NCBI GenBank assembly: GCA_039028615.1
Contig: JBCCHT010000009.1
Coordinates: 160,001 to 224,000, forward strand
Length of the DNA: 64,000 nucleotides
Source of the DNA: Myxococcota bacterium
Lineage (GTDB): Bacteria > Myxococcota_A > Polyangia > Nannocystales > Nannocystaceae
Direction of reading: 5' to 3'
Below, piece by piece: positions 1 to 64,000 of the stretch (its first letter is position 1; each line of letters begins with the position of its first letter). Made by a program: the position numbers and the translations under genes. Under the pieces are notes generated by a model. The model saw only the letters and a program-made list of their open reading frames with translations, had not been told where the DNA came from and did no database searches.

Positions 1-223
1 CCATGACGATGGAGATGTCGTAGACTCGCTCGAGATCGAAGAATCGCCCGTCGCTCTGGGGCGGGTCGGCGCCTTCGGTTTCGTCGCCGGAGGTCGTCGT
101 GTCGACGGCCGCCGTGGTGTCCGACTGGGCGGGCGGCGGCTCGTCGTCGCCGCGTTTGCACGCCGACGCCATCGCCACGAGCGACACCGCAATGCCCGGC
201 AGCGCCCTGCGAAGGCGTCTCAC
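1..223 (-). CDS. 5' part of a lipoprotein, possibly CotH-kinase family (runs off window start; not in ORF track)
   Basis: Own translation from GTG at 223: MRRLRRALPGIAVSLVAMASAC-KRGDDEPPPAQSDTT...FFDLERVYDISIVM. Basic N-terminus, hydrophobic stretch, lipobox-like Cys, low-complexity linker; FFDxxxVxxIxI resembles the CotH N-terminus. Confidence 0.5.
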   Translation of the reverse strand, partial: MRRLRRALPGIAVSLVAMASACKRGDDEPPPAQSDTTAAVDTTTSGDETEGADPPQSDGRFFDLERVYDISIVM

Positions 224-261
224 GCTAGCGAGTACACCACACCGACCCTTCGCGGGTCATT

Positions 262-501
262 TCAGTCCAGGATCTCCAGGTCGTCGAGGCTGAGGTCTTC
301 GACGACGGGGAGTCGGACGGTATCGGCAGGATCCGGGTCTGGCTCGGATTGAGGCGCATAGACTTCCGGTGGGTGCTCGGCCGTCGAGCGGGGATCGTGA
401 CTGACATCGAACGTGCCCGCGATGAGCACGTGGTTGGCGCTGCTTTTGAACAAAGGGGAGGCGAGCATCGGCAGTCCTCGGAAGGTTGGAGCGTGCTCCA
501 C
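262..501 (-). CDS. small acidic hypothetical protein
   Basis: ORF fills the gap between co-oriented genes; acidic C-terminus (VEDLSLDDLEILD); no recognisable motif; start uncertain. Confidence 0.3.
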   Translation of the reverse strand: MEHAPTFRGLPMLASPLFKSSANHVLIAGTFDVSHDPRSTAEHPPEVYAPQSEPDPDPADTVRLPVVEDLSLDDLEILD

Positions 502-575
502 CCCGTCCGGGTTACGTGGCGAACCCAGCGCCGGTCACTTTGTCGCGGATGTCACTACACGCCGCGCCTTGAAAC

Positions 576-1553
576 CTATTCGGGATAGCCCTGGGGAAAG
601 CGTTGGTGCCACTTCCAGGCGCTGTCGACGATGTCTCGCAGCTCGGGGAACTTGGGGGTCCAACCCAGTTCGGCGCGGATCTTGGTGCTGTCGGCGGTGA
701 GGGCGGCCGGGTCTCCGGGGCGTCGATCGGCCATCTCGTGGGGCACGGGGTGCCCGGTGACCGCACGTGCCGTCTCGATGACCTCCATCACGGAGAAGCC
801 CTGGCCGTTGCCGAGGTTGTAGACCCGGCTGCCTTCGTCGAGGGCGCGCAGCGCCAGGATATGGGCCTGCGCCAGGTCGATGATGTGGATGTAGTCGCGG
901 ATGCAGGTGCCGTCGCGCGTGGGGTAGTCGTTGCCGAAGACGAAGATCTTGTCGCGCTTGCCCTGGGCGACCTGGAGCACCAGCGGAATGAGGTGGGTCT
1001 CGGGGTCGTGATGCTCACCCCGATCGACGCTGGCCCCGGCGGCGTTGAAGTAGCGCAGGGCGGCGAAGCGCATGCCGTGCACCGTCTCCGTCCACTTCAG
1101 GATGCGCTCGAGCATGTGCTTGGACTCACCGTAGGGGCTGCCCGGGATGATGCGCTCGTTCTCGTCGATGGGCACCTTGCTCGGCTCACCGAAGAGCGCG
1201 GCGGTGGACGAGAGGATGAAGCGGCCGATGTTGCGCTCGACCATGCTCTCGATGAGGTTGAGGCCGTTGGTGACGTTGTCCCCCACGTACAGGAACGGCT
1301 TTTTCATCGACTCGCCGACCTGCGAGCGAGCGGCGAAGTGCATGACCGCATCGGGCTTGGTCTCGTCGAGCACCGCGTCCACGGCGGCTCGATCGGCGAG
1401 GTCACCCTCCACGAGCCGGGCCTTCGGGTGGACCGCGGCGCGGTGTCCGAGCGAGAGGTTGTCGAAGACCACCACCTCGGCGCCGGTCTCCACCAGCTGC
1501 TCGACCGTCACGCTCCCGATGTAGCCCGCGCCTCCAGTGACCAAGATCTTCAT
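576..1553 (-). CDS. galE: UDP-glucose 4-epimerase
   Basis: [14 protein letters not shown]ossmann start, HFAA, SSTAA, YGESK (YxxxK), [25 protein letters not shown]. Start moved to ATG at 1553. Confidence 0.95.
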
Positions 1554-1643
1554 GCGAACGGCATCGTAGCAGCCAGCGGGTACCCCGGGGCGGACGGGGC
1601 CGCAGCGACCCATCGTGCGTTGGGTCGCGGGCAGGCTCTTCTT

Positions 1644-2840
1644 TTACAGGCCGAGGGCCTGCGGGGCGGAGGCGAAGTAGGCCTCGAGCTCGTCTCGCAG
1701 AGGCTGCTTGGCCTCGGGCGGAAGCCAGGCGCTGTCGATACCGCCCAGGGCGAGCTGGCGTAGCTGATCGAGCGTGGGATCGAGCCACTCGATGATCGCC
1801 AGGTAGTTCGCATCCGCATACCCGCCGAAGTACGCGGGGTCGTCGGAGTTGATGCACACCAACACCCCGTGGCCCTGCAGCTCGAAGAGGTTGGACTCGG
1901 TGGGATCGGGAAAGACCTTGAGCTCGAGGTTGGAGCGAGGGCAGACGGTGAGCGGGATGCGATGGGGCTCGCCGTAGGCGGCGAGGACCTCGGGGCCGTC
2001 CTGGGCCGTGGCGAGGAACTCGAGCAGCGCCGGGTCTTCGGTGGAGCGCACGCCGTGGTCGATGCGGGTGACCTTCAGCTCGCGCAGCGACGTCCAGATA
2101 TATGCGGGCGGGCCTTCCTCGCCTGCGTGTGCGGTGGGGAGCAGGCCTTCGCTCCGCGCCCGGGCGAAGACCTCGGTGAACAGCTCGGGAGGGTAGGGCG
2201 CTTCGTACGAGTCCAGCCCCAGGCCCACGATGCGCCGGTCGGCGGGCGCGTGGCGGTTGTGGTCGAGCACCTGCCCCAGCGTGGCCCAGGCGGTGGCCTC
2301 GGACAGCGATGCGCCGCTCCAGTCGCGATCCTTGGCGGCATCGCCCGCCTCACCCACCGGAGCGTCGCGCAACAAGCAGGCGATGAGCCGCACGTGGATC
2401 CCCGCGTCGATCGCCGGCTGCAGGCCGCTCCACAGGCCGCGGACCACGGTCGACATCGCAATGCCTCGACTGGTGTGGGTCTGGGGATCGAAGAAAATCT
2501 CGGCCACGCGAACCTGCTGCGCGATTAGGCGCTGGGCGTAGGCTTCTGCGAGATCGTGGAAGTCTCGTTCGTTCAGTATGGCGCCCGCGACCGCGTAGTA
2601 GACGTCGAGGAACTGGCCCAGGTCGTCGAAGCGGTAGGCCGCGCGCAGGTCATCGAGCTTCGCGTAGGGAAACGCTTTGGAACCCTGTTCGATGCCATTT
2701 CGTTGCGCCATGGCAAAGGCGAGTTCCGGCTCGAGCGTGCCTTCGATGTGCACGTGCAGGACCGTTTTGGGCATGTGCGCGATGAAGGTCTGCAGTCGCG
2801 TGGGGTCGACCGAGCGCAGCGATCGTGCATGACTGGACAT
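1644..2840 (-). CDS. adenosine/adenine deaminase family
   Basis: PKTVLHVHIEGTLEPEL, EIFFDPQTH, AHAGEEG, RIDHGV, LTVCPRSN, NSDDPAYFGGY metal-binding motifs. Confidence 0.92.
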   Translation of the reverse strand: MSSHARSLRSVDPTRLQTFIAHMPKTVLHVHIEGTLEPELAFAMAQRNGIEQGSKAFPYAKLDDLRAAYRFDDLGQFLDVYYAVAGAILNERDFHDLAEAYAQRLIAQQVRVAEIFFDPQTHTSRGIAMSTVVRGLWSGLQPAIDAGIHVRLIACLLRDAPVGEAGDAAKDRDWSGASLSEATAWATLGQVLDHNRHAPADRRIVGLGLDSYEAPYPPELFTEVFARARSEGLLPTAHAGEEGPPAYIWTSLRELKVTRIDHGVRSTEDPALLEFLATAQDGPEVLAAYGEPHRIPLTVCPRSNLELKVFPDPTESNLFELQGHGVLVCINSDDPAYFGGYADANYLAIIEWLDPTLDQLRQLALGGIDSAWLPPEAKQPLRDELEAYFASAPQALGL

Positions 2841-2904
2841 CGAGCCAACTGTATCGAAGTCGTGGGCCTGATATGATGATGTTTCCGGCCGAAAGAGGGA
2901 GGGG

Positions 2905-3474
2905 TTGATTCAAGGCAATCCGATCCGCGAGACCACGCGTCGTTTGATAGCGGAGCTCGATCGTCAAACGCTCGAGCTGGCGGAAGCAGGTGCGCGTAGA
3001 CACTCGCTGGACGCGACGGGCCAGGCCATGGCCGTCGCGGACACCCTCGAGCTATTGGCGGCGGCGCGGGTCTTGGCGCGGCTGGCGGGGCTGGATATCG
3101 GAGAAGAGCAGGCCGTTCGCCTGCTGCTGTATCGCTACGAAGTGCCCGAGGCGGTCCGAGAGCACGTGCTGGGGTTCGCAGCCGGCAGCGCGTCGTTCGA
3201 GCACGTGCAGGCGCTGTTCGTGCCCGGTCGCCAGGTCACCCGACACCTGTTTTGGGTGTTCGCCTCGCTGGCCTGCTTCGAGGGGCTGCGCGACGACGTG
3301 CGGGACCAGGTCGAGTCTTTGGGCTATCGGCTCGGGCTGGGCGCGGATCTCGTGCGCGTGCTCCTGCAAGAGGCCGAAGTCTCGGTGGCGGCCACCCTGC
3401 GGGGCGACGACGCCACTTTGCGTCGACTTCGCCAGCTCCGCTACGCGATCTTCGACTTCGGCATGTCGTCCTGA
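2905..3474 (+). CDS. hypothetical helical protein, possibly TerB-like
   Basis: Protein-like ORF filling the intergenic space; LA..EG...E..V..LG..LGL pattern is weakly TerB-like. Confidence 0.5.
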   Translation: MIQGNPIRETTRRLIAELDRQTLELAEAGARRHSLDATGQAMAVADTLELLAAARVLARLAGLDIGEEQAVRLLLYRYEVPEAVREHVLGFAAGSASFEHVQALFVPGRQVTRHLFWVFASLACFEGLRDDVRDQVESLGYRLGLGADLVRVLLQEAEVSVAATLRGDDATLRRLRQLRYAIFDFGMSS

Positions 3475-3532
3475 CACCGTCCGCATCGGCGTCGATCGAC
3501 AAGCGGCGCCGGGTCGGTGAACATGGCGTTCG

Positions 3533-5230
3533 ATGGCAGGCCTGCTCGACGCCCTGAAGAAGGACCGTATCGTCGCGGAACCCGGCTACAACCGCTGGAA
3601 GGTCCCGCCCGCCTCGATCTCGATTCACCTGTGCATCGGCTCGGTCTATGCCTGGAGCATCTTCAACCCCCCGCTGACCCGGGCGCTGGGGGTGGTGGGA
3701 AGCTCGGCCGACGACTGGGACCTCAGCGCGGTCGTCTGGATCTTCTCGGTCGCCATCGTGTTCCTGGGCCTCACCGCGGCGGTGGCCGGGCGCTGGCTCG
3801 AGCAGGTCGGCCCGCGCATGGTCGGGGTGGCGGCCGCGTGCTGCTGGGGCGGCGGCTTCTTGCTCGGCGGCCTGGGCATCACCACCCACCAGCTGTGGCT
3901 GCTCTATCTCGGCTATGGCGTGCTCGGTGGGGCCGGCCTCGGCCTAGGCTACGTGTCGCCGGTCAGCACCCTCATTCGCTGGTTTCCCGACCGCCGCGGC
4001 ATGGCCACGGGCATGGCGATCATGGGCTTCGGGGGAGGAGCGATGATCGCCGCGCCGCTCAAGGAGTGGCTGCTGGGGCTCTACTATCGGGCGCCCGATT
4101 ATCTCGGCCCCACCGACGAGGTCTCGCTGGTCACCGAAGGCGGGCGGCGCCTGGCCGAGGTGGCGGGGCAGCTACGCGAGGTCGTGGTGGTCGGGGCAGG
4201 CGACGTGGCGGCGATGGCCCAGCCTGGCCCCGAGGGGGTCTACGTGGTGGGGACGGGCTCCACTGGCGTGGCGTCGACCTTCTTCACCCTCGGGCTCGTC
4301 TACTTCGTGGTCATGCTGGTGGCCTCGTTCTCCTATCGGGTGCCGCCGCAGGACTGGACCCCCGAGGGCTGGACGCCGCCCTCGGACGACCGAGCGTCGC
4401 GCAAGATGATCACGCGACACCACGTCGACATCGACCAGGCGCTCAAGACCCCGCAGTTCTACCTGCTGTGGATCGTGCTGTGCTTCAACGTGACCGCGGG
4501 CATCGGCGTGCTCGGGGTCGCCAAGACCATGATGAGCGAGATCTTCGGCAGCACGCTGCCGCACGTGGTCGACGGCGCGTTCGCGGCCACCTACGTGCTG
4601 ATGATCTCGGTCTTCAACATGGCGGGGCGCTTCGCCTGGGCGAGCCTGTCGGACTGGATCGGCCGCAAGACCACCTACACCGTGTTCTTCGTGCTGGGCA
4701 CGGCGCTGTACCTCAGCATTCCCTATGCCGCGCAGCAGGTGAGCGCGTCGCCGGCCGTCGAGTGGTTGGTGCTCTTTTATGCGGCCACGATGATCATCTT
4801 CACGATGTACGGCGGGGGCTTTGCCACCATCCCCGCGTACCTCGCCGACATCTTCGGCACGCGCTTCGTGGGGGGCATCCACGGACGGCTGCTCACCGCC
4901 TGGAGCACGGCCGGGGTGTTGGGTCCCTTGGCGATCACTTCGCTGCGGGCGGGCTCCATGCGCAATGCCATCAGCGACCTGTCGACCAAGGTCGACCCGG
5001 CCGCGTTCGAGGCCAAGTTCGGGGCCGGCCTGGACCAGCTGGATGCGCTGGTCGAGGCGAAGACGGTGACCATCGCCAAGCTCATGGAGCTGGCGCCGCC
5101 CGGGACCGCCGACCCCTCGAGCACGCTGTACAACACCACCATGATGGTCATGGCGGGGCTGCTGGTGGCGGCGTTGGTGGCCAACCTGATGGTCAAGCCA
5201 GTCGACGCCAAGCACCACCTCGAGGAGTGA
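3533..5230 (+). CDS. MFS transporter, oxalate/formate antiporter (OFA) family
   Basis: HLCIGSVYAWSIFN, GLGLGYVSPVSTLIRWFPDRRGMATG, GGGFATIPAYLADIFG, IHGRLLTAWS; about 12 hydrophobic segments. Confidence 0.92.
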   Translation: MAGLLDALKKDRIVAEPGYNRWKVPPASISIHLCIGSVYAWSIFNPPLTRALGVVGSSADDWDLSAVVWIFSVAIVFLGLTAAVAGRWLEQVGPRMVGVAAACCWGGGFLLGGLGITTHQLWLLYLGYGVLGGAGLGLGYVSPVSTLIRWFPDRRGMATGMAIMGFGGGAMIAAPLKEWLLGLYYRAPDYLGPTDEVSLVTEGGRRLAEVAGQLREVVVVGAGDVAAMAQPGPEGVYVVGTGSTGVASTFFTLGLVYFVVMLVASFSYRVPPQDWTPEGWTPPSDDRASRKMITRHHVDIDQALKTPQFYLLWIVLCFNVTAGIGVLGVAKTMMSEIFGSTLPHVVDGAFAATYVLMISVFNMAGRFAWASLSDWIGRKTTYTVFFVLGTALYLSIPYAAQQVSASPAVEWLVLFYAATMIIFTMYGGGFATIPAYLADIFGTRFVGGIHGRLLTAWSTAGVLGPLAITSLRAGSMRNAISDLSTKVDPAAFEAKFGAGLDQLDALVEAKTVTIAKLMELAPPGTADPSSTLYNTTMMVMAGLLVAALVANLMVKPVDAKHHLEE

Positions 5231-5233
5231 GGG

Positions 5234-5881
5234 TCAGCTCGCGTTGGCGTGGGGGTCGGGCATGATGTCGATCGAGGGCGGGTAGACCTCGCGGAAGGCG
5301 GGACGCTCGGACAGCCGGGCCAGGTAGGCGCCCAGCGTAGCGTTCGACTCCAGCAGCCCGTGCATCTTGGCCCAGACCAGCGAGTGTCCGACGCAGATGT
5401 CGGCGACGGAGAAGGCCTCGCCGAGCAGGTAGGGCCCGTCGCCGAGCGAGCGGGCGATGCGGTCGGCTCGCGTGTTCCACTTGTCGACGGTCTCGGCCAC
5501 CAACTGCGGGTCGCGCTGGGCCGGGGGCCGAAAGAGGCGATGGGCGTTGAGGGTGGCGAGCAGGTGATCGAGCTCGGCGGGGGCAAAGACCGCCCACTGC
5601 AGAGCGGACCGCCACGCGGCCGTGCCCACCTCGGGGAGTAGGGGGGTCCCCGTCGAGGCGATGAGCGCCAGCGCCGAGGACTCGACCACTGGCTGCCCGT
5701 CGAATACGGCCGTCGGCACCACGCCCAGGGGGTTTACGGCGAGGTAGGCCTCGGATTTCTGCTCCCCCGCGAACACGTCGACCTGATGGGGTTCGTAGGA
5801 CAGACCCGCCTCGACAAAAGCCCAGCGGGCACGGGCGGAGCGGGTGGGTTGGGGGGAGAAGTACAGATCGGGAGTGCTCAT
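5234..5881 (-). CDS. glutathione S-transferase family protein
   Basis: RSAR, YLAVNPLGVVP, ESSAL, YLLGEAFSVADI, RPAF motifs; ATG at 5881. Confidence 0.9.
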   Translation of the reverse strand: MSTPDLYFSPQPTRSARARWAFVEAGLSYEPHQVDVFAGEQKSEAYLAVNPLGVVPTAVFDGQPVVESSALALIASTGTPLLPEVGTAAWRSALQWAVFAPAELDHLLATLNAHRLFRPPAQRDPQLVAETVDKWNTRADRIARSLGDGPYLLGEAFSVADICVGHSLVWAKMHGLLESNATLGAYLARLSERPAFREVYPPSIDIMPDPHANAS

Positions 5882-5884
5882 GGA

Positions 5885-5932
5885 TTTAGCTTTCAAAATG
5901 AAAGCTAAAATTATAACTTGCGATTTGCAATC
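5885..5932. promoter_or_regulatory. two palindromic operator candidates in the divergent GST/HxlR promoter
   Basis: Perfect inverted repeat TTTAGCTTTCA-AAA-TGAAAGCTAAA (5885-5909) and imperfect ACTTGC-N5-GCAATC (5916-5932) in an AT-rich spacer of about 80 bp. Confidence 0.7.
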
Positions 5933-5960
5933 TAATTAATCGAGCTAGACTGGCGTCGCC

Positions 5961-6359
5961 ATGGAGCGGCGATCCGATTGCCCCATCAGCTTCGCGCTGG
6001 ATCTCTTCGGCGATCGGTGGAGCCTGCTCGTGGTGCGCGACCTGGCGCTCAAGGGCAAGCACTCGTTCTCCGAGCTGGCTGCCTCCGACGAGGGCGTCGC
6101 GACCAACGTGCTGTCCGATCGCCTGGCGCGACTCGAAGAGGCGGGCGTCATCCTCAAGTCGCGCGATCCGGCCGACGGGCGGCGCTATGTCTATCGGTTG
6201 TCGGGGGCGGGCAAGGACCTGCTGCCCGTGCTCGTGGAGCTCATCGTCTGGAGTGCGACGCACGACGACGCCACGGCGGCCCCGGCCTCGTTCGTGCGTG
6301 CGGCGAAGCGCGACCGCGAGGGCCTGCTTCGCCGCCTGCGCGCCTCGCTCGACGACTGA
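5961..6359 (+). CDS. HxlR/DUF24 family winged-helix transcriptional regulator
   Basis: RSDCPISFALDLFGDRWSLLVVRDL, FSEL, ATNVLSDRLARLE, YRLSGAGKDL; N-terminal Cys typical of redox/electrophile sensors. Confidence 0.92.
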   Translation: MERRSDCPISFALDLFGDRWSLLVVRDLALKGKHSFSELAASDEGVATNVLSDRLARLEEAGVILKSRDPADGRRYVYRLSGAGKDLLPVLVELIVWSATHDDATAAPASFVRAAKRDREGLLRRLRASLDD

Positions 6360-6379
6360 GCGGGGGTGGGCTCAGCCGC

Positions 6380-6862
6380 CTACGGGTTGTTCTTGGCCCA
6401 CTGCGGCAGTCGCGTGGTGACGACCCGGGTGCCGCTCCAGGAGTCGTGCCACATGCGCCCGCTGCTGCTGAACGCGGAGAACGCCTCGAAGGGCACGAGG
6501 CGAGCGAAGCTGCGGCCCAGCACCTTGAGGAAGGTGGGCGCGCTGCCGTCGTCGGTGACGACCCGAGTGCCCGCCAGATACTTGCCCGGGGTGCGGCCGA
6601 GCGTGGTCTCGAACAAGACGTAGTAGGTGACCATGAAGATCACGCCGAGCACGAAATCGGGGACGCTCATGAGGGCCTCGGCTCCGCCGATGATCGCGAG
6701 GCCGAAGCCCGCGATGAAGCCGAAGATCATCGTGCCGATATAGTCGATGATGAAGGTCAGGAAGCGCTGACCCGTGGATGCATCGATGAGTTCGGGGTGA
6801 TCGTCTTGCGGGGTGTACTCGGACTCCGCCTGCGGGGCGGCGTATGGATTGGGGGCTTCCAT
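6380..6862 (-). CDS. RDD family membrane protein
   Basis: NPYAAP, ASTGQRFLTFIIDY, GRTPGK, RSFARLVP, WHDSWSGTRVV. Start trimmed to ATG at 6862. Confidence 0.88.
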   Translation of the reverse strand: MEAPNPYAAPQAESEYTPQDDHPELIDASTGQRFLTFIIDYIGTMIFGFIAGFGLAIIGGAEALMSVPDFVLGVIFMVTYYVLFETTLGRTPGKYLAGTRVVTDDGSAPTFLKVLGRSFARLVPFEAFSAFSSSGRMWHDSWSGTRVVTTRLPQWAKNNP

Positions 6863-7037
6863 CCAGCCAGGGGTCGCCGAACCTCGCGCACTGTCAAGCC
6901 GAGCGTCCTCGATCGGCGCGATCGTGCCGGGCCGCGGGTCCGATCGGGCGGTCGGCCGAACCGAGGCGACGAGCGGCGCCATCGAACCCCGTGTGTCGGG
7001 TGTGGGGGCCGGGTTCGACGACGAGACGTGATCGGCC

Positions 7038-9953
7038 ATGCACGGCCTCCGGACGAGCGTTGCCGCTGCCGGCCGGCGGCCCGTATGCTGGGACGCGACC
7101 GTGGCCGACACGCCGGAACCCGAGCGCTCGCTCGCGACGATCCTGAGCGAGCTACGACCCGAGGCGTCCGGGCTGGGCGCGCGGCAGACCAAGGCGAAGG
7201 TGCTCGAGCGATTCGGGGCCGCCACCGCGCCCAGTCGCCTCGATCGCTACACGATCCTGCACGAGCTGGGTCGTGGCGGCTGGGGAGTCGTGTACGCCGC
7301 GTACGACACTCGGCTGCAGCGAAGGGTGGCGCTCAAGTTGTTGCATGAGCGGCTGACGGGCGAGCGCCCCGACCAGCTGCTGCACGAGGCTCAGGCCATG
7401 GCTCGCCTGTCCCATCGCAACGTGGTGGCCGTGCACGACGTGGGGGAAGACGACGGCCAGATGTTCGTGGTGATGGACCTGGTCGAAGGGGTGAGCATGC
7501 ATCAGTGGCTCGCCCGGAAGCGCCCGCCCTGGCCCGCCATCGTGGAGCGCTTCATCGAAGCGGGCCGCGGTCTGCAGGGCGCCCACGAGGCGGGGTTGGT
7601 GCACCGGGACTTCAAGCCCTCCAACGTGTTGATGGGCGATGATGGTCGCGTGCAGGTCACCGACTTCGGGGTGGCCGCGCGTCAGGTCGATCTGCAGGGC
7701 CCGCGGGCGCCCGCGGGCACGGTGGGACTGCAGGCGCCCGAGATCCTCGCCGAGGGGCCAGTGGGGGCGGCGGCGGATCAGTTCAGCTTCTGCGCGTCGC
7801 TGCGGCAGGCCCTCGAGACCGCGTCGGGACCCTCGGCGCCCCCGTGGCTCGAGCACGTCATCGCGCGCGGGGTCCAGGAGCGGCCCGAGGATCGCTGGCC
7901 TTCGATGCAGGAGCTGCTCGATGCGCTCGACGATCGGCTGCGTGGCGGTGCGCGTCGGCGGCAGGCGATCGGGCTCGGCGCGCTGGGGGCGGTGACCATG
8001 GCCGGAGCGGTGGGTCTATGGGCGGGGGCGGCCCCGACCGCGTGCGAGAGTGCGGCCACGGGCACACGAAACTCGGTGCAGGCGGCCGATGCTTCGATTC
8101 GACAGGCCTTCGTCACCGCGTCGCCCGAGCGTGGTGAAGCGCGGTGGAACGCCGCGCGGACCCGTCTCAATGCGTTTGCCCGTGAGATCGGCGATCAGCG
8201 GCTCGATGCCTGCGCCGAGCCTCCGACCGACGACGAGCGGCGTCGACAGATCTGCCTCGATCGGCGCGGGTGGGAGCTCGACTCGTTGCTCGATGTCCTG
8301 CAGAGCGCCGAGCCAGGGGTGGTGGAGCACGCCACCATGGCGGTCACGCTGCTGGTCGAAGGCCGACCGTGCACCGATGCGGTGGTGGGGCCTCCCTTGC
8401 CCACGCGGGAGCAGTACACCCGCACGCTGCCGGCCCAGCAGCGACTGGCCCGCGCCAAGGAACTCCAGCACGCGGGGCAGTACGCCGCCGCGCTCGAGCA
8501 AGCCGAGGTCGCGCTGAGCGGGGCCGAAGGGGCGGGCTACGAACCATTGGTGGCCGAGGCGGGCTACCGCCGTGCGATCCAGCTGGTGTTCTTGGGCCGC
8601 TACGCGGAGGCACGCGAGCAGCTCGTGCGCACCTTGGCGTCGGCCGAGCGAGGTCGTCACGACCACTTCGTGAGCTGGTCGCAGATCCTGCTGGCCTCGG
8701 TCGATGGCTTCTATCGGGGCCAGCCTGCGGCTGGTCGAGCGTGGGCCGAAGCGGCGCGTGCCAGCATCTCGGGTCTCGATGACGATCCGTTGTTGCTGGG
8801 GGCATTGCTCGGCACGCAGGGCGCCATCGCTCGAGCCGAAGGCGACTACACGCGGGCGCTCGACTACGCCGAGCGGGCGCTCGCCGCTCGTCGGGCGTCG
8901 CTGCCCGAGCACCACCCGTATGTGGGGGCGGCCCTGCTGCTCGTGGGGAACGTGCGCTACGAGAGGGGAGAACACGACGCCGCGCTGGATGTCTACGAGC
9001 AGGCGCTGGCCATTCGTACCGACGCGTTGGGCCCCGATCACTCCGAGACCGGCGTGGCCCACAACAACGTGGCCTTGCCCTTGATGGCGCTGCAACGAAC
9101 GCAAGAGGCCGACGCCCACCTGCGACGGGCCCTGGAGATCTGGTCGCGCACGCCCAGCGACGTGATGCACGTGCTGCGGGCTCGCTACAATCGGCTTCAG
9201 ATCGCGATCACCGAGCGACGACTCGAACAGGCCCACCAGGGGCTCGCGGCGCTGCGGGACGACATCGAGGCCCAGGCGCCCGACAACCTCGGCTTGCTCG
9301 CCAACACCGAGACGTCACTGGCCTCCGTGTCGATCGAGCGAGGGGACTTCGAGGGGGCGCGGCGCCACCTCGAGGCCGCGCGGGCGCGGACGCCCGCCGA
9401 GCACCCCGGGCACGGAGACATCGAAGGCCGGCTAGGGGAGCTCGCGCTCGCGCAACGAGACTTCGCTCGGGCGCGGACCCACTCGAGCCGGGCTCTCGAG
9501 ATCGCCCGCGTTTCCTACGAAGCCGAGGCGCCCGCGGTGCTCGGGGCCCGGGTGGCGTTGGCGTCTGCGGAGTGCGAAGGGGGCGAGCTCAATGCCGCCG
9601 CGCTGGCCGAGCTCATGGTGCTGCGGGAGCTGGCCGGGCACGCGCCGTCGGCTCCGCTGCGCCGAATCGACGTCGACCAACGGATCGTGCGCTGTCACGT
9701 CGCGGGAGGGCGACCCGAGGATGCTCGGGCATGGTTCGCGAAGCTCGAGGAGCCCACGCCCGACGAGCCGGCGTTCGATGTCTCGAGTCGGGCGCTGGCC
9801 GAGCTGTGGTCGCTGCAGGCCGAGCGGGCGTTGGGCTCGCTGGGCACCGACTGCGCCGCCCGTCTGAAGCGGGTCGAGCTCGCCCTCGGCCCGTCCCGGC
9901 CGCGCTACGCCTCCTGGCTCGATGAGCTTCGCGAGTGTGATACGAATCGGTGA
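7038..9953 (+). CDS. membrane Ser/Thr protein kinase with C-terminal TPR repeats
   Basis: LGRGGWGVVY, VALK, HRDFKPSN, DFG, APE, DQFSFC; one TM segment, then kinesin-light-chain-like TPRs (LGPDHSETGVAHNN). Start uncertain. Confidence 0.92.
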   Translation: MHGLRTSVAAAGRRPVCWDATVADTPEPERSLATILSELRPEASGLGARQTKAKVLERFGAATAPSRLDRYTILHELGRGGWGVVYAAYDTRLQRRVALKLLHERLTGERPDQLLHEAQAMARLSHRNVVAVHDVGEDDGQMFVVMDLVEGVSMHQWLARKRPPWPAIVERFIEAGRGLQGAHEAGLVHRDFKPSNVLMGDDGRVQVTDFGVAARQVDLQGPRAPAGTVGLQAPEILAEGPVGAAADQFSFCASLRQALETASGPSAPPWLEHVIARGVQERPEDRWPSMQELLDALDDRLRGGARRRQAIGLGALGAVTMAGAVGLWAGAAPTACESAATGTRNSVQAADASIRQAFVTASPERGEARWNAARTRLNAFAREIGDQRLDACAEPPTDDERRRQICLDRRGWELDSLLDVLQSAEPGVVEHATMAVTLLVEGRPCTDAVVGPPLPTREQYTRTLPAQQRLARAKELQHAGQYAAALEQAEVALSGAEGAGYEPLVAEAGYRRAIQLVFLGRYAEAREQLVRTLASAERGRHDHFVSWSQILLASVDGFYRGQPAAGRAWAEAARASISGLDDDPLLLGALLGTQGAIARAEGDYTRALDYAERALAARRASLPEHHPYVGAALLLVGNVRYERGEHDAALDVYEQALAIRTDALGPDHSETGVAHNNVALPLMALQRTQEADAHLRRALEIWSRTPSDVMHVLRARYNRLQIAITERRLEQAHQGLAALRDDIEAQAPDNLGLLANTETSLASVSIERGDFEGARRHLEAARARTPAEHPGHGDIEGRLGELALAQRDFARARTHSSRALEIARVSYEAEAPAVLGARVALASAECEGGELNAAALAELMVLRELAGHAPSAPLRRIDVDQRIVRCHVAGGRPEDARAWFAKLEEPTPDEPAFDVSSRALAELWSLQAERALGSLGTDCAARLKRVELALGPSRPRYASWLDELRECDTNR

Positions 9954-10573
9954 TGCCCGACGACGCTGCCTTGCTCGCTCGCTGGTCGTCGGGAGACACG
10001 ACCGCGGCGCAGCAGCTCGTCCAGCGCTATTTCGACGGTCTGTACCGGTTCTTTCGCAACAAGGTGCAGGACGACATCGACGACCTGATCCACGACGTGT
10101 TGCTCGCGTGCCTCGAGCGTCGCGAGGAGCTGTCGCAGTGGCGGAGCTTCCGGGCCTACGTGTTCGCGATGGCGCGCCACCGCCTCTACGCCCGCTTCCG
10201 CGCCAACCTGCGCGAGGCCGAGATCTTCGATCCCGGGGTGACCTCGGTCGCCCGACTCACCCCGGGGATCAGCAGCGTGGCTGCGGCGGCCCAGCTCCAA
10301 CAGCGGCTGCTCGACGCGCTGCAGGCCATCCCGCTCGAGCTCCAGATCGCCCTGGAGCTGCGCTACTGGGAAGGGCTCACCGGACCCGAGCTCGCCGAGA
10401 CGCTGGGCATCCCCGAAGGCACCGTCCGCAGTCGAGTCCGGCGCGGCATCGAGGCCCTGCGCGAGCAATTCGAGGCCTCGGGTGAACCGGGCCTCGGCCG
10501 CCCCGACTTCGAGGCCTGGGCGGCTGAGCTCGCGGCGGCCAGCCCCGCCGCGCCGCCCTCCAAGGGGCCGTGA
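9953..10573 (+). CDS. ECF-type RNA polymerase sigma factor
   Basis: LVQRYFDGLYRFFRNK, SFRAYVFAMAR, region 4 ELRYWEGLTGPELAETLGIPEGTVRSRVRRG; TGATG overlap with the kinase stop. Confidence 0.93.
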   Translation: MPDDAALLARWSSGDTTAAQQLVQRYFDGLYRFFRNKVQDDIDDLIHDVLLACLERREELSQWRSFRAYVFAMARHRLYARFRANLREAEIFDPGVTSVARLTPGISSVAAAAQLQQRLLDALQAIPLELQIALELRYWEGLTGPELAETLGIPEGTVRSRVRRGIEALREQFEASGEPGLGRPDFEAWAAELAAASPAAPPSKGP

Positions 10574-10594
10574 CTCGAGACGAGTGGGGGCCCG

Positions 10595-11536
10595 CTACTC
10601 GGGAATCCCACAGTAGCCGATGTGCTCGGCACCCGGCGGCACCTCGCCTTCGGCGTACCAGGGGATGCACTCCTGGCCGCTGGACTGACCCTCGCACTGC
10701 GCGTCGGGATCGGCGTCGGTGAGGTCACAGAGGCTCGAGCAGCACAGCGCGCTCTCGCAGCCGGGCACGATGGCCGCGGGGGCGCAGAACAGGCCCGGGT
10801 TGCAGACGTTGATGTACTCGCACGCGTCCCCGTACTCGCCCTGCTCACCGCTGTAGTCGGGGTAGCACGCGAACTCGCCGTCCACGCCCGGGTAGCACGC
10901 CTCCAGCTCGGCCGGGCAATCTTGAAGGAGCGGATCGCACACGGGCAGGCAGAGGATCAGCACTCCGTCGGAGGTGATCGTGCAGGCCGTGCTCGCATCG
11001 GAGCAGGTCGGTGCCTCGGGGCTGCCCTCGCAGAACGCCACGCAGGTGCCCTGGTTGGTCTCGGGGTCGATGTTCCAGCACATCGATCCGACGCCGCAGT
11101 CGTCGACGCCGGAGAGCCCACCGCCCTCGGCGAGGCAGCCGTCGCCCGGCTGTCCCGGGTTGTCGGCCACGGGCACGCAGCGGGTCGCATTCCAGGCGAT
11201 GCCGCCGTCGGAGGCCCACGCCGTGCACTTTTCTCCATCGGGGCAGTCCTGGGTCCAGACGTCGCATTCCACCGTGCTGCCCACGTCGGGCTCGGCGATG
11301 AAGTCCGACGAGGTCATCCCGCTCTCGCCGTCGCCCGGAGTCGCTCCGGTTCCGTCGGCGCTGGCGTTGCCCGTGTCTGCACCGTCGCCCGCGCTCGGGC
11401 CCGTGTCTGCGCTGCCCGTGTCCGCTTCGGGTAGCGGGGTCGTGCCGCCCGTTTGGCGACCGTCGTTACCCGAGTCACAACCCGCGACGATCAGTACCGC
11501 CGCCCCCACGATGAACATCCCTTGCCTGATTCGCAT
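10595..11536 (-). CDS. cysteine-rich lipoprotein (myxobacterial disulfide-repeat type)
   Basis: GGAGGAGG RBS, lipobox VAGC, G/T/D-rich linker, CDVWTQDCPDGEKC and CDPLLQDC repeats. Confidence 0.8.
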   Translation of the reverse strand: MRIRQGMFIVGAAVLIVAGCDSGNDGRQTGGTTPLPEADTGSADTGPSAGDGADTGNASADGTGATPGDGESGMTSSDFIAEPDVGSTVECDVWTQDCPDGEKCTAWASDGGIAWNATRCVPVADNPGQPGDGCLAEGGGLSGVDDCGVGSMCWNIDPETNQGTCVAFCEGSPEAPTCSDASTACTITSDGVLILCLPVCDPLLQDCPAELEACYPGVDGEFACYPDYSGEQGEYGDACEYINVCNPGLFCAPAAIVPGCESALCCSSLCDLTDADPDAQCEGQSSGQECIPWYAEGEVPPGAEHIGYCGIPE

Positions 11537-11673
11537 CGATGGCTCCTCCTCCACTCGTTCCGGGCGGCGAAGAGTCGCGAGGCCGAGATTCGATCACGAC
11601 TATTTTCGTTTTTTTCGAGGCGCCCGCGATCGCACGGTGCAAGCCGTTGCGCAGGGCGACGCGGTGGAGGTCG

Positions 11674-13506
11674 TCAGGCGGCGGGAGAGGTGCCGCTGAC
11701 TTCGTCCCGGCGACGATGGCGAGCCGGCTTCGGGGCGTCGGGCTCCGCATCTTCGGGGGCGTTCGATCGCCCGGAGAGCGTCAGCCCGCCTTCGTGCGCG
11801 CTCGACCGAGCGGGGGCCGAGCCGCCCAGCGGAGCGCGCCCGTGCAGCGCTCGCGCCACCGTTTTCCGCAGCAGCGCGGTGGGAATGGGCTTGGTGAGCA
11901 CGGGCTGCCCGCACGACTCGGTGAAGCGAGCGGCGGCCTCGGTGAACGCCCCGCCGGTCATGAACACGAAGCGATCGACCAGCGCGGGATAGCGGGTCTG
12001 GACGTTGCCGTACAGGTCCATGCCCGTCATGTCCGGCATCATCAAATCGCAGAGCACCAGATCGAAGTGCGGGTCGTGGCCGAACAGCTCCAGCGTCTGG
12101 TGGCCGCTGTCGACGATGACCACGTCGTGCTGACGACGGAGGAGCCGGCCGATGGCGCTGCCTACCAGGGGGTCGTCGTCCACGAGCAGGATGCGGGCTC
12201 GACCCAGCACGGCGGGGTTGGAGTCGGGCTCTTCCGCCGCGGTCTCGGGCTTGGTCGCGGGCAGTCGCACCACGAACTCGGTGCCGAGCCCCATTCGTGT
12301 GCTGAAGTCGATCTCGCCCGCGAGCTCGTCGACGATGCGCTTGCAGACGGGAAGCCCCAGCCCCGTGCCGCCTCGGTTTTGCTTGGTGGTGTAAAAGGCC
12401 TCGAAGAGTCGCTCGCGATCCTCGGCGGGGATGCCCTGGCCCGTGTCCTTGATGCGGATGACCACCCGATCGCCCTCGAGGGTGGTGCGCACGTGGATGC
12501 GGTTGGCGGCAGCTTGCCCGGCGTCGATGGCCTGCGCGGCGTTGGTCAGCAAGTTGACGAAGAGCTGGATGAGGCGCCGCGGGTTGGCCCGCACGGTGGC
12601 GCGGGACTCGAGATCGGACTCGAGGCGCGCGTGGTGGCGGATCTCGTTGTAGGCCATGCGCATCGCCTCGCGTAGGGCGTCGTCGATGGAGGCGTCGGAA
12701 ATCTCGTCGGTGGGGCGCGTGACGGTGAGCAGGTCGGTGACGATCTGGCGGATCCTGTCGGCACCGGAGATGGCCTGCTCGAGCGCCTCGTCCACGGGGC
12801 GCCAGCGGCCCGCCTCGGGCAGCGAGTCGCGTAGATACTCGAGGTTCGAGGACACGTAGGTCAGCGGGTTGTTGATCTCGTGGCTGACCTCGGCTGCCAT
12901 GCGGCCCATGGTGGCGAGCTCCTCGGCTCGGGCACGCATTCGCTCGCTCACCGCCAGCTCGCGAGCGATGCGGGCTCGCTCGCGGACCTCGGCGAGCTCG
13001 CGCTCGCGCTCGCGTCGAAACAAGGTGCTGCCCGCGATGGCCAACGATCCGACCAGGGCCGTCTGCCCGATCCACTGCGAGTTCTCGGTGAACGAAAGGT
13101 CGGCATCGACGGCGAGCACGACGACGCCGCACAGCGCTGCCACCGAGCACGTCGTGGACACGAGGGGGTCGTTGGGCGAGACCACCAGGTACATCAGCGG
13201 CAGGGCCATCACCCAGACCATGCCGCTGGAGTTCACGCCGCCGGAGTCGAACGTCGCCACGGTCAACGCCGCCGCCGAGGCCACCCCGCTGAGCGCCGCG
13301 AGCCAGCGGTTGAGTCGACCGCGGCGACCGGACACCAACCCGGTGCCGACGAGCATGGCCGCCCAGATCGCGGACAGGAACGGGTCGACGCCGAACACGT
13401 GCTCGGGGTGGATGAGCCCGTGCACGAACACGACGACACCCGCGAACACGAACAACCACCGCCGTGGGTCGATGTCCCGGGTCTTCATGCCGAGGCTGCG
13501 CAGCAC
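11674..13506 (-). CDS. hybrid sensor histidine kinase/response regulator
   Basis: N-terminal TMs, H-box HEINNPL, NLLTNAAQA, DTGQGI, FYTTK, GTGLGL; receiver LLVDDD..CDLMMP..TKP. Confidence 0.93.
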   Translation of the reverse strand: MLRSLGMKTRDIDPRRWLFVFAGVVVFVHGLIHPEHVFGVDPFLSAIWAAMLVGTGLVSGRRGRLNRWLAALSGVASAAALTVATFDSGGVNSSGMVWVMALPLMYLVVSPNDPLVSTTCSVAALCGVVVLAVDADLSFTENSQWIGQTALVGSLAIAGSTLFRRERERELAEVRERARIARELAVSERMRARAEELATMGRMAAEVSHEINNPLTYVSSNLEYLRDSLPEAGRWRPVDEALEQAISGADRIRQIVTDLLTVTRPTDEISDASIDDALREAMRMAYNEIRHHARLESDLESRATVRANPRRLIQLFVNLLTNAAQAIDAGQAAANRIHVRTTLEGDRVVIRIKDTGQGIPAEDRERLFEAFYTTKQNRGGTGLGLPVCKRIVDELAGEIDFSTRMGLGTEFVVRLPATKPETAAEEPDSNPAVLGRARILLVDDDPLVGSAIGRLLRRQHDVVIVDSGHQTLELFGHDPHFDLVLCDLMMPDMTGMDLYGNVQTRYPALVDRFVFMTGGAFTEAAARFTESCGQPVLTKPIPTALLRKTVARALHGRAPLGGSAPARSSAHEGGLTLSGRSNAPEDAEPDAPKPARHRRRDEVSGTSPAA

Positions 13507-13694
13507 GTGATCGGGATAGTACTAGATTGTGAAACTTGAGTATTTCCCATTACGGGAAAATTGGGATCTAATGCTCGGGAGCGAGAGCGCTCGTTTTCGC
13601 TCTTGACCGCTGAACAGCAGCTGACGCCATCGATCAGGAGGCTGCGTGGCTCCGGCTTGTCCGGCCGAAACAGCCACAACATACTCGAGAGCGG

Positions 13695-15317
13695 ATGGAA
13701 GGGTGCCGGCCATGGTGGTTGCTGTTGGGGGCAGTGTCGGCGTGTGGTGCCGACGGCAGCCCGCCGCATTTGGTCGATCCGGGGCCCCAGGTCGCGGTGG
13801 TCGCCGAGCCCCTGCAGCTGACGTTGCAGGCCGCCGACGCCGACGGTGATCCGCTCGAGTACACGTTCGGGTCGGCCACCATCGAGAACCTGGAGGACAA
13901 CGCCGAGCTGCTGGTCGTGCCCGATGGGTCGGGGCTGTTCACGTGGACTCCCGTCGCCGCCGATCTCGGAGCGCACTCGATCTTGTTCTCGGTGTCGGAC
14001 GGAGAGCACGAGACCGGTCGCACGGTGGCGATCGAGGTTCGTGGTGCGGTGGGGGAGGGCAGTGCCCCCGTGTTTCGCAAGCCGCTGGGCGAAGGACTCG
14101 TGCACGACCTGCTGGATGCTCCGTGCATCCCTCCCGTGGACATCGAGATCCACGACCCCGACGACACCGAGATCGATCTGCGATTGCTGCCGCCCTTCGT
14201 CGACGGGGTCGAGCTGACGGTGACGGACGGCGGCCGGGCGGGGCGTCTTTCGTGGTGCCCCGACGCGAGCCAGCGCGAGGCCGCGGGGCGCATCGATCTA
14301 GTGATGTCGGCGGACGACGGCGACAACCCTCCCACGCTGCGGCACTTCACCGTGCTGCTGGCCCGGGGTGAGGACTGTCCGTCTCAGCGGCCGCAGCTGA
14401 CCCACATGCCGGTCGACATGGAGACCCTGGCCGACCCGGTGATCGAGGTCGATGCGAGCGACGACCTCGGGTTGCTCGCGGCGCCCATCGTGTACTGGAG
14501 CACCGAGGCGGTCGAGCTCGAGGACATGGAGCCCCGCTTCATGGAGCTCGCTCAGGGCGATCTGCAAGGGGGGCGTTTCGTGGCTCGGCTGCCGAACCCC
14601 ACGATCGCGCTGGGAGCGGGTGCCAGCGCTCCGCTCTACTACCGGATCTCGGTCGGCGACGAGGACAGCTGCTTCGTGCACAGTCCCGCCGAAGGCGTGC
14701 ACGAGATCCAGATCGTCAATCCCGGCGGCGACGGAGCGTCGGCGTGCCAGCCTTGTTCTTGGGACGGGCAGTGTGGCGGTGCCGAGGACCTGTGCCTTCA
14801 GTTCGGGGTCGAGGACCGGGCGTGCGGTCGGGCCTGCGACGACTCGTCGGACTGCGGCGTGGGCTTTTCGTGTTCCCCCGAGCCGTTGACCTCGGTCGAG
14901 GGCGCGAGCGGGCGACAGTGCATCCCGGCGTCGGGGCAGTGCCCCGACCTCGCTTGCGAGGACGACGACCACGAGCCCGACGACACGCTGCGTCAGGCGC
15001 TGGGGCAACCCGCGCTCCCCGAGGGGCTGCTGCCCGGGCGACGTCTGTGTCCGCTCGACGAGGACTGGTATCGGATCGAGCTGTCGCAGTCGGCTCGCGT
15101 CCTCGCCCTCGGATCGGCATCGGCCGGCCCCGTGCTCGATCTCGGCCTGGTCGATGATGCAGGGCGGCTTCGAGCGAGCGCAGTCGACACGGAGGCCGGC
15201 GCGTCGATCGACAGCACCTGCGTTTCGGCGGGGAGCTACGCCCTACGGGTCTCCACCGGGGTGGGTGTTGCCGTCGACTATCAGCTGAGCTACGTGCTCG
15301 ATGTGGACGGGTGCTGA
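13695..15317 (+). CDS. secreted/lipoprotein with Ig/cadherin-like, Cys-rich and PPC-like domains
   Basis: Lipobox-like VSAC, ADADGDPL and FSVSDGE (cadherin/Ig-like), Cys-rich repeat, EPDDT...DEDWY...GSYALRV (PPC-like). Confidence 0.7.
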   Translation: MEGCRPWWLLLGAVSACGADGSPPHLVDPGPQVAVVAEPLQLTLQAADADGDPLEYTFGSATIENLEDNAELLVVPDGSGLFTWTPVAADLGAHSILFSVSDGEHETGRTVAIEVRGAVGEGSAPVFRKPLGEGLVHDLLDAPCIPPVDIEIHDPDDTEIDLRLLPPFVDGVELTVTDGGRAGRLSWCPDASQREAAGRIDLVMSADDGDNPPTLRHFTVLLARGEDCPSQRPQLTHMPVDMETLADPVIEVDASDDLGLLAAPIVYWSTEAVELEDMEPRFMELAQGDLQGGRFVARLPNPTIALGAGASAPLYYRISVGDEDSCFVHSPAEGVHEIQIVNPGGDGASACQPCSWDGQCGGAEDLCLQFGVEDRACGRACDDSSDCGVGFSCSPEPLTSVEGASGRQCIPASGQCPDLACEDDDHEPDDTLRQALGQPALPEGLLPGRRLCPLDEDWYRIELSQSARVLALGSASAGPVLDLGLVDDAGRLRASAVDTEAGASIDSTCVSAGSYALRVSTGVGVAVDYQLSYVLDVDGC

Positions 15318-15421
15318 CGGGGAGTGCAGAGCGCGGGTTCGGGCGCACATGGGAACACCCGTGTGACTTCCGTTCTCCCTTTTCATGTCACGCCAATGGT
15401 ATTTCAATGAGCACGTAGCCG

Positions 15422-16051
15422 ATGAGCCAACGTCGTTTCCCCAAACTGATACAGGACGCCATCGATCTCGCGCGGACGAAGCTGTGGGACCAGGTGCAGT
15501 GGCCCTCGCCCGAGGTGATGCATCGCCGCGGCGGGTGCTTCGAGGTCGCCGCGTACCTGCGTCAATGCTGGAGCGCCGACCAAACCAAGGACATCCTCAC
15601 CCGCTTCGGGGCCGACATTCATCCCGACGCGTGGCCGATGGGTCCGCACCTGACGCTGCACGAGTACGGCGAGACCTTCGCCAACCTCAGCGTGGGGGCC
15701 TACACCCACGTGGGGCGCGAGGTGTTCCTCGACCTGAGCGATCGGGTGATCATCGAAGACAGCGTGTCGCTCGGCATGCGCTCGATGGTCCTGACCCACC
15801 GCAACCTCGGCGAGTATCCCAACAAGCCGGCGGCCAAGCTCATCCCCAAGAAACGACGCCCCACCATCTTGCGGCGGGGGTGTTCGGTCGGGGCGGGCTG
15901 CGTGTTGCTATGCGGCGTGGAGATCGGTGAGCACGCGGTGGTCAACGCGGGCGTGGTGGTCGACCGCGACGTGCCGCCCCGCACCATCGTCACGAGCACG
16001 CGGCAGAAGGCCGACTATCAGATGCACGAGCGCTTCTTTCGGGACGTCTGA
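15422..16051 (+). CDS. hexapeptide-repeat acyltransferase
   Basis: SVGAGCVLLCGVEIGEHAVVNAGVVVDRDVPP left-handed beta-helix signature. Confidence 0.85.
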   Translation: MSQRRFPKLIQDAIDLARTKLWDQVQWPSPEVMHRRGGCFEVAAYLRQCWSADQTKDILTRFGADIHPDAWPMGPHLTLHEYGETFANLSVGAYTHVGREVFLDLSDRVIIEDSVSLGMRSMVLTHRNLGEYPNKPAAKLIPKKRRPTILRRGCSVGAGCVLLCGVEIGEHAVVNAGVVVDRDVPPRTIVTSTRQKADYQMHERFFRDV

Positions 16052-16061
16052 CCGACGCAAA

Positions 16062-16089
16062 GACGCCGGTCTCGAAGGAGACCGGCGTC
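16062..16089. terminator. hairpin between convergent genes (probable bidirectional terminator)
   Basis: GACGCCGGTCTC-GAAG-GAGACCGGCGTC, a 12-bp perfect stem. Confidence 0.7.
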
Positions 16090-16117
16090 CGTGTTTTCAC
16101 TCGGGTGACCGAGTCGC

Positions 16118-16993
16118 TTACGGCCAGATGAGGACGACCTTGCGGTCCTGGGCGCGCTCGGACTCGGTGCCGCCCGCACCCGCCTCGAGGCTGCCCTTGG
16201 CCAGCACGCGGAGCTGCTCGCCGGCCACGCCCTGGTCGATGAGGAAGGTGCGAACCGAGCCGCCGCGGCGCTCGGTGAGCATGATGTTGTACTCCTCGGT
16301 ACCCACCGCGTCGGCGTGCGCCTCGAGGATGACCTCCTGGCCTTGCTCGGCGATGCACGAGGCGGCCGCGGTGAGCTCCTCTTGGCTCTTCGGCGTCAGC
16401 TTGTCGCTGTCGAAGGCGAAGTAGACCGCGTCGAGGTTGCAGGGCCCGCCACCCACGGTGCCGCCGCCCGAGAAGATGCACATGCCCCCGTCGCAAATCT
16501 CGTCCATCGGGCACTGGTCGTCGGTGGTGCACTGACCCGCCGCGGCGCAGCGGCCCGTGTCGAAGTTGCAGGTGCTGGGCGAGCACTCGATGTCGTCGGT
16601 GCACATGCCACAGGCACCCGCGGTGCAGACGAGGCCACCGACACACTCGATGGTCTGGGCGCAGGGCGAGCCCATCTCGCCGGGGCCACCGTTGCCGCCC
16701 TGGCCCGCGGCTGCGGCCTCGGCCGGATCCATGCAGCGGAACTCGTGGCAGACCCAGGGGCTCGCGCCGGCCGGGGTCTTGTCGACGCACTCGGCGTCCG
16801 TCTTGCAGTTCTGGCAAGTGCCGTCGACGCAGGTCTCACCCAGCTCTTGCTTGCAGTGCTTGTCCTTCTTGCATTGGGGATAGGGCTTGCTCTTGCAGCC
16901 CGTACCGGGGAACAACAGCATCGCCGCCGCGAAGGCGGTGCCGAGCGACCAATGAAGGCGGGGGAGGGAAAAGGGGAGCGTGGTGTCGAGCAT
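16118..16993 (-). CDS. OmpA/Pal-domain lipoprotein with Cys-rich repeats
   Basis: Lipobox GTGC, repeated C-xx-D-xx-C units, C-terminal VYFAFDSDKL, HADAVGTEEYNIMLTERR, QDRKV. Confidence 0.85.
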   Translation of the reverse strand: MLDTTLPFSLPRLHWSLGTAFAAAMLLFPGTGCKSKPYPQCKKDKHCKQELGETCVDGTCQNCKTDAECVDKTPAGASPWVCHEFRCMDPAEAAAAGQGGNGGPGEMGSPCAQTIECVGGLVCTAGACGMCTDDIECSPSTCNFDTGRCAAAGQCTTDDQCPMDEICDGGMCIFSGGGTVGGGPCNLDAVYFAFDSDKLTPKSQEELTAAASCIAEQGQEVILEAHADAVGTEEYNIMLTERRGGSVRTFLIDQGVAGEQLRVLAKGSLEAGAGGTESERAQDRKVVLIWP

Positions 16994-17191
16994 GGATCTT
17001 GGTGGCCGGGGGTGTGAGCCAAAGAGTGCCCGACCCTCGCGCGCCCGTCGACGGTCGGCGGCGTCCCGTGATGCGAAATTTCTGGCGCAGGGCGTCCGAA
17101 ACGGGGAACCAGGCCGCTGGAGCGGTTTTTTTCCCGGGGTCGATGGACCCATTGGGGCGCTACGCCACGCCCCCTGATATCGTCCCTGGCC

Positions 17192-17698
17192 ATGCGGAAG
17201 TACAGGCAGGGCCTGACATTGGCTCTTGGTTGGCTCTTGGTCGGTTGTGGCGACGACGGGGGGTCGGTGGAGATGGGTAGCACCGGAATCGAAGCCAGCA
17301 GCAGCAGCGGAGAAGAACCCTTGCCCGAGGCACCCTTGGCCATCGGCGAGATCGACATCGCCACCGGGTGCGCGTTGGAGGGGGCGACCCGGGTGGAGCT
17401 GCATGCCACGCGAGTCGGCTGCGTGAACCCACCACCCGCGCCCTGCACCGTCACCGAGCCGCCGCGGTCCGATGCGGGCGAGGGCGTCGATTGCCCCGCG
17501 GCCGCGTCCGAGACGCTCTACGTCGAGATTCCCATGGCCGGCCGCTATCACTTCGAGGCGGTGACCTTGGCGGGCGAAGAAGAGCTGTCACGCGAGTGCT
17601 ACGGCCGCGACGGTGAGGCCGAAGTCCTGGTGACCGCCGACGAGATCGAACAAAACGTCATGGTCGCGGTCGAGTCGCTCGACGGCTCAGCCTGTTGA
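17192..17698 (+). CDS. hypothetical lipoprotein
   Basis: Signal peptide ending LLVGC; acidic body with several Cys. Confidence 0.65.
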   Translation: MRKYRQGLTLALGWLLVGCGDDGGSVEMGSTGIEASSSSGEEPLPEAPLAIGEIDIATGCALEGATRVELHATRVGCVNPPPAPCTVTEPPRSDAGEGVDCPAAASETLYVEIPMAGRYHFEAVTLAGEEELSRECYGRDGEAEVLVTADEIEQNVMVAVESLDGSAC

Positions 17699-18022
17699 GC
17701 TCGTGTCTTCCTGCGTGTGCAGGTCGTCTTCGGGACGCAGGGGCGACGGGCATAGCTGGTAGACGCTGTTGCGGGTCTGGACGTACAGGGACTTGTGCTC
17801 GCCCGCCTGCAGGATTCGCAAGATCCGGGTGGTGACGCGCGGCCGCCCCTGCGTGTCCACCAGCGTCATCGGTCGGCCTACTTTCGGTGGCCACAGTAGC
17901 CAGACGGTGCGCGGCGCAAACCGTCGGCGCTGCTGCCGGTTGGACTTCGTGCGCGTCCGCGTCGTCAGGTAGAAAGTCACGAGAACGAGAGGGCCTCGCT
18001 GTCGAAAGCGTGCACGGTTCAT
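17687..18022 (-). CDS. small basic hypothetical protein
   Basis: Compact beta-rich-looking ORF (LYVQTRNSVYQL) with GC3-biased codons. Confidence 0.5.
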   Translation of the reverse strand: MNRARFRQRGPLVLVTFYLTTRTRTKSNRQQRRRFAPRTVWLLWPPKVGRPMTLVDTQGRPRVTTRILRILQAGEHKSLYVQTRNSVYQLCPSPLRPEDDLHTQEDTSSTG

Positions 18023-18206
18023 GCCGAATTGCGCTCGCCCGAGCAGAGGTCATGCGTCGACGCCGAGCCCGCGGCTCGACTGCGAGTTTGGCCTGAGCGC
18101 CAGCGCACGATTTGCCGACGCCCGTACGAAATCGGGACTCTCGTAGGCCTCGGGCCGTCCCTGGGGCCAGGGGGCCGCTGCCTCGCGCCGTCACGGGCTC
18201 CTGCGT

Positions 18207-19604
18207 ATGATGCGGCTGCGCGTGAGAGCCGACGAACAGATGGCCCGCCGACGAACGGGCATCGTGGTGGCGGTGTTCTCGGCGGTGCTGTTCGTAGTGC
18301 TGTTCATCGTGGGGCAGGCCCGCGGCATGTTCACCCCCAAGGTGCAGGTCATCACTGATTTCGTGATGACCTCGGGGCTACGCGAAGGAAGCCCAGTGCA
18401 GCTGGCCGGGGTGGCGATTGGGCGGGTCAGCGGCATCGACTACGTCGACGTGCGCTATCGCTGCGACCCGGCGACCGAAGACATCGGTCGCTACGGCACG
18501 GGCCGCACCGACAATTGTGACAAGCGCCTGTTCTGCACGCCCTCGGCGGAGTGCGGCGAGCTCGAGCCCATGGCGGACGGCTTCGGCTACGGGCGCTGCG
18601 TCGACGATCGCGACTGCAGCGAAGACGAGATCTGCGTGACGACCGAGTTTCGCCGTCGCGAGCCCCGGGTGCTGTGGATGGGCCCGCACGGCGTCTGTGC
18701 GCGCTACAACACCTTGCACCATCGGGTGCGTGTCGAGATGACCCTCGAGTCGGAGCACCTCGAGCTCATTCGTCGCGACAGCCGGGCCTCGATCTCGGCC
18801 AACAGCGTGCTGGGCGATCAGCTCATCAACATCACGCCCGGCATCGGCGACGCGGTGGAGGAGGGCGAGCGCATCCTGTCCGACCCCTCGCTGGCCGAGG
18901 ACATCGACCTGTATCGCAAGCGACTCGAGCGGGCGATGGAGCAGGTCGACGAAGCCCTGGCGGCGGTCACCGGCTTGGTGGCGAACCTCGGCGACCGCCG
19001 CACGATCAAGGCCATCTCCGGGCTGGCGCGCAACTTGGAGCAGATCAGCGAGCAGGTGGCGGCCCAGCGGGGCCTCATCGGTGCGCTGATCGGCGAGCCC
19101 AAGTACAAGGTCGACTTCGGCGTCATCCTGCATGCGATCGGGCTGTCGGCGGGCGGCGTCGATCGCTTCGTCGGCAAGGGCAACTCGATCCTCGGCACCG
19201 TCGATCGCAACCTCGACCCGCTGCTGGCCGACGTCCAAGCCACCACCCACGTGCTGCGAGAGCTGCTCGAGGACCTGCGGGACCCGGCCAACCGCAGCGT
19301 GGTGGCCAAGCTCCTCGACGACCCCGACGGCGACATCGTGGCTGCGCTGGAGGGCATCGTGGCCCAGACGGCGGCGCTCACCGATGCCGTCTCCAGCCTG
19401 ACCACGGCCATCGACGACGAGAAGGGCACCATCGGCAAGCTGGTGGCCGACCCCAAGCTCGCCGCCGACCTCGGCCGCCTGCTCTCCAACCTCCGCGACA
19501 AAGAGGGGCTCACGCGCCTGTTGCTGTGGGCGGCCGAGCAAAAGGGCGTGGGGGTCAAGGCGTCGCGTAGCTCGGCGCGACCGAGCCGCGCCCGGACCCA
19601 GTGA
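18207..19604 (+). CDS. MlaD/MCE-domain protein with Cys-rich insertion
   Basis: N-terminal TM, SGLREGSPVQLAGVAIGRV, IRRDSRASI..SVLGDQLINITPG, helical tail with GTIGKLVADP. Confidence 0.88.
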   Translation: MMRLRVRADEQMARRRTGIVVAVFSAVLFVVLFIVGQARGMFTPKVQVITDFVMTSGLREGSPVQLAGVAIGRVSGIDYVDVRYRCDPATEDIGRYGTGRTDNCDKRLFCTPSAECGELEPMADGFGYGRCVDDRDCSEDEICVTTEFRRREPRVLWMGPHGVCARYNTLHHRVRVEMTLESEHLELIRRDSRASISANSVLGDQLINITPGIGDAVEEGERILSDPSLAEDIDLYRKRLERAMEQVDEALAAVTGLVANLGDRRTIKAISGLARNLEQISEQVAAQRGLIGALIGEPKYKVDFGVILHAIGLSAGGVDRFVGKGNSILGTVDRNLDPLLADVQATTHVLRELLEDLRDPANRSVVAKLLDDPDGDIVAALEGIVAQTAALTDAVSSLTTAIDDEKGTIGKLVADPKLAADLGRLLSNLRDKEGLTRLLLWAAEQKGVGVKASRSSARPSRARTQ

Positions 19605-19685
19605 CCGCCATGGCCGCGTCGAGGCGCGAGTGCGCGCGGTTGGGGGGGGCCGCCGTGAGATCGGCGCGCCAGGCACGGTTGTCGG

Positions 19686-19728
19686 ATACCCCTAGGGGGT
19701 ATATGGTTTGCATACCCCTGGGGGGTAT
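19686..19728. promoter_or_regulatory. tandem CsoR operator sites
   Basis: ATACCCCTAGGGGGTAT (19686-19702) and ATACCCCTGGGGGGTAT (19712-19728) match the C-tract/G-tract CsoR operator type, immediately upstream of csoR. Confidence 0.85.
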
Positions 19729-19733
19729 CCGTC

Positions 19734-20024
19734 ATGCTCGACGAACCGGGAAAAAAGAAGCTCCTGACTCGCTTGCGCCGTATCGAGGGCCAGGTGGGGG
19801 GCCTGCGCCGCATGCTCGAACAGGACGACTACTGCGTCGACGTGCTGCTGCAGATCAGCGCCGCCCAGGGGGCTCTGGGCAAGGTGGGGCACATCCTGCT
19901 CGAGTCGCACATTCGGCACTGCGTGCAAGAGGCGTTCACCCACGGTGACGCCGGGTCCCGCGACGAGAAAATCGACGAACTCATGGAAGTCTTCTCCCGC
20001 TACGGCGGACGGGCATCGAGGTGA
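19734..20024 (+). CDS. csoR: CsoR/RcnR family metal-sensing repressor (Cu(I) type)
   Basis: RLRRIEGQVGGLRRML, YCVDVLLQISA, HIRHCV giving the x-C-H-C fingerprint. Confidence 0.9.
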   Translation: MLDEPGKKKLLTRLRRIEGQVGGLRRMLEQDDYCVDVLLQISAAQGALGKVGHILLESHIRHCVQEAFTHGDAGSRDEKIDELMEVFSRYGGRASR

Positions 20025-20027
20025 GCC

Positions 20028-21251
20028 ATGGCGCTGTGGCACGCGATTTGGGCGACCCTGCTCGAGCTTTCGCCCTGGCTGTTGCTGGGAGCGGTGGTGG
20101 CCGGGGTCCTGCACCGGGTGCTGCCACCCGGCTTCATCGGTCGGCACCTGGGCGGGCGCGGCGGCGTGCTCAAGGCGGTGGCCTTGGGGGTGCCCTTGCC
20201 GCTGTGCTCGTGCGGCGTGATTCCGGCCGGTCTCGGCTTGCGGCGTGACGGCGCCAGCCCGGGCGCATCGGTCGGCTTTCTCATCAGCACGCCGCAGACG
20301 GGGGTCGACTCGATCCTGGTCTCCGCGTCGATGCTCGGGTGGCCCTTTGCGCTGCTCAAGCTCGCGGTTGCAGGCGTGACGGGGCTCGTCGGGGGCTGGC
20401 TCACCGATGCCACGGGGGCCGGGGACGACGATGCCAGGCCGTCCGGGTCGGGCTCCGAGGCTGCGACCGAAGGTCCCCGTAGCGTTCGCGCGGCCGTCAA
20501 TCACGGGGTCGACGTCCTGCGCACCATTTGGCGTTGGCTCGTGTTCGGCGTCGTCGTCTCGGCCCTGATCACCACCTTCGTCCCGCCTTCGGTCTTCGCC
20601 TCGTTCACCGGTTCGGGGGAGCTGGTGTCCCTGGTGGCGGTGCTGCTGCTGGCGCTGCCTCTTTATGTCTGCGCGACCGCGTCGGTGCCCATCGCGGCCG
20701 CCCTGGTCGCCGGGGGCTTTCCTCCGGGGGCGGCGCTGGTCTTCCTCATGGCCGGCCCCGCCACCAACCTCGCCACGCTCGGGGCCGTGCATCGCGGGCT
20801 GGGCCGGCGGGCGCTGGTGATCTACGTGGCCACCATCGTCGCCGGCAGCATCTCGGCCGCCGTGCTCTTCGACTTCGTGCTCACGGGCACCGCCGCCGTC
20901 GCCCACGTGCACGCCGAGCATGCGTCGCCCGTCGCCATCGCCTCTTCGGTGCTCTTGCTCGGGCTGCTGGCCTGGTTCGCCTTCGAGGATCTTCGCGCGT
21001 GGTGGCCTCGCGGGGCATCGCCCACGGTCGAGGCGGCGGTCGTCGAGCTTCCGGTGCAGGGCATGACCTGCGGCGGCTGTGCCAATCGCCTGCAGCGAGC
21101 CTTGCTTGCGGATCCAGGTGTAGTGGAAGCCACGGTGGATCTCGAAGGCAAGCGAGCTACGGTACGCACCACCACGTCCGGGTCACGGATTCGCGACATC
21201 GTGGAGGAGGCCGGCTTTCAGCCGGGAGAAGCGAGCCTGGTATCCTCCTAG
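20028..21251 (+). CDS. DUF318/ArsP-like permease fused to a C-terminal HMA domain
   Basis: PLPLCSCGVIP, FLISTPQTGVDS, LYVCATASVP, FLMAGPATN; C-terminal GMTCGGC. Confidence 0.88.
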   Translation: MALWHAIWATLLELSPWLLLGAVVAGVLHRVLPPGFIGRHLGGRGGVLKAVALGVPLPLCSCGVIPAGLGLRRDGASPGASVGFLISTPQTGVDSILVSASMLGWPFALLKLAVAGVTGLVGGWLTDATGAGDDDARPSGSGSEAATEGPRSVRAAVNHGVDVLRTIWRWLVFGVVVSALITTFVPPSVFASFTGSGELVSLVAVLLLALPLYVCATASVPIAAALVAGGFPPGAALVFLMAGPATNLATLGAVHRGLGRRALVIYVATIVAGSISAAVLFDFVLTGTAAVAHVHAEHASPVAIASSVLLLGLLAWFAFEDLRAWWPRGASPTVEAAVVELPVQGMTCGGCANRLQRALLADPGVVEATVDLEGKRATVRTTTSGSRIRDIVEEAGFQPGEASLVSS

Positions 21252-21267
21252 CCGCTTCCCCGCCATC

Positions 21268-22449
21268 ATGAGCGTCCTCGATTCACTGCCTCGGCTCCCG
21301 ATTTCGGTGAGCCCCCTCGTCGCCGTTCGTGGTGCTTGCCTCGGGCTCGCCATGGGCCTGCTCTCGCTGGGCTGCGGCCCCAAGCTCCAGGTCACGCGAC
21401 TCAACTCCGACCACAAGAAGCCGAACAACGTCTGGGTTTTCTTCACCGTCGAAGAAGGCGAGGAGCCCGTCGCCGAGCTCACCGCCGAAGACTTCGCGAT
21501 CTACGAAGACGAGAAGCTGGTCTCCACCTTCGAGAGCCAGCAGACCATCCAGAACCCCGAGGTCGCAGCTGTCATGTACACGCTGCTGCTGCTCGACATG
21601 AGCGGCAGCATCACCGAGTCGGGCTCCGCCGACATCGTGGTCGATGCGGCCAAGAGCTTCGTCGAGCGCGTGGGCAAGTCCCAGAAGGTCGCGGTCTTCG
21701 CCTTCGACGGTGACAAGAAGATCCGCTCCGTGGTGCGCTTCACCGAGGCCAAGGGCTCGGTCGAAGGCGGGCTCGAGGGGCTGCGTAGCTACAAGGCCAA
21801 GGACCCGTCCACCAACCTGCACGGGGCCGTCGTCCAGGGGCTCGATGTCCTGCGAAAGGCGCTCGACAAGGACAAGCGCCCGCTCAAGTTCGGCACCGTC
21901 GTCGTGTTCTCCGATGGCACCGACCGCGCCGCTCGGGTCACCAAAGAAGAGATGACCGAGGCGCTCGGCCAGTCCGACTATCGCGACTTCGAGATTTTCG
22001 CCATCGGCGTGGGCGGGGAGATCGAGGAACAGAGCCTCGGCGAGATCGGTCGCGATGGCACCGAGCTGGTCGAAGACGGCAGCAACGTCCAGGAAGCGTT
22101 CGAGCGCGTCGCCAGGCGCATCGAGGCCCACGCCAAGCGCTTCTATTTGCTGTCCTACTGCACGCCCGCCCGCAACGGCGAGCACACCGTGCGCATCGAG
22201 GCCCAGGCCGATCGCAACGCCAAGGGCCGCGCCCGCAAGACGGGCAGCGTGTCATGGACCTTCGATGCGACCGGCTTCGGCCCGCCGCCCGCGTGCGACC
22301 CTTCGCGCAAACCAGCGTTCAAGCTCGACGCGAACCTGGTTCCCGACGACGAGGCCGAAGAAGACGACGGGAACGACGGCGGCCGCGGCAAGGGACGAGC
22401 CAAGGGCGGCTTCTCGTTCGGCAAGCCGGCCTCGCCCGGCGGTGAGTAA
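21268..22449 (+). CDS. VWA-domain lipoprotein
   Basis: Lipobox SLGC; LTAEDFAIYED, LLLDMSGSI (MIDAS), STNLHGAV, FSDGTD. Confidence 0.85.
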   Translation: MSVLDSLPRLPISVSPLVAVRGACLGLAMGLLSLGCGPKLQVTRLNSDHKKPNNVWVFFTVEEGEEPVAELTAEDFAIYEDEKLVSTFESQQTIQNPEVAAVMYTLLLLDMSGSITESGSADIVVDAAKSFVERVGKSQKVAVFAFDGDKKIRSVVRFTEAKGSVEGGLEGLRSYKAKDPSTNLHGAVVQGLDVLRKALDKDKRPLKFGTVVVFSDGTDRAARVTKEEMTEALGQSDYRDFEIFAIGVGGEIEEQSLGEIGRDGTELVEDGSNVQEAFERVARRIEAHAKRFYLLSYCTPARNGEHTVRIEAQADRNAKGRARKTGSVSWTFDATGFGPPPACDPSRKPAFKLDANLVPDDEAEEDDGNDGGRGKGRAKGGFSFGKPASPGGE

Positions 22450-22486
22450 CACCTCCGGCTGAACGGCCCCGTGGTACCGTCAACCG

Positions 22487-23710
22487 GTGACGTCGATCCG
22501 GGCACCGCGGCACGGGGTGACCGGGCTCGGCCTCGCGCTCGTCGTCGTTTCGACGCTGGCCGATCCGCTCGGTCTATCGTCGCAGCCGGGCTTCGGGAGC
22601 GTTCAGGTCGCGGGGCTCTTGGCGGGCCTGGTGCTGGTCGGATGGGGCGCGACGGCGGGGCACACCAAGCTCCGCGGCGCTCGCAATCGAGTGCTGCTCG
22701 CCGTGGGTTCTGTGTACTTCACGCTGTGGGGTATCGAGCTCCTGTTTACCTATCCCCTCAACCCGCGGCTGCACGTCAAGATGCCGATCCTGGGCCTGCA
22801 CGGGCTGTACGAGATCGGGGACCAGACGGCCTACCGGATGACCCCGCACTATCGGGGGACCTTCGACGATGGCGTCGTCTCGGTCCCCGTGGTGACCAAC
22901 TCGCGCGGTGACCGAGACGACGAGCCACGGCCCGACGTCCCCGAGTCACGGCGGGTGCTGCTGCTGGGCGACTCGCAGACCTGGGGGCATGGACTCACCG
23001 GGGCCGAGAGCGTCGACGCGCGGATCGAGCATCACTCGCAGACGGGGCTCGATGCCTACAGCGTCGCGGTGCCGGGCTACGGCGCGGGCGACAGCTTGGC
23101 GCGGTATACCGAGACCGACTGGTGGCGTGGACCCACCGTCGTGTACGTGTTCTTCGCCAACGACCTCCAGAACGACAACGTCGACCCGGGGCGCATGACC
23201 GTGTACTCGGGGTACCCGGTGCCGGTCCATCGTCCCGACGGGGTGCCCTATACCGAGCAGGAGTGGGACCAGATCATCGAGATCACCCGCAAGCACGGCC
23301 ACATCAGCGGCGAGCAGAACCCGCTGCGGCTGACCTTCACCTTGGTCCGGCTCCGCACGATGCTCGCCCGTGCGCTCGACCGCAACGCGCGGCTCATCGG
23401 CTACTCCGATGAGCACTTCGGCCCCGACAACGTGAAGATCGCCCTGGGCTACACCGAGCAGATGAGAGCGCTCGCGCGAGAGCGCGGTGCCGCGTTCAGG
23501 GTCGTCGTCCTCCCCGCGGTGGGCGAGGCGATGGCCGACGAGTACTCGGACTGGACCCGGGAGTACGTCGACGGCTTGGCCGCGGGCGGGTTCGACGTCC
23601 TCGAGGTCATCGAGGCCCTCGATTCATCGCACTACTTCGGCCACGACCCCCACATCAATGCGGCGGGGGCGGATCGGTTGGCCCGGGCGATCGTCGCGAG
23701 CGTGGAGTAG
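22487..23710 (+). CDS. membrane-anchored SGNH/GDSL hydrolase family protein
   Basis: N-terminal TMs, TNSRGDRD, LLGDSQTWG, AVPGYG, FFANDL, DPHINAAG. Confidence 0.8.
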   Translation: MTSIRAPRHGVTGLGLALVVVSTLADPLGLSSQPGFGSVQVAGLLAGLVLVGWGATAGHTKLRGARNRVLLAVGSVYFTLWGIELLFTYPLNPRLHVKMPILGLHGLYEIGDQTAYRMTPHYRGTFDDGVVSVPVVTNSRGDRDDEPRPDVPESRRVLLLGDSQTWGHGLTGAESVDARIEHHSQTGLDAYSVAVPGYGAGDSLARYTETDWWRGPTVVYVFFANDLQNDNVDPGRMTVYSGYPVPVHRPDGVPYTEQEWDQIIEITRKHGHISGEQNPLRLTFTLVRLRTMLARALDRNARLIGYSDEHFGPDNVKIALGYTEQMRALARERGAAFRVVVLPAVGEAMADEYSDWTREYVDGLAAGGFDVLEVIEALDSSHYFGHDPHINAAGADRLARAIVASVE

Positions 23711-23723
23711 GCCTCGCGCGCGT

Positions 23724-24941
23724 CTAGGCGGCGTGGACCCGAACGGCCGCGCGAGCCTGCGCCTTGGCTTCGGCTTGGGCGTTGCGCCACGCTTCGATGA
23801 GCTCCGTTTCACGCTCGCGGCTGATGCCCGCGCGCATCGTGCCGCGGCGCTCCTCGGGTTGCTCTCGCCACCAGGCCAGCGTGTCGCGGACCGTCTCTTC
23901 CAGGCTGCGCGTGGTGAGGCCGGTGTCCTTGGCCCGCGTGGCGTCGATCTGGGCGAAGCCTTCGTAGCCCTCGGCCCCGGGCGGCACCCACACGGGCATC
24001 TGCATCCACGGAGCGACCTCGTTGGCCTCGAGGAACTCCTTGTCGGCCCACACCAGCGAGCCCTTGGTCTGGGCCTGGGCGAGGCAGGTCTCGAGCAAGG
24101 CGCCGATGGTGGTGGGAGGGAAGGGGCCCACCAGGTTGTAGACGCCGGTATGGACCTGCTCGAGGGCGCCGATCATCCACGCCGCCAGATCCCGTGCATC
24201 GATGACCTGGATGGGATCGTCGGGCGTGCCGGGGCTGAGGATCTCGCCGCCCTGGTCGATGCGGGCGGGCCAGTAGGTGAAGCGATCGGTGGGATCGCCC
24301 GGGCCCACGATGAGCCCCGGCCGAACATTGGTGGCGCGCCCGGGCAGGACTTCCTCGACGGTGGCCTCGCACGCGGCCTTGAGCCCGCCGTAGAACTGCG
24401 GGACGTCCTCGACGGTGGGGTCTGCGAGCGTGGCGGTGGGGTAGGTCTCGTCGATGCCGAGCTTGGTGAAGTCGGCGTAGGCGGAGACGCTGGACACGAA
24501 CAGGTATTGACCCACGTTGGGCGCGAGTAGCTCGGCCGACTGCCGCACCACCCGGGGCACGTAGCCCGAAGTGTCGATGACCGCCCGGAACCGCCGACCC
24601 TTCAGCGCATCGAGCTTGCCGTCGCGGTCGCCCTTGAGTTTCTCGAGGTCGGGGAAGAGCCCGGGGTTGGTCTTGCCGCGGTTGAACAGCGTCACCGTCC
24701 AGCCCTGGGCGAGGGCCGCCTCGACCACGTGAGGACCCAGGAATCCGGTGCCACCCAGCACCAGGAGGCTCTTTTCGGCGAAATCTTCGGGGCGCGGTGC
24801 GGCCGGGGCTGGGGCAGCCGCGGTCCCGCCCGCATCGGGGGTCTGCGAGGCGGGCGATTGATCACGCCGGCAACCGAGCGTCAGCAGGCCGGTGGTGCTG
24901 CAGGCCAATCCTCCGAGGAACCGTCGTCGTGTGCTTCGCAT
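23724..24941 (-). CDS. atypical SDR / NAD-dependent epimerase with Tat-lipoprotein signal
   Basis: MRSTRRRFLGG...TLGC leader; LVLGGTGFLG, FNRG, VSSVSAY, YGGLK, RPGLIVGPGD, QVIDARDLA. Start trimmed to 24941. Confidence 0.88.
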   Translation of the reverse strand: MRSTRRRFLGGLACSTTGLLTLGCRRDQSPASQTPDAGGTAAAPAPAAPRPEDFAEKSLLVLGGTGFLGPHVVEAALAQGWTVTLFNRGKTNPGLFPDLEKLKGDRDGKLDALKGRRFRAVIDTSGYVPRVVRQSAELLAPNVGQYLFVSSVSAYADFTKLGIDETYPTATLADPTVEDVPQFYGGLKAACEATVEEVLPGRATNVRPGLIVGPGDPTDRFTYWPARIDQGGEILSPGTPDDPIQVIDARDLAAWMIGALEQVHTGVYNLVGPFPPTTIGALLETCLAQAQTKGSLVWADKEFLEANEVAPWMQMPVWVPPGAEGYEGFAQIDATRAKDTGLTTRSLEETVRDTLAWWREQPEERRGTMRAGISRERETELIEAWRNAQAEAKAQARAAVRVHAA

Positions 24942-25033
24942 ATCGTCTCCGCGCCGGCCTTGGACCCGCGGTCCCCCGGTCGTAGTTTCGTCGCCGACCG
25001 AAACTACCGCGCGATCGTGGTAGTCCAAAGCCC

Positions 25034-26278
25034 GTGTCCGAGCCGACGCCCACCGCCGAGCCCTCGCGGAGTGAGCGCGCCCGGGCGATCGAGGGCAGCC
25101 TCTGCTTCTTCCTGCTGCTGGCCGGGTACTACGTGCTCCGCCCCGTACGCGAGGAGATGGGCATCCAAGGCGGGGTCCGCCAGCTGCAGTGGCTGTACAC
25201 GGGGACCTTCGTCGCCGTGCTCGCGGTGGTGCCCGTGCTGTCGTGGCTGGTCTCACGGCTACGACGACGGGTGGCCGTGCCCATCATCTACGGGCTCTTC
25301 GTCGCCAACCTCTTGGTGTTCGCGGTCCTCGTGCCGCAGGTGAGCGCGCAGACCAAGGTCGTGCTCGCTCGCGTGATCTACGTGTGGATCAGCGTCTTCA
25401 ACATGTTCGCCATCTCGCTGTTCTGGGCGCTGATGGCCGACTCGTTCGACGTGGCGAGCAGCAAGCGTCAGTTCGGGGTCATCGCGGCGGGTGGCAGCGC
25501 AGGGGCGATCCTGGGCCCGCTGCTCACCGCCAGCCTCGCCGAGCGCCTCGGGCCGATTCCCCTGTTGCTGGTCGCGGCGGCCCTGTTGTTCGGGGCGACG
25601 CTGTGGGTGGCTCGCCTCGGTCGCGCCGCTCGGGACGGCGACGAAGACTCGATCGGCGGTCGGTGGTGGGAGGGCGTGGCTCGGTTGGTGCGCTCGCCCC
25701 AGCTGCTCGCCATCTCCGGCTACATCGTCCTGCACACCTCGGTGTCGACGTTCTTGTACTTCGAGCAGGCCAACATCGTGGCCGCGGCCTTCGACGACGA
25801 AGGCGTGCGCACGCGGCTATTCGCCCAGATGGACCTGGGGACGAACGTGCTCGCCCTGGCGCTTCAGGCCCTGGCGACGGCGGGTCTCATTCGTCGCTTC
25901 GGCATCGGGTTCCTGCTGCTGTCGGTGCCGATCTTGAGCCTCGCCGGGTTCGCCGCGCTGACCGTCGCCCCCGTGCTGGCGGTGCTGGTCACGGTGCAGG
26001 TGCTACGGCGCGCCTTCAACTATGCGCTCGCCCGCCCCGCTCGCGAGATCCTCTTCACCGCCGTCGATCCGGCAGAGCGCTACAAGAGCAAGCTGGTCAT
26101 CGACACGGTGGTCTATCGCGGCGGTGACCTCATCTCGGCCTGGGCCTTCGCGGGCCTCAGCGGTCTCGGGCTCGGCCTCGGGGCGATCGCGGCGGTCGGC
26201 ATGCGGGTCGCCGCCGTCTGGGGGGTCGTGGCCCGGATGCTGGGCAAGCGGGCGCCCGCCGCTCGGCCCGACGCGTGA
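25034..26278 (+). CDS. MFS transporter, NTP/NDP (ATP:ADP antiporter-like) family
   Basis: YYVLRPVRE, YVWISVFNMFAISLFW, RPAREILFT, YKSKLVIDTVVYRGGD. Confidence 0.88.
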   Translation: MSEPTPTAEPSRSERARAIEGSLCFFLLLAGYYVLRPVREEMGIQGGVRQLQWLYTGTFVAVLAVVPVLSWLVSRLRRRVAVPIIYGLFVANLLVFAVLVPQVSAQTKVVLARVIYVWISVFNMFAISLFWALMADSFDVASSKRQFGVIAAGGSAGAILGPLLTASLAERLGPIPLLLVAAALLFGATLWVARLGRAARDGDEDSIGGRWWEGVARLVRSPQLLAISGYIVLHTSVSTFLYFEQANIVAAAFDDEGVRTRLFAQMDLGTNVLALALQALATAGLIRRFGIGFLLLSVPILSLAGFAALTVAPVLAVLVTVQVLRRAFNYALARPAREILFTAVDPAERYKSKLVIDTVVYRGGDLISAWAFAGLSGLGLGLGAIAAVGMRVAAVWGVVARMLGKRAPAARPDA

Positions 26279-26287
26279 CGCAGGCCG

Positions 26288-26755
26288 TCAGCGCTCCCAC
26301 TTCGTGTAGGGTGTGCGGCTGAGGTTCGAGTTGAGGTAGCGCGGATCCTCGGTCACGTCCTCGCCCACCCACGCGGGCCGCTCGAACTCTTGCCCCCGTC
26401 GCTCGAGCTCGATCTCCGCGACCACCAGGCCCTCGTTTTCGCCGGAGAACACGTCGACCTCCCACGTGAAGCCAGCGAAGGGCACGAGGTAGCGGATCTT
26501 GTCGATGCGGCCGGGCTCGCACAGCCGATCGAGCATCTCGTCGGCGTCCTGCACGGGGATCGGGTACTCGAACTCCGGGGCGGCGGCGCCGACCTTGCGC
26601 CCCTTGATGGTCAGTCGCGCCTGGTCACCGATGCGACGGATCCGAACGGTGCGATCGGGATCGCGACTGAGATACCCCTGGCGAATGGTCTGGCCATCGC
26701 TGGGGAGCGGAAAAGGCCCCGGCACCAGGAATTTGCGCTCGATTTCCGTTCCCAT
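26288..26755 (-). CDS. CYTH domain protein
   Basis: EIERKFLV, IRQGYL, VRIR, LTIKG, EFEYPIP, WEVDVF, VVAEIEL, EDVTEDPRY. Confidence 0.92.
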   Translation of the reverse strand: MGTEIERKFLVPGPFPLPSDGQTIRQGYLSRDPDRTVRIRRIGDQARLTIKGRKVGAAAPEFEYPIPVQDADEMLDRLCEPGRIDKIRYLVPFAGFTWEVDVFSGENEGLVVAEIELERRGQEFERPAWVGEDVTEDPRYLNSNLSRTPYTKWER

Positions 26756-26814
26756 GGTTCGCGCCCAGTGTACGCGGATTGGCCGGCGAGTTTGAGCTAC
26801 CCTCGTGTCACCCC

Positions 26815-27915
26815 ATGAGCGCCGCCCCCAAGAGGTTGATGATCGTGATCGGCACTCGGCCCGAGGCCATCAAGCTGGCCCCGGTGGCCCTGGCGGCGCA
26901 AGCCGACCCGCGCTTCGAGGTGCGAGTGGTCCGTACCAGTCAGCACCGCGAGATGCTCGATCAGATGGTCGAGCACTTCGGGCTGCCCATCGCCGCCGAT
27001 CTCGACATCATGCGGCACGACCAGAACCTGGCGCAGATCACCACCGCCGCGCTCGAGGGGCTGTACGGCACCATCGCCGAGCAGGCGCCCGATTGCGTGG
27101 TCGTGCAAGGCGACACCACCACGACCTTCTGCGGCGCCCTGGCGGCTTTTTATCACCGCATCCCCGTCGCCCACGTCGAGGCGGGCCTACGCACGGGCGA
27201 CCGGTTCTCGCCCTATCCCGAGGAGGTCAACCGCTGCCTCACGGGGCAGATCACCGACTTCCACTTCGCCCCCACCGAGGGCGCCCAGGCCAACCTGCTG
27301 CGCGAAGGCGTGCCCGCCTCGCAAGTCACGGTGACGGGCAACACGGCGATCGACGCGCTGCACATCACCCTGGCCAAGCGGAAGGAGCCGGTCACGGTGA
27401 AGGGGCGGCAGATCCTCGTGACGGCGCACCGCCGAGAGAACCATGGCGAGCCGATGGCCGCGATCTGCGACGCGGTGCTGCGCCTGGTCGAGGCCTTCCC
27501 CGACGTCACCGTGCGGTTCCCCGTGCATCTCTCCCCGCGCGTGCGCGAGACCGTCTTCGGGCGACTGCAGGGGCACGAGCGCATCACGCTCGAGGACCCG
27601 CTCGGCTACGCCGATTTCGTGGCCGCGATGGCCGAGTCCACGCTCATCCTCTCGGACTCGGGCGGCGTCCAGGAAGAAGCCCCCTCGCTCGACAAGCCGG
27701 TGCTGGTCTTGCGTGAGAGCACCGAGCGGCCCGAGGCGGTCGAGTCCGGCGCCGCGCGGCTGGTCGGCACCGACGCCGAGCGAATCGTGGTCGAGGCGCA
27801 GCGCTTGCTCGAAGATGCCGAGCACTACGGCGCGATGGCCCGCGCGCCCAATCCTTTCGGCGACGGACGAGCCGCCCAGCGCATCATCGATGTCCTCGCG
27901 GGACGACTCTCATGA
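26815..27915 (+). CDS. wecB: UDP-N-acetylglucosamine 2-epimerase (non-hydrolysing)
   Basis: GTRPEAIK, QHREMLDQ, VQGDTTT, HVEAGLRT, PEEVNR, TAHRREN, DSGGVQEEAP, TERPEA, NPFGDG. Confidence 0.95.
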   Translation: MSAAPKRLMIVIGTRPEAIKLAPVALAAQADPRFEVRVVRTSQHREMLDQMVEHFGLPIAADLDIMRHDQNLAQITTAALEGLYGTIAEQAPDCVVVQGDTTTTFCGALAAFYHRIPVAHVEAGLRTGDRFSPYPEEVNRCLTGQITDFHFAPTEGAQANLLREGVPASQVTVTGNTAIDALHITLAKRKEPVTVKGRQILVTAHRRENHGEPMAAICDAVLRLVEAFPDVTVRFPVHLSPRVRETVFGRLQGHERITLEDPLGYADFVAAMAESTLILSDSGGVQEEAPSLDKPVLVLRESTERPEAVESGAARLVGTDAERIVVEAQRLLEDAEHYGAMARAPNPFGDGRAAQRIIDVLAGRLS

Positions 27916-28751
27916 GCAGCACCATCGAGTTGAACACCAAGAAGGACTTTTGGGACGGCCCCGGCGGCGCCAAGTGGGTCGCCTCGCAGGCCCTCATGGA
28001 TCGGATCCTGGAGCCCTTTGCCACCGCCGTGCTCGACGACGCCCAGCTGCCGAGCGAAGGCACGCTGGTCGACGTCGGTTGTGGCTGCGGCGGGAGCACC
28101 TTGATGGCCGCGCGCCGCCAGCCGGGGCTGAGCGTGATCGGGGTCGATGTCTCGAGCGCGATGCTCGAGCGGGCGCGGGAGCGAGCCCGCGACGAGGGGC
28201 TCGACATTCGCTTCGAGCACGCCGATGCCGCGACCGCCCGCCCGGCACCGGGGGTCGACCGCATCATCTCGCGCTTCGGGGTGATGTTCTTCGCCGACCT
28301 GGTGGCCGCGTTCCGCAACATGCGGCAGTGGCTGAAGCCCGGCGGACGCTTGGTGGCCGCGGTCTGGAATCCGCTCGAAGACAACCCTTGGATGCTCGAC
28401 CTATTCGAGACCCTGAAGCCTCACGTCGACGTCTCGCTGCCGACCCCCGGCGGCCCCGGTCCGTTCTCGTTGGGCGACCTGGCCACCACGGGGGAACTGC
28501 TGAGCGAGGCGGGCTTCGTCTCCGTCGCGCAGTACCCGATGGGCCTGCCCATGCGCATTCCCGGTCCCATCGAGGACGCGATACGTTTTCAGCTCGAGCG
28601 AACCCTCGTGGCCGAGGCGCTCGAGGGGGCCTCGCCCGAGCAGCGAGAGGCCGTGCACGGCGCCATTCGGGCGTACGTGGAGGCGCGCCACGACGGTAAC
28701 GCGCTGACGTTGGCGGCCAGCGCCCGCTTGATCGACGCTGGGATCGAGTGA
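27912..28751 (+). CDS. class I SAM-dependent methyltransferase
   Basis: [42 protein letters not shown] overlap with wecB. Confidence 0.9.
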
Positions 28752-28847
28752 GGCCGGCGTCCGCCTGCGGTCGTGACCCATCGCGTGTACGGGGAATCTT
28801 CGGGGGCACCCCGCGCCGCCGAGTCGCGCTACCGTAGTGCGGTCATC

Positions 28848-29501
<654 letters not shown>

Positions 29502-29507
29502 GCCCGG

Positions 29508-30083
29508 CTACGGCTTCGCGGCGGCGGCTCGATCGCGCAGCGCTTGCAGCATGCTGGCCGGGTCCGTCGCGGTCAGCAGGTGCGCGCGGTTGTGGGCTTG
29601 GAGCAGCCTCTCGCTCACCGCCCGGTCGAACCACGCCAGCAGGTGGTCGTAGTACCCGTCGACATTGAGCAGCCCGATCGGCTTTTGGTGCATTCCGATC
29701 TGCGCCCACGTGGTGACCTCGGCGAGCTCCTCCAGCGTACCGAAGCCGCCCGGCAGCGCGATGAAGGCATCGGCGTGCTCGAACATCGCGGTCTTGCGCT
29801 CGTGCATCGAGTCCACCTCGATGAGCTTCGACAGCCCACGATGGGGAATCTCGCGCGCGAATAGCCGCGTCGGGATGACCCCCGTGACCGCGCCCCCCTT
29901 GGCCATCACCGTGTCGGCGATGAGCCCCATCAGGCCCACCGTGCCGCCGCCGTATACGAGCTCGAGGCCCTCGGCGGCGAGCCGCTCGCCCAGCTCGCGT
30001 GCGGCCGCAGTGATGGATTCGTTGTGCCCCGGCGCCGAAGCACAGTAGACACAGACCCGTTGGATCGTTGACGTGGCGGGCAC
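29508..30083 (-). CDS. LOG family nucleotide phosphoribohydrolase (TIGR00730-like)
   Basis: LVYGGG..GLMG, MHERK, ALPGGFGTLEE, KPIGLLNVDGYY. Confidence 0.92.
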   Translation of the reverse strand: MPATSTIQRVCVYCASAPGHNESITAAARELGERLAAEGLELVYGGGTVGLMGLIADTVMAKGGAVTGVIPTRLFAREIPHRGLSKLIEVDSMHERKTAMFEHADAFIALPGGFGTLEELAEVTTWAQIGMHQKPIGLLNVDGYYDHLLAWFDRAVSERLLQAHNRAHLLTATDPASMLQALRDRAAAAKP

Positions 30084-30205
30084 GGCGATTCCCTGAATGT
30101 GTAGGCTCTTCGAAGAGAGTCGGGCTCGAGCGCGCGATGACGCGAGTTCCGACGCGGCGTCGGCCGTCGGTCACCCCTGGTGCAGGTGACCGGCCGGCGT
30201 TCGGC

Positions 30206-30538
30206 TCATCGCAGCAGCTGCTCGAGCAGTTCGAAGTTCTCTTGTTCCTTGGGATCGATGACCCCGTCGGCCGAGAACACGGCCCGTGCCGCGTCGAGGA
30301 ACAGCTCGCGGTGCTGACGCGGGACGCGAGTAGGATCGACCTCTTCCGGCGGCGGCGGGCTCTTGAGCCAGCGCATGATCTGATCGCGGTCCTGCTCGAG
30401 GGCCAGCGTCTTCATCAGCTTCTCGACGATCTGCTTCTCGTCGTCCTGGACCTCGAGGTCGGCCCAGGCGAACGAGCACACGAACCTCATCAGGCGGAGA
30501 CGATCTTCGCGATCCAGCTCGGCGACGGTGGCGTCCAT
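30206..30538 (-). CDS. TerB family protein
   Basis: FAWADLEVQDDE and ADGVIDPKE half-repeat metal-binding motifs. Confidence 0.8.
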   Translation of the reverse strand: MDATVAELDREDRLRLMRFVCSFAWADLEVQDDEKQIVEKLMKTLALEQDRDQIMRWLKSPPPPEEVDPTRVPRQHRELFLDAARAVFSADGVIDPKEQENFELLEQLLR

Positions 30539-30663
30539 GGGCGGACGATATCACGTCGGCGCCGCCGTCGGACGGGCCCGGCCCCGAGCGCGCAATTGGG
30601 CGCAGAACGGGCGCAACTGCGCGGTTGGGGCCTTTTTCGTCGTTCGCCTACACCGCGAGCCCG

Positions 30664-32400
30664 CTACATCGACAGCGAGCCCTTGCGGAAATCGGACTTG
30701 CCAATCAGGGCGTTGATGAGCACCGGGGTCCCTTCAGCCGCCGCCTTTTTGGCGTCCGCCATCACCCCTGGCAGGTCCTCTGCTCGCTCGACCTTGAGCC
30801 CCTTGGCCCCGAAGCCCGCCGCCACGCGGTGGTAGTCGCTGTGGGCGAGGACGGTGCCGACATCGTCTTGGAGCAGCACGACCTGGTCGCGGGCGATCTG
30901 CTGCCAGCTCGCATCGTTGCCCACCACCGCGATCACGGGCAGCCCGTGGCGCACGAAGGTATCGAACTCCGCGATGCTGTAGCCCGCCGAGCCGTCGCCG
31001 TACAGCAGCCAGACCTCCGCGTCGGGGCGCACCAGCTTGGCTCCCAGGGCGAAGCCCGCTCCCACACCCAGCGTGCCGAAGGCCCCCGGGTCGAGCCACG
31101 ACAGCGGGCTGCGGGGGCGCGTGATGTACGACGCGGTGGCCACGAAGTCGCCGCCGTCGGCCACCTGCACGCTGTCGTCCGCCAGCGCCCCGTCGATCGC
31201 CGAGCACACCGCCATCGGGTTGATGGGGTCGATGGTCTCCGCCGCCTGCGTCGCGATCTCCTGCTCGCGTTCTTGGTCGCGGCCTTCGAGCTTCGCCATC
31301 CACGACTCGCGTGCCGACGTGTTCGTCGGCTTCGCTTGCTCGGCCAGCGCGAAGATCATCTCCGCCGGGTCGGCCACCACCGCCAGCTGCGGGCGTCGGT
31401 TCTTCTTGACGTCGACCTCGCTGCGCCCCACCGAGATCAGCTTGGCCTTGCGCGAGATGGACATGCCGTAGTTGAGCCGGAAGTCACAGGGCACGCCGGC
31501 CAGCAGCACCAAGTCCGCTTCCTTGAGTGCTTTGGTCCGCTTGTGCCGGAACCACTGCTCGTGCGACGGCCCCATCAGCCCGCGCGCCATCCCGGACAGG
31601 TACACGGGTACGCCCAGCTTCTCGATGCTCGCCACCAGGCGCTTCAGCTCGTCCGCCTGCAGCGTCGCCTGGCTACCCAGCACGAAGACGGGTCGCTCCG
31701 ACTCCTCGAGCATCTTGGCCGCGCGGGCGACTGCTCCGGGGAACGGGGTCGGCGGGCGAGGGCGGATGCGAGGCCCGGGCGTGGGGCGATTGGCGCCCGC
31801 GAACACCCGAGCCAGGTGCAGCCGCAGGTAGCCCTGCAGCGCCAGCTCCGGCAGGCTCTTCGCGTCGGAGGCCGCCTTCGCGCCGTAGAACTCCCGCACG
31901 TTCTGCTCCGGGTAGAGCAGGTCGACGGGGCACTCCACGAACACCGGGCCCGGCACGCCTTCTTGCGCCACCTGGAATGCCTTCTCCAGCATCGGCACCA
32001 GATCGCGGACCCGCTTGCACTGGGCCGCCCACTTCACGTGCGGCTCGATCAGCGACATCTGATCGATGTCTTGCAGCGCGCCGCGACCCTTGAGGACGGT
32101 GGCCGTGGCTCCGCCCAGCAGGATGACCGGCGACTGGGCCATCTGGGCGTTTTTGATCGCCGTGATCGTGTTCGTCACGCCCGGCCCCGCCGTCACCGCG
32201 GCCACACCGGGGATGCCCGTCATGCGAGCCACCGCGTCCGCGGCGAACACCGCGTTCACCTCGTGGCGCACGTCGATGATCCGAATGTCGCGTCGCTTCG
32301 CGCCGACCAGGATCGGCGAGATGTGCCCGCCGCACAGCGTGAACAAAAAGCGCACCCCTTGGCGGCGCAGGACCTCCGCGATTTGATCTCCACCGTTCAT
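30664..32400 (-). CDS. ThDP-dependent enzyme, ILVBL/HACL2-like (acetolactate synthase-like family)
   Basis: [53 protein letters not shown]...GND. True start is ATG at 32400, not 33051. Confidence 0.9.
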
Positions 32401-32798
32401 GACGTCTCCTCCTTGGGGGCCAGCACGTGTCGCGGCGGCACGAAGCAGGTGAGGACCCCGGTGAGCACCACCGTCTCGTCCGCTCGCACCTCCACCTCGA
32501 CGATGTGCTTTTTGCCCTTCGTCTCCGTCACCCGTGCCGTCGCCACCACCGCTTGGCCCACCGTCACGGGGGCGACGAAGCGAAGGTCCGCCGCTCCCAG
32601 CACCACCGTCGGTTCGTTCACCGCCAGCATCGCCGCGTGGTCGGCCAGCCCGAACACGAATCCACCGTGCACCAGGTCGTGCTCGTCCGCTCGCATGCGC
32701 GGACCGGGAACCATGCGGACCGACGCCGTGCCGTCGCCCACCGCCTCGGGCGTGCCGCATAGCTCGGAATCGAGGGAGTGATGGGTACGAATGTCCAC
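32397..32798 (-). CDS. PaaI/hotdog-fold thioesterase
   Basis: [28 protein letters not shown] overlap and GGAG RBS coupling to the ThDP enzyme. Confidence 0.88.
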
Positions 32799-32912
32799 GG
32801 GGAGCAGGAGGATACGATCGTTCCCCCGGGGGTGCTCGGTCCAGAGTGCTCTGTGTATCTGTTTGATATTGCTCGGCTAAATCTACGGTTGAGATTGAGA
32901 AGACAATCGTGC

Positions 32913-32942
32913 TTGACGGGGTAGGGGCGGCGCAGGTACCTA
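32913..32942 (+). promoter_or_regulatory. candidate sigma70 promoter of the tRNA
   Basis: TTGACG at 32913-32918; only a weak -10 (GTACCT/TACCTA); followed by a GC-rich discriminator-like stretch. Confidence 0.35.
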
Positions 32943-32958
32943 AGCGCCCGCGACAAAT

Positions 32959-33031
32959 TCCGGAGTAGCTCAGTTGGTAGAGCAGGCGGCTGTTAACCGC
33001 CGGGTCAGGGGTTCGAGTCCCTTCTCCGGAG
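32959..33031 (+). tRNA. tRNA-Asn (GTT); CCA not encoded
   Basis: Acceptor stem TCCGGAG/CTCCGGA, D-arm AGCTCAGTTGGTAGAGC, anticodon arm GGCGG-CTGTTAA-CCGCC, T-loop GTTCGAG; 73 nt. Confidence 0.97.
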
Positions 33032-33032
33032 C

Positions 33033-33070
33033 AACGAAAAAGGCGACCCACTGGGTCGCCTTTTTTCGTT
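33033..33070 (+). terminator. intrinsic terminator after the tRNA (bidirectional shape)
   Basis: AAAAAGGCGACCC-ACT-GGGTCGCCTTTTTT. Confidence 0.85.
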
Positions 33071-33090
33071 GCTCCGGCGAAGGGCCTCAG

Positions 33091-33126
33091 CCAAAGCGGG
33101 CCCGTCTTCGACGGGTCCGCTTTTGG
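33091..33126. terminator. second terminator-like hairpin
   Basis: CCAAAGCGGGCCCGTC-TTC-GACGGGTCCGCTTTTGG. Confidence 0.65.
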
Positions 33127-33153
33127 TCGAGCCCCTCTGGGTAGGAGCGGGAG

Positions 33154-33183
33154 AAGAAGGCGGCCCCTTGGGGGCGCCTTCTT
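33154..33183. terminator. third terminator-like hairpin
   Basis: AAGAAGGCG-GCCCC-TTG-GGGGC-GCCTTCTT (near-perfect stem with a small bulge). Confidence 0.6.
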
Positions 33184-33249
33184 TGGTGTTGGGCGAAGGA
33201 CCTCCGGCTCGGTTTTCGAGAACGCGATGGACCTGCGTCTCGGGTGGGG

Positions 33250-33657
33250 TCATCCATCGGGTTTCTGAGCCCAGAGGCTGTCGTCGTTCCATGTCGCCCA
33301 GACGAACCAGGCGAGGTTGCCGGTGTCGAGGGATACGAAGAGCAGGACCAGTGCGCTGGTGAGGGTGCTTGGGGGGCAGAGGTACAGGCCGGGGAGGACG
33401 AGCATCCCGAGCATGGGGATGCCGGAGATGTGGCGCTGTGCTTCCTCGGTTTGGTGGAGGCGTCGTAGCAGCCATGGGCGGAGGAACCATAGGTAGAGGT
33501 TCAGCAGGCTGATCAGGCCGCCCAAGGCAATGAGTCCGTAGCCGGCGAGTGCGAAGGTTCCCGAGCCCAGTCTCCAGTCGGAGGCGAAGCTGGCGATCGG
33601 GATCGCGAACACGGCCAGCGCGGTGGCGACTCCGGCGGCTCGCGTCGCGTTGCGCAT
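33250..33657 (-). CDS. hypothetical membrane protein
   Basis: About four hydrophobic segments; SGIPMLG and LDTG motifs. Confidence 0.6.
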   Translation of the reverse strand: MRNATRAAGVATALAVFAIPIASFASDWRLGSGTFALAGYGLIALGGLISLLNLYLWFLRPWLLRRLHQTEEAQRHISGIPMLGMLVLPGLYLCPPSTLTSALVLLFVSLDTGNLAWFVWATWNDDSLWAQKPDG

Positions 33658-33814
33658 GTCACCAGTCTACGGCGGCGATGATGCGAACGCTCGTGGTCGA
33701 AGGCGATTGACGCGATGGCAGCGAAGAGGGCGAGCGTGGACGAGCCGTCTCGTAGCGAGGCCTGGTTTGCCTCATCGCAGCATGAGGAAGCGAGAAGAGT
33801 GGTGGGGCTCGTGG

Positions 33815-35353
33815 CTACCGGTGGGGGCGTTCGATGCCCAGCTTGTTCATACGAAAGCGGAGGGTGCTGGGGTTCATCCCGAGGGCTTCGGCCGCGCCGC
33901 CTCGCCCGGCGACCTGCCAGTCGTAGCGTTCGAGGGTGTCGCGGAGGTGAGCCGCGACGGCTTCGTCGAGGGTGAGGACCCGGCCGTCGGCTCGCTTGGG
34001 GCTCGGCCGACGCGAGATGGCGGTCGCGCCGAAGCTCGGGAACTCGAGTCGGCCACCGCGGCTCAGGATCAGCGCTCGTTCGACGATGTTCTGGAGCTCG
34101 CGGACGTTGCCGGGCCAGTCGTAGCGCTCGAGGCGAGCCAGATCGCGGCCCTGGACTCCAGGCACGTGCGGGAGGTTCATCTCCTGGGCCTTGCGCTCGA
34201 CGAAGTAACGGACGAGCGAGGGGATGTCTTCGCGTCGGAGCCGGAGGGGTGGGATGCGGATGGGGAAGACGTTGAGGCGATACCAAAGGTCCTCGCGGAA
34301 GGTGCCGTCGCGGACCATCTGCTCGAGGTCCCGATGCGTGGCCGCGATGACGCGGACGTCGGTGTCCACGGTCTCGATGCCCCCCACGCGTTCGAAGCGA
34401 TGTTCCTGGAGGATACGGAGCAGCTTGACCTGCGCTTCGGGGCTGAGCTCGCCGATCTCGTCGAGGAAGAGCGTGCCGCCGTGTGCTCGTTCGAAGCGTC
34501 CTCGCTTGCGGGCCACGGCTCCGGTGAACGCTCCCTTTTCGTGGCCGAACAGCTCGCTGTCGAGGAGCGTGTCGGGAATGGCTCCGCACTGCATGGAGAT
34601 CATCGGCCCGCTGCCGCGCGGCGAGGCGGTGTGGATGGCATTGGCGATGACCTCCTTGCCCGTCCCGGTCTCCCCCAGCAGCAGGGTGGGGCTGTTGGAG
34701 ACCGCGACTTGTCGCACCTGGTCCATCACGCCGCGAAGTCCGAAGTCGGCCCCCACCACCTGAATCCCGACTTTGCGCTTGATGTCGGCCGCGAGCGCGG
34801 CGTTGTCCTCCGCCAGGCGGTCCTTGAGGGCAGACAGCTCTTCGTAGCGTCGCGCGTTCATCATCGCGATTGCGAAGGGGTCGCGGACGGAGTGGAGCAG
34901 GCGGCCATGTGCGGCGGTGAAGCGGCCGAGCCCTCGGCCGGACACCAACAATGCCCCGACGTTTACGCCGCCCGAGTCCAGGTTGACGAAGATCGCGGAA
35001 TCGGTGTGCAACCCGGGAAATGCCTCGAGCAGGGCCCCGACGTTGCCCTCGGGCCCGTTCGAGATGGTGGCCGGTTGATTGGGAGGCAGCGAGCGCGAGT
35101 GCTCGAGCAGGCCTGGTGTCATGTCGATGGCAGGTGCACCCGCCGTCCACACGTAGCGCGCCCCGGGGTGGGAGACCTTCGCGATCACCTTGATCTGCAT
35201 CGCGTCGAAGTCGTTGAACCCCAACCCCATCGTCTCGATGGGGATGTGCCGTCGGACATACGCGAACGCGTTCCGCAGGGCTTCGTCGATGTCGAGCGTG
35301 CCGCAGATGTGCCGGGTCGTCTCGCGGAAGAAGGCCGTCTCTGGGGTCGACAT
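33815..35353 (-). CDS. sigma-54-dependent transcriptional activator (GAF-like + AAA+ + HTH; FhlA-like architecture)
   Basis: GETGTGKE, SELFGHEKGAFTGA, LFLDEIGE, FREDLWYRLNVFPI, WPGNVRELQN, GAAEALGMNPSTLRFRMNKLGI. Confidence 0.95.
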   Translation of the reverse strand: MSTPETAFFRETTRHICGTLDIDEALRNAFAYVRRHIPIETMGLGFNDFDAMQIKVIAKVSHPGARYVWTAGAPAIDMTPGLLEHSRSLPPNQPATISNGPEGNVGALLEAFPGLHTDSAIFVNLDSGGVNVGALLVSGRGLGRFTAAHGRLLHSVRDPFAIAMMNARRYEELSALKDRLAEDNAALAADIKRKVGIQVVGADFGLRGVMDQVRQVAVSNSPTLLLGETGTGKEVIANAIHTASPRGSGPMISMQCGAIPDTLLDSELFGHEKGAFTGAVARKRGRFERAHGGTLFLDEIGELSPEAQVKLLRILQEHRFERVGGIETVDTDVRVIAATHRDLEQMVRDGTFREDLWYRLNVFPIRIPPLRLRREDIPSLVRYFVERKAQEMNLPHVPGVQGRDLARLERYDWPGNVRELQNIVERALILSRGGRLEFPSFGATAISRRPSPKRADGRVLTLDEAVAAHLRDTLERYDWQVAGRGGAAEALGMNPSTLRFRMNKLGIERPHR

Positions 35354-35358
35354 TGCTG

Positions 35359-35414
35359 GCGCAATATACTGCGCTAACGCAATATGTTGCTCTCCACGGC
35401 GCAGTATATTGCGT
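35359..35414. promoter_or_regulatory. three palindromic upstream activator sites
   Basis: GCGCAATATACTGCGC (35359-74), ACGCAATATGTTGCTC (35377-92), GCGCAGTATATTGCGT (35399-414); site 3 is the reverse complement of site 1 at 15/16 positions. Confidence 0.8.
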
Positions 35415-35466
35415 AATGGCGATGCCGGAAATCCAACTAGTCTATTGTTTTTAGGTGTTTATGAGA

Positions 35467-35482
35467 TGTCACGGGGCGTGCT
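35467..35482 (+). promoter_or_regulatory. candidate sigma-54 -24/-12 promoter (variant)
   Basis: TGTCACG-GGGC-GTGCT versus consensus TGGCACG-N4-TTGCW; correct spacing, AT-rich tract upstream, GAGGAG RBS downstream. Confidence 0.55.
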
Positions 35483-35509
35483 TTGAAAGGCGTCGAGGAG
35501 CACGATCAG

Positions 35510-36424
35510 ATGGACGCAGCTCAGACCACCGCGTTTTTGGAGGGCCTGGCCCACACCTTGGCCAAGCCCGTACGAACCCCGATTCTTCGCAAGCCCGACG
35601 AGTACGGACTGGCCTACGAGGAGGTCACCTTCACCGCCGATGACGGCGTCGAACTGCACGGGTGGTTCATCCCGGGAAGCTCGAACGAGCTGATCATCCA
35701 CAACCACTTTTCTCCCGCGACTCGCTACGGCTTTCCGGGGCACTTGGAGGGCTTCGAGGCGTCCGGCGGCTTCGAGGTGAACTTCCTGCCGAAGTACAAG
35801 GCGCTCCACGACGCGGGCTACAACATCCTGACCTACGACATGCGCAACCACGGGCAGAGCAGCGCCTCGCCCAACGAGCTGTGCGGCGTGGGTTATTGGG
35901 AGTGGCAGGACGTGGTGGGCTCGCTGCAGTTCGCCAGGACCTGGGACCGCACGGCGGGCATGCGCATCAGCCTACAGAGCATGTGTATGGGGGCGAACTC
36001 CACCCTCCGCGCCATGCAGAAGCGCCCGGAGGCGTTCGCCGACATCCGCAGCTGGATCCTCATCCAACCCCTCCACGGACAGACCTGTATCGAGCGTAGC
36101 TGCGAAGCGATGGGGATCGACGTGGGCAGCGGGCTGAAGGAGTTCGCACCGATCAACGAGGCGCTCACCGGGCTGACCTTCGCCGACCACGACATGCGTC
36201 CTCTGATCCGACACGTGAAGATCCCGACGCTCATGCTGCAAGTCCGTCAGGACATGGTCTCGCGCGAGTCCGACATCCAAGAGCTCTTCGAGATGCTGGA
36301 GGTCGAGGACAAAGACATCATCTGGGTCGAAGACACGCCGTGGCGCTTCCACGGGTACACGTACTTCTCCGAGCACCCCGAGCGCATGGTGCAGTGGTAC
36401 GATGCCCACTCGGGTCGGGGCTGA
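35510..36424 (+). CDS. alpha/beta hydrolase (Cys at nucleophile elbow)
   Basis: YEEVTFTADDGVELHGWFIPG, LHDAGYNILTYDMRNHGQS, SMCMGA, IPTLMLQ; ATG at 35510 after GAGGAG. Confidence 0.88.
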   Translation: MDAAQTTAFLEGLAHTLAKPVRTPILRKPDEYGLAYEEVTFTADDGVELHGWFIPGSSNELIIHNHFSPATRYGFPGHLEGFEASGGFEVNFLPKYKALHDAGYNILTYDMRNHGQSSASPNELCGVGYWEWQDVVGSLQFARTWDRTAGMRISLQSMCMGANSTLRAMQKRPEAFADIRSWILIQPLHGQTCIERSCEAMGIDVGSGLKEFAPINEALTGLTFADHDMRPLIRHVKIPTLMLQVRQDMVSRESDIQELFEMLEVEDKDIIWVEDTPWRFHGYTYFSEHPERMVQWYDAHSGRG

Positions 36425-36430
36425 GCCCCC

Positions 36431-36733
36431 ATGAAGTGGATTGAGCTCATTCGGGTGCGGTCCTCGGAGGCGACCCTCCGCGCGGCCCTCCCGACGCTGG
36501 CGGAGCAGATCCGTGAACTCGAATCGTCGAGACCGGATGTCGAGACCCTGTTCCTGCAGCATGCCCTGTACGACGGGGACCTCGCCGTCGTGGCGATCTG
36601 GCAGACGGACTCGCCAGCCGCGAAGACCCGCGAGGGCCTCCTGGTCGCGGAGAGCCTGGCCGGGCTGGGCACCGTGGACCATGCCGTCTGGATTCCCACC
36701 TCTGAACTCTCGAACACACCAAGAAGGATTTGA
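36431..36733 (+). CDS. small hypothetical protein in the hydrolase operon
   Basis: Tightly packed between the two hydrolases; MKWIELIRVRS...LGTVDHAVW. Confidence 0.7.
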   Translation: MKWIELIRVRSSEATLRAALPTLAEQIRELESSRPDVETLFLQHALYDGDLAVVAIWQTDSPAAKTREGLLVAESLAGLGTVDHAVWIPTSELSNTPRRI

Positions 36734-36736
36734 ACC

Positions 36737-37612
36737 ATGTTCGCCGAACGCATTTCAGACATGATGATCAAGCCGGGAAGCTCTCCCGTCTTCGGCACCC
36801 CGGCCGACTACGGCCTCGACTACGAAGACGTGGCGTTCGACGCCAGTGACGGCGTCACCCTTCGTGGCTGGCTCGTCAAGGGAGGCACCGACAAGGTCAT
36901 CGTGCAGTCGCACTTCGGAGTGCAGAGCAGCCGGGCGGGCTTTACCCCCGAAGGCAAAGGCATGATCAAGCTATGGAAGGCGGACATCCCTTTCCTGCGT
37001 CATGTGAAGGCCCTCGTGGACGCGGGCTACTCCGTGCTGATGTATGACTTTCGTAACCACGGGGACAGCGATGCCGGCACGTGTCCGTGGGTGTCGTGGG
37101 GCCCCGAGGAACACAAGGACGTGCTGGCCGCGGTGAAGTTCGTCAGCGAGCATCCCGAGTACGGGTCTGCGGACATCGGGCTGCTCAGCATCTGCATGGG
37201 CGCGGCGTCGACCACCTACGCATACGGCAAGGAAGACGGGCTCGCAGCGTTCCCCAAGATCAAGGCGTTGCTGGCGGTGCAGCCTCTGCTCTATCCCGAC
37301 TTCGTGCACGGGCTCGGGATCCCCGGCTTTCTCAGTCGGGGCGCGAGCAAGGTGAACCTGGAGCGCACGGGAATCGACCTGGACACGACCTCGTTCCTAC
37401 CCCACGTCAAGGACATCCCCGTGCCCACGCTCGTCGTCCAGAACAAGAACGACCCGTGGGCGAATGCCGAGCGAGTGCAGCAGTATCACGATGAGCTGAA
37501 GGTCGAAAAAGACCTCCTGTGGCTGGACCTGTCCAAGGACCGCGCCGCGGCGTACCACCACCTGGGCGAGCACCCGGAAATCGTCGTCGACTTCTTCGGC
37601 AAGCACATGTAA
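36737..37612 (+). CDS. alpha/beta hydrolase, paralogue of 35510-36424
   Basis: YEDVAFDASDGVTLRGW, AGYSVLMYDFRNHGDS, SICMGA, VPTLVVQ; AAGGA RBS. Confidence 0.88.
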   Translation: MFAERISDMMIKPGSSPVFGTPADYGLDYEDVAFDASDGVTLRGWLVKGGTDKVIVQSHFGVQSSRAGFTPEGKGMIKLWKADIPFLRHVKALVDAGYSVLMYDFRNHGDSDAGTCPWVSWGPEEHKDVLAAVKFVSEHPEYGSADIGLLSICMGAASTTYAYGKEDGLAAFPKIKALLAVQPLLYPDFVHGLGIPGFLSRGASKVNLERTGIDLDTTSFLPHVKDIPVPTLVVQNKNDPWANAERVQQYHDELKVEKDLLWLDLSKDRAAAYHHLGEHPEIVVDFFGKHM

Positions 37613-37631
37613 GCCGCGCGGGAGTTTTACG

Positions 37632-37672
37632 CACCGCCGTCACCACGAGCGAAGCGCGTGGTGGGGGCGGTG
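37632..37672. terminator. imperfect hairpin between convergent genes
   Basis: CACCGCCGTCACCACG...CGTGGTGGGGGCGGTG. Confidence 0.4.
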
Positions 37673-37706
37673 GGCGTTTGCGACTTTGCGACCGCGGACG
37701 GCGACA

Positions 37707-38516
37707 CTAGGCCGGCGGCTTGGTCACGATCGCGAACTGCCCCGCGTTGCGTGCGATCTCGGCGTCAATCTGTGCCTGAGTTGCGTGCGGGGGCCCAAAG
37801 AACGCAGGGCGAGAAAAGGGGATCGTCAGGCCCGTACGAAAACTCGGCCGCTCGTGCAGCATGTCGATCCACGCCCGGAGATGGGGCTTGTCCGAGACGT
37901 CGGCGTTGGCCCAGTACGCGCTCGCGCAGTAGGCAAAGCACGCCACGTCGACGAGCGTGCATTGCTCTCCGAGAACGAAGGGGCCGCCGGAGCTTCGGAG
38001 CCGGTCGTCGAGCATGCCCAGGCAGCGCTCGGCCTCTGCGATGAACCGACCGATGGCGAACGGGTCGTCGTGGCCTTGCACCTTGGCGAGTCGCTGGAAG
38101 TACATCGCTTGGCCCATCGCGGGGCCGAGACCGCTCACCTGCCAGTAGAGCCATTGCTTGACCTGAAGGTGGAGCCGTCGGTCGTCGTCGGCCGAGGGAA
38201 GGAGCGAGCTTCCGAAGCGCGTGGCTGCGTACTCGAGGATGGCCCCGGATTCGGCCACGGTCACGCCGTGCGTGCGATCGATGAGCGCCGGGATGCGGCC
38301 GTTGGGGTTGACGGCCAAAAATCGCTCGCTGCGTTGCTCGCCCTCGGCGAAGTCGACCAGCGCCCAATCGTAGGGGACGCCCATCTCCTCGAAGAGGATG
38401 GGGAGCTTCCAGCCGTTTTGGGTCGCGTAGATGAGACAGCAGACTTCGCTATGCGAGCTGCTGTTCCATGCGTCGTCGAGGGCGACTTGGCGGGCGAGGG
38501 GGGAGGGGCTCGTCAT
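37707..38516 (-). CDS. glutathione S-transferase (YghU/YfcG/Ure2-like)
   Basis: TQNGWK, FLAVNPNGRIPAL, ESGAILEY, QWLYWQVSGLGP, TLVDVA. Confidence 0.9.
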   Translation of the reverse strand: MTSPSPLARQVALDDAWNSSSHSEVCCLIYATQNGWKLPILFEEMGVPYDWALVDFAEGEQRSERFLAVNPNGRIPALIDRTHGVTVAESGAILEYAATRFGSSLLPSADDDRRLHLQVKQWLYWQVSGLGPAMGQAMYFQRLAKVQGHDDPFAIGRFIAEAERCLGMLDDRLRSSGGPFVLGEQCTLVDVACFAYCASAYWANADVSDKPHLRAWIDMLHERPSFRTGLTIPFSRPAFFGPPHATQAQIDAEIARNAGQFAIVTKPPA

Positions 38517-38876
38517 AGTGGTCCTGCTAGGGGGTGTGCGGAGTATGTACCGCGTCGGGACGGACTAGATCCGTAGGGCGGTCGGGGGAACCCGTGCTCA
38601 CGACTCTTGCCATCGCGGTCGCGCTTTGCAGGCGAGGACCGGCCAGCCGGGGCTCGCATCATGCTCGTCGCCAGGGTGTCCGCCCTCGGGACGGACGAAA
38701 AAAGTGCGAGCGGTGGAAATGATTCTGTTAGATGCCCGCGGCAGACGACCTACAGATTCTCGAAGTGTCGGTGCTGCCTTCCCCCTGGTAGCGCCGCCGC
38801 TCGTGCGCCGTCGTTCGTTCGCCGATCTCCCGGTGCGTGTACGCCCTCGTATTGAACCCCGACCCGATTCGACCCC

Positions 38877-41800
38877 ATGCCCGCGATCTATCCGCAGACC
38901 CTATCCGGTGGTTCCGTCGTTGCGCTCGCTCCGGCCACGGTGGCCAGCAACTGGGCGGACACGCTCGTCGTCAACGACCCGGACTTCGCGTTCAGCGACG
39001 AGCCTCCGGGGGGGCTTCCCGCCGATCGATTCATCTTCATCAGCGTTGCGTTTCGGCTGTTCCAGCCGGGCACCAACATCGAAGTGGCGGACAATATCGC
39101 TCATAACCTGCGGTTCAGCGCCGTACCGGCGCATTGGTTCGAGTCCGAGAATTTCGACCCCGCACTCACGGATCGAATCGTCAGTGGGGTTCTGCCGGAG
39201 CCGAGCGACCCGGTCGCGGGCGGAGGCACGGCCCAAACCATCGCGGCTCAGGGACTGGTCACGGTACTCGGAGAAGAGGTCTTTCCCATCTACGCGACGA
39301 TCTCGGCGACCAAGCCGGCCGACAACATTCGTCGGCTGGAGATCATGCTCGACGACGACAACGACGAGTACAACACGACGCACCAGTGGGTGCTGATCGT
39401 GCGCTCCGAGTACGACGTTCGGGAGCTGACGTGGGCGGTCGCCCCGGCGAGCGCGGCTCCCTCTGCGCCGTGGAGCGACTCGGAGCAGCCGTGGATTCAC
39501 ATTCCGAGCAACACGGTCGACGTCAACGGCGGGTTGGCGGTCCCACCGAATAGCGAGACGGATGTCGCGGTGCCGGTCACCAACTATGGCCCCGGCTCGC
39601 TGGAGATCCCGAGCGGAAACCTCGGTGCTGGTTCGTTGGGGTTCTCGATCGCGGCTCCGGTCACCATCCCGCCCGCGAGCACGGGCTCGATCGTCGTGCG
39701 GTTCTCGGCACCGGCCGCGGCCAGCGTTGTGGAGCTGAACGCGAGCGTTTCTGGAGATCCGGCCGCGATCGCGTTGTCGACCAACGCGGCCTCCGAGCAC
39801 AATTCCGAGCTCTCCATGTCGGCTACGGTCGGTGCCGTAGACCTGGCCCTGGTGCTCGACACCTCGGGCAGCATGAGATGGTCGCGCGACGGCCTCGTCA
39901 AGAACCCGGCGATCGGGGAACGTCGATGGGACGATTTCACCGAAGCCGCGGCCTCGCTGGCGAACGACTACGTCAACTTTCTCGGCGACGGGGTGGGGTC
40001 GCTCGACGCGGGTCGGCTCTCGGTCGCGTTGTTCCCCGGCGGAGCCCCCGACGGCATATTGCCCGGGTTCGACGGCTCTGCGCCGCTGACGAGCAGCACG
40101 GCGTCGAACCTGCGAAGTGCACTCGAGGCGATCACTCCCACCGGGAACACCCCGATGGGCGTGGGCATCGGCCGGGCCATGGGCATCGGCAACGACCTGG
40201 GGCTGTTCGAGGATTCGTCGAGCAGTCGGTGGATGGTGCTCATGTCCGACGGTGAGCACAACACGGGCCAGGACCCCGAGGAGTACGCCGACGGCAACGA
40301 CAACCCGCCGGATTTCTTCGACAAGAACGTCCGTCTGATCACGGTCGCGTACGGCCTCGCCGGAGAAACCGAGGTCGACCACGCGCGGCTCGAGGGGTTG
40401 GTGACCAGCACTGCCGCCGAAGAGGTGGCCGCCGAGATCCCCGACGGCGAGCGCTCGTCGGCAGTCGTTCACGGAACCGGCGATGTCGTGTCCAAGTTCC
40501 GAACACTGCTGACCAAGGTGCTCGGGGTCTCCGAGCTCGTGGACCCGTGGGCCTCGTTGAGCCCAGGTGCCTCCAATACGCACGAATTCACCGTGTCCAA
40601 GCTCGACGATGGGCTGAGCGCGATGGTGAACTGGCCGGGGGCGGCGGGGGGGAAACTCCTCCAGGTCTCGCTCGCCTCGCCGCTATGCGAGGTCTTCGAC
40701 GAAGGGGCGCTGTCCCGACACGAAGTGCTGCGCCTACACGGCTCGCGGCATCTCAAGAGCGTGTTCGTGCCCAAGGCCTTCGTCCATGGCGCCATCGATG
40801 GTCGCACCCGATACGGGACCTGGAAGCTCATCGTGCGCCACCTGGATGCGGGCAACGAGGGGGAAGCTCCGTCGCTCGACTACAACTACTCCATCCTCTG
40901 CGCATCGCGGCTGAGGCTCGGGCTCTCGCTCGCCGAGACGTCGCACGAGACCGGGCAACCGCTGCAGTTTTCGGCGAAGCTGCGACTATCGGGAGGCCTG
41001 CCGGTGGAGGGCGCAACGGTCAAGCTCGCGCTCACGCGGCCGACGAGCAGCTACAACAATGCGCTCGCGGGCACTTCGGTGGGGCCCAAGCAGCTCGAGC
41101 CGGTGTCGGAGCTCATGGCCGAAGTGGACCCGCTCGCGGGATGGGCCGTGAAGGCGCACGCCATCAAGCTGATGCTCGGCCAGGACTTGGTGATGCCGAC
41201 ACTGACCACCGAGGTCCCCATGGTCGAGACGGAGCCCGGGGTCTATCGATTCGAGTTCGAGCAGACGTTCTTGCCCGGGACCTATCAGGCCTTGATCGTA
41301 GCCACGGGGACCGCAGACGGAGAATCGTTCCGGCGAGAGGCGACCGTCCAGGCTCAGGTCGTGGCTCGACCGGAGCCCGAAGCCACGGAGATCGACTACC
41401 AGTTCGGTCTCGATGGGCAGCTGATCGCGCACGTGCGTCTCCAAGATGCGTACGGGAACACGGTGCTGGCCGAACTCGGTGATCGACCCGAGGTCAGCGT
41501 GGAGGCGCGGGGACTACCACCGTCCGGTGAGATCCAGACCAACTACGACGGCTGGTACACGCAGGCCTTTCCCGCCGCGACGGAGCCGACGCAGTTGGTC
41601 GTGCGCTACGACGATGAAATCGTCAGTGAGCCCGAGGTCATTCCAGTCCTCGAGCACATGCGGTGGATGGAAGAGGTGCTCTTCTACCGGAGCGCACCGA
41701 AAGAAGACGATGCGCACTCGGACCCGAAGGTGGCGCTGGGACCCGTCCGGGGCCCGACCGACCCGTTCGTTGCCCTCGGTGGTGCGGGGATGATCATGCT

Positions 41801-42191
41801 GAGCAACGAGTGCCGTCGCATCCGCGCGGAGCGAATCACCGTGTTCACGCGCCCCGAGAACAGGCGTTCCTATCTGGTCGAAGGGCTCTTGCCTGGCCGC
41901 AGGAATTGCCCGCGGTGGGTCACCCTCGGTCGCTCTTCAGGCGCCATCTCGTCGTTCGATGTTGCCGGGCTGGGAGTGCGTTGTCTTCAGGCGATTCGAA
42001 TCGTCGATACGACTGGAATCCTGCCGCACGACGAGTCCGATGCGGCCGGCGTGATGCTGCTGGGCGTTGGCTATACGCCGTCCCGCGGTCGCGATCGCAG
42101 ACGTCGGCGTCGGCGTCGCAGACGACGGTGGCTTCGTCGCCTCAACGAGTTCGTGGCCGACGCCGTCGATCGAACACGACGCGACGACTGA
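38877..42191 (+). CDS. large multidomain VWA protein (Ig-like + VWA + beta-sandwich domains, poly-Arg tail)
   Basis: VTNYGPGSLEI...TIPPASTGSIVVRF (ASH/Ig-like), LVLDTSGSM, GNTPMG, LMSDGE (MIDAS), GTWKL, EPGVY..PGTY; no signal peptide visible. Confidence 0.85.
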   Translation: MPAIYPQTLSGGSVVALAPATVASNWADTLVVNDPDFAFSDEPPGGLPADRFIFISVAFRLFQPGTNIEVADNIAHNLRFSAVPAHWFESENFDPALTDRIVSGVLPEPSDPVAGGGTAQTIAAQGLVTVLGEEVFPIYATISATKPADNIRRLEIMLDDDNDEYNTTHQWVLIVRSEYDVRELTWAVAPASAAPSAPWSDSEQPWIHIPSNTVDVNGGLAVPPNSETDVAVPVTNYGPGSLEIPSGNLGAGSLGFSIAAPVTIPPASTGSIVVRFSAPAAASVVELNASVSGDPAAIALSTNAASEHNSELSMSATVGAVDLALVLDTSGSMRWSRDGLVKNPAIGERRWDDFTEAAASLANDYVNFLGDGVGSLDAGRLSVALFPGGAPDGILPGFDGSAPLTSSTASNLRSALEAITPTGNTPMGVGIGRAMGIGNDLGLFEDSSSSRWMVLMSDGEHNTGQDPEEYADGNDNPPDFFDKNVRLITVAYGLAGETEVDHARLEGLVTSTAAEEVAAEIPDGERSSAVVHGTGDVVSKFRTLLTKVLGVSELVDPWASLSPGASNTHEFTVSKLDDGLSAMVNWPGAAGGKLLQVSLASPLCEVFDEGALSRHEVLRLHGSRHLKSVFVPKAFVHGAIDGRTRYGTWKLIVRHLDAGNEGEAPSLDYNYSILCASRLRLGLSLAETSHETGQPLQFSAKLRLSGGLPVEGATVKLALTRPTSSYNNALAGTSVGPKQLEPVSELMAEVDPLAGWAVKAHAIKLMLGQDLVMPTLTTEVPMVETEPGVYRFEFEQTFLPGTYQALIVATGTADGESFRREATVQAQVVARPEPEATEIDYQFGLDGQLIAHVRLQDAYGNTVLAELGDRPEVSVEARGLPPSGEIQTNYDGWYTQAFPAATEPTQLVVRYDDEIVSEPEVIPVLEHMRWMEEVLFYRSAPKEDDAHSDPKVALGPVRGPTDPFVALGGAGMIMLSNECRRIRAERITVFTRPENRRSYLVEGLLPGRRNCPRWVTLGRSSGAISSFDVAGLGVRCLQAIRIVDTTGILPHDESDAAGVMLLGVGYTPSRGRDRRRRRRRRRRRWLRRLNEFVADAVDRTRRDD

Positions 42192-42231
42192 ACTCGATAG
42201 CCGAGCCCAACCCTTCTCCTCACCGACTCTC

Positions 42232-42843
42232 ATGGCCGCATTTACTGCCGTACGCGCCGTCAGTGACTCCATCGTGGGGTTTCTGAACGCACGCCACCAG
42301 ACGGAGGGCATGCCCGGCGAGGAGGGCGTGCGCTTCGCCGAGCGCTATCCCGCCACGATTCGGTTGGTCTCCAGCGGTGAGCTGGCCGACGACAACGCGA
42401 CACAGTCGTTCGAGCCTGCGCTGCTGCTGTACTTGTATCGCATCGGAGTCAACGAACAGCTGCGCACTGCGAACCGACTCGGCGACCAACGGCGCGGACC
42501 GATGCATCTCGATCTGCACTACATGCTCAGCGTCTGGTCGTCGTCGGCCGACACCGAGCACACCCTGATGACCTGGGCACTCCGCACCATTCAGGACAAC
42601 CCGGTCCTCGACTCGTCGTTCCTGAGCCCGGAAGGTATGTGGGAGCGACACGATGCGATCCAGCTGACGCCCGAGGAACTCACCAACGAAGACCTCCTGC
42701 GGCTGTGGGACGGGTTGGTGCCCTCGTATCGCATGAGCTACACGTACGTCGCTCGCGTGGTGACCATCGATCCCGCGGACCCCGAGACCTACGGCAACGT
42801 CATCGTTCGCGACATCACGGTGCGCGACGAGGAGAGAGACTGA
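42232..42843 (+). CDS. DUF4255/Pvc16/Afp16-like eCIS cap (tail terminator) protein
   Basis: AVSDSIVGFL, LLYLYRIGVNEQLR, LDLHYMLSVW, LQDNP-like IQDNPVL, LLRLWDGL..SYRMSYTYVARVVTID. Confidence 0.85.
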   Translation: MAAFTAVRAVSDSIVGFLNARHQTEGMPGEEGVRFAERYPATIRLVSSGELADDNATQSFEPALLLYLYRIGVNEQLRTANRLGDQRRGPMHLDLHYMLSVWSSSADTEHTLMTWALRTIQDNPVLDSSFLSPEGMWERHDAIQLTPEELTNEDLLRLWDGLVPSYRMSYTYVARVVTIDPADPETYGNVIVRDITVRDEERD

Positions 42844-43677
42844 ATGCCCGCGGTGATCGAAATAGCCGATCGCGCGCTCGCGGGGATTCGTTTCGAGGAT
42901 GCCGCGACGCGGACCCCCGTCAGCGAGCCCTTGCACGTCAGCGCGCAGGGACTGTCGCTCTATCGGAATCATCGACACATCTACGTCGTACGCGAGGCGG
43001 CGGGGCTGGAGGCCCATGTTCATGCCGTGGGGGCCGCCCCCGCCCTTCCCGTGCCCGGCTTGCTGCCCTTCGAGGTCGAGGTACGCGACCCAACCGGCCT
43101 GTACCTCCCTCGTCGCTTCACCCTGGACCTTCCCCGGGTCGACCACGCGGACGACGACGACGCCGCGCATCGCCTGGTGAACGTGACGCTCTATCGCTCG
43201 CCGCTGGCCCCGAGCTCTCTGCATTGGGCGTTGGTGCGGGTGCGCCTGGAAGACGCGGCCGGAAACCCGGTGCCGGGGCTGGTGCGGGTGGTGTTCGAGC
43301 CCGCGGCGCCCGACGAGCCAGAAGTGCTGGGCATGGGGATGAGCGTGGTCGCCGATCCGCTCGCTGCGGAACTCGCCCGGCGTGCTCCCCCCGGCGGGCG
43401 CTGGGTGCACTTCGATGCGCGTCAGCACGGGGAGGTCTGTGTCCCCGTGGTCGGTCTATCGAGCACGGTGTGGAGCGATGGCTCCGGGACCGACCCGGAC
43501 ACGGTGACACTCGATGCGGTTCCCGTGGTGCTCGAGGTCATTCCGATGGCGACGGCCGGGGGCCTCCCCAATCCCGATCTCAGCGTCGATGCCGTCGCGG
43601 ACGACGACAATCGACACGATCTTCAACTACGCGTGGGCCAAGAGTTCGTCGTCGGCCCTCTCGAAGTAACCCTTTGA
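42844..43677 (+). CDS. eCIS-associated hypothetical protein (possible cap adaptor)
   Basis: Abuts the DUF4255 gene (TGAATG); GIRFEDAAT, VRDPTGLYLPRRF, beta-rich sequence. Confidence 0.7.
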   Translation: MPAVIEIADRALAGIRFEDAATRTPVSEPLHVSAQGLSLYRNHRHIYVVREAAGLEAHVHAVGAAPALPVPGLLPFEVEVRDPTGLYLPRRFTLDLPRVDHADDDDAAHRLVNVTLYRSPLAPSSLHWALVRVRLEDAAGNPVPGLVRVVFEPAAPDEPEVLGMGMSVVADPLAAELARRAPPGGRWVHFDARQHGEVCVPVVGLSSTVWSDGSGTDPDTVTLDAVPVVLEVIPMATAGGLPNPDLSVDAVADDDNRHDLQLRVGQEFVVGPLEVTL

Positions 43678-43719
43678 TGCGACCCGTTTTCGTTCCGTAA
43701 CGGAAGAGGAAGAACACCG

Positions 43720-46161
43720 ATGCCCGAATACCTGGCGCCAGCCGTATACGTCGAAGAGACCAGTTTTCGGTCCAAGCCGCTCGAAGGGGTGAGTACGAGC
43801 ACGACTGCATTCGTCGGCCTCACCCGCCGTGGGCCCGTGACCACCGAGGTCGAGAACCTGTCCGATGAGGAGCGTGAACTCATCACGCCCGAGTTGGTGA
43901 CCAGCGTCCCCGACTTCGAGCGCCTGTATGGAGGGACGACTCCGCTCCAGCATGTCGGCGCAGACGAGCGCACCAACTACCTGGCACAGGCGGTGCGGGG
44001 CTTCTTTGCCAACGGCGGCCGTCGGCTCTACGTCGCGCGGGTGTTTCGACGCTCTGTGGGCACCCATGGGCGTGCCGCGAGTCGGTTCATCGTGGGGGCC
44101 GACGGGGACCCGGTTCGGGCGCGATTCGAGGCACGAACTCCCGGAGCGGCCGGCAACGGCCGGATCACCGTCACGCAGCTGACCGCGCCGGCGACCCCCA
44201 ACTCTCTGAACAACGCGCTCGAGGGGACGATGATCCGCACGGGCGCGCAAGACCCCCGCACGCCCAGCACGGGCCAAGGAGGTGTGCCCGACTTCCGGGT
44301 GGGCGCAGGGGCGGAGTTCGCTCTCGACGTCGATGGCAACCCGTTCTCGATCACGTTCGAAGGGCGTCGCGCGCAGGTCTCTACTCCCGCGGGGTTGCCC
44401 GAGCCGGTGGTGATCGCGGCGGGGGAGGCCGACCTCGAAGTCACCGTCAACGGCCTCACGCAGACCGTCTCGTTGCCCGTGGGGAACATCCCGCGCACGG
44501 AGCTGGCGCTGCGACTCAACGAAGCGCTGCAAGGCGGGGCGTTCGCGACCCTGACCGCCGGCGACGAGCTGGTGATCGGTAGCGAGATCGAAGGGGCGGA
44601 CTCGCGGGTGGCGGTGGCTGCCAATCCTTCCTTCGGGTTCCCAGCCGATGCTGCCGATGATGCGAGCGTCGACAGCAACGTCGCGAACCTCAACGCGGTC
44701 ACGGCCAACGAGATCAACGGATTACTCGCCGCCGCGGCCGCGCCGGTCGATGTCTCTCTAGATCCGGCCACGCTGCGGCTGGTGCTCACGACGCAATCGG
44801 TCGGCGCGGGCTCGCTCATCACGGTGGTGGACCCGGGGGCAGGCAACTCGGCCCATGCTGCCCTCGGTTTCACGCTCGGCGCCCAGACTCCGGGGCAAGA
44901 CGGGCAAGTGGTGCAGTACTACGTCAAGACCGGGTCGGCGTGGCTGGATGCGGGTGATAACCCCGGGGTCTTCGATCCCATGCCGGACGGTGGGGTCGAG
45001 TTCGTCTCGATCAACGTGGAGGCTCGAGACGCCGATGGCTTCCGGCAGAACTTCGAGGATCTGGCCCTATCTCCCGCTCACCCGAGCTACATCGGTGCCG
45101 TGATCGCGCCGATGCCCGCGCGACGACGGAGCCAGCTCGAGAACCTGGTCGCGCTGGTGGTCGAGGGCAACGTGACGCCGTTCCAGCTGCGAGAGGGGCT
45201 CCTCGGCGCGGCGGGGGTCGGTGGGGCCAATCCAGAGCAACGCGTGGCCGTCGCGCTGCCCATGACGGGCGGCAACGACGGTGACGAACCCTCGGCCGAG
45301 GAGTTCCGAGAGGCACTGAACGCCCTCGATGCCCTCGAGGGGGTCTCGATCGTTGCGGCTCCGGGCTCCAGCGCCAACCCGGCCCATGCGGCGATTCGCA
45401 ACCACGTCATCACCCACGTCGAGCAGCGCCGCGCCTACAAGATCGCCGTGCTCGATCCTCCCGAGGGGCAAACCCTCGGTGAAGTGCGGGGCGTTCGGGC
45501 GTCCTTCGATAGTCGCTACGCCGCGCTCTACTACCCGTGGCTCGTGGTACCCAACCCGGACTCCGCCCCGGGGAATCGCTCGCGTCCGGCCGAGATTCGC
45601 GTGCCGCCGTCGGGTCATATCTGTGGGGTCTATGCGCGGTCCGACGCCGAGCGAGGAGTGCACAAGGCTCCCGCCAACGAGGTCCTTCGCGGGGTCACGC
45701 GCTTCGAGACCAACATCAACATGCGTCAGCAAGAGGCGCTGAACCCCGAAGGCATCAACGCGCTGCGGTCTTTCCCCGGACGCGGCAACCGGATCTGGGG
45801 GGCTCGGCTCGCGTCTTCCGACCCCGAACTCAAGTACGTCAACGTGCGGCGCTACCTCAACTACATCGCCGCGACGCTCGACCGAGGCACGCAGTGGGTC
45901 GTGTTCGAGCCTAACGGTGAGCTGCTGTGGGCTCGCGTACGCTCGACGGTGAGAGACTTTCTGTACAACGAGTGGGTCGGGGGCGCGCTGCTGGGGAGCA
46001 CCCAGGACGAGGCCTTCTCGGCGCGGTGTGATCGCTCGATCATGACGCAGAACGACTTGGACAACGGTCGGCTCGTCTGCGAGGTCGGGATGGCGATCGT
46101 CAAGCCGGCGGAATTCGTAATTTTCCGAATTGGCCAGAAAACGGCCAACGCGAACGGATGA
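43720..46161 (+). CDS. contractile tail sheath protein 1 (with large insertion)
   Basis: MPEYLAPAVYVEE, GVSTSTTAFVG, AVRGFFANGG, YAALYYPW, PPSGHICGVYAR, GVHKAPAN, LNPEGINALR, IWGAR, YVNVRR, WVVFEPN, KPAEFVIFRI. Confidence 0.96.
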   Translation: MPEYLAPAVYVEETSFRSKPLEGVSTSTTAFVGLTRRGPVTTEVENLSDEERELITPELVTSVPDFERLYGGTTPLQHVGADERTNYLAQAVRGFFANGGRRLYVARVFRRSVGTHGRAASRFIVGADGDPVRARFEARTPGAAGNGRITVTQLTAPATPNSLNNALEGTMIRTGAQDPRTPSTGQGGVPDFRVGAGAEFALDVDGNPFSITFEGRRAQVSTPAGLPEPVVIAAGEADLEVTVNGLTQTVSLPVGNIPRTELALRLNEALQGGAFATLTAGDELVIGSEIEGADSRVAVAANPSFGFPADAADDASVDSNVANLNAVTANEINGLLAAAAAPVDVSLDPATLRLVLTTQSVGAGSLITVVDPGAGNSAHAALGFTLGAQTPGQDGQVVQYYVKTGSAWLDAGDNPGVFDPMPDGGVEFVSINVEARDADGFRQNFEDLALSPAHPSYIGAVIAPMPARRRSQLENLVALVVEGNVTPFQLREGLLGAAGVGGANPEQRVAVALPMTGGNDGDEPSAEEFREALNALDALEGVSIVAAPGSSANPAHAAIRNHVITHVEQRRAYKIAVLDPPEGQTLGEVRGVRASFDSRYAALYYPWLVVPNPDSAPGNRSRPAEIRVPPSGHICGVYARSDAERGVHKAPANEVLRGVTRFETNINMRQQEALNPEGINALRSFPGRGNRIWGARLASSDPELKYVNVRRYLNYIAATLDRGTQWVVFEPNGELLWARVRSTVRDFLYNEWVGGALLGSTQDEAFSARCDRSIMTQNDLDNGRLVCEVGMAIVKPAEFVIFRIGQKTANANG

Positions 46162-46169
46162 GGTGAATC

Positions 46170-46643
46170 ATGAAGCGCACATCGCCCTACGGAAACTACA
46201 ACTTCACCGTCGACCTGAAGAGCGAGGGCGTCGACATCAGCAGTGCGTTCGGAGGGTTTTCGGACGTGTCGGGCCTGGGGACGGAGCTCACCGTCGCCGA
46301 GTACCGCAACGGTAACGACGACGAGATGCACGTGCGGAAGATTCCCGGCTTGCACTCGACGCCCGACGTGACCTGCAAACGCGGCGTACTCAACTCGAAG
46401 GATCTGTGGGAGTGGATCGAGAACACGCGGCTGCAGAGCGTCGGGCAGCAACGCAACGTCGTCATCACCATGAACGACGAAGCGGGCAAGGCGGTTCAGT
46501 CGTGGACTTTGTTCAACTGCATCCCGCTCAAGTACACGGGGCCGACCTTTGCCGGCAAAGGTGGTGGTGACGTGGCGATGGAGGAGCTGGTGTTGTCCTG
46601 CGAGGGGATTCGCCTCGACGGAGTAGGGCCGACCCGGAACTAG
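46170..46643 (+). CDS. tail tube protein (T4 gp19-like)
   Basis: PYGNYNFTV, GGFSDVSGL, EYRNGN, KIPGL, VTCKRG, LWEW, PLKYTGP, VAMEELVL. Confidence 0.95.
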   Translation: MKRTSPYGNYNFTVDLKSEGVDISSAFGGFSDVSGLGTELTVAEYRNGNDDEMHVRKIPGLHSTPDVTCKRGVLNSKDLWEWIENTRLQSVGQQRNVVITMNDEAGKAVQSWTLFNCIPLKYTGPTFAGKGGGDVAMEELVLSCEGIRLDGVGPTRN

Positions 46644-46652
46644 CGAACTACG

Positions 46653-48224
46653 ATGCTACGCGGACTCGAATTCGAGACCTGGACCGCGCCGGTCGATCGC
46701 GCGCGGAACCGAGTGGATGTGGCGTGTTTCGTCGGGCTCGCCCGACGAAGCGAACGCGCTCTGCCTCCCTTGGTCCTCGCGTGGTTGGCTCGCGAGGGAT
46801 GGGTCGATGCCCCCGGCCAGCCGAAGTCCGAGGACGTTCGGTTCGGCGATACGTGGGCCCTCGATGACTCGCCACACCTGCCGATCCCCATCGACGATTG
46901 GTCCGCGTTCAAGCAGCTGTTCAGGGGGCGGTCCACTGCGGCCGATGGTGCGTCGGAGGTCGACTACCTGGCCGCCGCCGTTCGTTCGTTCTTCGTCCAG
47001 GGCGGGCGTCGCTGCTACGTGGTCGCGGTCGGGGCTCCGATGGCGTGGGATACCGAGCGTGTGCAGCGGCTGGAGGCTCTGCCTTCGATCCTGCCGCAGC
47101 TGTCGGGCAACGTCTCTGCGATCTCGGCCACCGAGCGGAGGGACTGGCGCGGCGTCGGCGTGCTGCACGGGGTGGAAGAAGCGTCGTGGTTGGCCTTGCC
47201 GGACCTCCCGTTCCTGGCCGCGGCCGACATCGTCGAACTCGAGCCCTTCGAGCCCGAGGAGCAGCCCTTCGATGCATTCGAGGAGTGCAGCGAACACCTG
47301 CCCGAGGTGCCTGAAACGGTGCGGTCCCGGGTCGCCGCTCCGCGCTGCGATTCCGAAGAGTACCGAGAGTGGGCGACGTGGATCGCCACCGCACGGCGCT
47401 TCCTCCAGTCGTTTCGACGCGACATGCAGCTGGTGGCGGCGGTTCCTCTGCCGCAACGGGGCTCCTGGGCAGCGCGAGATCTGCTCGGGGCCCTGGCCGA
47501 GTGGCGGATCTGGGGAGGCTCGGTGGTGGAGCCCGAGCACGCGTTCGCCAGTCGCTTCGTGCAGCTGGTCTACCCATGGCTGAGATGGAGCGGTTCGGCC
47601 GGGCTGCCCGAGGACATCGAGCCTCCCGACGGCACGTTCCTCGGCGTCTTGGCCCGAGCCACGCTCCAGCAGGGGGCGTATCGCAGCGCCGTCGGGCAGC
47701 CCATCCGAGAGCTGCGATCGGTCGTGCCGCCGCTTTCTCGCGCGCAGCAAGAGCAAGAAGGCCCCGATGGACGGGTGTTGCTGGAACGCATCTCGTTGTT
47801 GGGACCCTCGGTCGAGGGGCCCACGCTTCTTTCGGATGTCACCAGCGCCGAGGAGGAGGTCTGGCGAACGGCCAACATCGTGCGACTGCATGCCGTGTGG
47901 ATCCGTGCCCTGCGGCAGGCGGGGGAGACGATGGTGTTCGAGCCTTCGTCCGAGACGGTGTGGGCGGCGGTTCGTGATCGAGTGGACCAGGTCGGCCGTA
48001 TTCTGTTTCGAGACGGAGCATTGCGAGGGCGAAGCGCGGACGAGTCGTTCTCGGTGCGTTGCGATCGCAACACGATGTCGCAGGCCGACATCGATGCTGG
48101 TCGGCTGGTGGCCGAGGTCGGCTACCTTCCCGCGGCCCCGGTCGAGCGGATCTTCATCGCACTCGCGCTCTCCGAGGACCAGCGGGTCGACGTCGTTCGA
48201 GAACTCGCGGAGGGGCAATCATGA
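46653..48224 (+). CDS. contractile tail sheath protein 2 (divergent)
   Basis: DVACFVGLARR, AVRSFFVQGG, LALPDL, QLVYPWL, PPDG, MVFEPS, GALRG, FSVRCD, DAGRLVAEV, PAAPVERI. Confidence 0.88.
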   Translation: MLRGLEFETWTAPVDRARNRVDVACFVGLARRSERALPPLVLAWLAREGWVDAPGQPKSEDVRFGDTWALDDSPHLPIPIDDWSAFKQLFRGRSTAADGASEVDYLAAAVRSFFVQGGRRCYVVAVGAPMAWDTERVQRLEALPSILPQLSGNVSAISATERRDWRGVGVLHGVEEASWLALPDLPFLAAADIVELEPFEPEEQPFDAFEECSEHLPEVPETVRSRVAAPRCDSEEYREWATWIATARRFLQSFRRDMQLVAAVPLPQRGSWAARDLLGALAEWRIWGGSVVEPEHAFASRFVQLVYPWLRWSGSAGLPEDIEPPDGTFLGVLARATLQQGAYRSAVGQPIRELRSVVPPLSRAQQEQEGPDGRVLLERISLLGPSVEGPTLLSDVTSAEEEVWRTANIVRLHAVWIRALRQAGETMVFEPSSETVWAAVRDRVDQVGRILFRDGALRGRSADESFSVRCDRNTMSQADIDAGRLVAEVGYLPAAPVERIFIALALSEDQRVDVVRELAEGQS

Positions 48225-48745
48225 CGGGCTTCGTGGCCGAGGCGATGTCGCCGTTTCCCGCCTTTCGGTTCCAGGTGGACTTCCGCGAGCATCGACTCAC
48301 TCGCGGCGAACAGCCCGGGGACCTCGTACGCCTATGTCGGGGGTCGTTTTCCGAGTGCACCGGGCTCGAGGCGACCATGGAACCCAAGGTGATCAAGGAA
48401 GGCGGGCGCAACTATGGCGCGGCCCAGCGCGTGGGTGCAGTCACCTTCGGTAGCGTCGTGCTCAAGCGGGGCATGACCTCCAATGAAGATCTGTGGCGAT
48501 GGTTCAAGCTGGTCGCCAGAGGGGGCTACGCCTATCGGCTGACGGCGGACATCACCGTGCTCGGACCTTCGACGAGCGGTGGTGAGCCCGTCGCTCGTTG
48601 GGTCTGGCGCCTGCGGCACTGCTTGCCGACCAAGTTCAAGGCGCCGGACCTCGATGCCAAGGGCGACCAGGTCGCGATCGAGGAACTCCAGCTCGCCCAC
48701 GAAGGGCTCGACTTGTTGCAGGCACCGAGGGGAGGCTCGACGTGA
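48221..48745 (+). CDS. tail tube protein 2 (gp19-like, Afp5-type)
   Basis: PFPAFRFQV, FSECTGLE, KEGGRN, VVLKRGM, LWRWF, LPTKFKAPDLDA, VAIEELQLAHEGL; ATGA overlap. Confidence 0.93.
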   Translation: MTGFVAEAMSPFPAFRFQVDFREHRLTRGEQPGDLVRLCRGSFSECTGLEATMEPKVIKEGGRNYGAAQRVGAVTFGSVVLKRGMTSNEDLWRWFKLVARGGYAYRLTADITVLGPSTSGGEPVARWVWRLRHCLPTKFKAPDLDAKGDQVAIEELQLAHEGLDLLQAPRGGST

Positions 48746-50085
48746 CACAACAAGGGCGCGAAGACCCGAGTGAGCGCATCACCCGGGCCAAGTTTCGGAT
48801 CGTGCAAGGGCCGGGGCGAGGGCAGACGATCGACGTCAGCTTCAACCCCGAGAGCCTGGAATACACCGTCACCAACAACATCCAACAGCGCGGCAACTCG
48901 GACTCAAACAAGCAGTACGTCAGCAAGTCCTCGGGCAAGCTGTCGATGGACCTGGTGTTCGATACGACGGACACCGGGACCGACGTCCGTACGCATACCG
49001 AGCAGATGCAGAAGCTGATGCGGCCCGGCGAGGAAGGCCGCCGCAAGGTTGCCAGCATCGTCGAGTTTCGCTGGGGCGTTTACAAGATCAAGGGGGTCCT
49101 CGAGAACTACAAGGAGACCCTCGACTTCTTCTCGCCGACCGGCGTGCCCCTGCGTGCGAGCGTCAGCGTCACGATCTCACAGCAAGACGGGCTCTTCGAG
49201 ACTACCGATCGCGGAAGCTCGGGGCTTCCCAACGACTCGCTCGAGTTGTCGGTCACTCCGGGCCAGTCGCCGACGGGTGACCCTCAGGAGGACCGCAAGG
49301 TCAACAACGCCAGCGGGCAGGAGAAGCCGCGGTTCCCCGAGCGAGAGACGGTGGCGGTCCCACGAGAGCCGGAGCTGCAGCCGCCCTCCAGCTTCGCCCC
49401 TTCCGGCCCCGCGGGCATCGAGCTCGGCGCGGGTCTCGATGTCGATGTCGATCTGAGTCTCGAGGCGCAGCTGGATGTTGGCCTGGGCCTGGATCTGGAA
49501 GTCGGGCTCGATGTCGGGCTCGGATTGGATGTCGGGCTCGATGTGAGCCTCGGTCTCGACGCCAGCCTCGGATTGGACCTGGGCCTCGACATCGGTCTCG
49601 AGCTGCTCACGGACGGTGGAACCGGAGTAGCCTCAGGTGGGCGCCCGGGGCCTGTCTCGGGCAGAAGTGGCTCCCCTCGACCGGGAGCGTCGAGCGGTCG
49701 GGCAGCGGGCGCTCGCTCCCCCCGGGGTAGGCCCGGGTCTACTGCGGCTGACGCTGGTCCGCCGTCGGTCTTCGGCCCCCGATCCAGCCAACCATCGGGT
49801 CGGGTCGAGGGTCCGGAGTTCGGTGGGCGAAGCTCGGCTGGGGTGCCCGCGATCCGAGGTGCGTTCGCAGGCCTTCGCACCGACAATCGCCCTCGCCCCC
49901 GCCGACCATTTCGACCGGTCGAGGTGCAGGCGATCGCCGCCGAACGAACCCCGCGGGCCGACCCCACGTCCCGCTTCGAGGTCGGTGGCCGTGCGATCGG
50001 CTCCGGCAACGCGGGCATGGCTGCGGACGTAGGGGCCAAGGCCACGCTGGCGAGCCGGATTCGTTTCGATGAGGAGGAACTGTGA
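48742..50085 (+). CDS. CIS tube initiator (Afp7/Pvc7-like) with degenerate LysM and low-complexity tail
   Basis: VSFNPESL, LSMDLVFDT, FRWG, LDFFSPTGVPLRASVSVTI; GTG start after GGAGG overlapping the tube stop. Confidence 0.85.
   Translation: MTQQGREDPSERITRAKFRIVQGPGRGQTIDVSFNPESLEYTVTNNIQQRGNSDSNKQYVSKSSGKLSMDLVFDTTDTGTDVRTHTEQMQKLMRPGEEGRRKVASIVEFRWGVYKIKGVLENYKETLDFFSPTGVPLRASVSVTISQQDGLFETTDRGSSGLPNDSLELSVTPGQSPTGDPQEDRKVNNASGQEKPRFPERETVAVPREPELQPPSSFAPSGPAGIELGAGLDVDVDLSLEAQLDVGLGLDLEVGLDVGLGLDVGLDVSLGLDASLGLDLGLDIGLELLTDGGTGVASGGRPGPVSGRSGSPRPGASSGRAAGARSPRGRPGSTAADAGPPSVFGPRSSQPSGRVEGPEFGGRSSAGVPAIRGAFAGLRTDNRPRPRRPFRPVEVQAIAAERTPRADPTSRFEVGGRAIGSGNAGMAADVGAKATLASRIRFDEEEL
49414..49605 (+). 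repeat. coding tandem repeat (G/S-L-D/E-V/L)n
   Basis: GIELGAGLDVDVDLSLEAQLDVGLGLDLEVGLDVGLGLDVGLDVSLGLDASLGLDLGLDIGLEL; DNA units such as gatgtcgggctc recur. Confidence 0.85.
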
Positions 50086-50255
50086 TGGATGTCGATATCG
50101 GTGAAGTGCAAGCACAAGTCGAGGCCCCTTCGGCCGAGCCCTCCGCGAGCTCGAGCCCGTCGTCTCGCGGCAAAGGGCTCACCGAGCTCGCCCACGACCA
50201 AGAACTCGCCGAGCGCCGAGCACAGCGGCTTCGCGATCGGCTACGGGCCGACTGA
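50085..50255 (+). CDS. 56-aa eCIS small protein (Afp6/Pvc6-like candidate); not in ORF track
   Basis: Own translation MDVDIGEVQAQVEAPSAEPSASSSPSSRGKGLTELAHDQELAERRAQRLRDRLRAD; GAGGAGG RBS; TGATG coupling; ends 12 bp before the hub gene. Confidence 0.75.
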   Translation: MDVDIGEVQAQVEAPSAEPSASSSPSSRGKGLTELAHDQELAERRAQRLRDRLRAD

Positions 50256-50267
50256 GAGGTTGACCGA

Positions 50268-51365
50268 ATGAACGCCCCCGCCGAAACCCCGCAGAGCGAT
50301 CGTCGGCTCTATGCCGCGCGACCGACGATCGTCGTCGGCGGGCGGCGGTTTCAGCGGTCCTCCGAGATGCTGCAGGCGATGCGCATGCGGGAGAACGAGG
50401 GCGGGATGTCGTCGCTGGAGCTGCGCTATAGCAACCTGGCCAGCCACCCCGACGGCAAGGCCTCGCTTGCCTTCGAGGACGAGCGGCAGCTCGAGCTCGG
50501 GGCGGAGGTCTCGGTTTACGGCGGCGACGAGGATCGGCCGACGGAGGTGTTTCGCGGCAAGATCACGGCCATCGAGGTCGAGTTCTCGCAGAGCAATCCC
50601 CCGGAGCTGGTCGTGTTGGCCGAGGACCAGCTGTTGGCCTCGCGGATGGAACGCCGCACCCACCTGCACGAGGGGACGACCCTGCGATCGGTCGCCCAGA
50701 CGGTGGCCACCCGCGCGGGCCTGCAGCTCCGAGTCTCGGGGTTCACGGAGTCGATCGGGACCTACCTGCAGCTCAACGAGAGCGACCTGGCGTTCTTGCG
50801 TCGGCTGCTGCGGGACTACGACGGCGACATGCAGGTGGTCGGTGACACGCTGCACGTCGCGACCAAGAACAGCGTCCAGCGGGAGTCCGTCACCTTGCGA
50901 TTGTTCAGTCAGCTGCTGAGCGCTCGGCTCACGGCCGACCTCGCGCATCAAGTCACCGAGGTCACGGTTGCGGGCTGGGACCCGGAGCTCGCCCAACGGG
51001 TCAGTCATGTCAGTCAGGGGCGTGCCCTGGGACCAGGGGCGGGTCGGACGGGCGCGCAGGTCCTCCAGGAGGCTTTTGGTCGTCGCTCTGAACACCTGGG
51101 GTGCACGCCCGTGCTCGATGCGGGCGAGGCCGAGGCCCGGGCGCATACGTCTTTCGACCAACGTGCTCGTCGGTTCGTCGTCGCCGAGTGCACGGCGAAC
51201 GGGAACCCCTCGATCCGCGTGGGAGCCCACGTGACGCTGGCGGGTGTCAGCCCACGCTTCGACAACACCTACTACGTATTCGACGTTTGCCATCGCTTCG
51301 ACCTTCGCGCTGGCTACTTCACCGACTTCCAAGCGGAGTGCGCCTACTTCGGAGCACCGAGATGA
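50268..51365 (+). CDS. baseplate hub (phage late control D / gp27-like)
   Basis: VFRGKITAIE, LVVLAED, QLNESDLAFLRRL, ADLAHQVTEVTVAGWD, GNPSIRVG, RFDNTYYV..VCHRFD. Confidence 0.9.
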   Translation: MNAPAETPQSDRRLYAARPTIVVGGRRFQRSSEMLQAMRMRENEGGMSSLELRYSNLASHPDGKASLAFEDERQLELGAEVSVYGGDEDRPTEVFRGKITAIEVEFSQSNPPELVVLAEDQLLASRMERRTHLHEGTTLRSVAQTVATRAGLQLRVSGFTESIGTYLQLNESDLAFLRRLLRDYDGDMQVVGDTLHVATKNSVQRESVTLRLFSQLLSARLTADLAHQVTEVTVAGWDPELAQRVSHVSQGRALGPGAGRTGAQVLQEAFGRRSEHLGCTPVLDAGEAEARAHTSFDQRARRFVVAECTANGNPSIRVGAHVTLAGVSPRFDNTYYVFDVCHRFDLRAGYFTDFQAECAYFGAPR

Positions 51366-52042
51366 AGACCACGCAGCCCACCTCCGCTTCCCATCACCAC
51401 TTGGCCGAAGTCGTCTCGGTCGGCGACGTGTCGTCCAAGGGGAAGATTCGCGTGCGCTTGCTGACCCACGACGGCTCCGCCACGCAGAACGCTCCGATCG
51501 ATGCACGGCTGTGCGTGCCCTTTGCGGGAGGGGATCGAGGCGCATTCATGGTGCCCGACGTGGGCGACGAGGTCTTGGTGGCGTTCGTCGGAGGAGACCC
51601 GCGGCAGGCGGTGGTCGTCGGTGGGATGTGGAATGGGCAGAACACTCCCGGCGAGGACATTCAGGGAGATCGGGTCGATCGTTGGAGCTTCATCGGCAAA
51701 AAAGGCACTCGCATCGCGATCGTGGAAGAAGGCGGTGGGGCTCGCATCGAGCTACAGGCTCGCTCCGGCCGGAGTTCGAAGGCTTCGTGCGTCATCGATC
51801 GCAACGGCTCCATTCGGCTCTACGCGGGAGGCACGACCCTGGTCCTCGACGGCGCTGGGATGCGGCTCGAGACCTCGGGCGCCTGTGACCTGCAGTCTAC
51901 GGCCATGACGGTGACGGCGGCGACCATGACCGTCGATACCGCATTCACCAGCTTCTCCGGCTTCGTCGATGTCAGCGGCCCGGTGCAGTCGCCCGCCATC
52001 TTGGGCCAGAGCTACACACCCGGAGCGGGCAACGTATGGTAG
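51362..52042 (+). CDS. spike protein (gpV/gp5 OB-fold with short beta-helix)
   Basis: GKIRVRL, ARLCVPFAGGDRGAFMVPDVGDEVLVAF, AVVVGGMWNG; ends SYTPGAGNVW; ATGA overlap. Confidence 0.9.
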   Translation: MKTTQPTSASHHHLAEVVSVGDVSSKGKIRVRLLTHDGSATQNAPIDARLCVPFAGGDRGAFMVPDVGDEVLVAFVGGDPRQAVVVGGMWNGQNTPGEDIQGDRVDRWSFIGKKGTRIAIVEEGGGARIELQARSGRSSKASCVIDRNGSIRLYAGGTTLVLDGAGMRLETSGACDLQSTAMTVTAATMTVDTAFTSFSGFVDVSGPVQSPAILGQSYTPGAGNVW

Positions 52043-53565
52043 CGCACCGCATCGCGCTGGGAGGCCCCCGTCTATTCGGTGGGGCAGATCGCCCGGTCTT
52101 GCTCGAGCGGTCCGACGCTCGCTTCATCGCGAACCTTCGCGAAGAGCTGGCCGATCGCAAGCGGCACCGAGAGGTTCGCTCGACGCGGGTTCGACCTCGG
52201 GACTCGGGAGAGCTGCGCCTCTACCAGCCGATGCATCGCGTGTTCCATCTCGCGTTGGTCGCGGCGACTTGCGACGAGCCCACTCGGCCGCGCTTGGATC
52301 CGCTGAAGGTCGACAGTGCGGGATTGGTGATCCGACGCCTCGCACGAGGTTCCGATGGCCAGATGCGGGAGCAGGCCTGGCTGACGACCGATGATCGTTC
52401 TCATTGGGGGCCGCCCGAACTCTGGGATCCGCAGCGGCGAGAGGAACGAAGCCATCCCGGCCCCGGCTTGGTTCATGCCGACCCCGATCCCGATCGCCGC
52501 CCGCGTTGGAGTGCGGGGCGACCCGAGCTCGATGCGCTGCTGTCCACCATGCGCCGTACCGGGTCATCACGTCGCGAGTCGGTGACCCCGTTGTTTCCGT
52601 TGTCGCCGACCGAGGCCGCCGGGGCCAACGAGACGTTGCTGTTCGGCTTGGTCAACACCGCGTCCTCGGAGACCGAGAGCACGTCTTCACTGCCGACGCC
52701 GAGCCTGCAGGAACTCGAGGACGCGGGCTTCTTTCCCCGGGCGTTCACGGAGACCGAGTCGTGGGAGCCGCCGAGCCCAGGTCTGGCCATCGACGACCCG
52801 CGCGCCGTAGGGCTGGATGCCTACCGGGCCATGATCCAGACCATCGTCGTCACTTTCGATCTGGAGGGTGAAGGCCAAGCGTCACTGCGGCTGCAGGGGC
52901 TGCTGGAGGCCTTGGAGGTCGAGCTCGAGGACGGTCGCCGAGTCACGGTCCTCGAACATGTACGCAGCGCGGCGAAGGTCCTGGTCCACGGGAACACGGC
53001 CGAGAGCTTCGAGATGCCGCACCGTTGGCCTGCCATCTCCAAGCGAACCCGCCGAGCACTGCTCGATGCTGCATGGGAGGCTACGCAGGCACGGTTCGCG
53101 AGCGCTCGAGCGGGCCGGTCGCGCTATGGCGATCGCGATGCCCAGTACGTGGTGCGGACCTTCGTTCGGGTTCGCCGCGAGGACGGATGCCCGCCGGACC
53201 TCGTGTGGTCCGAACCTTCGGCTCCCTTCGAGATCGCGGCTTGGTTCGAGGGATCCCCTGCGCCGAAGCGCATCATCGAGCTCCCCGATCCTCTGAACGG
53301 AGGCTTGGCGGCGATCAAGCCGAGTGTTGCGTTCTCCGTGCCGTCGTCGTTCTCCAACTTTCTCGGTGGCAACTCCGAAGAGGACATCCTGACCGGCAAC
53401 GCCAGCGAAGGTTCGGGCCCCGGCTTCGGGTTCTTGTGTGCATGGAGCATTCCCATCGTGACGCTGTGCGCGTTCGCGATGCTCACCATCATCGTCAATC
53501 TCCTCAACTGGGTGTTCTGGTGGCTGCCGTTCGTGAAGATCTGCATCCCCATCAAGACCAAGTGA
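52036..53565 (+). CDS. eCIS hypothetical protein with C-terminal hydrophobic segment
   Basis: Overlaps the spike gene end; LYQPMHRVFHL, FVRVRREDGCPP..WSEPS..FEIAAWFE; hydrophobic tail FGFLCAWSIPIVTLCAFAMLTIIVNLLNWVFWWLPFVKICIPI. Confidence 0.8.
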   Translation: MVAHRIALGGPRLFGGADRPVLLERSDARFIANLREELADRKRHREVRSTRVRPRDSGELRLYQPMHRVFHLALVAATCDEPTRPRLDPLKVDSAGLVIRRLARGSDGQMREQAWLTTDDRSHWGPPELWDPQRREERSHPGPGLVHADPDPDRRPRWSAGRPELDALLSTMRRTGSSRRESVTPLFPLSPTEAAGANETLLFGLVNTASSETESTSSLPTPSLQELEDAGFFPRAFTETESWEPPSPGLAIDDPRAVGLDAYRAMIQTIVVTFDLEGEGQASLRLQGLLEALEVELEDGRRVTVLEHVRSAAKVLVHGNTAESFEMPHRWPAISKRTRRALLDAAWEATQARFASARAGRSRYGDRDAQYVVRTFVRVRREDGCPPDLVWSEPSAPFEIAAWFEGSPAPKRIIELPDPLNGGLAAIKPSVAFSVPSSFSNFLGGNSEEDILTGNASEGSGPGFGFLCAWSIPIVTLCAFAMLTIIVNLLNWVFWWLPFVKICIPIKTK

Positions 53566-53572
53566 ACGCATC

Positions 53573-53962
53573 GTGAATCGTCGAGCACCACTCAGCTGGC
53601 CGTTGCTGCCCAGGCCCGATGCCGCGGGGCGGCTGCAGTTCCCCGCTTCGCTGGATGTCAGCGTGCAGGAGCGCATTCGTGTGTTGTTGAGCGTGCGGCC
53701 AGGGGAGCTGATGTTCCATCCCGAGTTCGGGGCGGGGCTGGACGAGCTGCTGGCCGAGCCCAATACGCTGGAGCTGCGCCGCGAGGTTCACGACCGCATC
53801 ACGGAGAGCCTGCGTCGCTGGGAGCCGCGGATCGATGTCGAGCGCGTCGATGTCGAGGAGATCGTCGGTCGCCCTACGCAGATTCGTGTGCGTATTTCGT
53901 ACCGCCTGCGGCGAACCGGTGCCCTCGCGAGCCTCGGGCTGACTCTGGAGACTGGGAGCTGA
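53573..53962 (+). CDS. baseplate wedge GPW/gp25 family
   Basis: VQERIRVLLSVRPGE, PEFGAGL, LRRWEPRIDV, ISYRL. Confidence 0.93.
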   Translation: MNRRAPLSWPLLPRPDAAGRLQFPASLDVSVQERIRVLLSVRPGELMFHPEFGAGLDELLAEPNTLELRREVHDRITESLRRWEPRIDVERVDVEEIVGRPTQIRVRISYRLRRTGALASLGLTLETGS

Positions 53963-53965
53963 CCA

Positions 53966-56200
53966 ATGCCGATCAATCCGCCACGTCTCGATGATCGAGG
54001 GTTCGACGACCTCGTCGCGGAACTCGTTGCACGCGTCCCCGCTCACACTCCGGAGTGGGCGCCCCAGGTGGGTGATCCGGGACGAACCCTGATCGACCTG
54101 TTCGCGTGGCTCGGCGACACGATCTTGTATCGAGCCAACCTGATCCCGGAGCGCCAGCGGCTCGTGTTCCTCAAGCTGCTCGGGATGCAGCTGCGTCCGG
54201 CCGTTCCTGCTCGGGGGATCGTGGCCCTGGGCCTCAATCCCGATGACACGGAAACGGTGACGGTGGTGCCCGGAGCGACGGTGACGGGTCCTCCCGACTT
54301 CGAGACCCACCGAGAGGTCACCGTCCTGCCCTTCGAGACGAGGGTCTACGCCAAGCGCAGAGTGGACGCTCTGCAGAACGAGAGGATGGAAGACGTCCTG
54401 CGGGGGATGATGGCCGTCTATCGGGCGGTCAACCCCGACGGCGACGCCGACTCGAAGCCGGTTGGCTACCACACGACCGAGGTCTTCCCCGAAGGCGCGG
54501 CCGCGATCGAGAGCTTCGATGTCGTCCGCGACACGGTGGATAACGCGCTGTGGATCGCATTGCTGGCGCCGTCACCCGAGGACGTCGTGCCCGTTCGCGC
54601 GAGTCTCATCGACGGCATCGATGGTCGGCCCTTCACGCTCAATATGGGAGTGGTGCCCGAGGTCGCCCCGGTCGATCGTCTCGAGGACCTTCGCGAGCGA
54701 CGACCACGGCGGACGGTGTTCGAACTGCTCACCACCGAGACGATCGGTGGTCGCAGCGTGTTCACGGTGCTGGACACTCGCTCGGATACCACCCGAGGCC
54801 TGCGGCGCGACGGGGTCATGGAACTCACGTTCTCGGTGCCGAGCTTCGGTGTGCCGAGCAACGACGTCGCGTCGACACCCTGGGCGGGGATGGGCGATCT
54901 GCCGCCGCGCATCGATGTCCCCGAGGACGCCGCCCGAGTGGTCGGCTGGCTTCGCTTTCGACCGACCGAGCCGCTCAACGAGCTGGCGGTGCAATGGATG
55001 GGGGGGCACGCGGTGGAAGTCGAGCAGACGCGCTCGGTGATCAACCTGGTGGTGGGCACGAGCAACGGGGCTGCCGATCAAGTCGTGTCTCTCGGGGCCA
55101 CTTCGGTCGATCCGCTCACCTTCGATCTCCAGATCCGGGACGAAGACGGCCGCTACGTGTCGTGGCGACGGGTCGACGATCTGCTCGCGGCCGGGCGAGA
55201 CGACCAGGTGTTCGTGCTCGACTCCGAGGCGGGCGCGGTCCGCTTTGGCGACGACGTCCGCGGCAAGATCCCGCCGGTCGGAGCTCGTGTTCGGGTCGGG
55301 ACGATGAAGGCCGGGGGCGGGAAGGCGGGCAACGTGCCAGCCAACACCTTGCGTGAGCTCCACGGCAAGGACCCCACGGGAGCCAACGTCAAGTCGCTGC
55401 GGGTCCTACAACCTCTGCCTGCGCGCGGTGGCGTCGAGGCGGAGACCTTGGTGCAGGCCGAGCGAAGGATCCCCGCGACGTTGCGCCATCGCAATCGGGC
55501 GGTGACGGAAAACGACTACCGGGCTCTCGCGGCGACGGTGCCGGGAGTGAAGGTGGGGCGCGTCGAGATCCTGCCTCGCTTCAAGCCGCACCAGCGTCGA
55601 CACAACGTGCCCGGGGTCGTGACGGTGATGGCCATCCCCTCGGTGGCTCGTGGTGATCTTCGAGCCCCGACTCCCCGGGGTGATCGGCACTTCATCGAGA
55701 GCGTGCACGCGTGGCTCGACGAGCGGCGCGCAGTGGGGACCGAGCTTTATGTCATCAACCCCGAATACGTTCCGATCGCGATCAGCGTAGGCGTCGAGCT
55801 GCGGCACGGGTTCGCGGTCGAGCAGACGCTGGCGGCGGTTCGGCTGTCGTTGCGATCGTTCTTCTGGCCACTGCCACCGCGGGGCCCGGGTCGGCGTGGC
55901 TGGCCCCTGGGCACGACGGTCTCTGCGGCCCAAGCCGAAGTGGCGGTGGCACGTACACCCGGTGTCTCGCTCATCCGCGGGCTGCGGCTGTTCTCACGTG
56001 ACGAGCAGTGGGAGGCGGTCGATCGAGGCGAGCTTCGGCTACAGCCCTGGCAGCTCCCCGAGCTGATGCATGTGGTGGCGGTGAGCAGCGCCGAAGCACC
56101 TGCGGATCCCCGCGCCATTCCCGATGCGTTCGCCGGCTCGACGACAGGTGCGGGCACGCGACCGTCGATCTTCGTTCCTCTCGTCCCGGAGGTGTGCTGA
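53966..56200 (+). CDS. baseplate J/gp6-like protein (Afp11-type)
   Basis: PRLDDRGFDDLV, PAHTPEW..DPGRTLIDLFAW, GTSNGAADQ, VRFGDDVRGKIPP, GGGKAGNV, GGVEAET, RAVTENDY, PGVVTV, GWPLG. Confidence 0.93.
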   Translation: MPINPPRLDDRGFDDLVAELVARVPAHTPEWAPQVGDPGRTLIDLFAWLGDTILYRANLIPERQRLVFLKLLGMQLRPAVPARGIVALGLNPDDTETVTVVPGATVTGPPDFETHREVTVLPFETRVYAKRRVDALQNERMEDVLRGMMAVYRAVNPDGDADSKPVGYHTTEVFPEGAAAIESFDVVRDTVDNALWIALLAPSPEDVVPVRASLIDGIDGRPFTLNMGVVPEVAPVDRLEDLRERRPRRTVFELLTTETIGGRSVFTVLDTRSDTTRGLRRDGVMELTFSVPSFGVPSNDVASTPWAGMGDLPPRIDVPEDAARVVGWLRFRPTEPLNELAVQWMGGHAVEVEQTRSVINLVVGTSNGAADQVVSLGATSVDPLTFDLQIRDEDGRYVSWRRVDDLLAAGRDDQVFVLDSEAGAVRFGDDVRGKIPPVGARVRVGTMKAGGGKAGNVPANTLRELHGKDPTGANVKSLRVLQPLPARGGVEAETLVQAERRIPATLRHRNRAVTENDYRALAATVPGVKVGRVEILPRFKPHQRRHNVPGVVTVMAIPSVARGDLRAPTPRGDRHFIESVHAWLDERRAVGTELYVINPEYVPIAISVGVELRHGFAVEQTLAAVRLSLRSFFWPLPPRGPGRRGWPLGTTVSAAQAEVAVARTPGVSLIRGLRLFSRDEQWEAVDRGELRLQPWQLPELMHVVAVSSAEAPADPRAIPDAFAGSTTGAGTRPSIFVPLVPEVC

Positions 56201-56201
56201 G

Positions 56202-58607
56202 GTGGATGCGAACGGGCAGCGCTTCTGGTCGTTGGCGGGCGAGCAGGCGTGGGTGCGACAGGGGGCTCCGCCTCCGGTCCACGACAGCGAGCGCCGGACC
56301 TTTCGACTGGGCAGCCATCGCGAGCTTGGTTTTACCGAGTCGCCCGACGAAGCCGAGGAGCGTCGGGGGCGGCCGCGTATGACCCACGACCGGCATGGCA
56401 CCCATGCGTTCGTCGACCCCGTTACCAACGAGATCCATGGGGCGGGAGCGCTGTCCGGGAGCGTCGTGCTCCACGCGCCGGACGATCCGGTGATCGACGT
56501 CGCCGTCGGCTACGACGAAGTCCTCTATTTCATCGAGGAGGCCGAGGTCTGGCTCGTGGACTTGCGGGGTCGCTGGGACGCCGTCGCCGTGTCGCTGCCC
56601 GACTTTGCACCGAGCCGCTTGGCGGCTCGCCCCGAGGGCGGCGTCTGGGTCCTCGACCGTAATGACCAGCAGCTCGCTCGGGTGACCGGTGTTCCCCTGC
56701 CTCGCGAAGGAGCCCGAGAGCGCTCGGACCTGCTCTTCGATCCAAAAGAGGAGAACCCCCGTCCTCCTCGGATGGTCCGGGTCGATCTCGGGTCGACAGA
56801 TGCGGAAGAAGCCATCGACATTGCGACGAACTCGCGGGGGCGTACGGTGTTGTTGTCGTGGGAAGCGGATGCGTCGTCCGTGCGCTTTGTCGCCTCGGAC
56901 GGTTCGTTGGGGCCACGCCAATTGCTCGACGGCATCGAGCGGCCATTTTCCATCGGGTTCGTGGATGTCGACACCTTGGCCGTGCTGGTGGCGGCGTTGC
57001 ATACCGAAGCCGAGGGCGGGCCGCTCGTCCCGGGCGGGACGCAAGTCGTGACCTACGACGGAGGCCCGAGCGACGAGGCGGGGTCGCGACTCCCTCTGGG
57101 AGGCACCTATCCCTTGCTCGGCCACGATGGTGGTCCGTTCGCCCGTGGCCTCGACGAGCCCGTACGCTACGGCGTGACGGGCAGTGAGCCGGTCGCTCCC
57201 GCGCCGCGGCGCTTGATTCAGATCGCCGCCCCGCGACACGCGATGACGGGCAACCTGGTGACCCCACCAGGGGCTCCGCTCGATGGGGGCCGCGAGGGGT
57301 TCGAGTGGCATCGCGCCTACGTCGAGGCTCACTTTCCTCCCGGCTGTGGCCTGCGGCTGTACGTGCGGGCAAGCGACGAGCCGGTCGAACCCGCCGAGGA
57401 GCACGAGCATGTGTTCGGTGACGTCGAGCCTGCTCCTGGCCTGCCCCACGGCATCTGGTCGACGATGGCCTCGGAACTGCCCTTTCACGATGGGGTCTTG
57501 CCTTGTCCGCTCGAGCCGCACCGAGCGGGCTTGTTCACGGTGCTGCTGCAACGAACGGGGCGAGCGGTCACGGCCATTCGCGGTCGGTACCTATGGGTGA
57601 GGGTGGAACTCGTCGGAGATGGGCGGCTCGGACCCGAGCTGGCGGCGGTCCGGATCTACGGCTCCCGATTCTCCCACGTGGAGAACTATCTGCCGCGCAT
57701 CTACCACGACAACCGCTTCGGAACCGATGCCGACGCGCCTGGGGCCGCGTCCCCGGCCGACTTTCTCGAGCGCTTCGTCGGCAACTTCGAGGGGGTGCTG
57801 ACCACCCTCGAAGATCGAATCGCCAACGCTCATCTGCTCACCGACCCGCAGACGTGCCCCGAGGACGCCCTGGGGTGGCTGAGTTCCTGGGTCGGTCTGG
57901 TCTTCGACGCCGCGTACCCGGCCGAGCGACGACGAGTGGCTATCGAGCACGCCATGGCGCTGCATCGCTGGAGGGGGACTGCCCGTGGTCTCCGCATGGC
58001 GATCGACTTGCTCACCGGCGGTGCGGTCGAGCGCGGGAAGGTCGTCATCTTGGAGGGGTGGAGGTTGAGACGGACCTTCGCGACGATCCTCGGAGCCGAC
58101 CTCGCCGATGAGGACGACCCGCTATTGGGGGGCGTCGTTCAGAGCGGAAACTCGGTCGTCGGAGACAGCCTCATCCTGGGTGACGACTTCCGCCGGGAGT
58201 TCGTCGCGCTGTTTCGCGAGAACCTGCCCGAGCGGCCGAGTGGTTCGACCCTCGACGAGTGGATTCAGTGGATGGTCGAGCGCTACATCGATCCACATGT
58301 GGTCGACGCGTTCTTCGATCGACTCGCCCACCGCCTGACGATCCTGGTCCACGCCGAGGACACCGAGCTGCTGACGTCGTTGCGAAAAATCGTCGAGCTG
58401 GAGACTCCGGCTCACCTCGAGACGGAAGTCGTCTCGGCCCCCTATCCCTTTCTCGTGGGGATGGCGTCGTTGGTGGGCGTCGACACGTTCCTGCGAGGCC
58501 CCGAGGAGCCGCCCGGCATCGTCGTCGGCGAGTCCCGAATCGGTGGCACCGGATTCCTCTCGAGGCCGGCGGCCCTCGACTCTCGCCTGGAAGGAGGCAC
58601 CACATGA
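56202..58607 (+). CDS. tail protein I/gp7-like wedge protein with N-terminal beta-propeller-like region
   Basis: C-terminal YLPRIY, DFLERFVGNFE, DPQTCPEDALGWLSSWVG, HRWRGTARGL, ETPAH; N-terminal NHL-like PSRLAARPEGGVWVLD; GTG at 56202. Confidence 0.85.
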   Translation: MDANGQRFWSLAGEQAWVRQGAPPPVHDSERRTFRLGSHRELGFTESPDEAEERRGRPRMTHDRHGTHAFVDPVTNEIHGAGALSGSVVLHAPDDPVIDVAVGYDEVLYFIEEAEVWLVDLRGRWDAVAVSLPDFAPSRLAARPEGGVWVLDRNDQQLARVTGVPLPREGARERSDLLFDPKEENPRPPRMVRVDLGSTDAEEAIDIATNSRGRTVLLSWEADASSVRFVASDGSLGPRQLLDGIERPFSIGFVDVDTLAVLVAALHTEAEGGPLVPGGTQVVTYDGGPSDEAGSRLPLGGTYPLLGHDGGPFARGLDEPVRYGVTGSEPVAPAPRRLIQIAAPRHAMTGNLVTPPGAPLDGGREGFEWHRAYVEAHFPPGCGLRLYVRASDEPVEPAEEHEHVFGDVEPAPGLPHGIWSTMASELPFHDGVLPCPLEPHRAGLFTVLLQRTGRAVTAIRGRYLWVRVELVGDGRLGPELAAVRIYGSRFSHVENYLPRIYHDNRFGTDADAPGAASPADFLERFVGNFEGVLTTLEDRIANAHLLTDPQTCPEDALGWLSSWVGLVFDAAYPAERRRVAIEHAMALHRWRGTARGLRMAIDLLTGGAVERGKVVILEGWRLRRTFATILGADLADEDDPLLGGVVQSGNSVVGDSLILGDDFRREFVALFRENLPERPSGSTLDEWIQWMVERYIDPHVVDAFFDRLAHRLTILVHAEDTELLTSLRKIVELETPAHLETEVVSAPYPFLVGMASLVGVDTFLRGPEEPPGIVVGESRIGGTGFLSRPAALDSRLEGGTT

Positions 58608-59512
58608 GCACACGCAAGGACCGCATCGCCGATCCCGAGTACGACCGACGCGATCGCGTCAACTATGCGGAAGGGGTCTTGCTCGACGCCCGCGACTTCG
58701 AAGACGAGCAGCTTTACCACCGGGCGACGTCCGCCCGGGCGTTGCAGTACCTGTTCGGTACCGGGACGGTCGCCGGTTTGGAGGTGACCTACAACCCGGC
58801 GACGGGGGAGATCGAGGTGGCACCGGGCCTTGCGATCGACCCTCTGGGTCGCTTGATCGAGCTGCCTCGCACCTGGTGCCTGGTGGTCGAGGACTGGTTC
58901 GACGCGCAACGAGACGAGGACCTGGCGCGATCGTGGATCGACGAAGGCGCTGGACCGGTCTTGGTCGCGGATGTCTTCATTCGATTCGTCGCGTGCGGTC
59001 GCGGAAAAACGCCGTCGTTTGCCACGGGGCCCTTCGATGCGCTCGATGCCGTCACGCCCTCCCGCGTCCGCGATGGGTTCGAACTCGCGTTGGTGGTGCG
59101 CCCCGAGACGGAGCGACGCAGAGAAGATCTGGCGGCCGGAGCCGACCCTCGAGAGATTCCACTGCCGAGCACCGAGGCGGAAGCGGCGGCCTTGGTCGAC
59201 CTCCCGGGCGCCGCCTTCGTGACGCAGATGCGACAACGAATCCTGTCCGCGTGGCGGGAAGGAACTCAGCACTGGACCGACGATCGCCCCCCGGCCCTGG
59301 TCGAACACCTCGAGTGGCGCACGCTCGTCGACGAAGTCGATCCCACGGCGGTGGGCCAGGATCCGACGTCCGTGCTCCTCGCTCGAACCACCATCCCCGT
59401 GACGGCGCCGGCGGCAGGTGGACCTCCCGGGTTCGTGTCTGCGGCCTTTGCCCCCGCAAACTTCGTGCGCCGCTTCGTCTATTGCCCGGGAGTCCTGACC
59501 CGAATCCCGTAG
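58604..59512 (+). CDS. eCIS baseplate-distal hypothetical protein (fibre-attachment-like N-domain)
   Basis: RVNYAEGVLLDARDFEDEQLYHR, GTGTVAGLEV, VAPGLAIDPLGRLIEL; ATGA overlap, GGAGG RBS. Confidence 0.8.
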   Translation: MSTRKDRIADPEYDRRDRVNYAEGVLLDARDFEDEQLYHRATSARALQYLFGTGTVAGLEVTYNPATGEIEVAPGLAIDPLGRLIELPRTWCLVVEDWFDAQRDEDLARSWIDEGAGPVLVADVFIRFVACGRGKTPSFATGPFDALDAVTPSRVRDGFELALVVRPETERRREDLAAGADPREIPLPSTEAEAAALVDLPGAAFVTQMRQRILSAWREGTQHWTDDRPPALVEHLEWRTLVDEVDPTAVGQDPTSVLLARTTIPVTAPAAGGPPGFVSAAFAPANFVRRFVYCPGVLTRIP

Positions 59513-59525
59513 GGAGACGCGTGCT

Positions 59526-62084
59526 ATGGCCGTATTTGATCCCGTAAAGGGCCCAGATCGTGAACGGATCGATCGCGAGGAGCTCGACGATGCGACCGAC
59601 TTGCCCGCGATCCTCCGCGATCGCCGTCGTCGTCGCCCGCGTTACTTCGACCGGCGCTTCCTGACCGCCCGCGACCTCACTCGCGATCAGCAGTACGTCG
59701 CGCTTCGACAGGCCGACCTCGGGCAGATCGGGGGCTCGGGGGTACTCTCGGGGCTCGACGTTCACTCGGACGCTCGCGGAGCGCAGCTGTTCCTCGAGCC
59801 AGGGGTCGGGGTCGCGCGCTCGGGCGAGGTCGTGGCGGTTCGGGAGCGGGTTCGTGCCCGTGTTGCCCACTTGCCCATCACGCACTTTAGCGGCCGCGCC
59901 GTCGACTCGTTGAGCAATCGGAGACCGTGGCGCCGTCGGCATGGGCTGTTCGTCCTCGTGGCGAGGCCGGTCGAGTACGCTCGCGAACCCACGACCGCAT
60001 TCCCGACCGGAGTCTCGGGTGAGCGCAGCCTGGAAGATGGTGAGATCGCTGAAGCCACTTGGCTCACGCTGATGCCGGTGCCGAGCCTCGCACCGCGCGA
60101 GGTCCTACGGCGCGGACGTGCGCGGCTGGCTCGGGAGGTGTTCTTGGAGGGGTTCGACCTCTCCGAGGGGAGCGATGGCCTCGCGCTCGCGGTGGTGGGC
60201 CTCGTCGGCAATCGAATCAACTGGATCGACACCCACATGGTGCGTCGAGACGTCGGTGGCGACGGCCTGCTCGGGCTCGGCATCGAACGCCGCAAGAATC
60301 GGCTGGCCTTCCAGCGCCACTACGTCGACCGCATTCGAGATGTGGTGGCCGAGCGCGGAGATCGTGGCTTGGGCGAGAACATCGCGGCCGCCGACGAGTT
60401 CGACGTCTTGCCGCCCGTCGGCCCGCTACCTCGGGCGGCACTCCAGGCGGAAAACGGCGATCTGTTCCAGAGCTTCTTTCCCGCCTCCATCTACACCGAA
60501 GTCACGGTGGTCCCGGAGGACGAGCTGTCGAGTTTCGTCTCTGAGGGGCTGGTGCGTGCGCCCATCGATCTGACGGTGGAGCCCGAGACTCTCGAGGCGG
60601 TGCCGGTCCTGCTGATCGTTCCAGTTCCCCGGAAGGGCTTGCTCGATCGCATTCGTCGGTTGCAGAGCGGGGTGTTGCGGTCGTCGCTCTCTGCCGCCGG
60701 CCGACCCCTGGCACGAGTGCGGCCGTTCGACGGGCTGTCGGCCCTGAGACGCAAGCTGATGCCCGAAGTCGCAGATCCGAAGCCGTTGGACATGAAGGCG
60801 TGGCGGAGTGCGCTCGAGTCCGCCACCGAGCTGTGGTACATGCGCCGCCCTCAATTCGCGCCCGTGTCTGCCGTCGTGCCTCGGATCCCCGAAGGTAGCC
60901 TCGACAGCGAGCCCATCGAGATGCTCGATGGGCCGGCTCGCGATCACATCGAGGGAGCGGGCGAGGTCGAGCGGTTCAATAATCTGTTGTCGACAGTGGG
61001 AGAGGAGGTCATCGCCGCCCTCGGTGAGACTCTCGCAGACTCCGTGTTTGCGACACCGGTCTTCGTCACCGGGTTGCTCGCCGAGCTGGCCTACGTGGCT
61101 CGCCGCCCTCGCGCGACGGGGTTGCTCCCCGAGCCTCCCGATGCTCCGCGAGCTCCGTTCTTCGTCGAGTCTCCCCCGCTCGACCGAGTCGTGCTCCGGC
61201 CGATCGAACTCGGCGATGTCCAGCGCGTGACCTTGCGGTATCGGGCCCAGGGGGCCGTGGGCGGGATCGCGTTGCTCGGCGCGCTCGGTGACTTCGAACG
61301 GGCCGTGCTCGGCCAGAGCGTGGTGTTGCCGGAGATCGGCGCGTGGCTCAGTCAGCCTCTGGGAGGCTTCGTGACCGTCGGGGTCGTTCAGCAGATGCTA
61401 GCGAATGCCGACGTCGACGGCCTGCGCGGGCTGGCCGAAGGTATGGACCTGAGGATCGCTCGGCTGTTCGACGAATCGCGCTCTGCTCCTCGGCTGGCCA
61501 CCTTTGGTGCGGAGCCCCTGCTGCGTCTGGTCTGGGACGTCAGTGCGGCCAGCTTCCGGGAGAGCATCGACGATGCGCTCGCGGACCTGCCCTTGGGTGA
61601 GTCCGCGGTGTTCACCACGATCTTCCTGGTCAAGCTGATCGAGATCGGGTGGGGGCTGGATATCGACACCGCGGACGAGGGGCGGGCGTTCCTCGACGCG
61701 TTGGCGGCATGGGTGCCCGGGACCGCCTTCGCCGTGCCCGGCGTACCCACGCTGCACCCCAATGGCGAGGTCTTGGCAGATGTCTCCCATGTCAGTCGCG
61801 ACTTGCTCGTCGAAGGAGCCTTGAACACGGCACCGGAGACGGTGAGCCAAGCCAGCGAGCGGTTGGTCGACGTGGGTTTCCCCCGACCGGTGGTCCCGAC
61901 TTCCGAGGATGCCGAGGCGCTCCAGTTGCTGGCCTTGGCCGCGCCGGGGGTCACGTTCTTGAACGAGATCGCAACCGCGACCGATGCTGCGCTGGGCTCG
62001 TTCGCAACGCAGGCCGGTCAGGCAGTGACGCTGCGGCACATGCTGCTGATGCGCGTTGCCGTAGTCCAGCTGTCGAACTCGTGA
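59526..62084 (+). CDS. large eCIS-associated hypothetical protein, paralogue A
   Basis: RPRYFDRRFLTARDLTRDQQY, GSGVLSGLDV, LEPGVGV..SGEVV, LPPVGPLP, FFP, VPEDEL. Confidence 0.8.
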   Translation: MAVFDPVKGPDRERIDREELDDATDLPAILRDRRRRRPRYFDRRFLTARDLTRDQQYVALRQADLGQIGGSGVLSGLDVHSDARGAQLFLEPGVGVARSGEVVAVRERVRARVAHLPITHFSGRAVDSLSNRRPWRRRHGLFVLVARPVEYAREPTTAFPTGVSGERSLEDGEIAEATWLTLMPVPSLAPREVLRRGRARLAREVFLEGFDLSEGSDGLALAVVGLVGNRINWIDTHMVRRDVGGDGLLGLGIERRKNRLAFQRHYVDRIRDVVAERGDRGLGENIAAADEFDVLPPVGPLPRAALQAENGDLFQSFFPASIYTEVTVVPEDELSSFVSEGLVRAPIDLTVEPETLEAVPVLLIVPVPRKGLLDRIRRLQSGVLRSSLSAAGRPLARVRPFDGLSALRRKLMPEVADPKPLDMKAWRSALESATELWYMRRPQFAPVSAVVPRIPEGSLDSEPIEMLDGPARDHIEGAGEVERFNNLLSTVGEEVIAALGETLADSVFATPVFVTGLLAELAYVARRPRATGLLPEPPDAPRAPFFVESPPLDRVVLRPIELGDVQRVTLRYRAQGAVGGIALLGALGDFERAVLGQSVVLPEIGAWLSQPLGGFVTVGVVQQMLANADVDGLRGLAEGMDLRIARLFDESRSAPRLATFGAEPLLRLVWDVSAASFRESIDDALADLPLGESAVFTTIFLVKLIEIGWGLDIDTADEGRAFLDALAAWVPGTAFAVPGVPTLHPNGEVLADVSHVSRDLLVEGALNTAPETVSQASERLVDVGFPRPVVPTSEDAEALQLLALAAPGVTFLNEIATATDAALGSFATQAGQAVTLRHMLLMRVAVVQLSNS

Positions 62085-62094
62085 TGAGGAGAAG

Positions 62095-64000
62095 ATGATG
62101 GAAGACCTCGACAGCTTTGCTCCTCGACGCCGTTCGACCCGTCGGCGCCTGCCTCCCGACGACATTCGTCGCGCGGAACGGATTGGCGCGCTGGCCAACG
62201 ACGCCGAGCGAGTTCGGCCCCGCTATTTCGATGGTCGTCGTTTGAGTGCGACAGACCTGTCCGCCGACTTCGACTACTTCGATCGGCGGCAGCGTGACCT
62301 GGCCAGCACGGTCGACGGCGGCGTGGTCGAGGGGCTTGGGATCGAGTGGCCACCCCCTGGTGAAGGCGGCGGCCCACTGCGGCTGAGGGTGGGCTCGGGC
62401 CACGGTTTGACGCGCGCGGGTGAGCTGGTCCTGGTGCGCGAGGCCATCGTGCTGGACCTGGCCGACCTTCCCACCTCGTCCCAGCTCGACGCGGTCTTCG
62501 ATCTCGACGAACGACCTCGGCCCCCGGCGCGCACGCAGAGCGGAATCTTCGCGCTGACGCTTCGCCCGGTGGAGTTCCAGGCCAACCCGGTCGCACCCTA
62601 TCCCAAGAACATCACGGGCGAGCGCGTCCTCGAGGATGGCGAGGTCATCGAGGCTACGCTGTTCACGTTGGTCCCGCTCGCATCCGAGTCGGGTCTGGAT
62701 GCGGTCCGCGAGGGCAGAGCCGGCCTCGCCCGGCGAATCTTCGTCGAAGGGCTCGACCCGGCGCGTTCGATTCACGGCTTGCCGATTGCGGTGGTGGCCA
62801 TCGAACGAGGTCAGATTTCGTGGGTCGATGTACACCTGGCACGGCGTCGCGCGATGGCCGATCCCACCAGAGGGTTCGGGGCAGGGGCACGGCCGCGGTT
62901 GGAAGCGAGCCTGCAGCACTACGACGACGCGCTGAAGCGCATCATCGCGGAGCGCCTGGCCGTTCCACTCGGCCTGCGTTTCGGCGCGAGTGAGTATTTC
63001 GAGGTCTTGCCCCCGGCGGGGGTGCTGCCGGCCGCCGCGGTCGAGGTGCAGTTCGATCGCGTGTTCCAGTACTTCTTCCCGCCCGGGGTGGATGCCGAGA
63101 TCGCGCTGGTTCCCGAAGACGAGATTCCGGGCCTCATCGAGGAAGCCATCGACCTGGGGCCGATCGATCTCGCGGCGGGGGCGGCTTCGCTGGAGTCGAC
63201 ACCGGTATTGATCACCATTCCCGTCCCGCGGGAGGAGTTTCCCGAGTGGGTTCGCCAAACGGGCGGAGTGCCGCGCCGACCGGTCGCGCAGCGACTCGCG
63301 CGTTCGTTGGCCCATCGACGTCCAGTCGACGCGTTCCTTCGCCGCGCACTGCGGCGATCGGCGGCCGAGGGAGCTCCTGCGGTGCCGTTGCTCGAACCCT
63401 GGCAGAACGCGCTGGCCAACGCGGAGACGCTGTTGTTCGTGCGGCAGCGCCAGCGGGCCCAGACCTCGTTCGCTCAGGCACGCTATGGCCCCATCCCCGC
63501 GGAGCAACGGCCGTCGGGGACGATCGCGGAGCTGGTACGCAACCGCCTCGAGCTGGCCGGCGAGCTCGGGCGTTTCGATCGGCTCTTGGTCACCGCGGGC
63601 CCCGACGCGCTCGAACGCCTCGAGACGCTGCTCTCGAACGACGCATTCGAGCATCTTCTCTTCGTCAACGGGCTCGTCGCCGAGCTGTCGTACCGAGCAC
63701 GTCGCAAGCTCCTCGGGGCCGGCGAGAGCGTCGGTGATGGAAGCACCTTCCTCACGGTGGGGAGCGTTCCACCCGGAGCACCGCTGCCGCTCCGTGTTCG
63801 CCCGCTCCGGCCCGAAGATGTAGACGCGGTCGCAGATCGCTACGCGAACGTCGCCGTGCCGCAGGGATTGGTCGAATTGGCGACACGGCATAGCGCGCTC
63901 TTCGATGAGCTGGACGTTCGTATCGTGCTCGCGCAGACGTTGCGCGTCCCCGAGCTCGATCAGCAAGTCGCGAACGTTCGGGAGGCTGAGCGTGACGATC
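62095..64000 (+). CDS. large eCIS-associated hypothetical protein, paralogue B (partial; not in ORF track)
   Basis: Own translation after GAGGAG: MMEDLDSF...RPRYFDGRRLSATDL...RPVEFQANP...GERVLEDGEVIEATL...LPPAGVLP...FFPPG...VPEDEI; collinear with paralogue A and still in frame at the window end. Confidence 0.85.
   Translation, partial: MMEDLDSFAPRRRSTRRRLPPDDIRRAERIGALANDAERVRPRYFDGRRLSATDLSADFDYFDRRQRDLASTVDGGVVEGLGIEWPPPGEGGGPLRLRVGSGHGLTRAGELVLVREAIVLDLADLPTSSQLDAVFDLDERPRPPARTQSGIFALTLRPVEFQANPVAPYPKNITGERVLEDGEVIEATLFTLVPLASESGLDAVREGRAGLARRIFVEGLDPARSIHGLPIAVVAIERGQISWVDVHLARRRAMADPTRGFGAGARPRLEASLQHYDDALKRIIAERLAVPLGLRFGASEYFEVLPPAGVLPAAAVEVQFDRVFQYFFPPGVDAEIALVPEDEIPGLIEEAIDLGPIDLAAGAASLESTPVLITIPVPREEFPEWVRQTGGVPRRPVAQRLARSLAHRRPVDAFLRRALRRSAAEGAPAVPLLEPWQNALANAETLLFVRQRQRAQTSFAQARYGPIPAEQRPSGTIAELVRNRLELAGELGRFDRLLVTAGPDALERLETLLSNDAFEHLLFVNGLVAELSYRARRKLLGAGESVGDGSTFLTVGSVPPGAPLPLRVRPLRPEDVDAVADRYANVAVPQGLVELATRHSALFDELDVRIVLAQTLRVPELDQQVANVREAERDD

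Follow-up and report, generated by a model that had tools for sequence, protein, structure and literature searches.

A Myxococcota contractile injection locus fitting catalogued subtype IIb pairs a conserved spike extension with a predicted spike-tip-binding protein

The closest described relatives of the locus reported here are found in subtype IIb of the dbeCIS catalogue. As given in the subtype descriptions of Chen 2019 (PMC6899500), IIb is defined by a split Afp8, no PAAR protein (Afp10), one Afp11 and no Afp14; further traits are divergent Afp12/13, the presence of Afp6 and the subtype-specific genes afpIIb1-3. Its IIb list includes Myxococcus xanthus DK1622 (A0213) and other myxobacteria. 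According to these descriptions, IIb alone lacks PAAR, and compensation by its uncharacterised genes was posed as a question; there the subtype is defined by sequence only and its specific genes are given no role. Searches of a literature collection with few subscription papers turned up no work on the structure or function of any IIb system.

Several systems of other subtypes are better characterised. The membrane-bound clade IIa CIS of Halogeometricum borinquense (PMC11566945) provides the closest solved sheath (9EZM), and shares with the present locus a split hub and spike, the lack of a tape measure, and DUF4157 toxins with downstream immunity genes. However, PAAR is present there, baseplate J is encoded twice, homologues of plug and crown are missing, and baseplate feet provide the anchoring. 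The Tme cargo of the Streptomyces davawensis CIS (PMC11126660) resembles our candidate toxin in its order of DUF4157, helical region, hydrophobic segment and C-terminal nuclease, whereas that system is equipped with a PAAR-like Tip, its nuclease is of the EndA type, and it acts on the development of its producer. In the Anabaena tCIS (PMC8894136), a conserved hydrophobic helix anchors the machine to a membrane, but this helix is part of Cis13, a tail-fibre protein located on the rim of the baseplate, and the system has one crown gene (Cis19/All3314) and a single-chain spike of 589 aa. The lineage I systems Afp, PVC, AlgoCIS and SalCIS share the tube, sheath, cap, gp25 and ATPase plan, but their hub and spike are fused and PAAR-capped and their sheaths are far less similar; Afp and AlgoCIS additionally have a dedicated tape measure. 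Outside lineage I, other systems have been shown to encode DUF4157 toxins paired with immunity genes, and to carry DUF4157 nucleases as cargo.

We analysed a stretch of 64,000 nt (the window; contig JBCCHT010000009.1 of GCA_039028615.1, positions 160,001-224,000 of the forward strand), in which the cluster begins at 42,232. The original prediction described a run of 15 co-oriented ORFs with many ATGA/TGATG overlaps. Co-orientation holds, as all ORFs from 42232 to the window end are on the + strand, but they number 17, including a 56-aa gene at 50085-50255. All reading frames are intact. Six of the 16 junctions overlap, one abuts and the largest gap is at most 42 bp; the overlaps comprise three ATGA and one TGATG, and also one GTGA and one of 7 bp. 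The operon continues past the window end on the same contig with g18-g22 (positions there are those of L001).

g1, 42232..42843, +, cap/tail terminator (Afp16, DUF4255; Pfam Pvc16_N E=1e-32)
g2, 42844..43677, +, conserved protein of mostly beta structure, encoded between cap and sheath; no family match
g3, 43720..46161, +, main sheath, 813 aa, with a large insertion (Pfam sheath domains)
g4, 46170..46643, +, tube (Phage_T4_gp19 E=1e-29)
g5, 46653..48224, +, second, divergent sheath (Phage_sheath_1C E=1e-5)
g6, 48221..48745, +, second tube (Phage_T4_gp19 E=2e-29)
g7, 48742..50085, +, tube initiator, Afp7-like (CIS_tube E=3e-22)
g8, 50085..50255, +, 56-aa protein in the Afp6 (plug) position (look-alike ORFs in related loci)
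g9, 50268..51365, +, hub, gp27-like half of Afp8 (Phage_GPD E=5e-8; VgrG_rel E=5e-27)
g10, 51362..52042, +, spike, gp5-like half of Afp8 with OB fold (Phage_base_V E=2e-18)
g11, 52036..53565, +, predicted spike-tip-binding protein in the PAAR gene position (complex model; 88-sequence family)
g12, 53573..53962, +, gp25/Afp9 (GPW_gp25 E=5e-21)
g13, 53966..56200, +, single baseplate J/Afp11 (TIGR02243 E=1e-71)
g14, 56202..58607, +, wedge, divergent Afp12 (Tail_P2_I E=5e-12; CIS12_fam E=1.5e-31, below cut-off)
g15, 58604..59512, +, short crown/fibre-anchor-like protein (CIS13_fam E=6e-10, below cut-off)
g16, 59526..62084, +, crown/fibre-anchor-like protein (CIS13_fam E=2e-7)
g17, 62095..64000, cut by the window end and ending at L001:2764, +, g16 paralogue, 889 aa (g16 similarity)
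g18, L001 2772-6497, past the window, fourth crown-like gene
g19, L001 6494-8275, past the window, no assigned role
g20, L001 8268-10310, 6 kb past the window, AAA+ ATPase (Afp15)
g21, L001 10310-15406, past the window, DUF4157 nuclease-type cargo
g22, L001 15403-16032, past the window, DUF4303 immunity-like gene

Family matches bear out the earlier calls of cap, two sheaths, two tubes, initiator, hub, spike, gp25, baseplate J and wedge, and Pfam and other family profiles together recover all eight core eCIS components (Afp1/5, 2/3/4, 7, 8, 9, 11, 15, 16). The AAA+ ATPase and the cargo, rightly placed outside the window, lie directly downstream on the same contig; the downstream sequence, where a tape measure was also expected, yielded the ATPase and a toxin but no tape-measure family. 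The closest solved structures to the g3 sheath are 9EZM (E=1e-91) and then 8BKY (E=6e-89). The locus is a headless contractile injection system, but the "extracellular" of the proposed eCIS identity is not established, the closest solved sheath coming from a membrane-bound lineage-II system.

Since the tail genes are phage-related, one might think of the remains of a prophage, or else of a classical T6SS; we give this a negligible chance. The frames are intact, and no capsid, terminase or TssJLM family was detected in the 27 flanking ORFs scanned, a set without one 811-aa ORF about 2.3 kb downstream of a pentapeptide gene. No portal, capsid or terminase family and no TssJ/L/M, TssA or ClpV accompanies the locus, TerL_ATPase has no match in the genome, which is 96.7% complete, and the genome's TssM is on a separate contig (C34). 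The absence of head and packaging genes noted from the window extends to the flanking ORFs scanned, and both alternatives are refuted at the level of gene content tested.

The host assignment is also upheld. The 12.3-Mb, high-GC genome contains 65 MYXO-CTERM matches, against none in 14 control genomes, as expected of a probable myxobacterium.

Several structural genes deserve comment. The g2 protein has homologues in 23 of 80 metagenomic loci and no PDB match by sequence; its model (pLDDT 83) gives only weak Ig/pilin-like fold matches (TM about 0.2), and its position makes it at most a putative cap adaptor. The two sheaths g5 and g3 share 32% identity across 213 aa. The C-terminal half of g7 is long and of low complexity, and a family search gave no LysM match. 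Of the related loci, 38 are informative for g8 and 31 of these have an ORF resembling it; size and position fit an Afp6 candidate. As for the three extra distal proteins reported earlier, three do lie in the window, but the set consists of four crown-like paralogues, g15-g18, the fourth past the window end. The g15 family profile matches the tCIS crown All3314 (E=6e-6) through an N-terminal anchor domain common to g15-g18; g16 and g17 share 32% identity across 837 aa, a duplication seen in one of 22 loci that extend to g18.

Split hub and spike and an absent PAAR had been regarded as atypical. Both are present, but they are published hallmarks of IIb. Afp8 is divided into separate hub (g9) and spike (g10) ORFs, Afp11 is single (g13), Afp12 and Afp13 are divergent, with CIS12_fam and CIS13_fam matches below cut-offs, and family searches found neither a PAAR gene in the locus nor the Afp14 tape-measure family among cluster genes, although g21 may, by analogy with Tme, be tape-measure-related. 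The locus agrees with every IIb criterion of the published description that can be tested firmly; it shows neither the two Afp11 copies and PAAR gene of IIa and IIc nor the one-ORF Afp8 of Ia, Ib and IId. Since IIb is defined by just this combination (hub and spike split, PAAR and tape measure absent, baseplate J single), these features are catalogued and not new; the suggestion of a structurally uncharacterised subtype survives to the extent of the literature searched. Compared with the IIb description of A0213 (PMC6899500), our locus also shares the small gene in the Afp6 position, additional conserved genes of no assigned role and a g11 orthologue that probably belongs to A0213 (MXAN_4502), and differs in its four crown-like paralogues and long, low-complexity initiator. 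Candidates for afpIIb1-3 are g2, g11 and g19, of which g11 is present in a listed IIb organism. No gene-for-gene match to a characterised CIS was found.

IIb seems to comprise two tip types. A Cereibacter plasmid, which we take to be a IIb representative, carries a PAAR-like gene and lacks any match to g11. In a quick Afp11 tree of 20 rows (a wrong-frame row and 4 others left out, one added; supports 82-88), this plasmid, our sole stand-in for IIb, did not join the clade of g11 loci (support 82).

The spike g10 has a conserved C-terminal extension of roughly 25 residues that ends in YTPGAGNVW. The motif YTPGAGN(I/V)W terminates 80 of 150 g10 homologues, and alignment of solved eCIS spikes stops at position 187-199 of the 224 in the profile. 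Directly downstream lies g11, the hydrophobic-tailed protein of the original prediction, which we confirmed. Its family comprises 88 matches, g11 itself counted, and all 88 sequences carry a hydrophobic C-terminal segment with no comparable segment elsewhere in any; near-invariant residues are retained across the family, and the tail is conserved in sequence beyond hydrophobicity alone. Among 80 metagenomic g11 loci (close relatives, duplicates included), a motif-ending spike is directly upstream of g11 wherever enough upstream DNA is available (60/60), and gp25 is directly downstream wherever enough downstream DNA is available (71/71). In 401 genomes, the motif DNA pattern matched in five, each time directly upstream of a g11 gene; an independent search of the same genomes for g11 genes gave six positives. 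A g11 scan of genome contigs returned one weak locus, without match to cluster genes. MXAN_4502 of M. xanthus DK1622 is a g11 orthologue (33% identity) and probably lies within dbeCIS locus A0213. P0281, considered as a natural spike-g11 fusion, was rejected as a frameshift artefact on account of long out-of-frame stretches.

Modelling predicts that g11 binds the spike tip. The g10-g11 complex, built with a single g11 copy, scored 0.68 versus 0.00 for the best of 3 controls; among solved complexes, 116 of 157 attain the mark used, as do 2 of 215 mismatched pairs, a calibration that applies here only roughly. Model runs share at least 95% of contacts, with partner pLDDT of 70-74. In the model, g11 lies side-on against the triple beta-helix of the spike, on a single face of its last rungs, and the hydrophobic helix at the g11 C-terminus is packed with its first half against the spike apex. 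Because part of the helix is buried on the spike, the g11 tail need not be transmembrane. Conservation is 0.74 at interface residues and 0.48 in the rest of g11, values not independent of the model, which was fed the same alignments; conserved patches at the interface comprise g11 residues 64-70, 185-191 and 203-211. In the monomer model the tail is poorly resolved (residues 421-509, block pLDDT 46-86). Profile search found no solved relative of g11, Foldseek gave nothing at E<=0.001, and the best hits of a VIA fold search were generic beta-sandwiches (Z 7.5); on this basis g11 can neither be assigned a relative nor be called new in fold.

The side-on binding also recalls cargo on T6SS VgrG spikes, and g11 might be a spike-mounted effector or effector adaptor whose hydrophobic segment enters the target membrane and damages it or helps the g21 toxin to cross. 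A weak fold match to a VgrG-bound cargo chain (9JG8_C, Z 7.2, rmsd 3.4, 127 aligned) points the same way, but this Z falls in the search background. Moreover, the position of g11 is fixed among structural genes and its residues are near-invariant, unlike exchangeable effectors, and the next gene is gp25, not an immunity-like gene. We consider this role improbable. We see a somewhat smaller chance that the system is an ordinary released eCIS in which g11 sits at the periphery, as part of the baseplate or of a cage, with its tail buried in an oligomer and the spike extension alone forming the point. Phage spikes that function without PAAR exist, the conserved tail sequence would suit a protein-protein surface, and four crown/fibre-like genes suggest binding to a target from outside; what argues against it is the modelled complex, together with the strictness with which g11 and the spike tail occur together. 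Four Tox-PAAR-like genes elsewhere in the genome could act in trans.

Resting on the observed gene content, order and co-occurrence, and on the modelled g10-g11 binding, we favour as probable a IIb lineage-II CIS whose payload for other bacteria is a DUF4157 nuclease-type toxin, with g22 for self-protection and a PAAR-less g11 tip. The machine would assemble on the eCIS plan from hub, spike, plug-position protein, initiator, tubes, sheaths and cap, together with a gp25/J/wedge baseplate, four crown-like appendage proteins and a loading ATPase. It would be loaded, we infer, with g21 and inject it into other bacteria, while the adjacent DUF4303 gene g22 would protect the producer. The tip would consist of the spike extension ending in YTPGAGN(I/V)W and g11 bound to the spike face. 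Since each spike trimer has three faces, three g11 copies may form a 3:3 collar that replaces PAAR, and the remaining hydrophobic residues of g11 may project past the apex into a membrane. Our leading, still tentative, option for this membrane is the inner one of the producer, where g11 would tether a machine working in a T6SS-like mode; insertion into the target's membrane after particle release is possible but somewhat less so, and it is unlikely that the tail enters no membrane.

The pairing of a toxin with an immunity-like gene suggests interbacterial antagonism. Nothing specific supports the predation or development role suggested earlier, and the locus was found in 0 of 60 relatives. A related idea, in line with reports on Streptomyces systems, is an intracellular machine that acts on its own producer, in regulated death, the release of DNA or development. 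The S. davawensis CIS loads a similar DUF4157, transmembrane, nuclease cargo and affects sporulation, the second-closest solved sheath (8BKY) is from S. coelicolor, and no lysis gene family was found in or beside the locus. However, the toxin gene g21, whose tip has no Pfam match of its own, is overlapped by the immunity-like g22, and a patchy locus with lower GC3 than its flanks (about 0.78-0.86 for most cluster genes vs 0.83-0.94) is unlike a core developmental module. We regard self-action as very improbable.

Taken together, the locus adds a further member to a subtype already catalogued, and the coupling of g11 to the spike tail, with the predicted tip binding, is what is new. It names g11 as a candidate for the PAAR compensation asked about in 2019, with mutable residues on both partners. 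As genetically tractable M. xanthus DK1622 has the orthologue MXAN_4502, the tip question is directly testable in existing strains. If true, our proposal would give contractile injection systems a novel tip architecture and possibly a novel way of anchoring as well. In a more far-reaching version, which we hold to be doubtful, a widespread group would have a third spike finish besides a PAAR cap or a metal-bound apex, in which the conserved spike tail and three copies of g11, as a protein of a new family, tether the loaded needle tip-first in the producer's inner membrane through the hydrophobic g11 helices, which reach beyond the apex; this would amount to a membrane-anchored T6SS-like system without TssJLM in M. 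xanthus and several phyla.

The contractile-tail cluster belongs to a genome of 12.3 Mb, which carries the window as C9:160001-224000. We counted 17 co-oriented ORFs from 42232 to the window end, instead of the 15 of the original prediction. The many overlaps described there were recovered at 6 of the 16 junctions within the window; the remaining 10 lack them, and the largest intergenic gap does not exceed 42 bp. Family scans bore out the cap, both sheaths, both tubes, the initiator, hub and spike as separate genes, gp25, baseplate J and the wedge. The ATPase and cargo, placed outside the window by the original prediction, were both found further along the same gene run, in locus L001. The genes discussed below are as follows.

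52036..53565 (+ strand): g11, hydrophobic-tailed protein in the PAAR gene position
L001:2772-6497: g18, beyond the window
L001:6494-8275: g19, beyond the window
L001:8268-10310: g20, AAA+ ATPase (E=9e-25)
L001:10310-15406: g21, DUF4157 protein of 1698 aa
L001:15403-16032: g22, DUF4303 gene, scoring barely above the DUF4303 cut-off
L001:15987-17102: pentapeptide-repeat gene directly after the immunity-like gene, start codon uncertain

A co-oriented gene for a 1104-aa protein with an Arg-rich end (38877-42191) lies 40 bp 5' of the cap gene. It gave only a weak VWA-like match in the family scan, has no counterpart in the related loci examined, and may or may not be part of the operon. The initiator (g7, 48742-50085) contains a stretch of short repeats rich in Leu/Asp/Val/Gly and, C-terminally, a short motif shared by most relatives; a Pfam LysM match was not found in it. 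At 33815-37612, a sigma-54 activator and two alpha/beta hydrolase genes are divergently arranged; GC there is below that of the region upstream, and no link to the cluster is evident.

Scans of 27 flanking ORFs gave housekeeping families or no family; capsid, terminase and T6SS membrane families were not among the matches. TerL_ATPase had no match anywhere in the genome, and the genome's TssM is located on a different contig. The claim that no head or packaging genes accompany the cluster was borne out across these ORFs and the genome-wide TerL_ATPase search, and the genes that would have marked a prophage or a T6SS were not encountered. The myxobacterial host, called probable before, is supported by 65 MYXO-CTERM matches in the genome.

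By gene content, the cluster falls in a subtype that was described from sequence in 2019. In the available text of Chen et al. 2019 (PMC6899500), eCIS subtype IIb is defined by a split afp8, absence of afp10 and afp14, presence of afp6, a single afp11, divergent afp12 and afp13, and subtype-specific genes of unknown function. The cluster has the split afp8, no afp10, one afp11, divergent afp12/afp13 and no afp14. By its size and position g8 is a candidate afp6, and g2 (between cap and sheath), g11 and g19 are candidates for the subtype-specific genes. The features from which an uncharacterised, atypical subtype had been proposed were therefore already published for IIb. The tables of Chen et al. 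place both M. xanthus DK1622 and M. fulvus HW-1 in IIb, and their Figure S4 (font-coded text, read by hand) lists about 55 IIb loci. A homologue search starting from a g11 relative retrieved MXAN_4502 of DK1622, which shares 33% identity with g11 along its length (E=1e-67), and also proteins whose names place them in Archangium, Polyangium and Sorangium. Neither a structural or functional study of IIb nor a mention of MXAN_4502 was found in the literature covered, which leaves out most subscription papers.

An Afp11 tree of 20 rows contained IIa, IIc and IId references and a single IIb proxy, a Cereibacter plasmid assigned to IIb by inference. The cluster grouped with other g11 loci (support 82; 100 for its subclade), separately from the IIa, IIc and IId references. 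Because the proxy also fell outside the g11 clade, and its locus carries a PAAR-like gene and lacks a g11 match, IIb probably holds two branches, PAAR-like and g11.

A single-protein query did not find g11 in 60 relatives; with an alignment as query, it was found in 6 of the 401 genomes of a phylum sample, its own included. In one of these six (G153), every gene between cap and ATPase has its counterpart, except for the 56-aa protein in the Afp6 position (g8), which gave no match; G153 has one g16/17 copy. The core gene order recurs on an annotated Rhodococcus opacus plasmid. The named g11 homologues belong to a cyanobacterium, Blastocatellia and Thauera, and in Atlas clusters with 76 to 176 members Pseudomonadota are commonest among members of known phylum. 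GC3 is mostly lower within the cluster than in its flanks. The simple reading is horizontal spread. Longer forms of g11 with similar ends occur in G207 and G256 (L021, L022; 840 and 780 aa), from which the middle of the protein is judged variable; in G346 the g11 tail is less typical. In a related locus of G108 (C35; L018, L019), frameshifts appear to split the genes for sheath, hub, g11 and baseplate J, through either decay or assembly error.

We also collected metagenomic loci, the best 80 of 546 confirmed with the g11 alignment, which are interrelated and partly redundant. Among these 80, g16/17 is present as two copies in 1 of the 22 loci reaching g18. An N-terminal domain is common to g15-g18, and its 12-row profile matched All3314/Cis19 (E=6e-6), the Anabaena tCIS crown protein with which the domain is shared (PMC8894136, available text). 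Such anchor domains are already catalogued as eBAP3-5 in the accessible part of PMC12923769; by sequence, g15-g18 are crown or fibre-like proteins, no new class.

In the putative cargo g21, DUF4157 (E=2e-11) is accompanied by an extended helical region, a segment of strong hydrophobicity and an Ntox1-like part (E=1e-10); the clusters nearest its His-rich tip are AHH nuclease (score 0.93). As far as the available texts describe them, S. davawensis Tme has a parallel layout (PMC11126660), and g21-g22 have a parallel in the H. borinquense pairs of DUF4157 toxin and immunity gene (PMC11566945). Because of these parallels, antagonism against bacteria would be the most likely use. The H. borinquense sheath is the closest solved one, and its particles are membrane-bound (PMC11566945). 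SalCIS is also membrane-associated, but belongs to clade Ib and has PAAR (PMC13266070, available text). The particle may be either released or tethered. In the accessible portions of the respective reports, AlgoCIS cargo loading requires the AAA+ ATPase (bioRxiv 10.64898/2026.05.27.728243), and in marine Myxococcota an eCIS tube gene is highly expressed and predation is speculated (PMC11937823), with no direct bearing on this cluster.

The same genome holds a second, different eCIS locus (C15, ~145000-175000; L033, L034) with a DUF4157 gene at its end; its baseplate J grouped with the IIc reference in the Afp11 tree (support 100). Two more DUF4157 genes (C23:59746 and C2:187074), distant from both eCIS loci, are candidate orphan cargo. 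An isolated sheath-like match (C19, ~147600-149100; L035) is surrounded by unrelated genes; neither tube nor baseplate matches were found nearby.

The predicted absence of PAAR held: this genome gave no PAAR_motif match, its four Tox-PAAR-like genes are all on other contigs, and no PAAR match was found within the g11 locus in five related genomes. The spike (g10) terminates in YTPGAGNVW, a motif at the end of 80 of 150 spike homologues under a loose definition and 64 of 150 under a strict one. Because alignments of solved eCIS spikes stop at position 187-199 of the 224-position profile, the motif lies on an extension of about 25 residues. In the best 80 of 546 loci, a motif-ending spike is directly 5' of g11 wherever there is enough upstream DNA (60/60) and gp25 directly 3' wherever there is enough downstream DNA (71/71), which leaves no space for a PAAR gene. 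A DNA pattern for the motif occurred in 5 of the 401 genomes of the phylum sample, always just before g11, and the sixth g11-carrying genome has a variant spike tail. The proteins P0381 (618 aa) and P0396 (578 aa), of full-length hub-spike size, also end in the motif; therefore, the spike tail may occur outside split-spike loci.

The monomer prediction of g11 (pLDDT 88) has a beta-sandwich core. All 88 sequences have a hydrophobic segment in the last 70 residues, and none (0/88) has a second one elsewhere at the same threshold. When three copies of spike residues 95-226 were modelled with one g11, the complex scored 0.68 (runs 0.61, 0.68 and 0.73), against 0.00 for the highest of three controls; the runs had at least 95% of contacts in common, with a partner pLDDT of 70-74. 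Of 157 solved complexes, 116 attained the score mark, as did 2 of 215 mismatched pairs; for the spike-g11 job these figures are only roughly valid. The model supports binding of g11 to the spike; the score could conceivably reflect memory of a like complex, and a solved relative of g11 was not found.

Under predicted binding, spike contacts fall at 172-173, 180-181, 185-188, 192-195, 199-201, 205-207, 209-216 and 214-226, on successive copies in turn; we take these contacts to trace a single face of the triple beta-helix as far as the apex. The three faces would therefore offer three g11 sites. On the g11 side, the contacts involve the most conserved patches together with a single face of the hydrophobic helix (472-483); mean top-residue frequency is 0.74 for the 37 interface residues versus 0.48 for the 472 others, a comparison not independent of the model. 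Residues 484-505 are not among the confident contacts; their polar stripe at 484, 488 and 491 would suit helices that bundle in a membrane.

The available text of PMC13277306, PMC10553843 and PMC8651086 contains no description of the spike-tail/g11 module. Together with its modelled tip position, this coupled module appears to be the new part of the system, and it gives a precise answer, open to testing, to the question of how the spike is completed in systems without PAAR.
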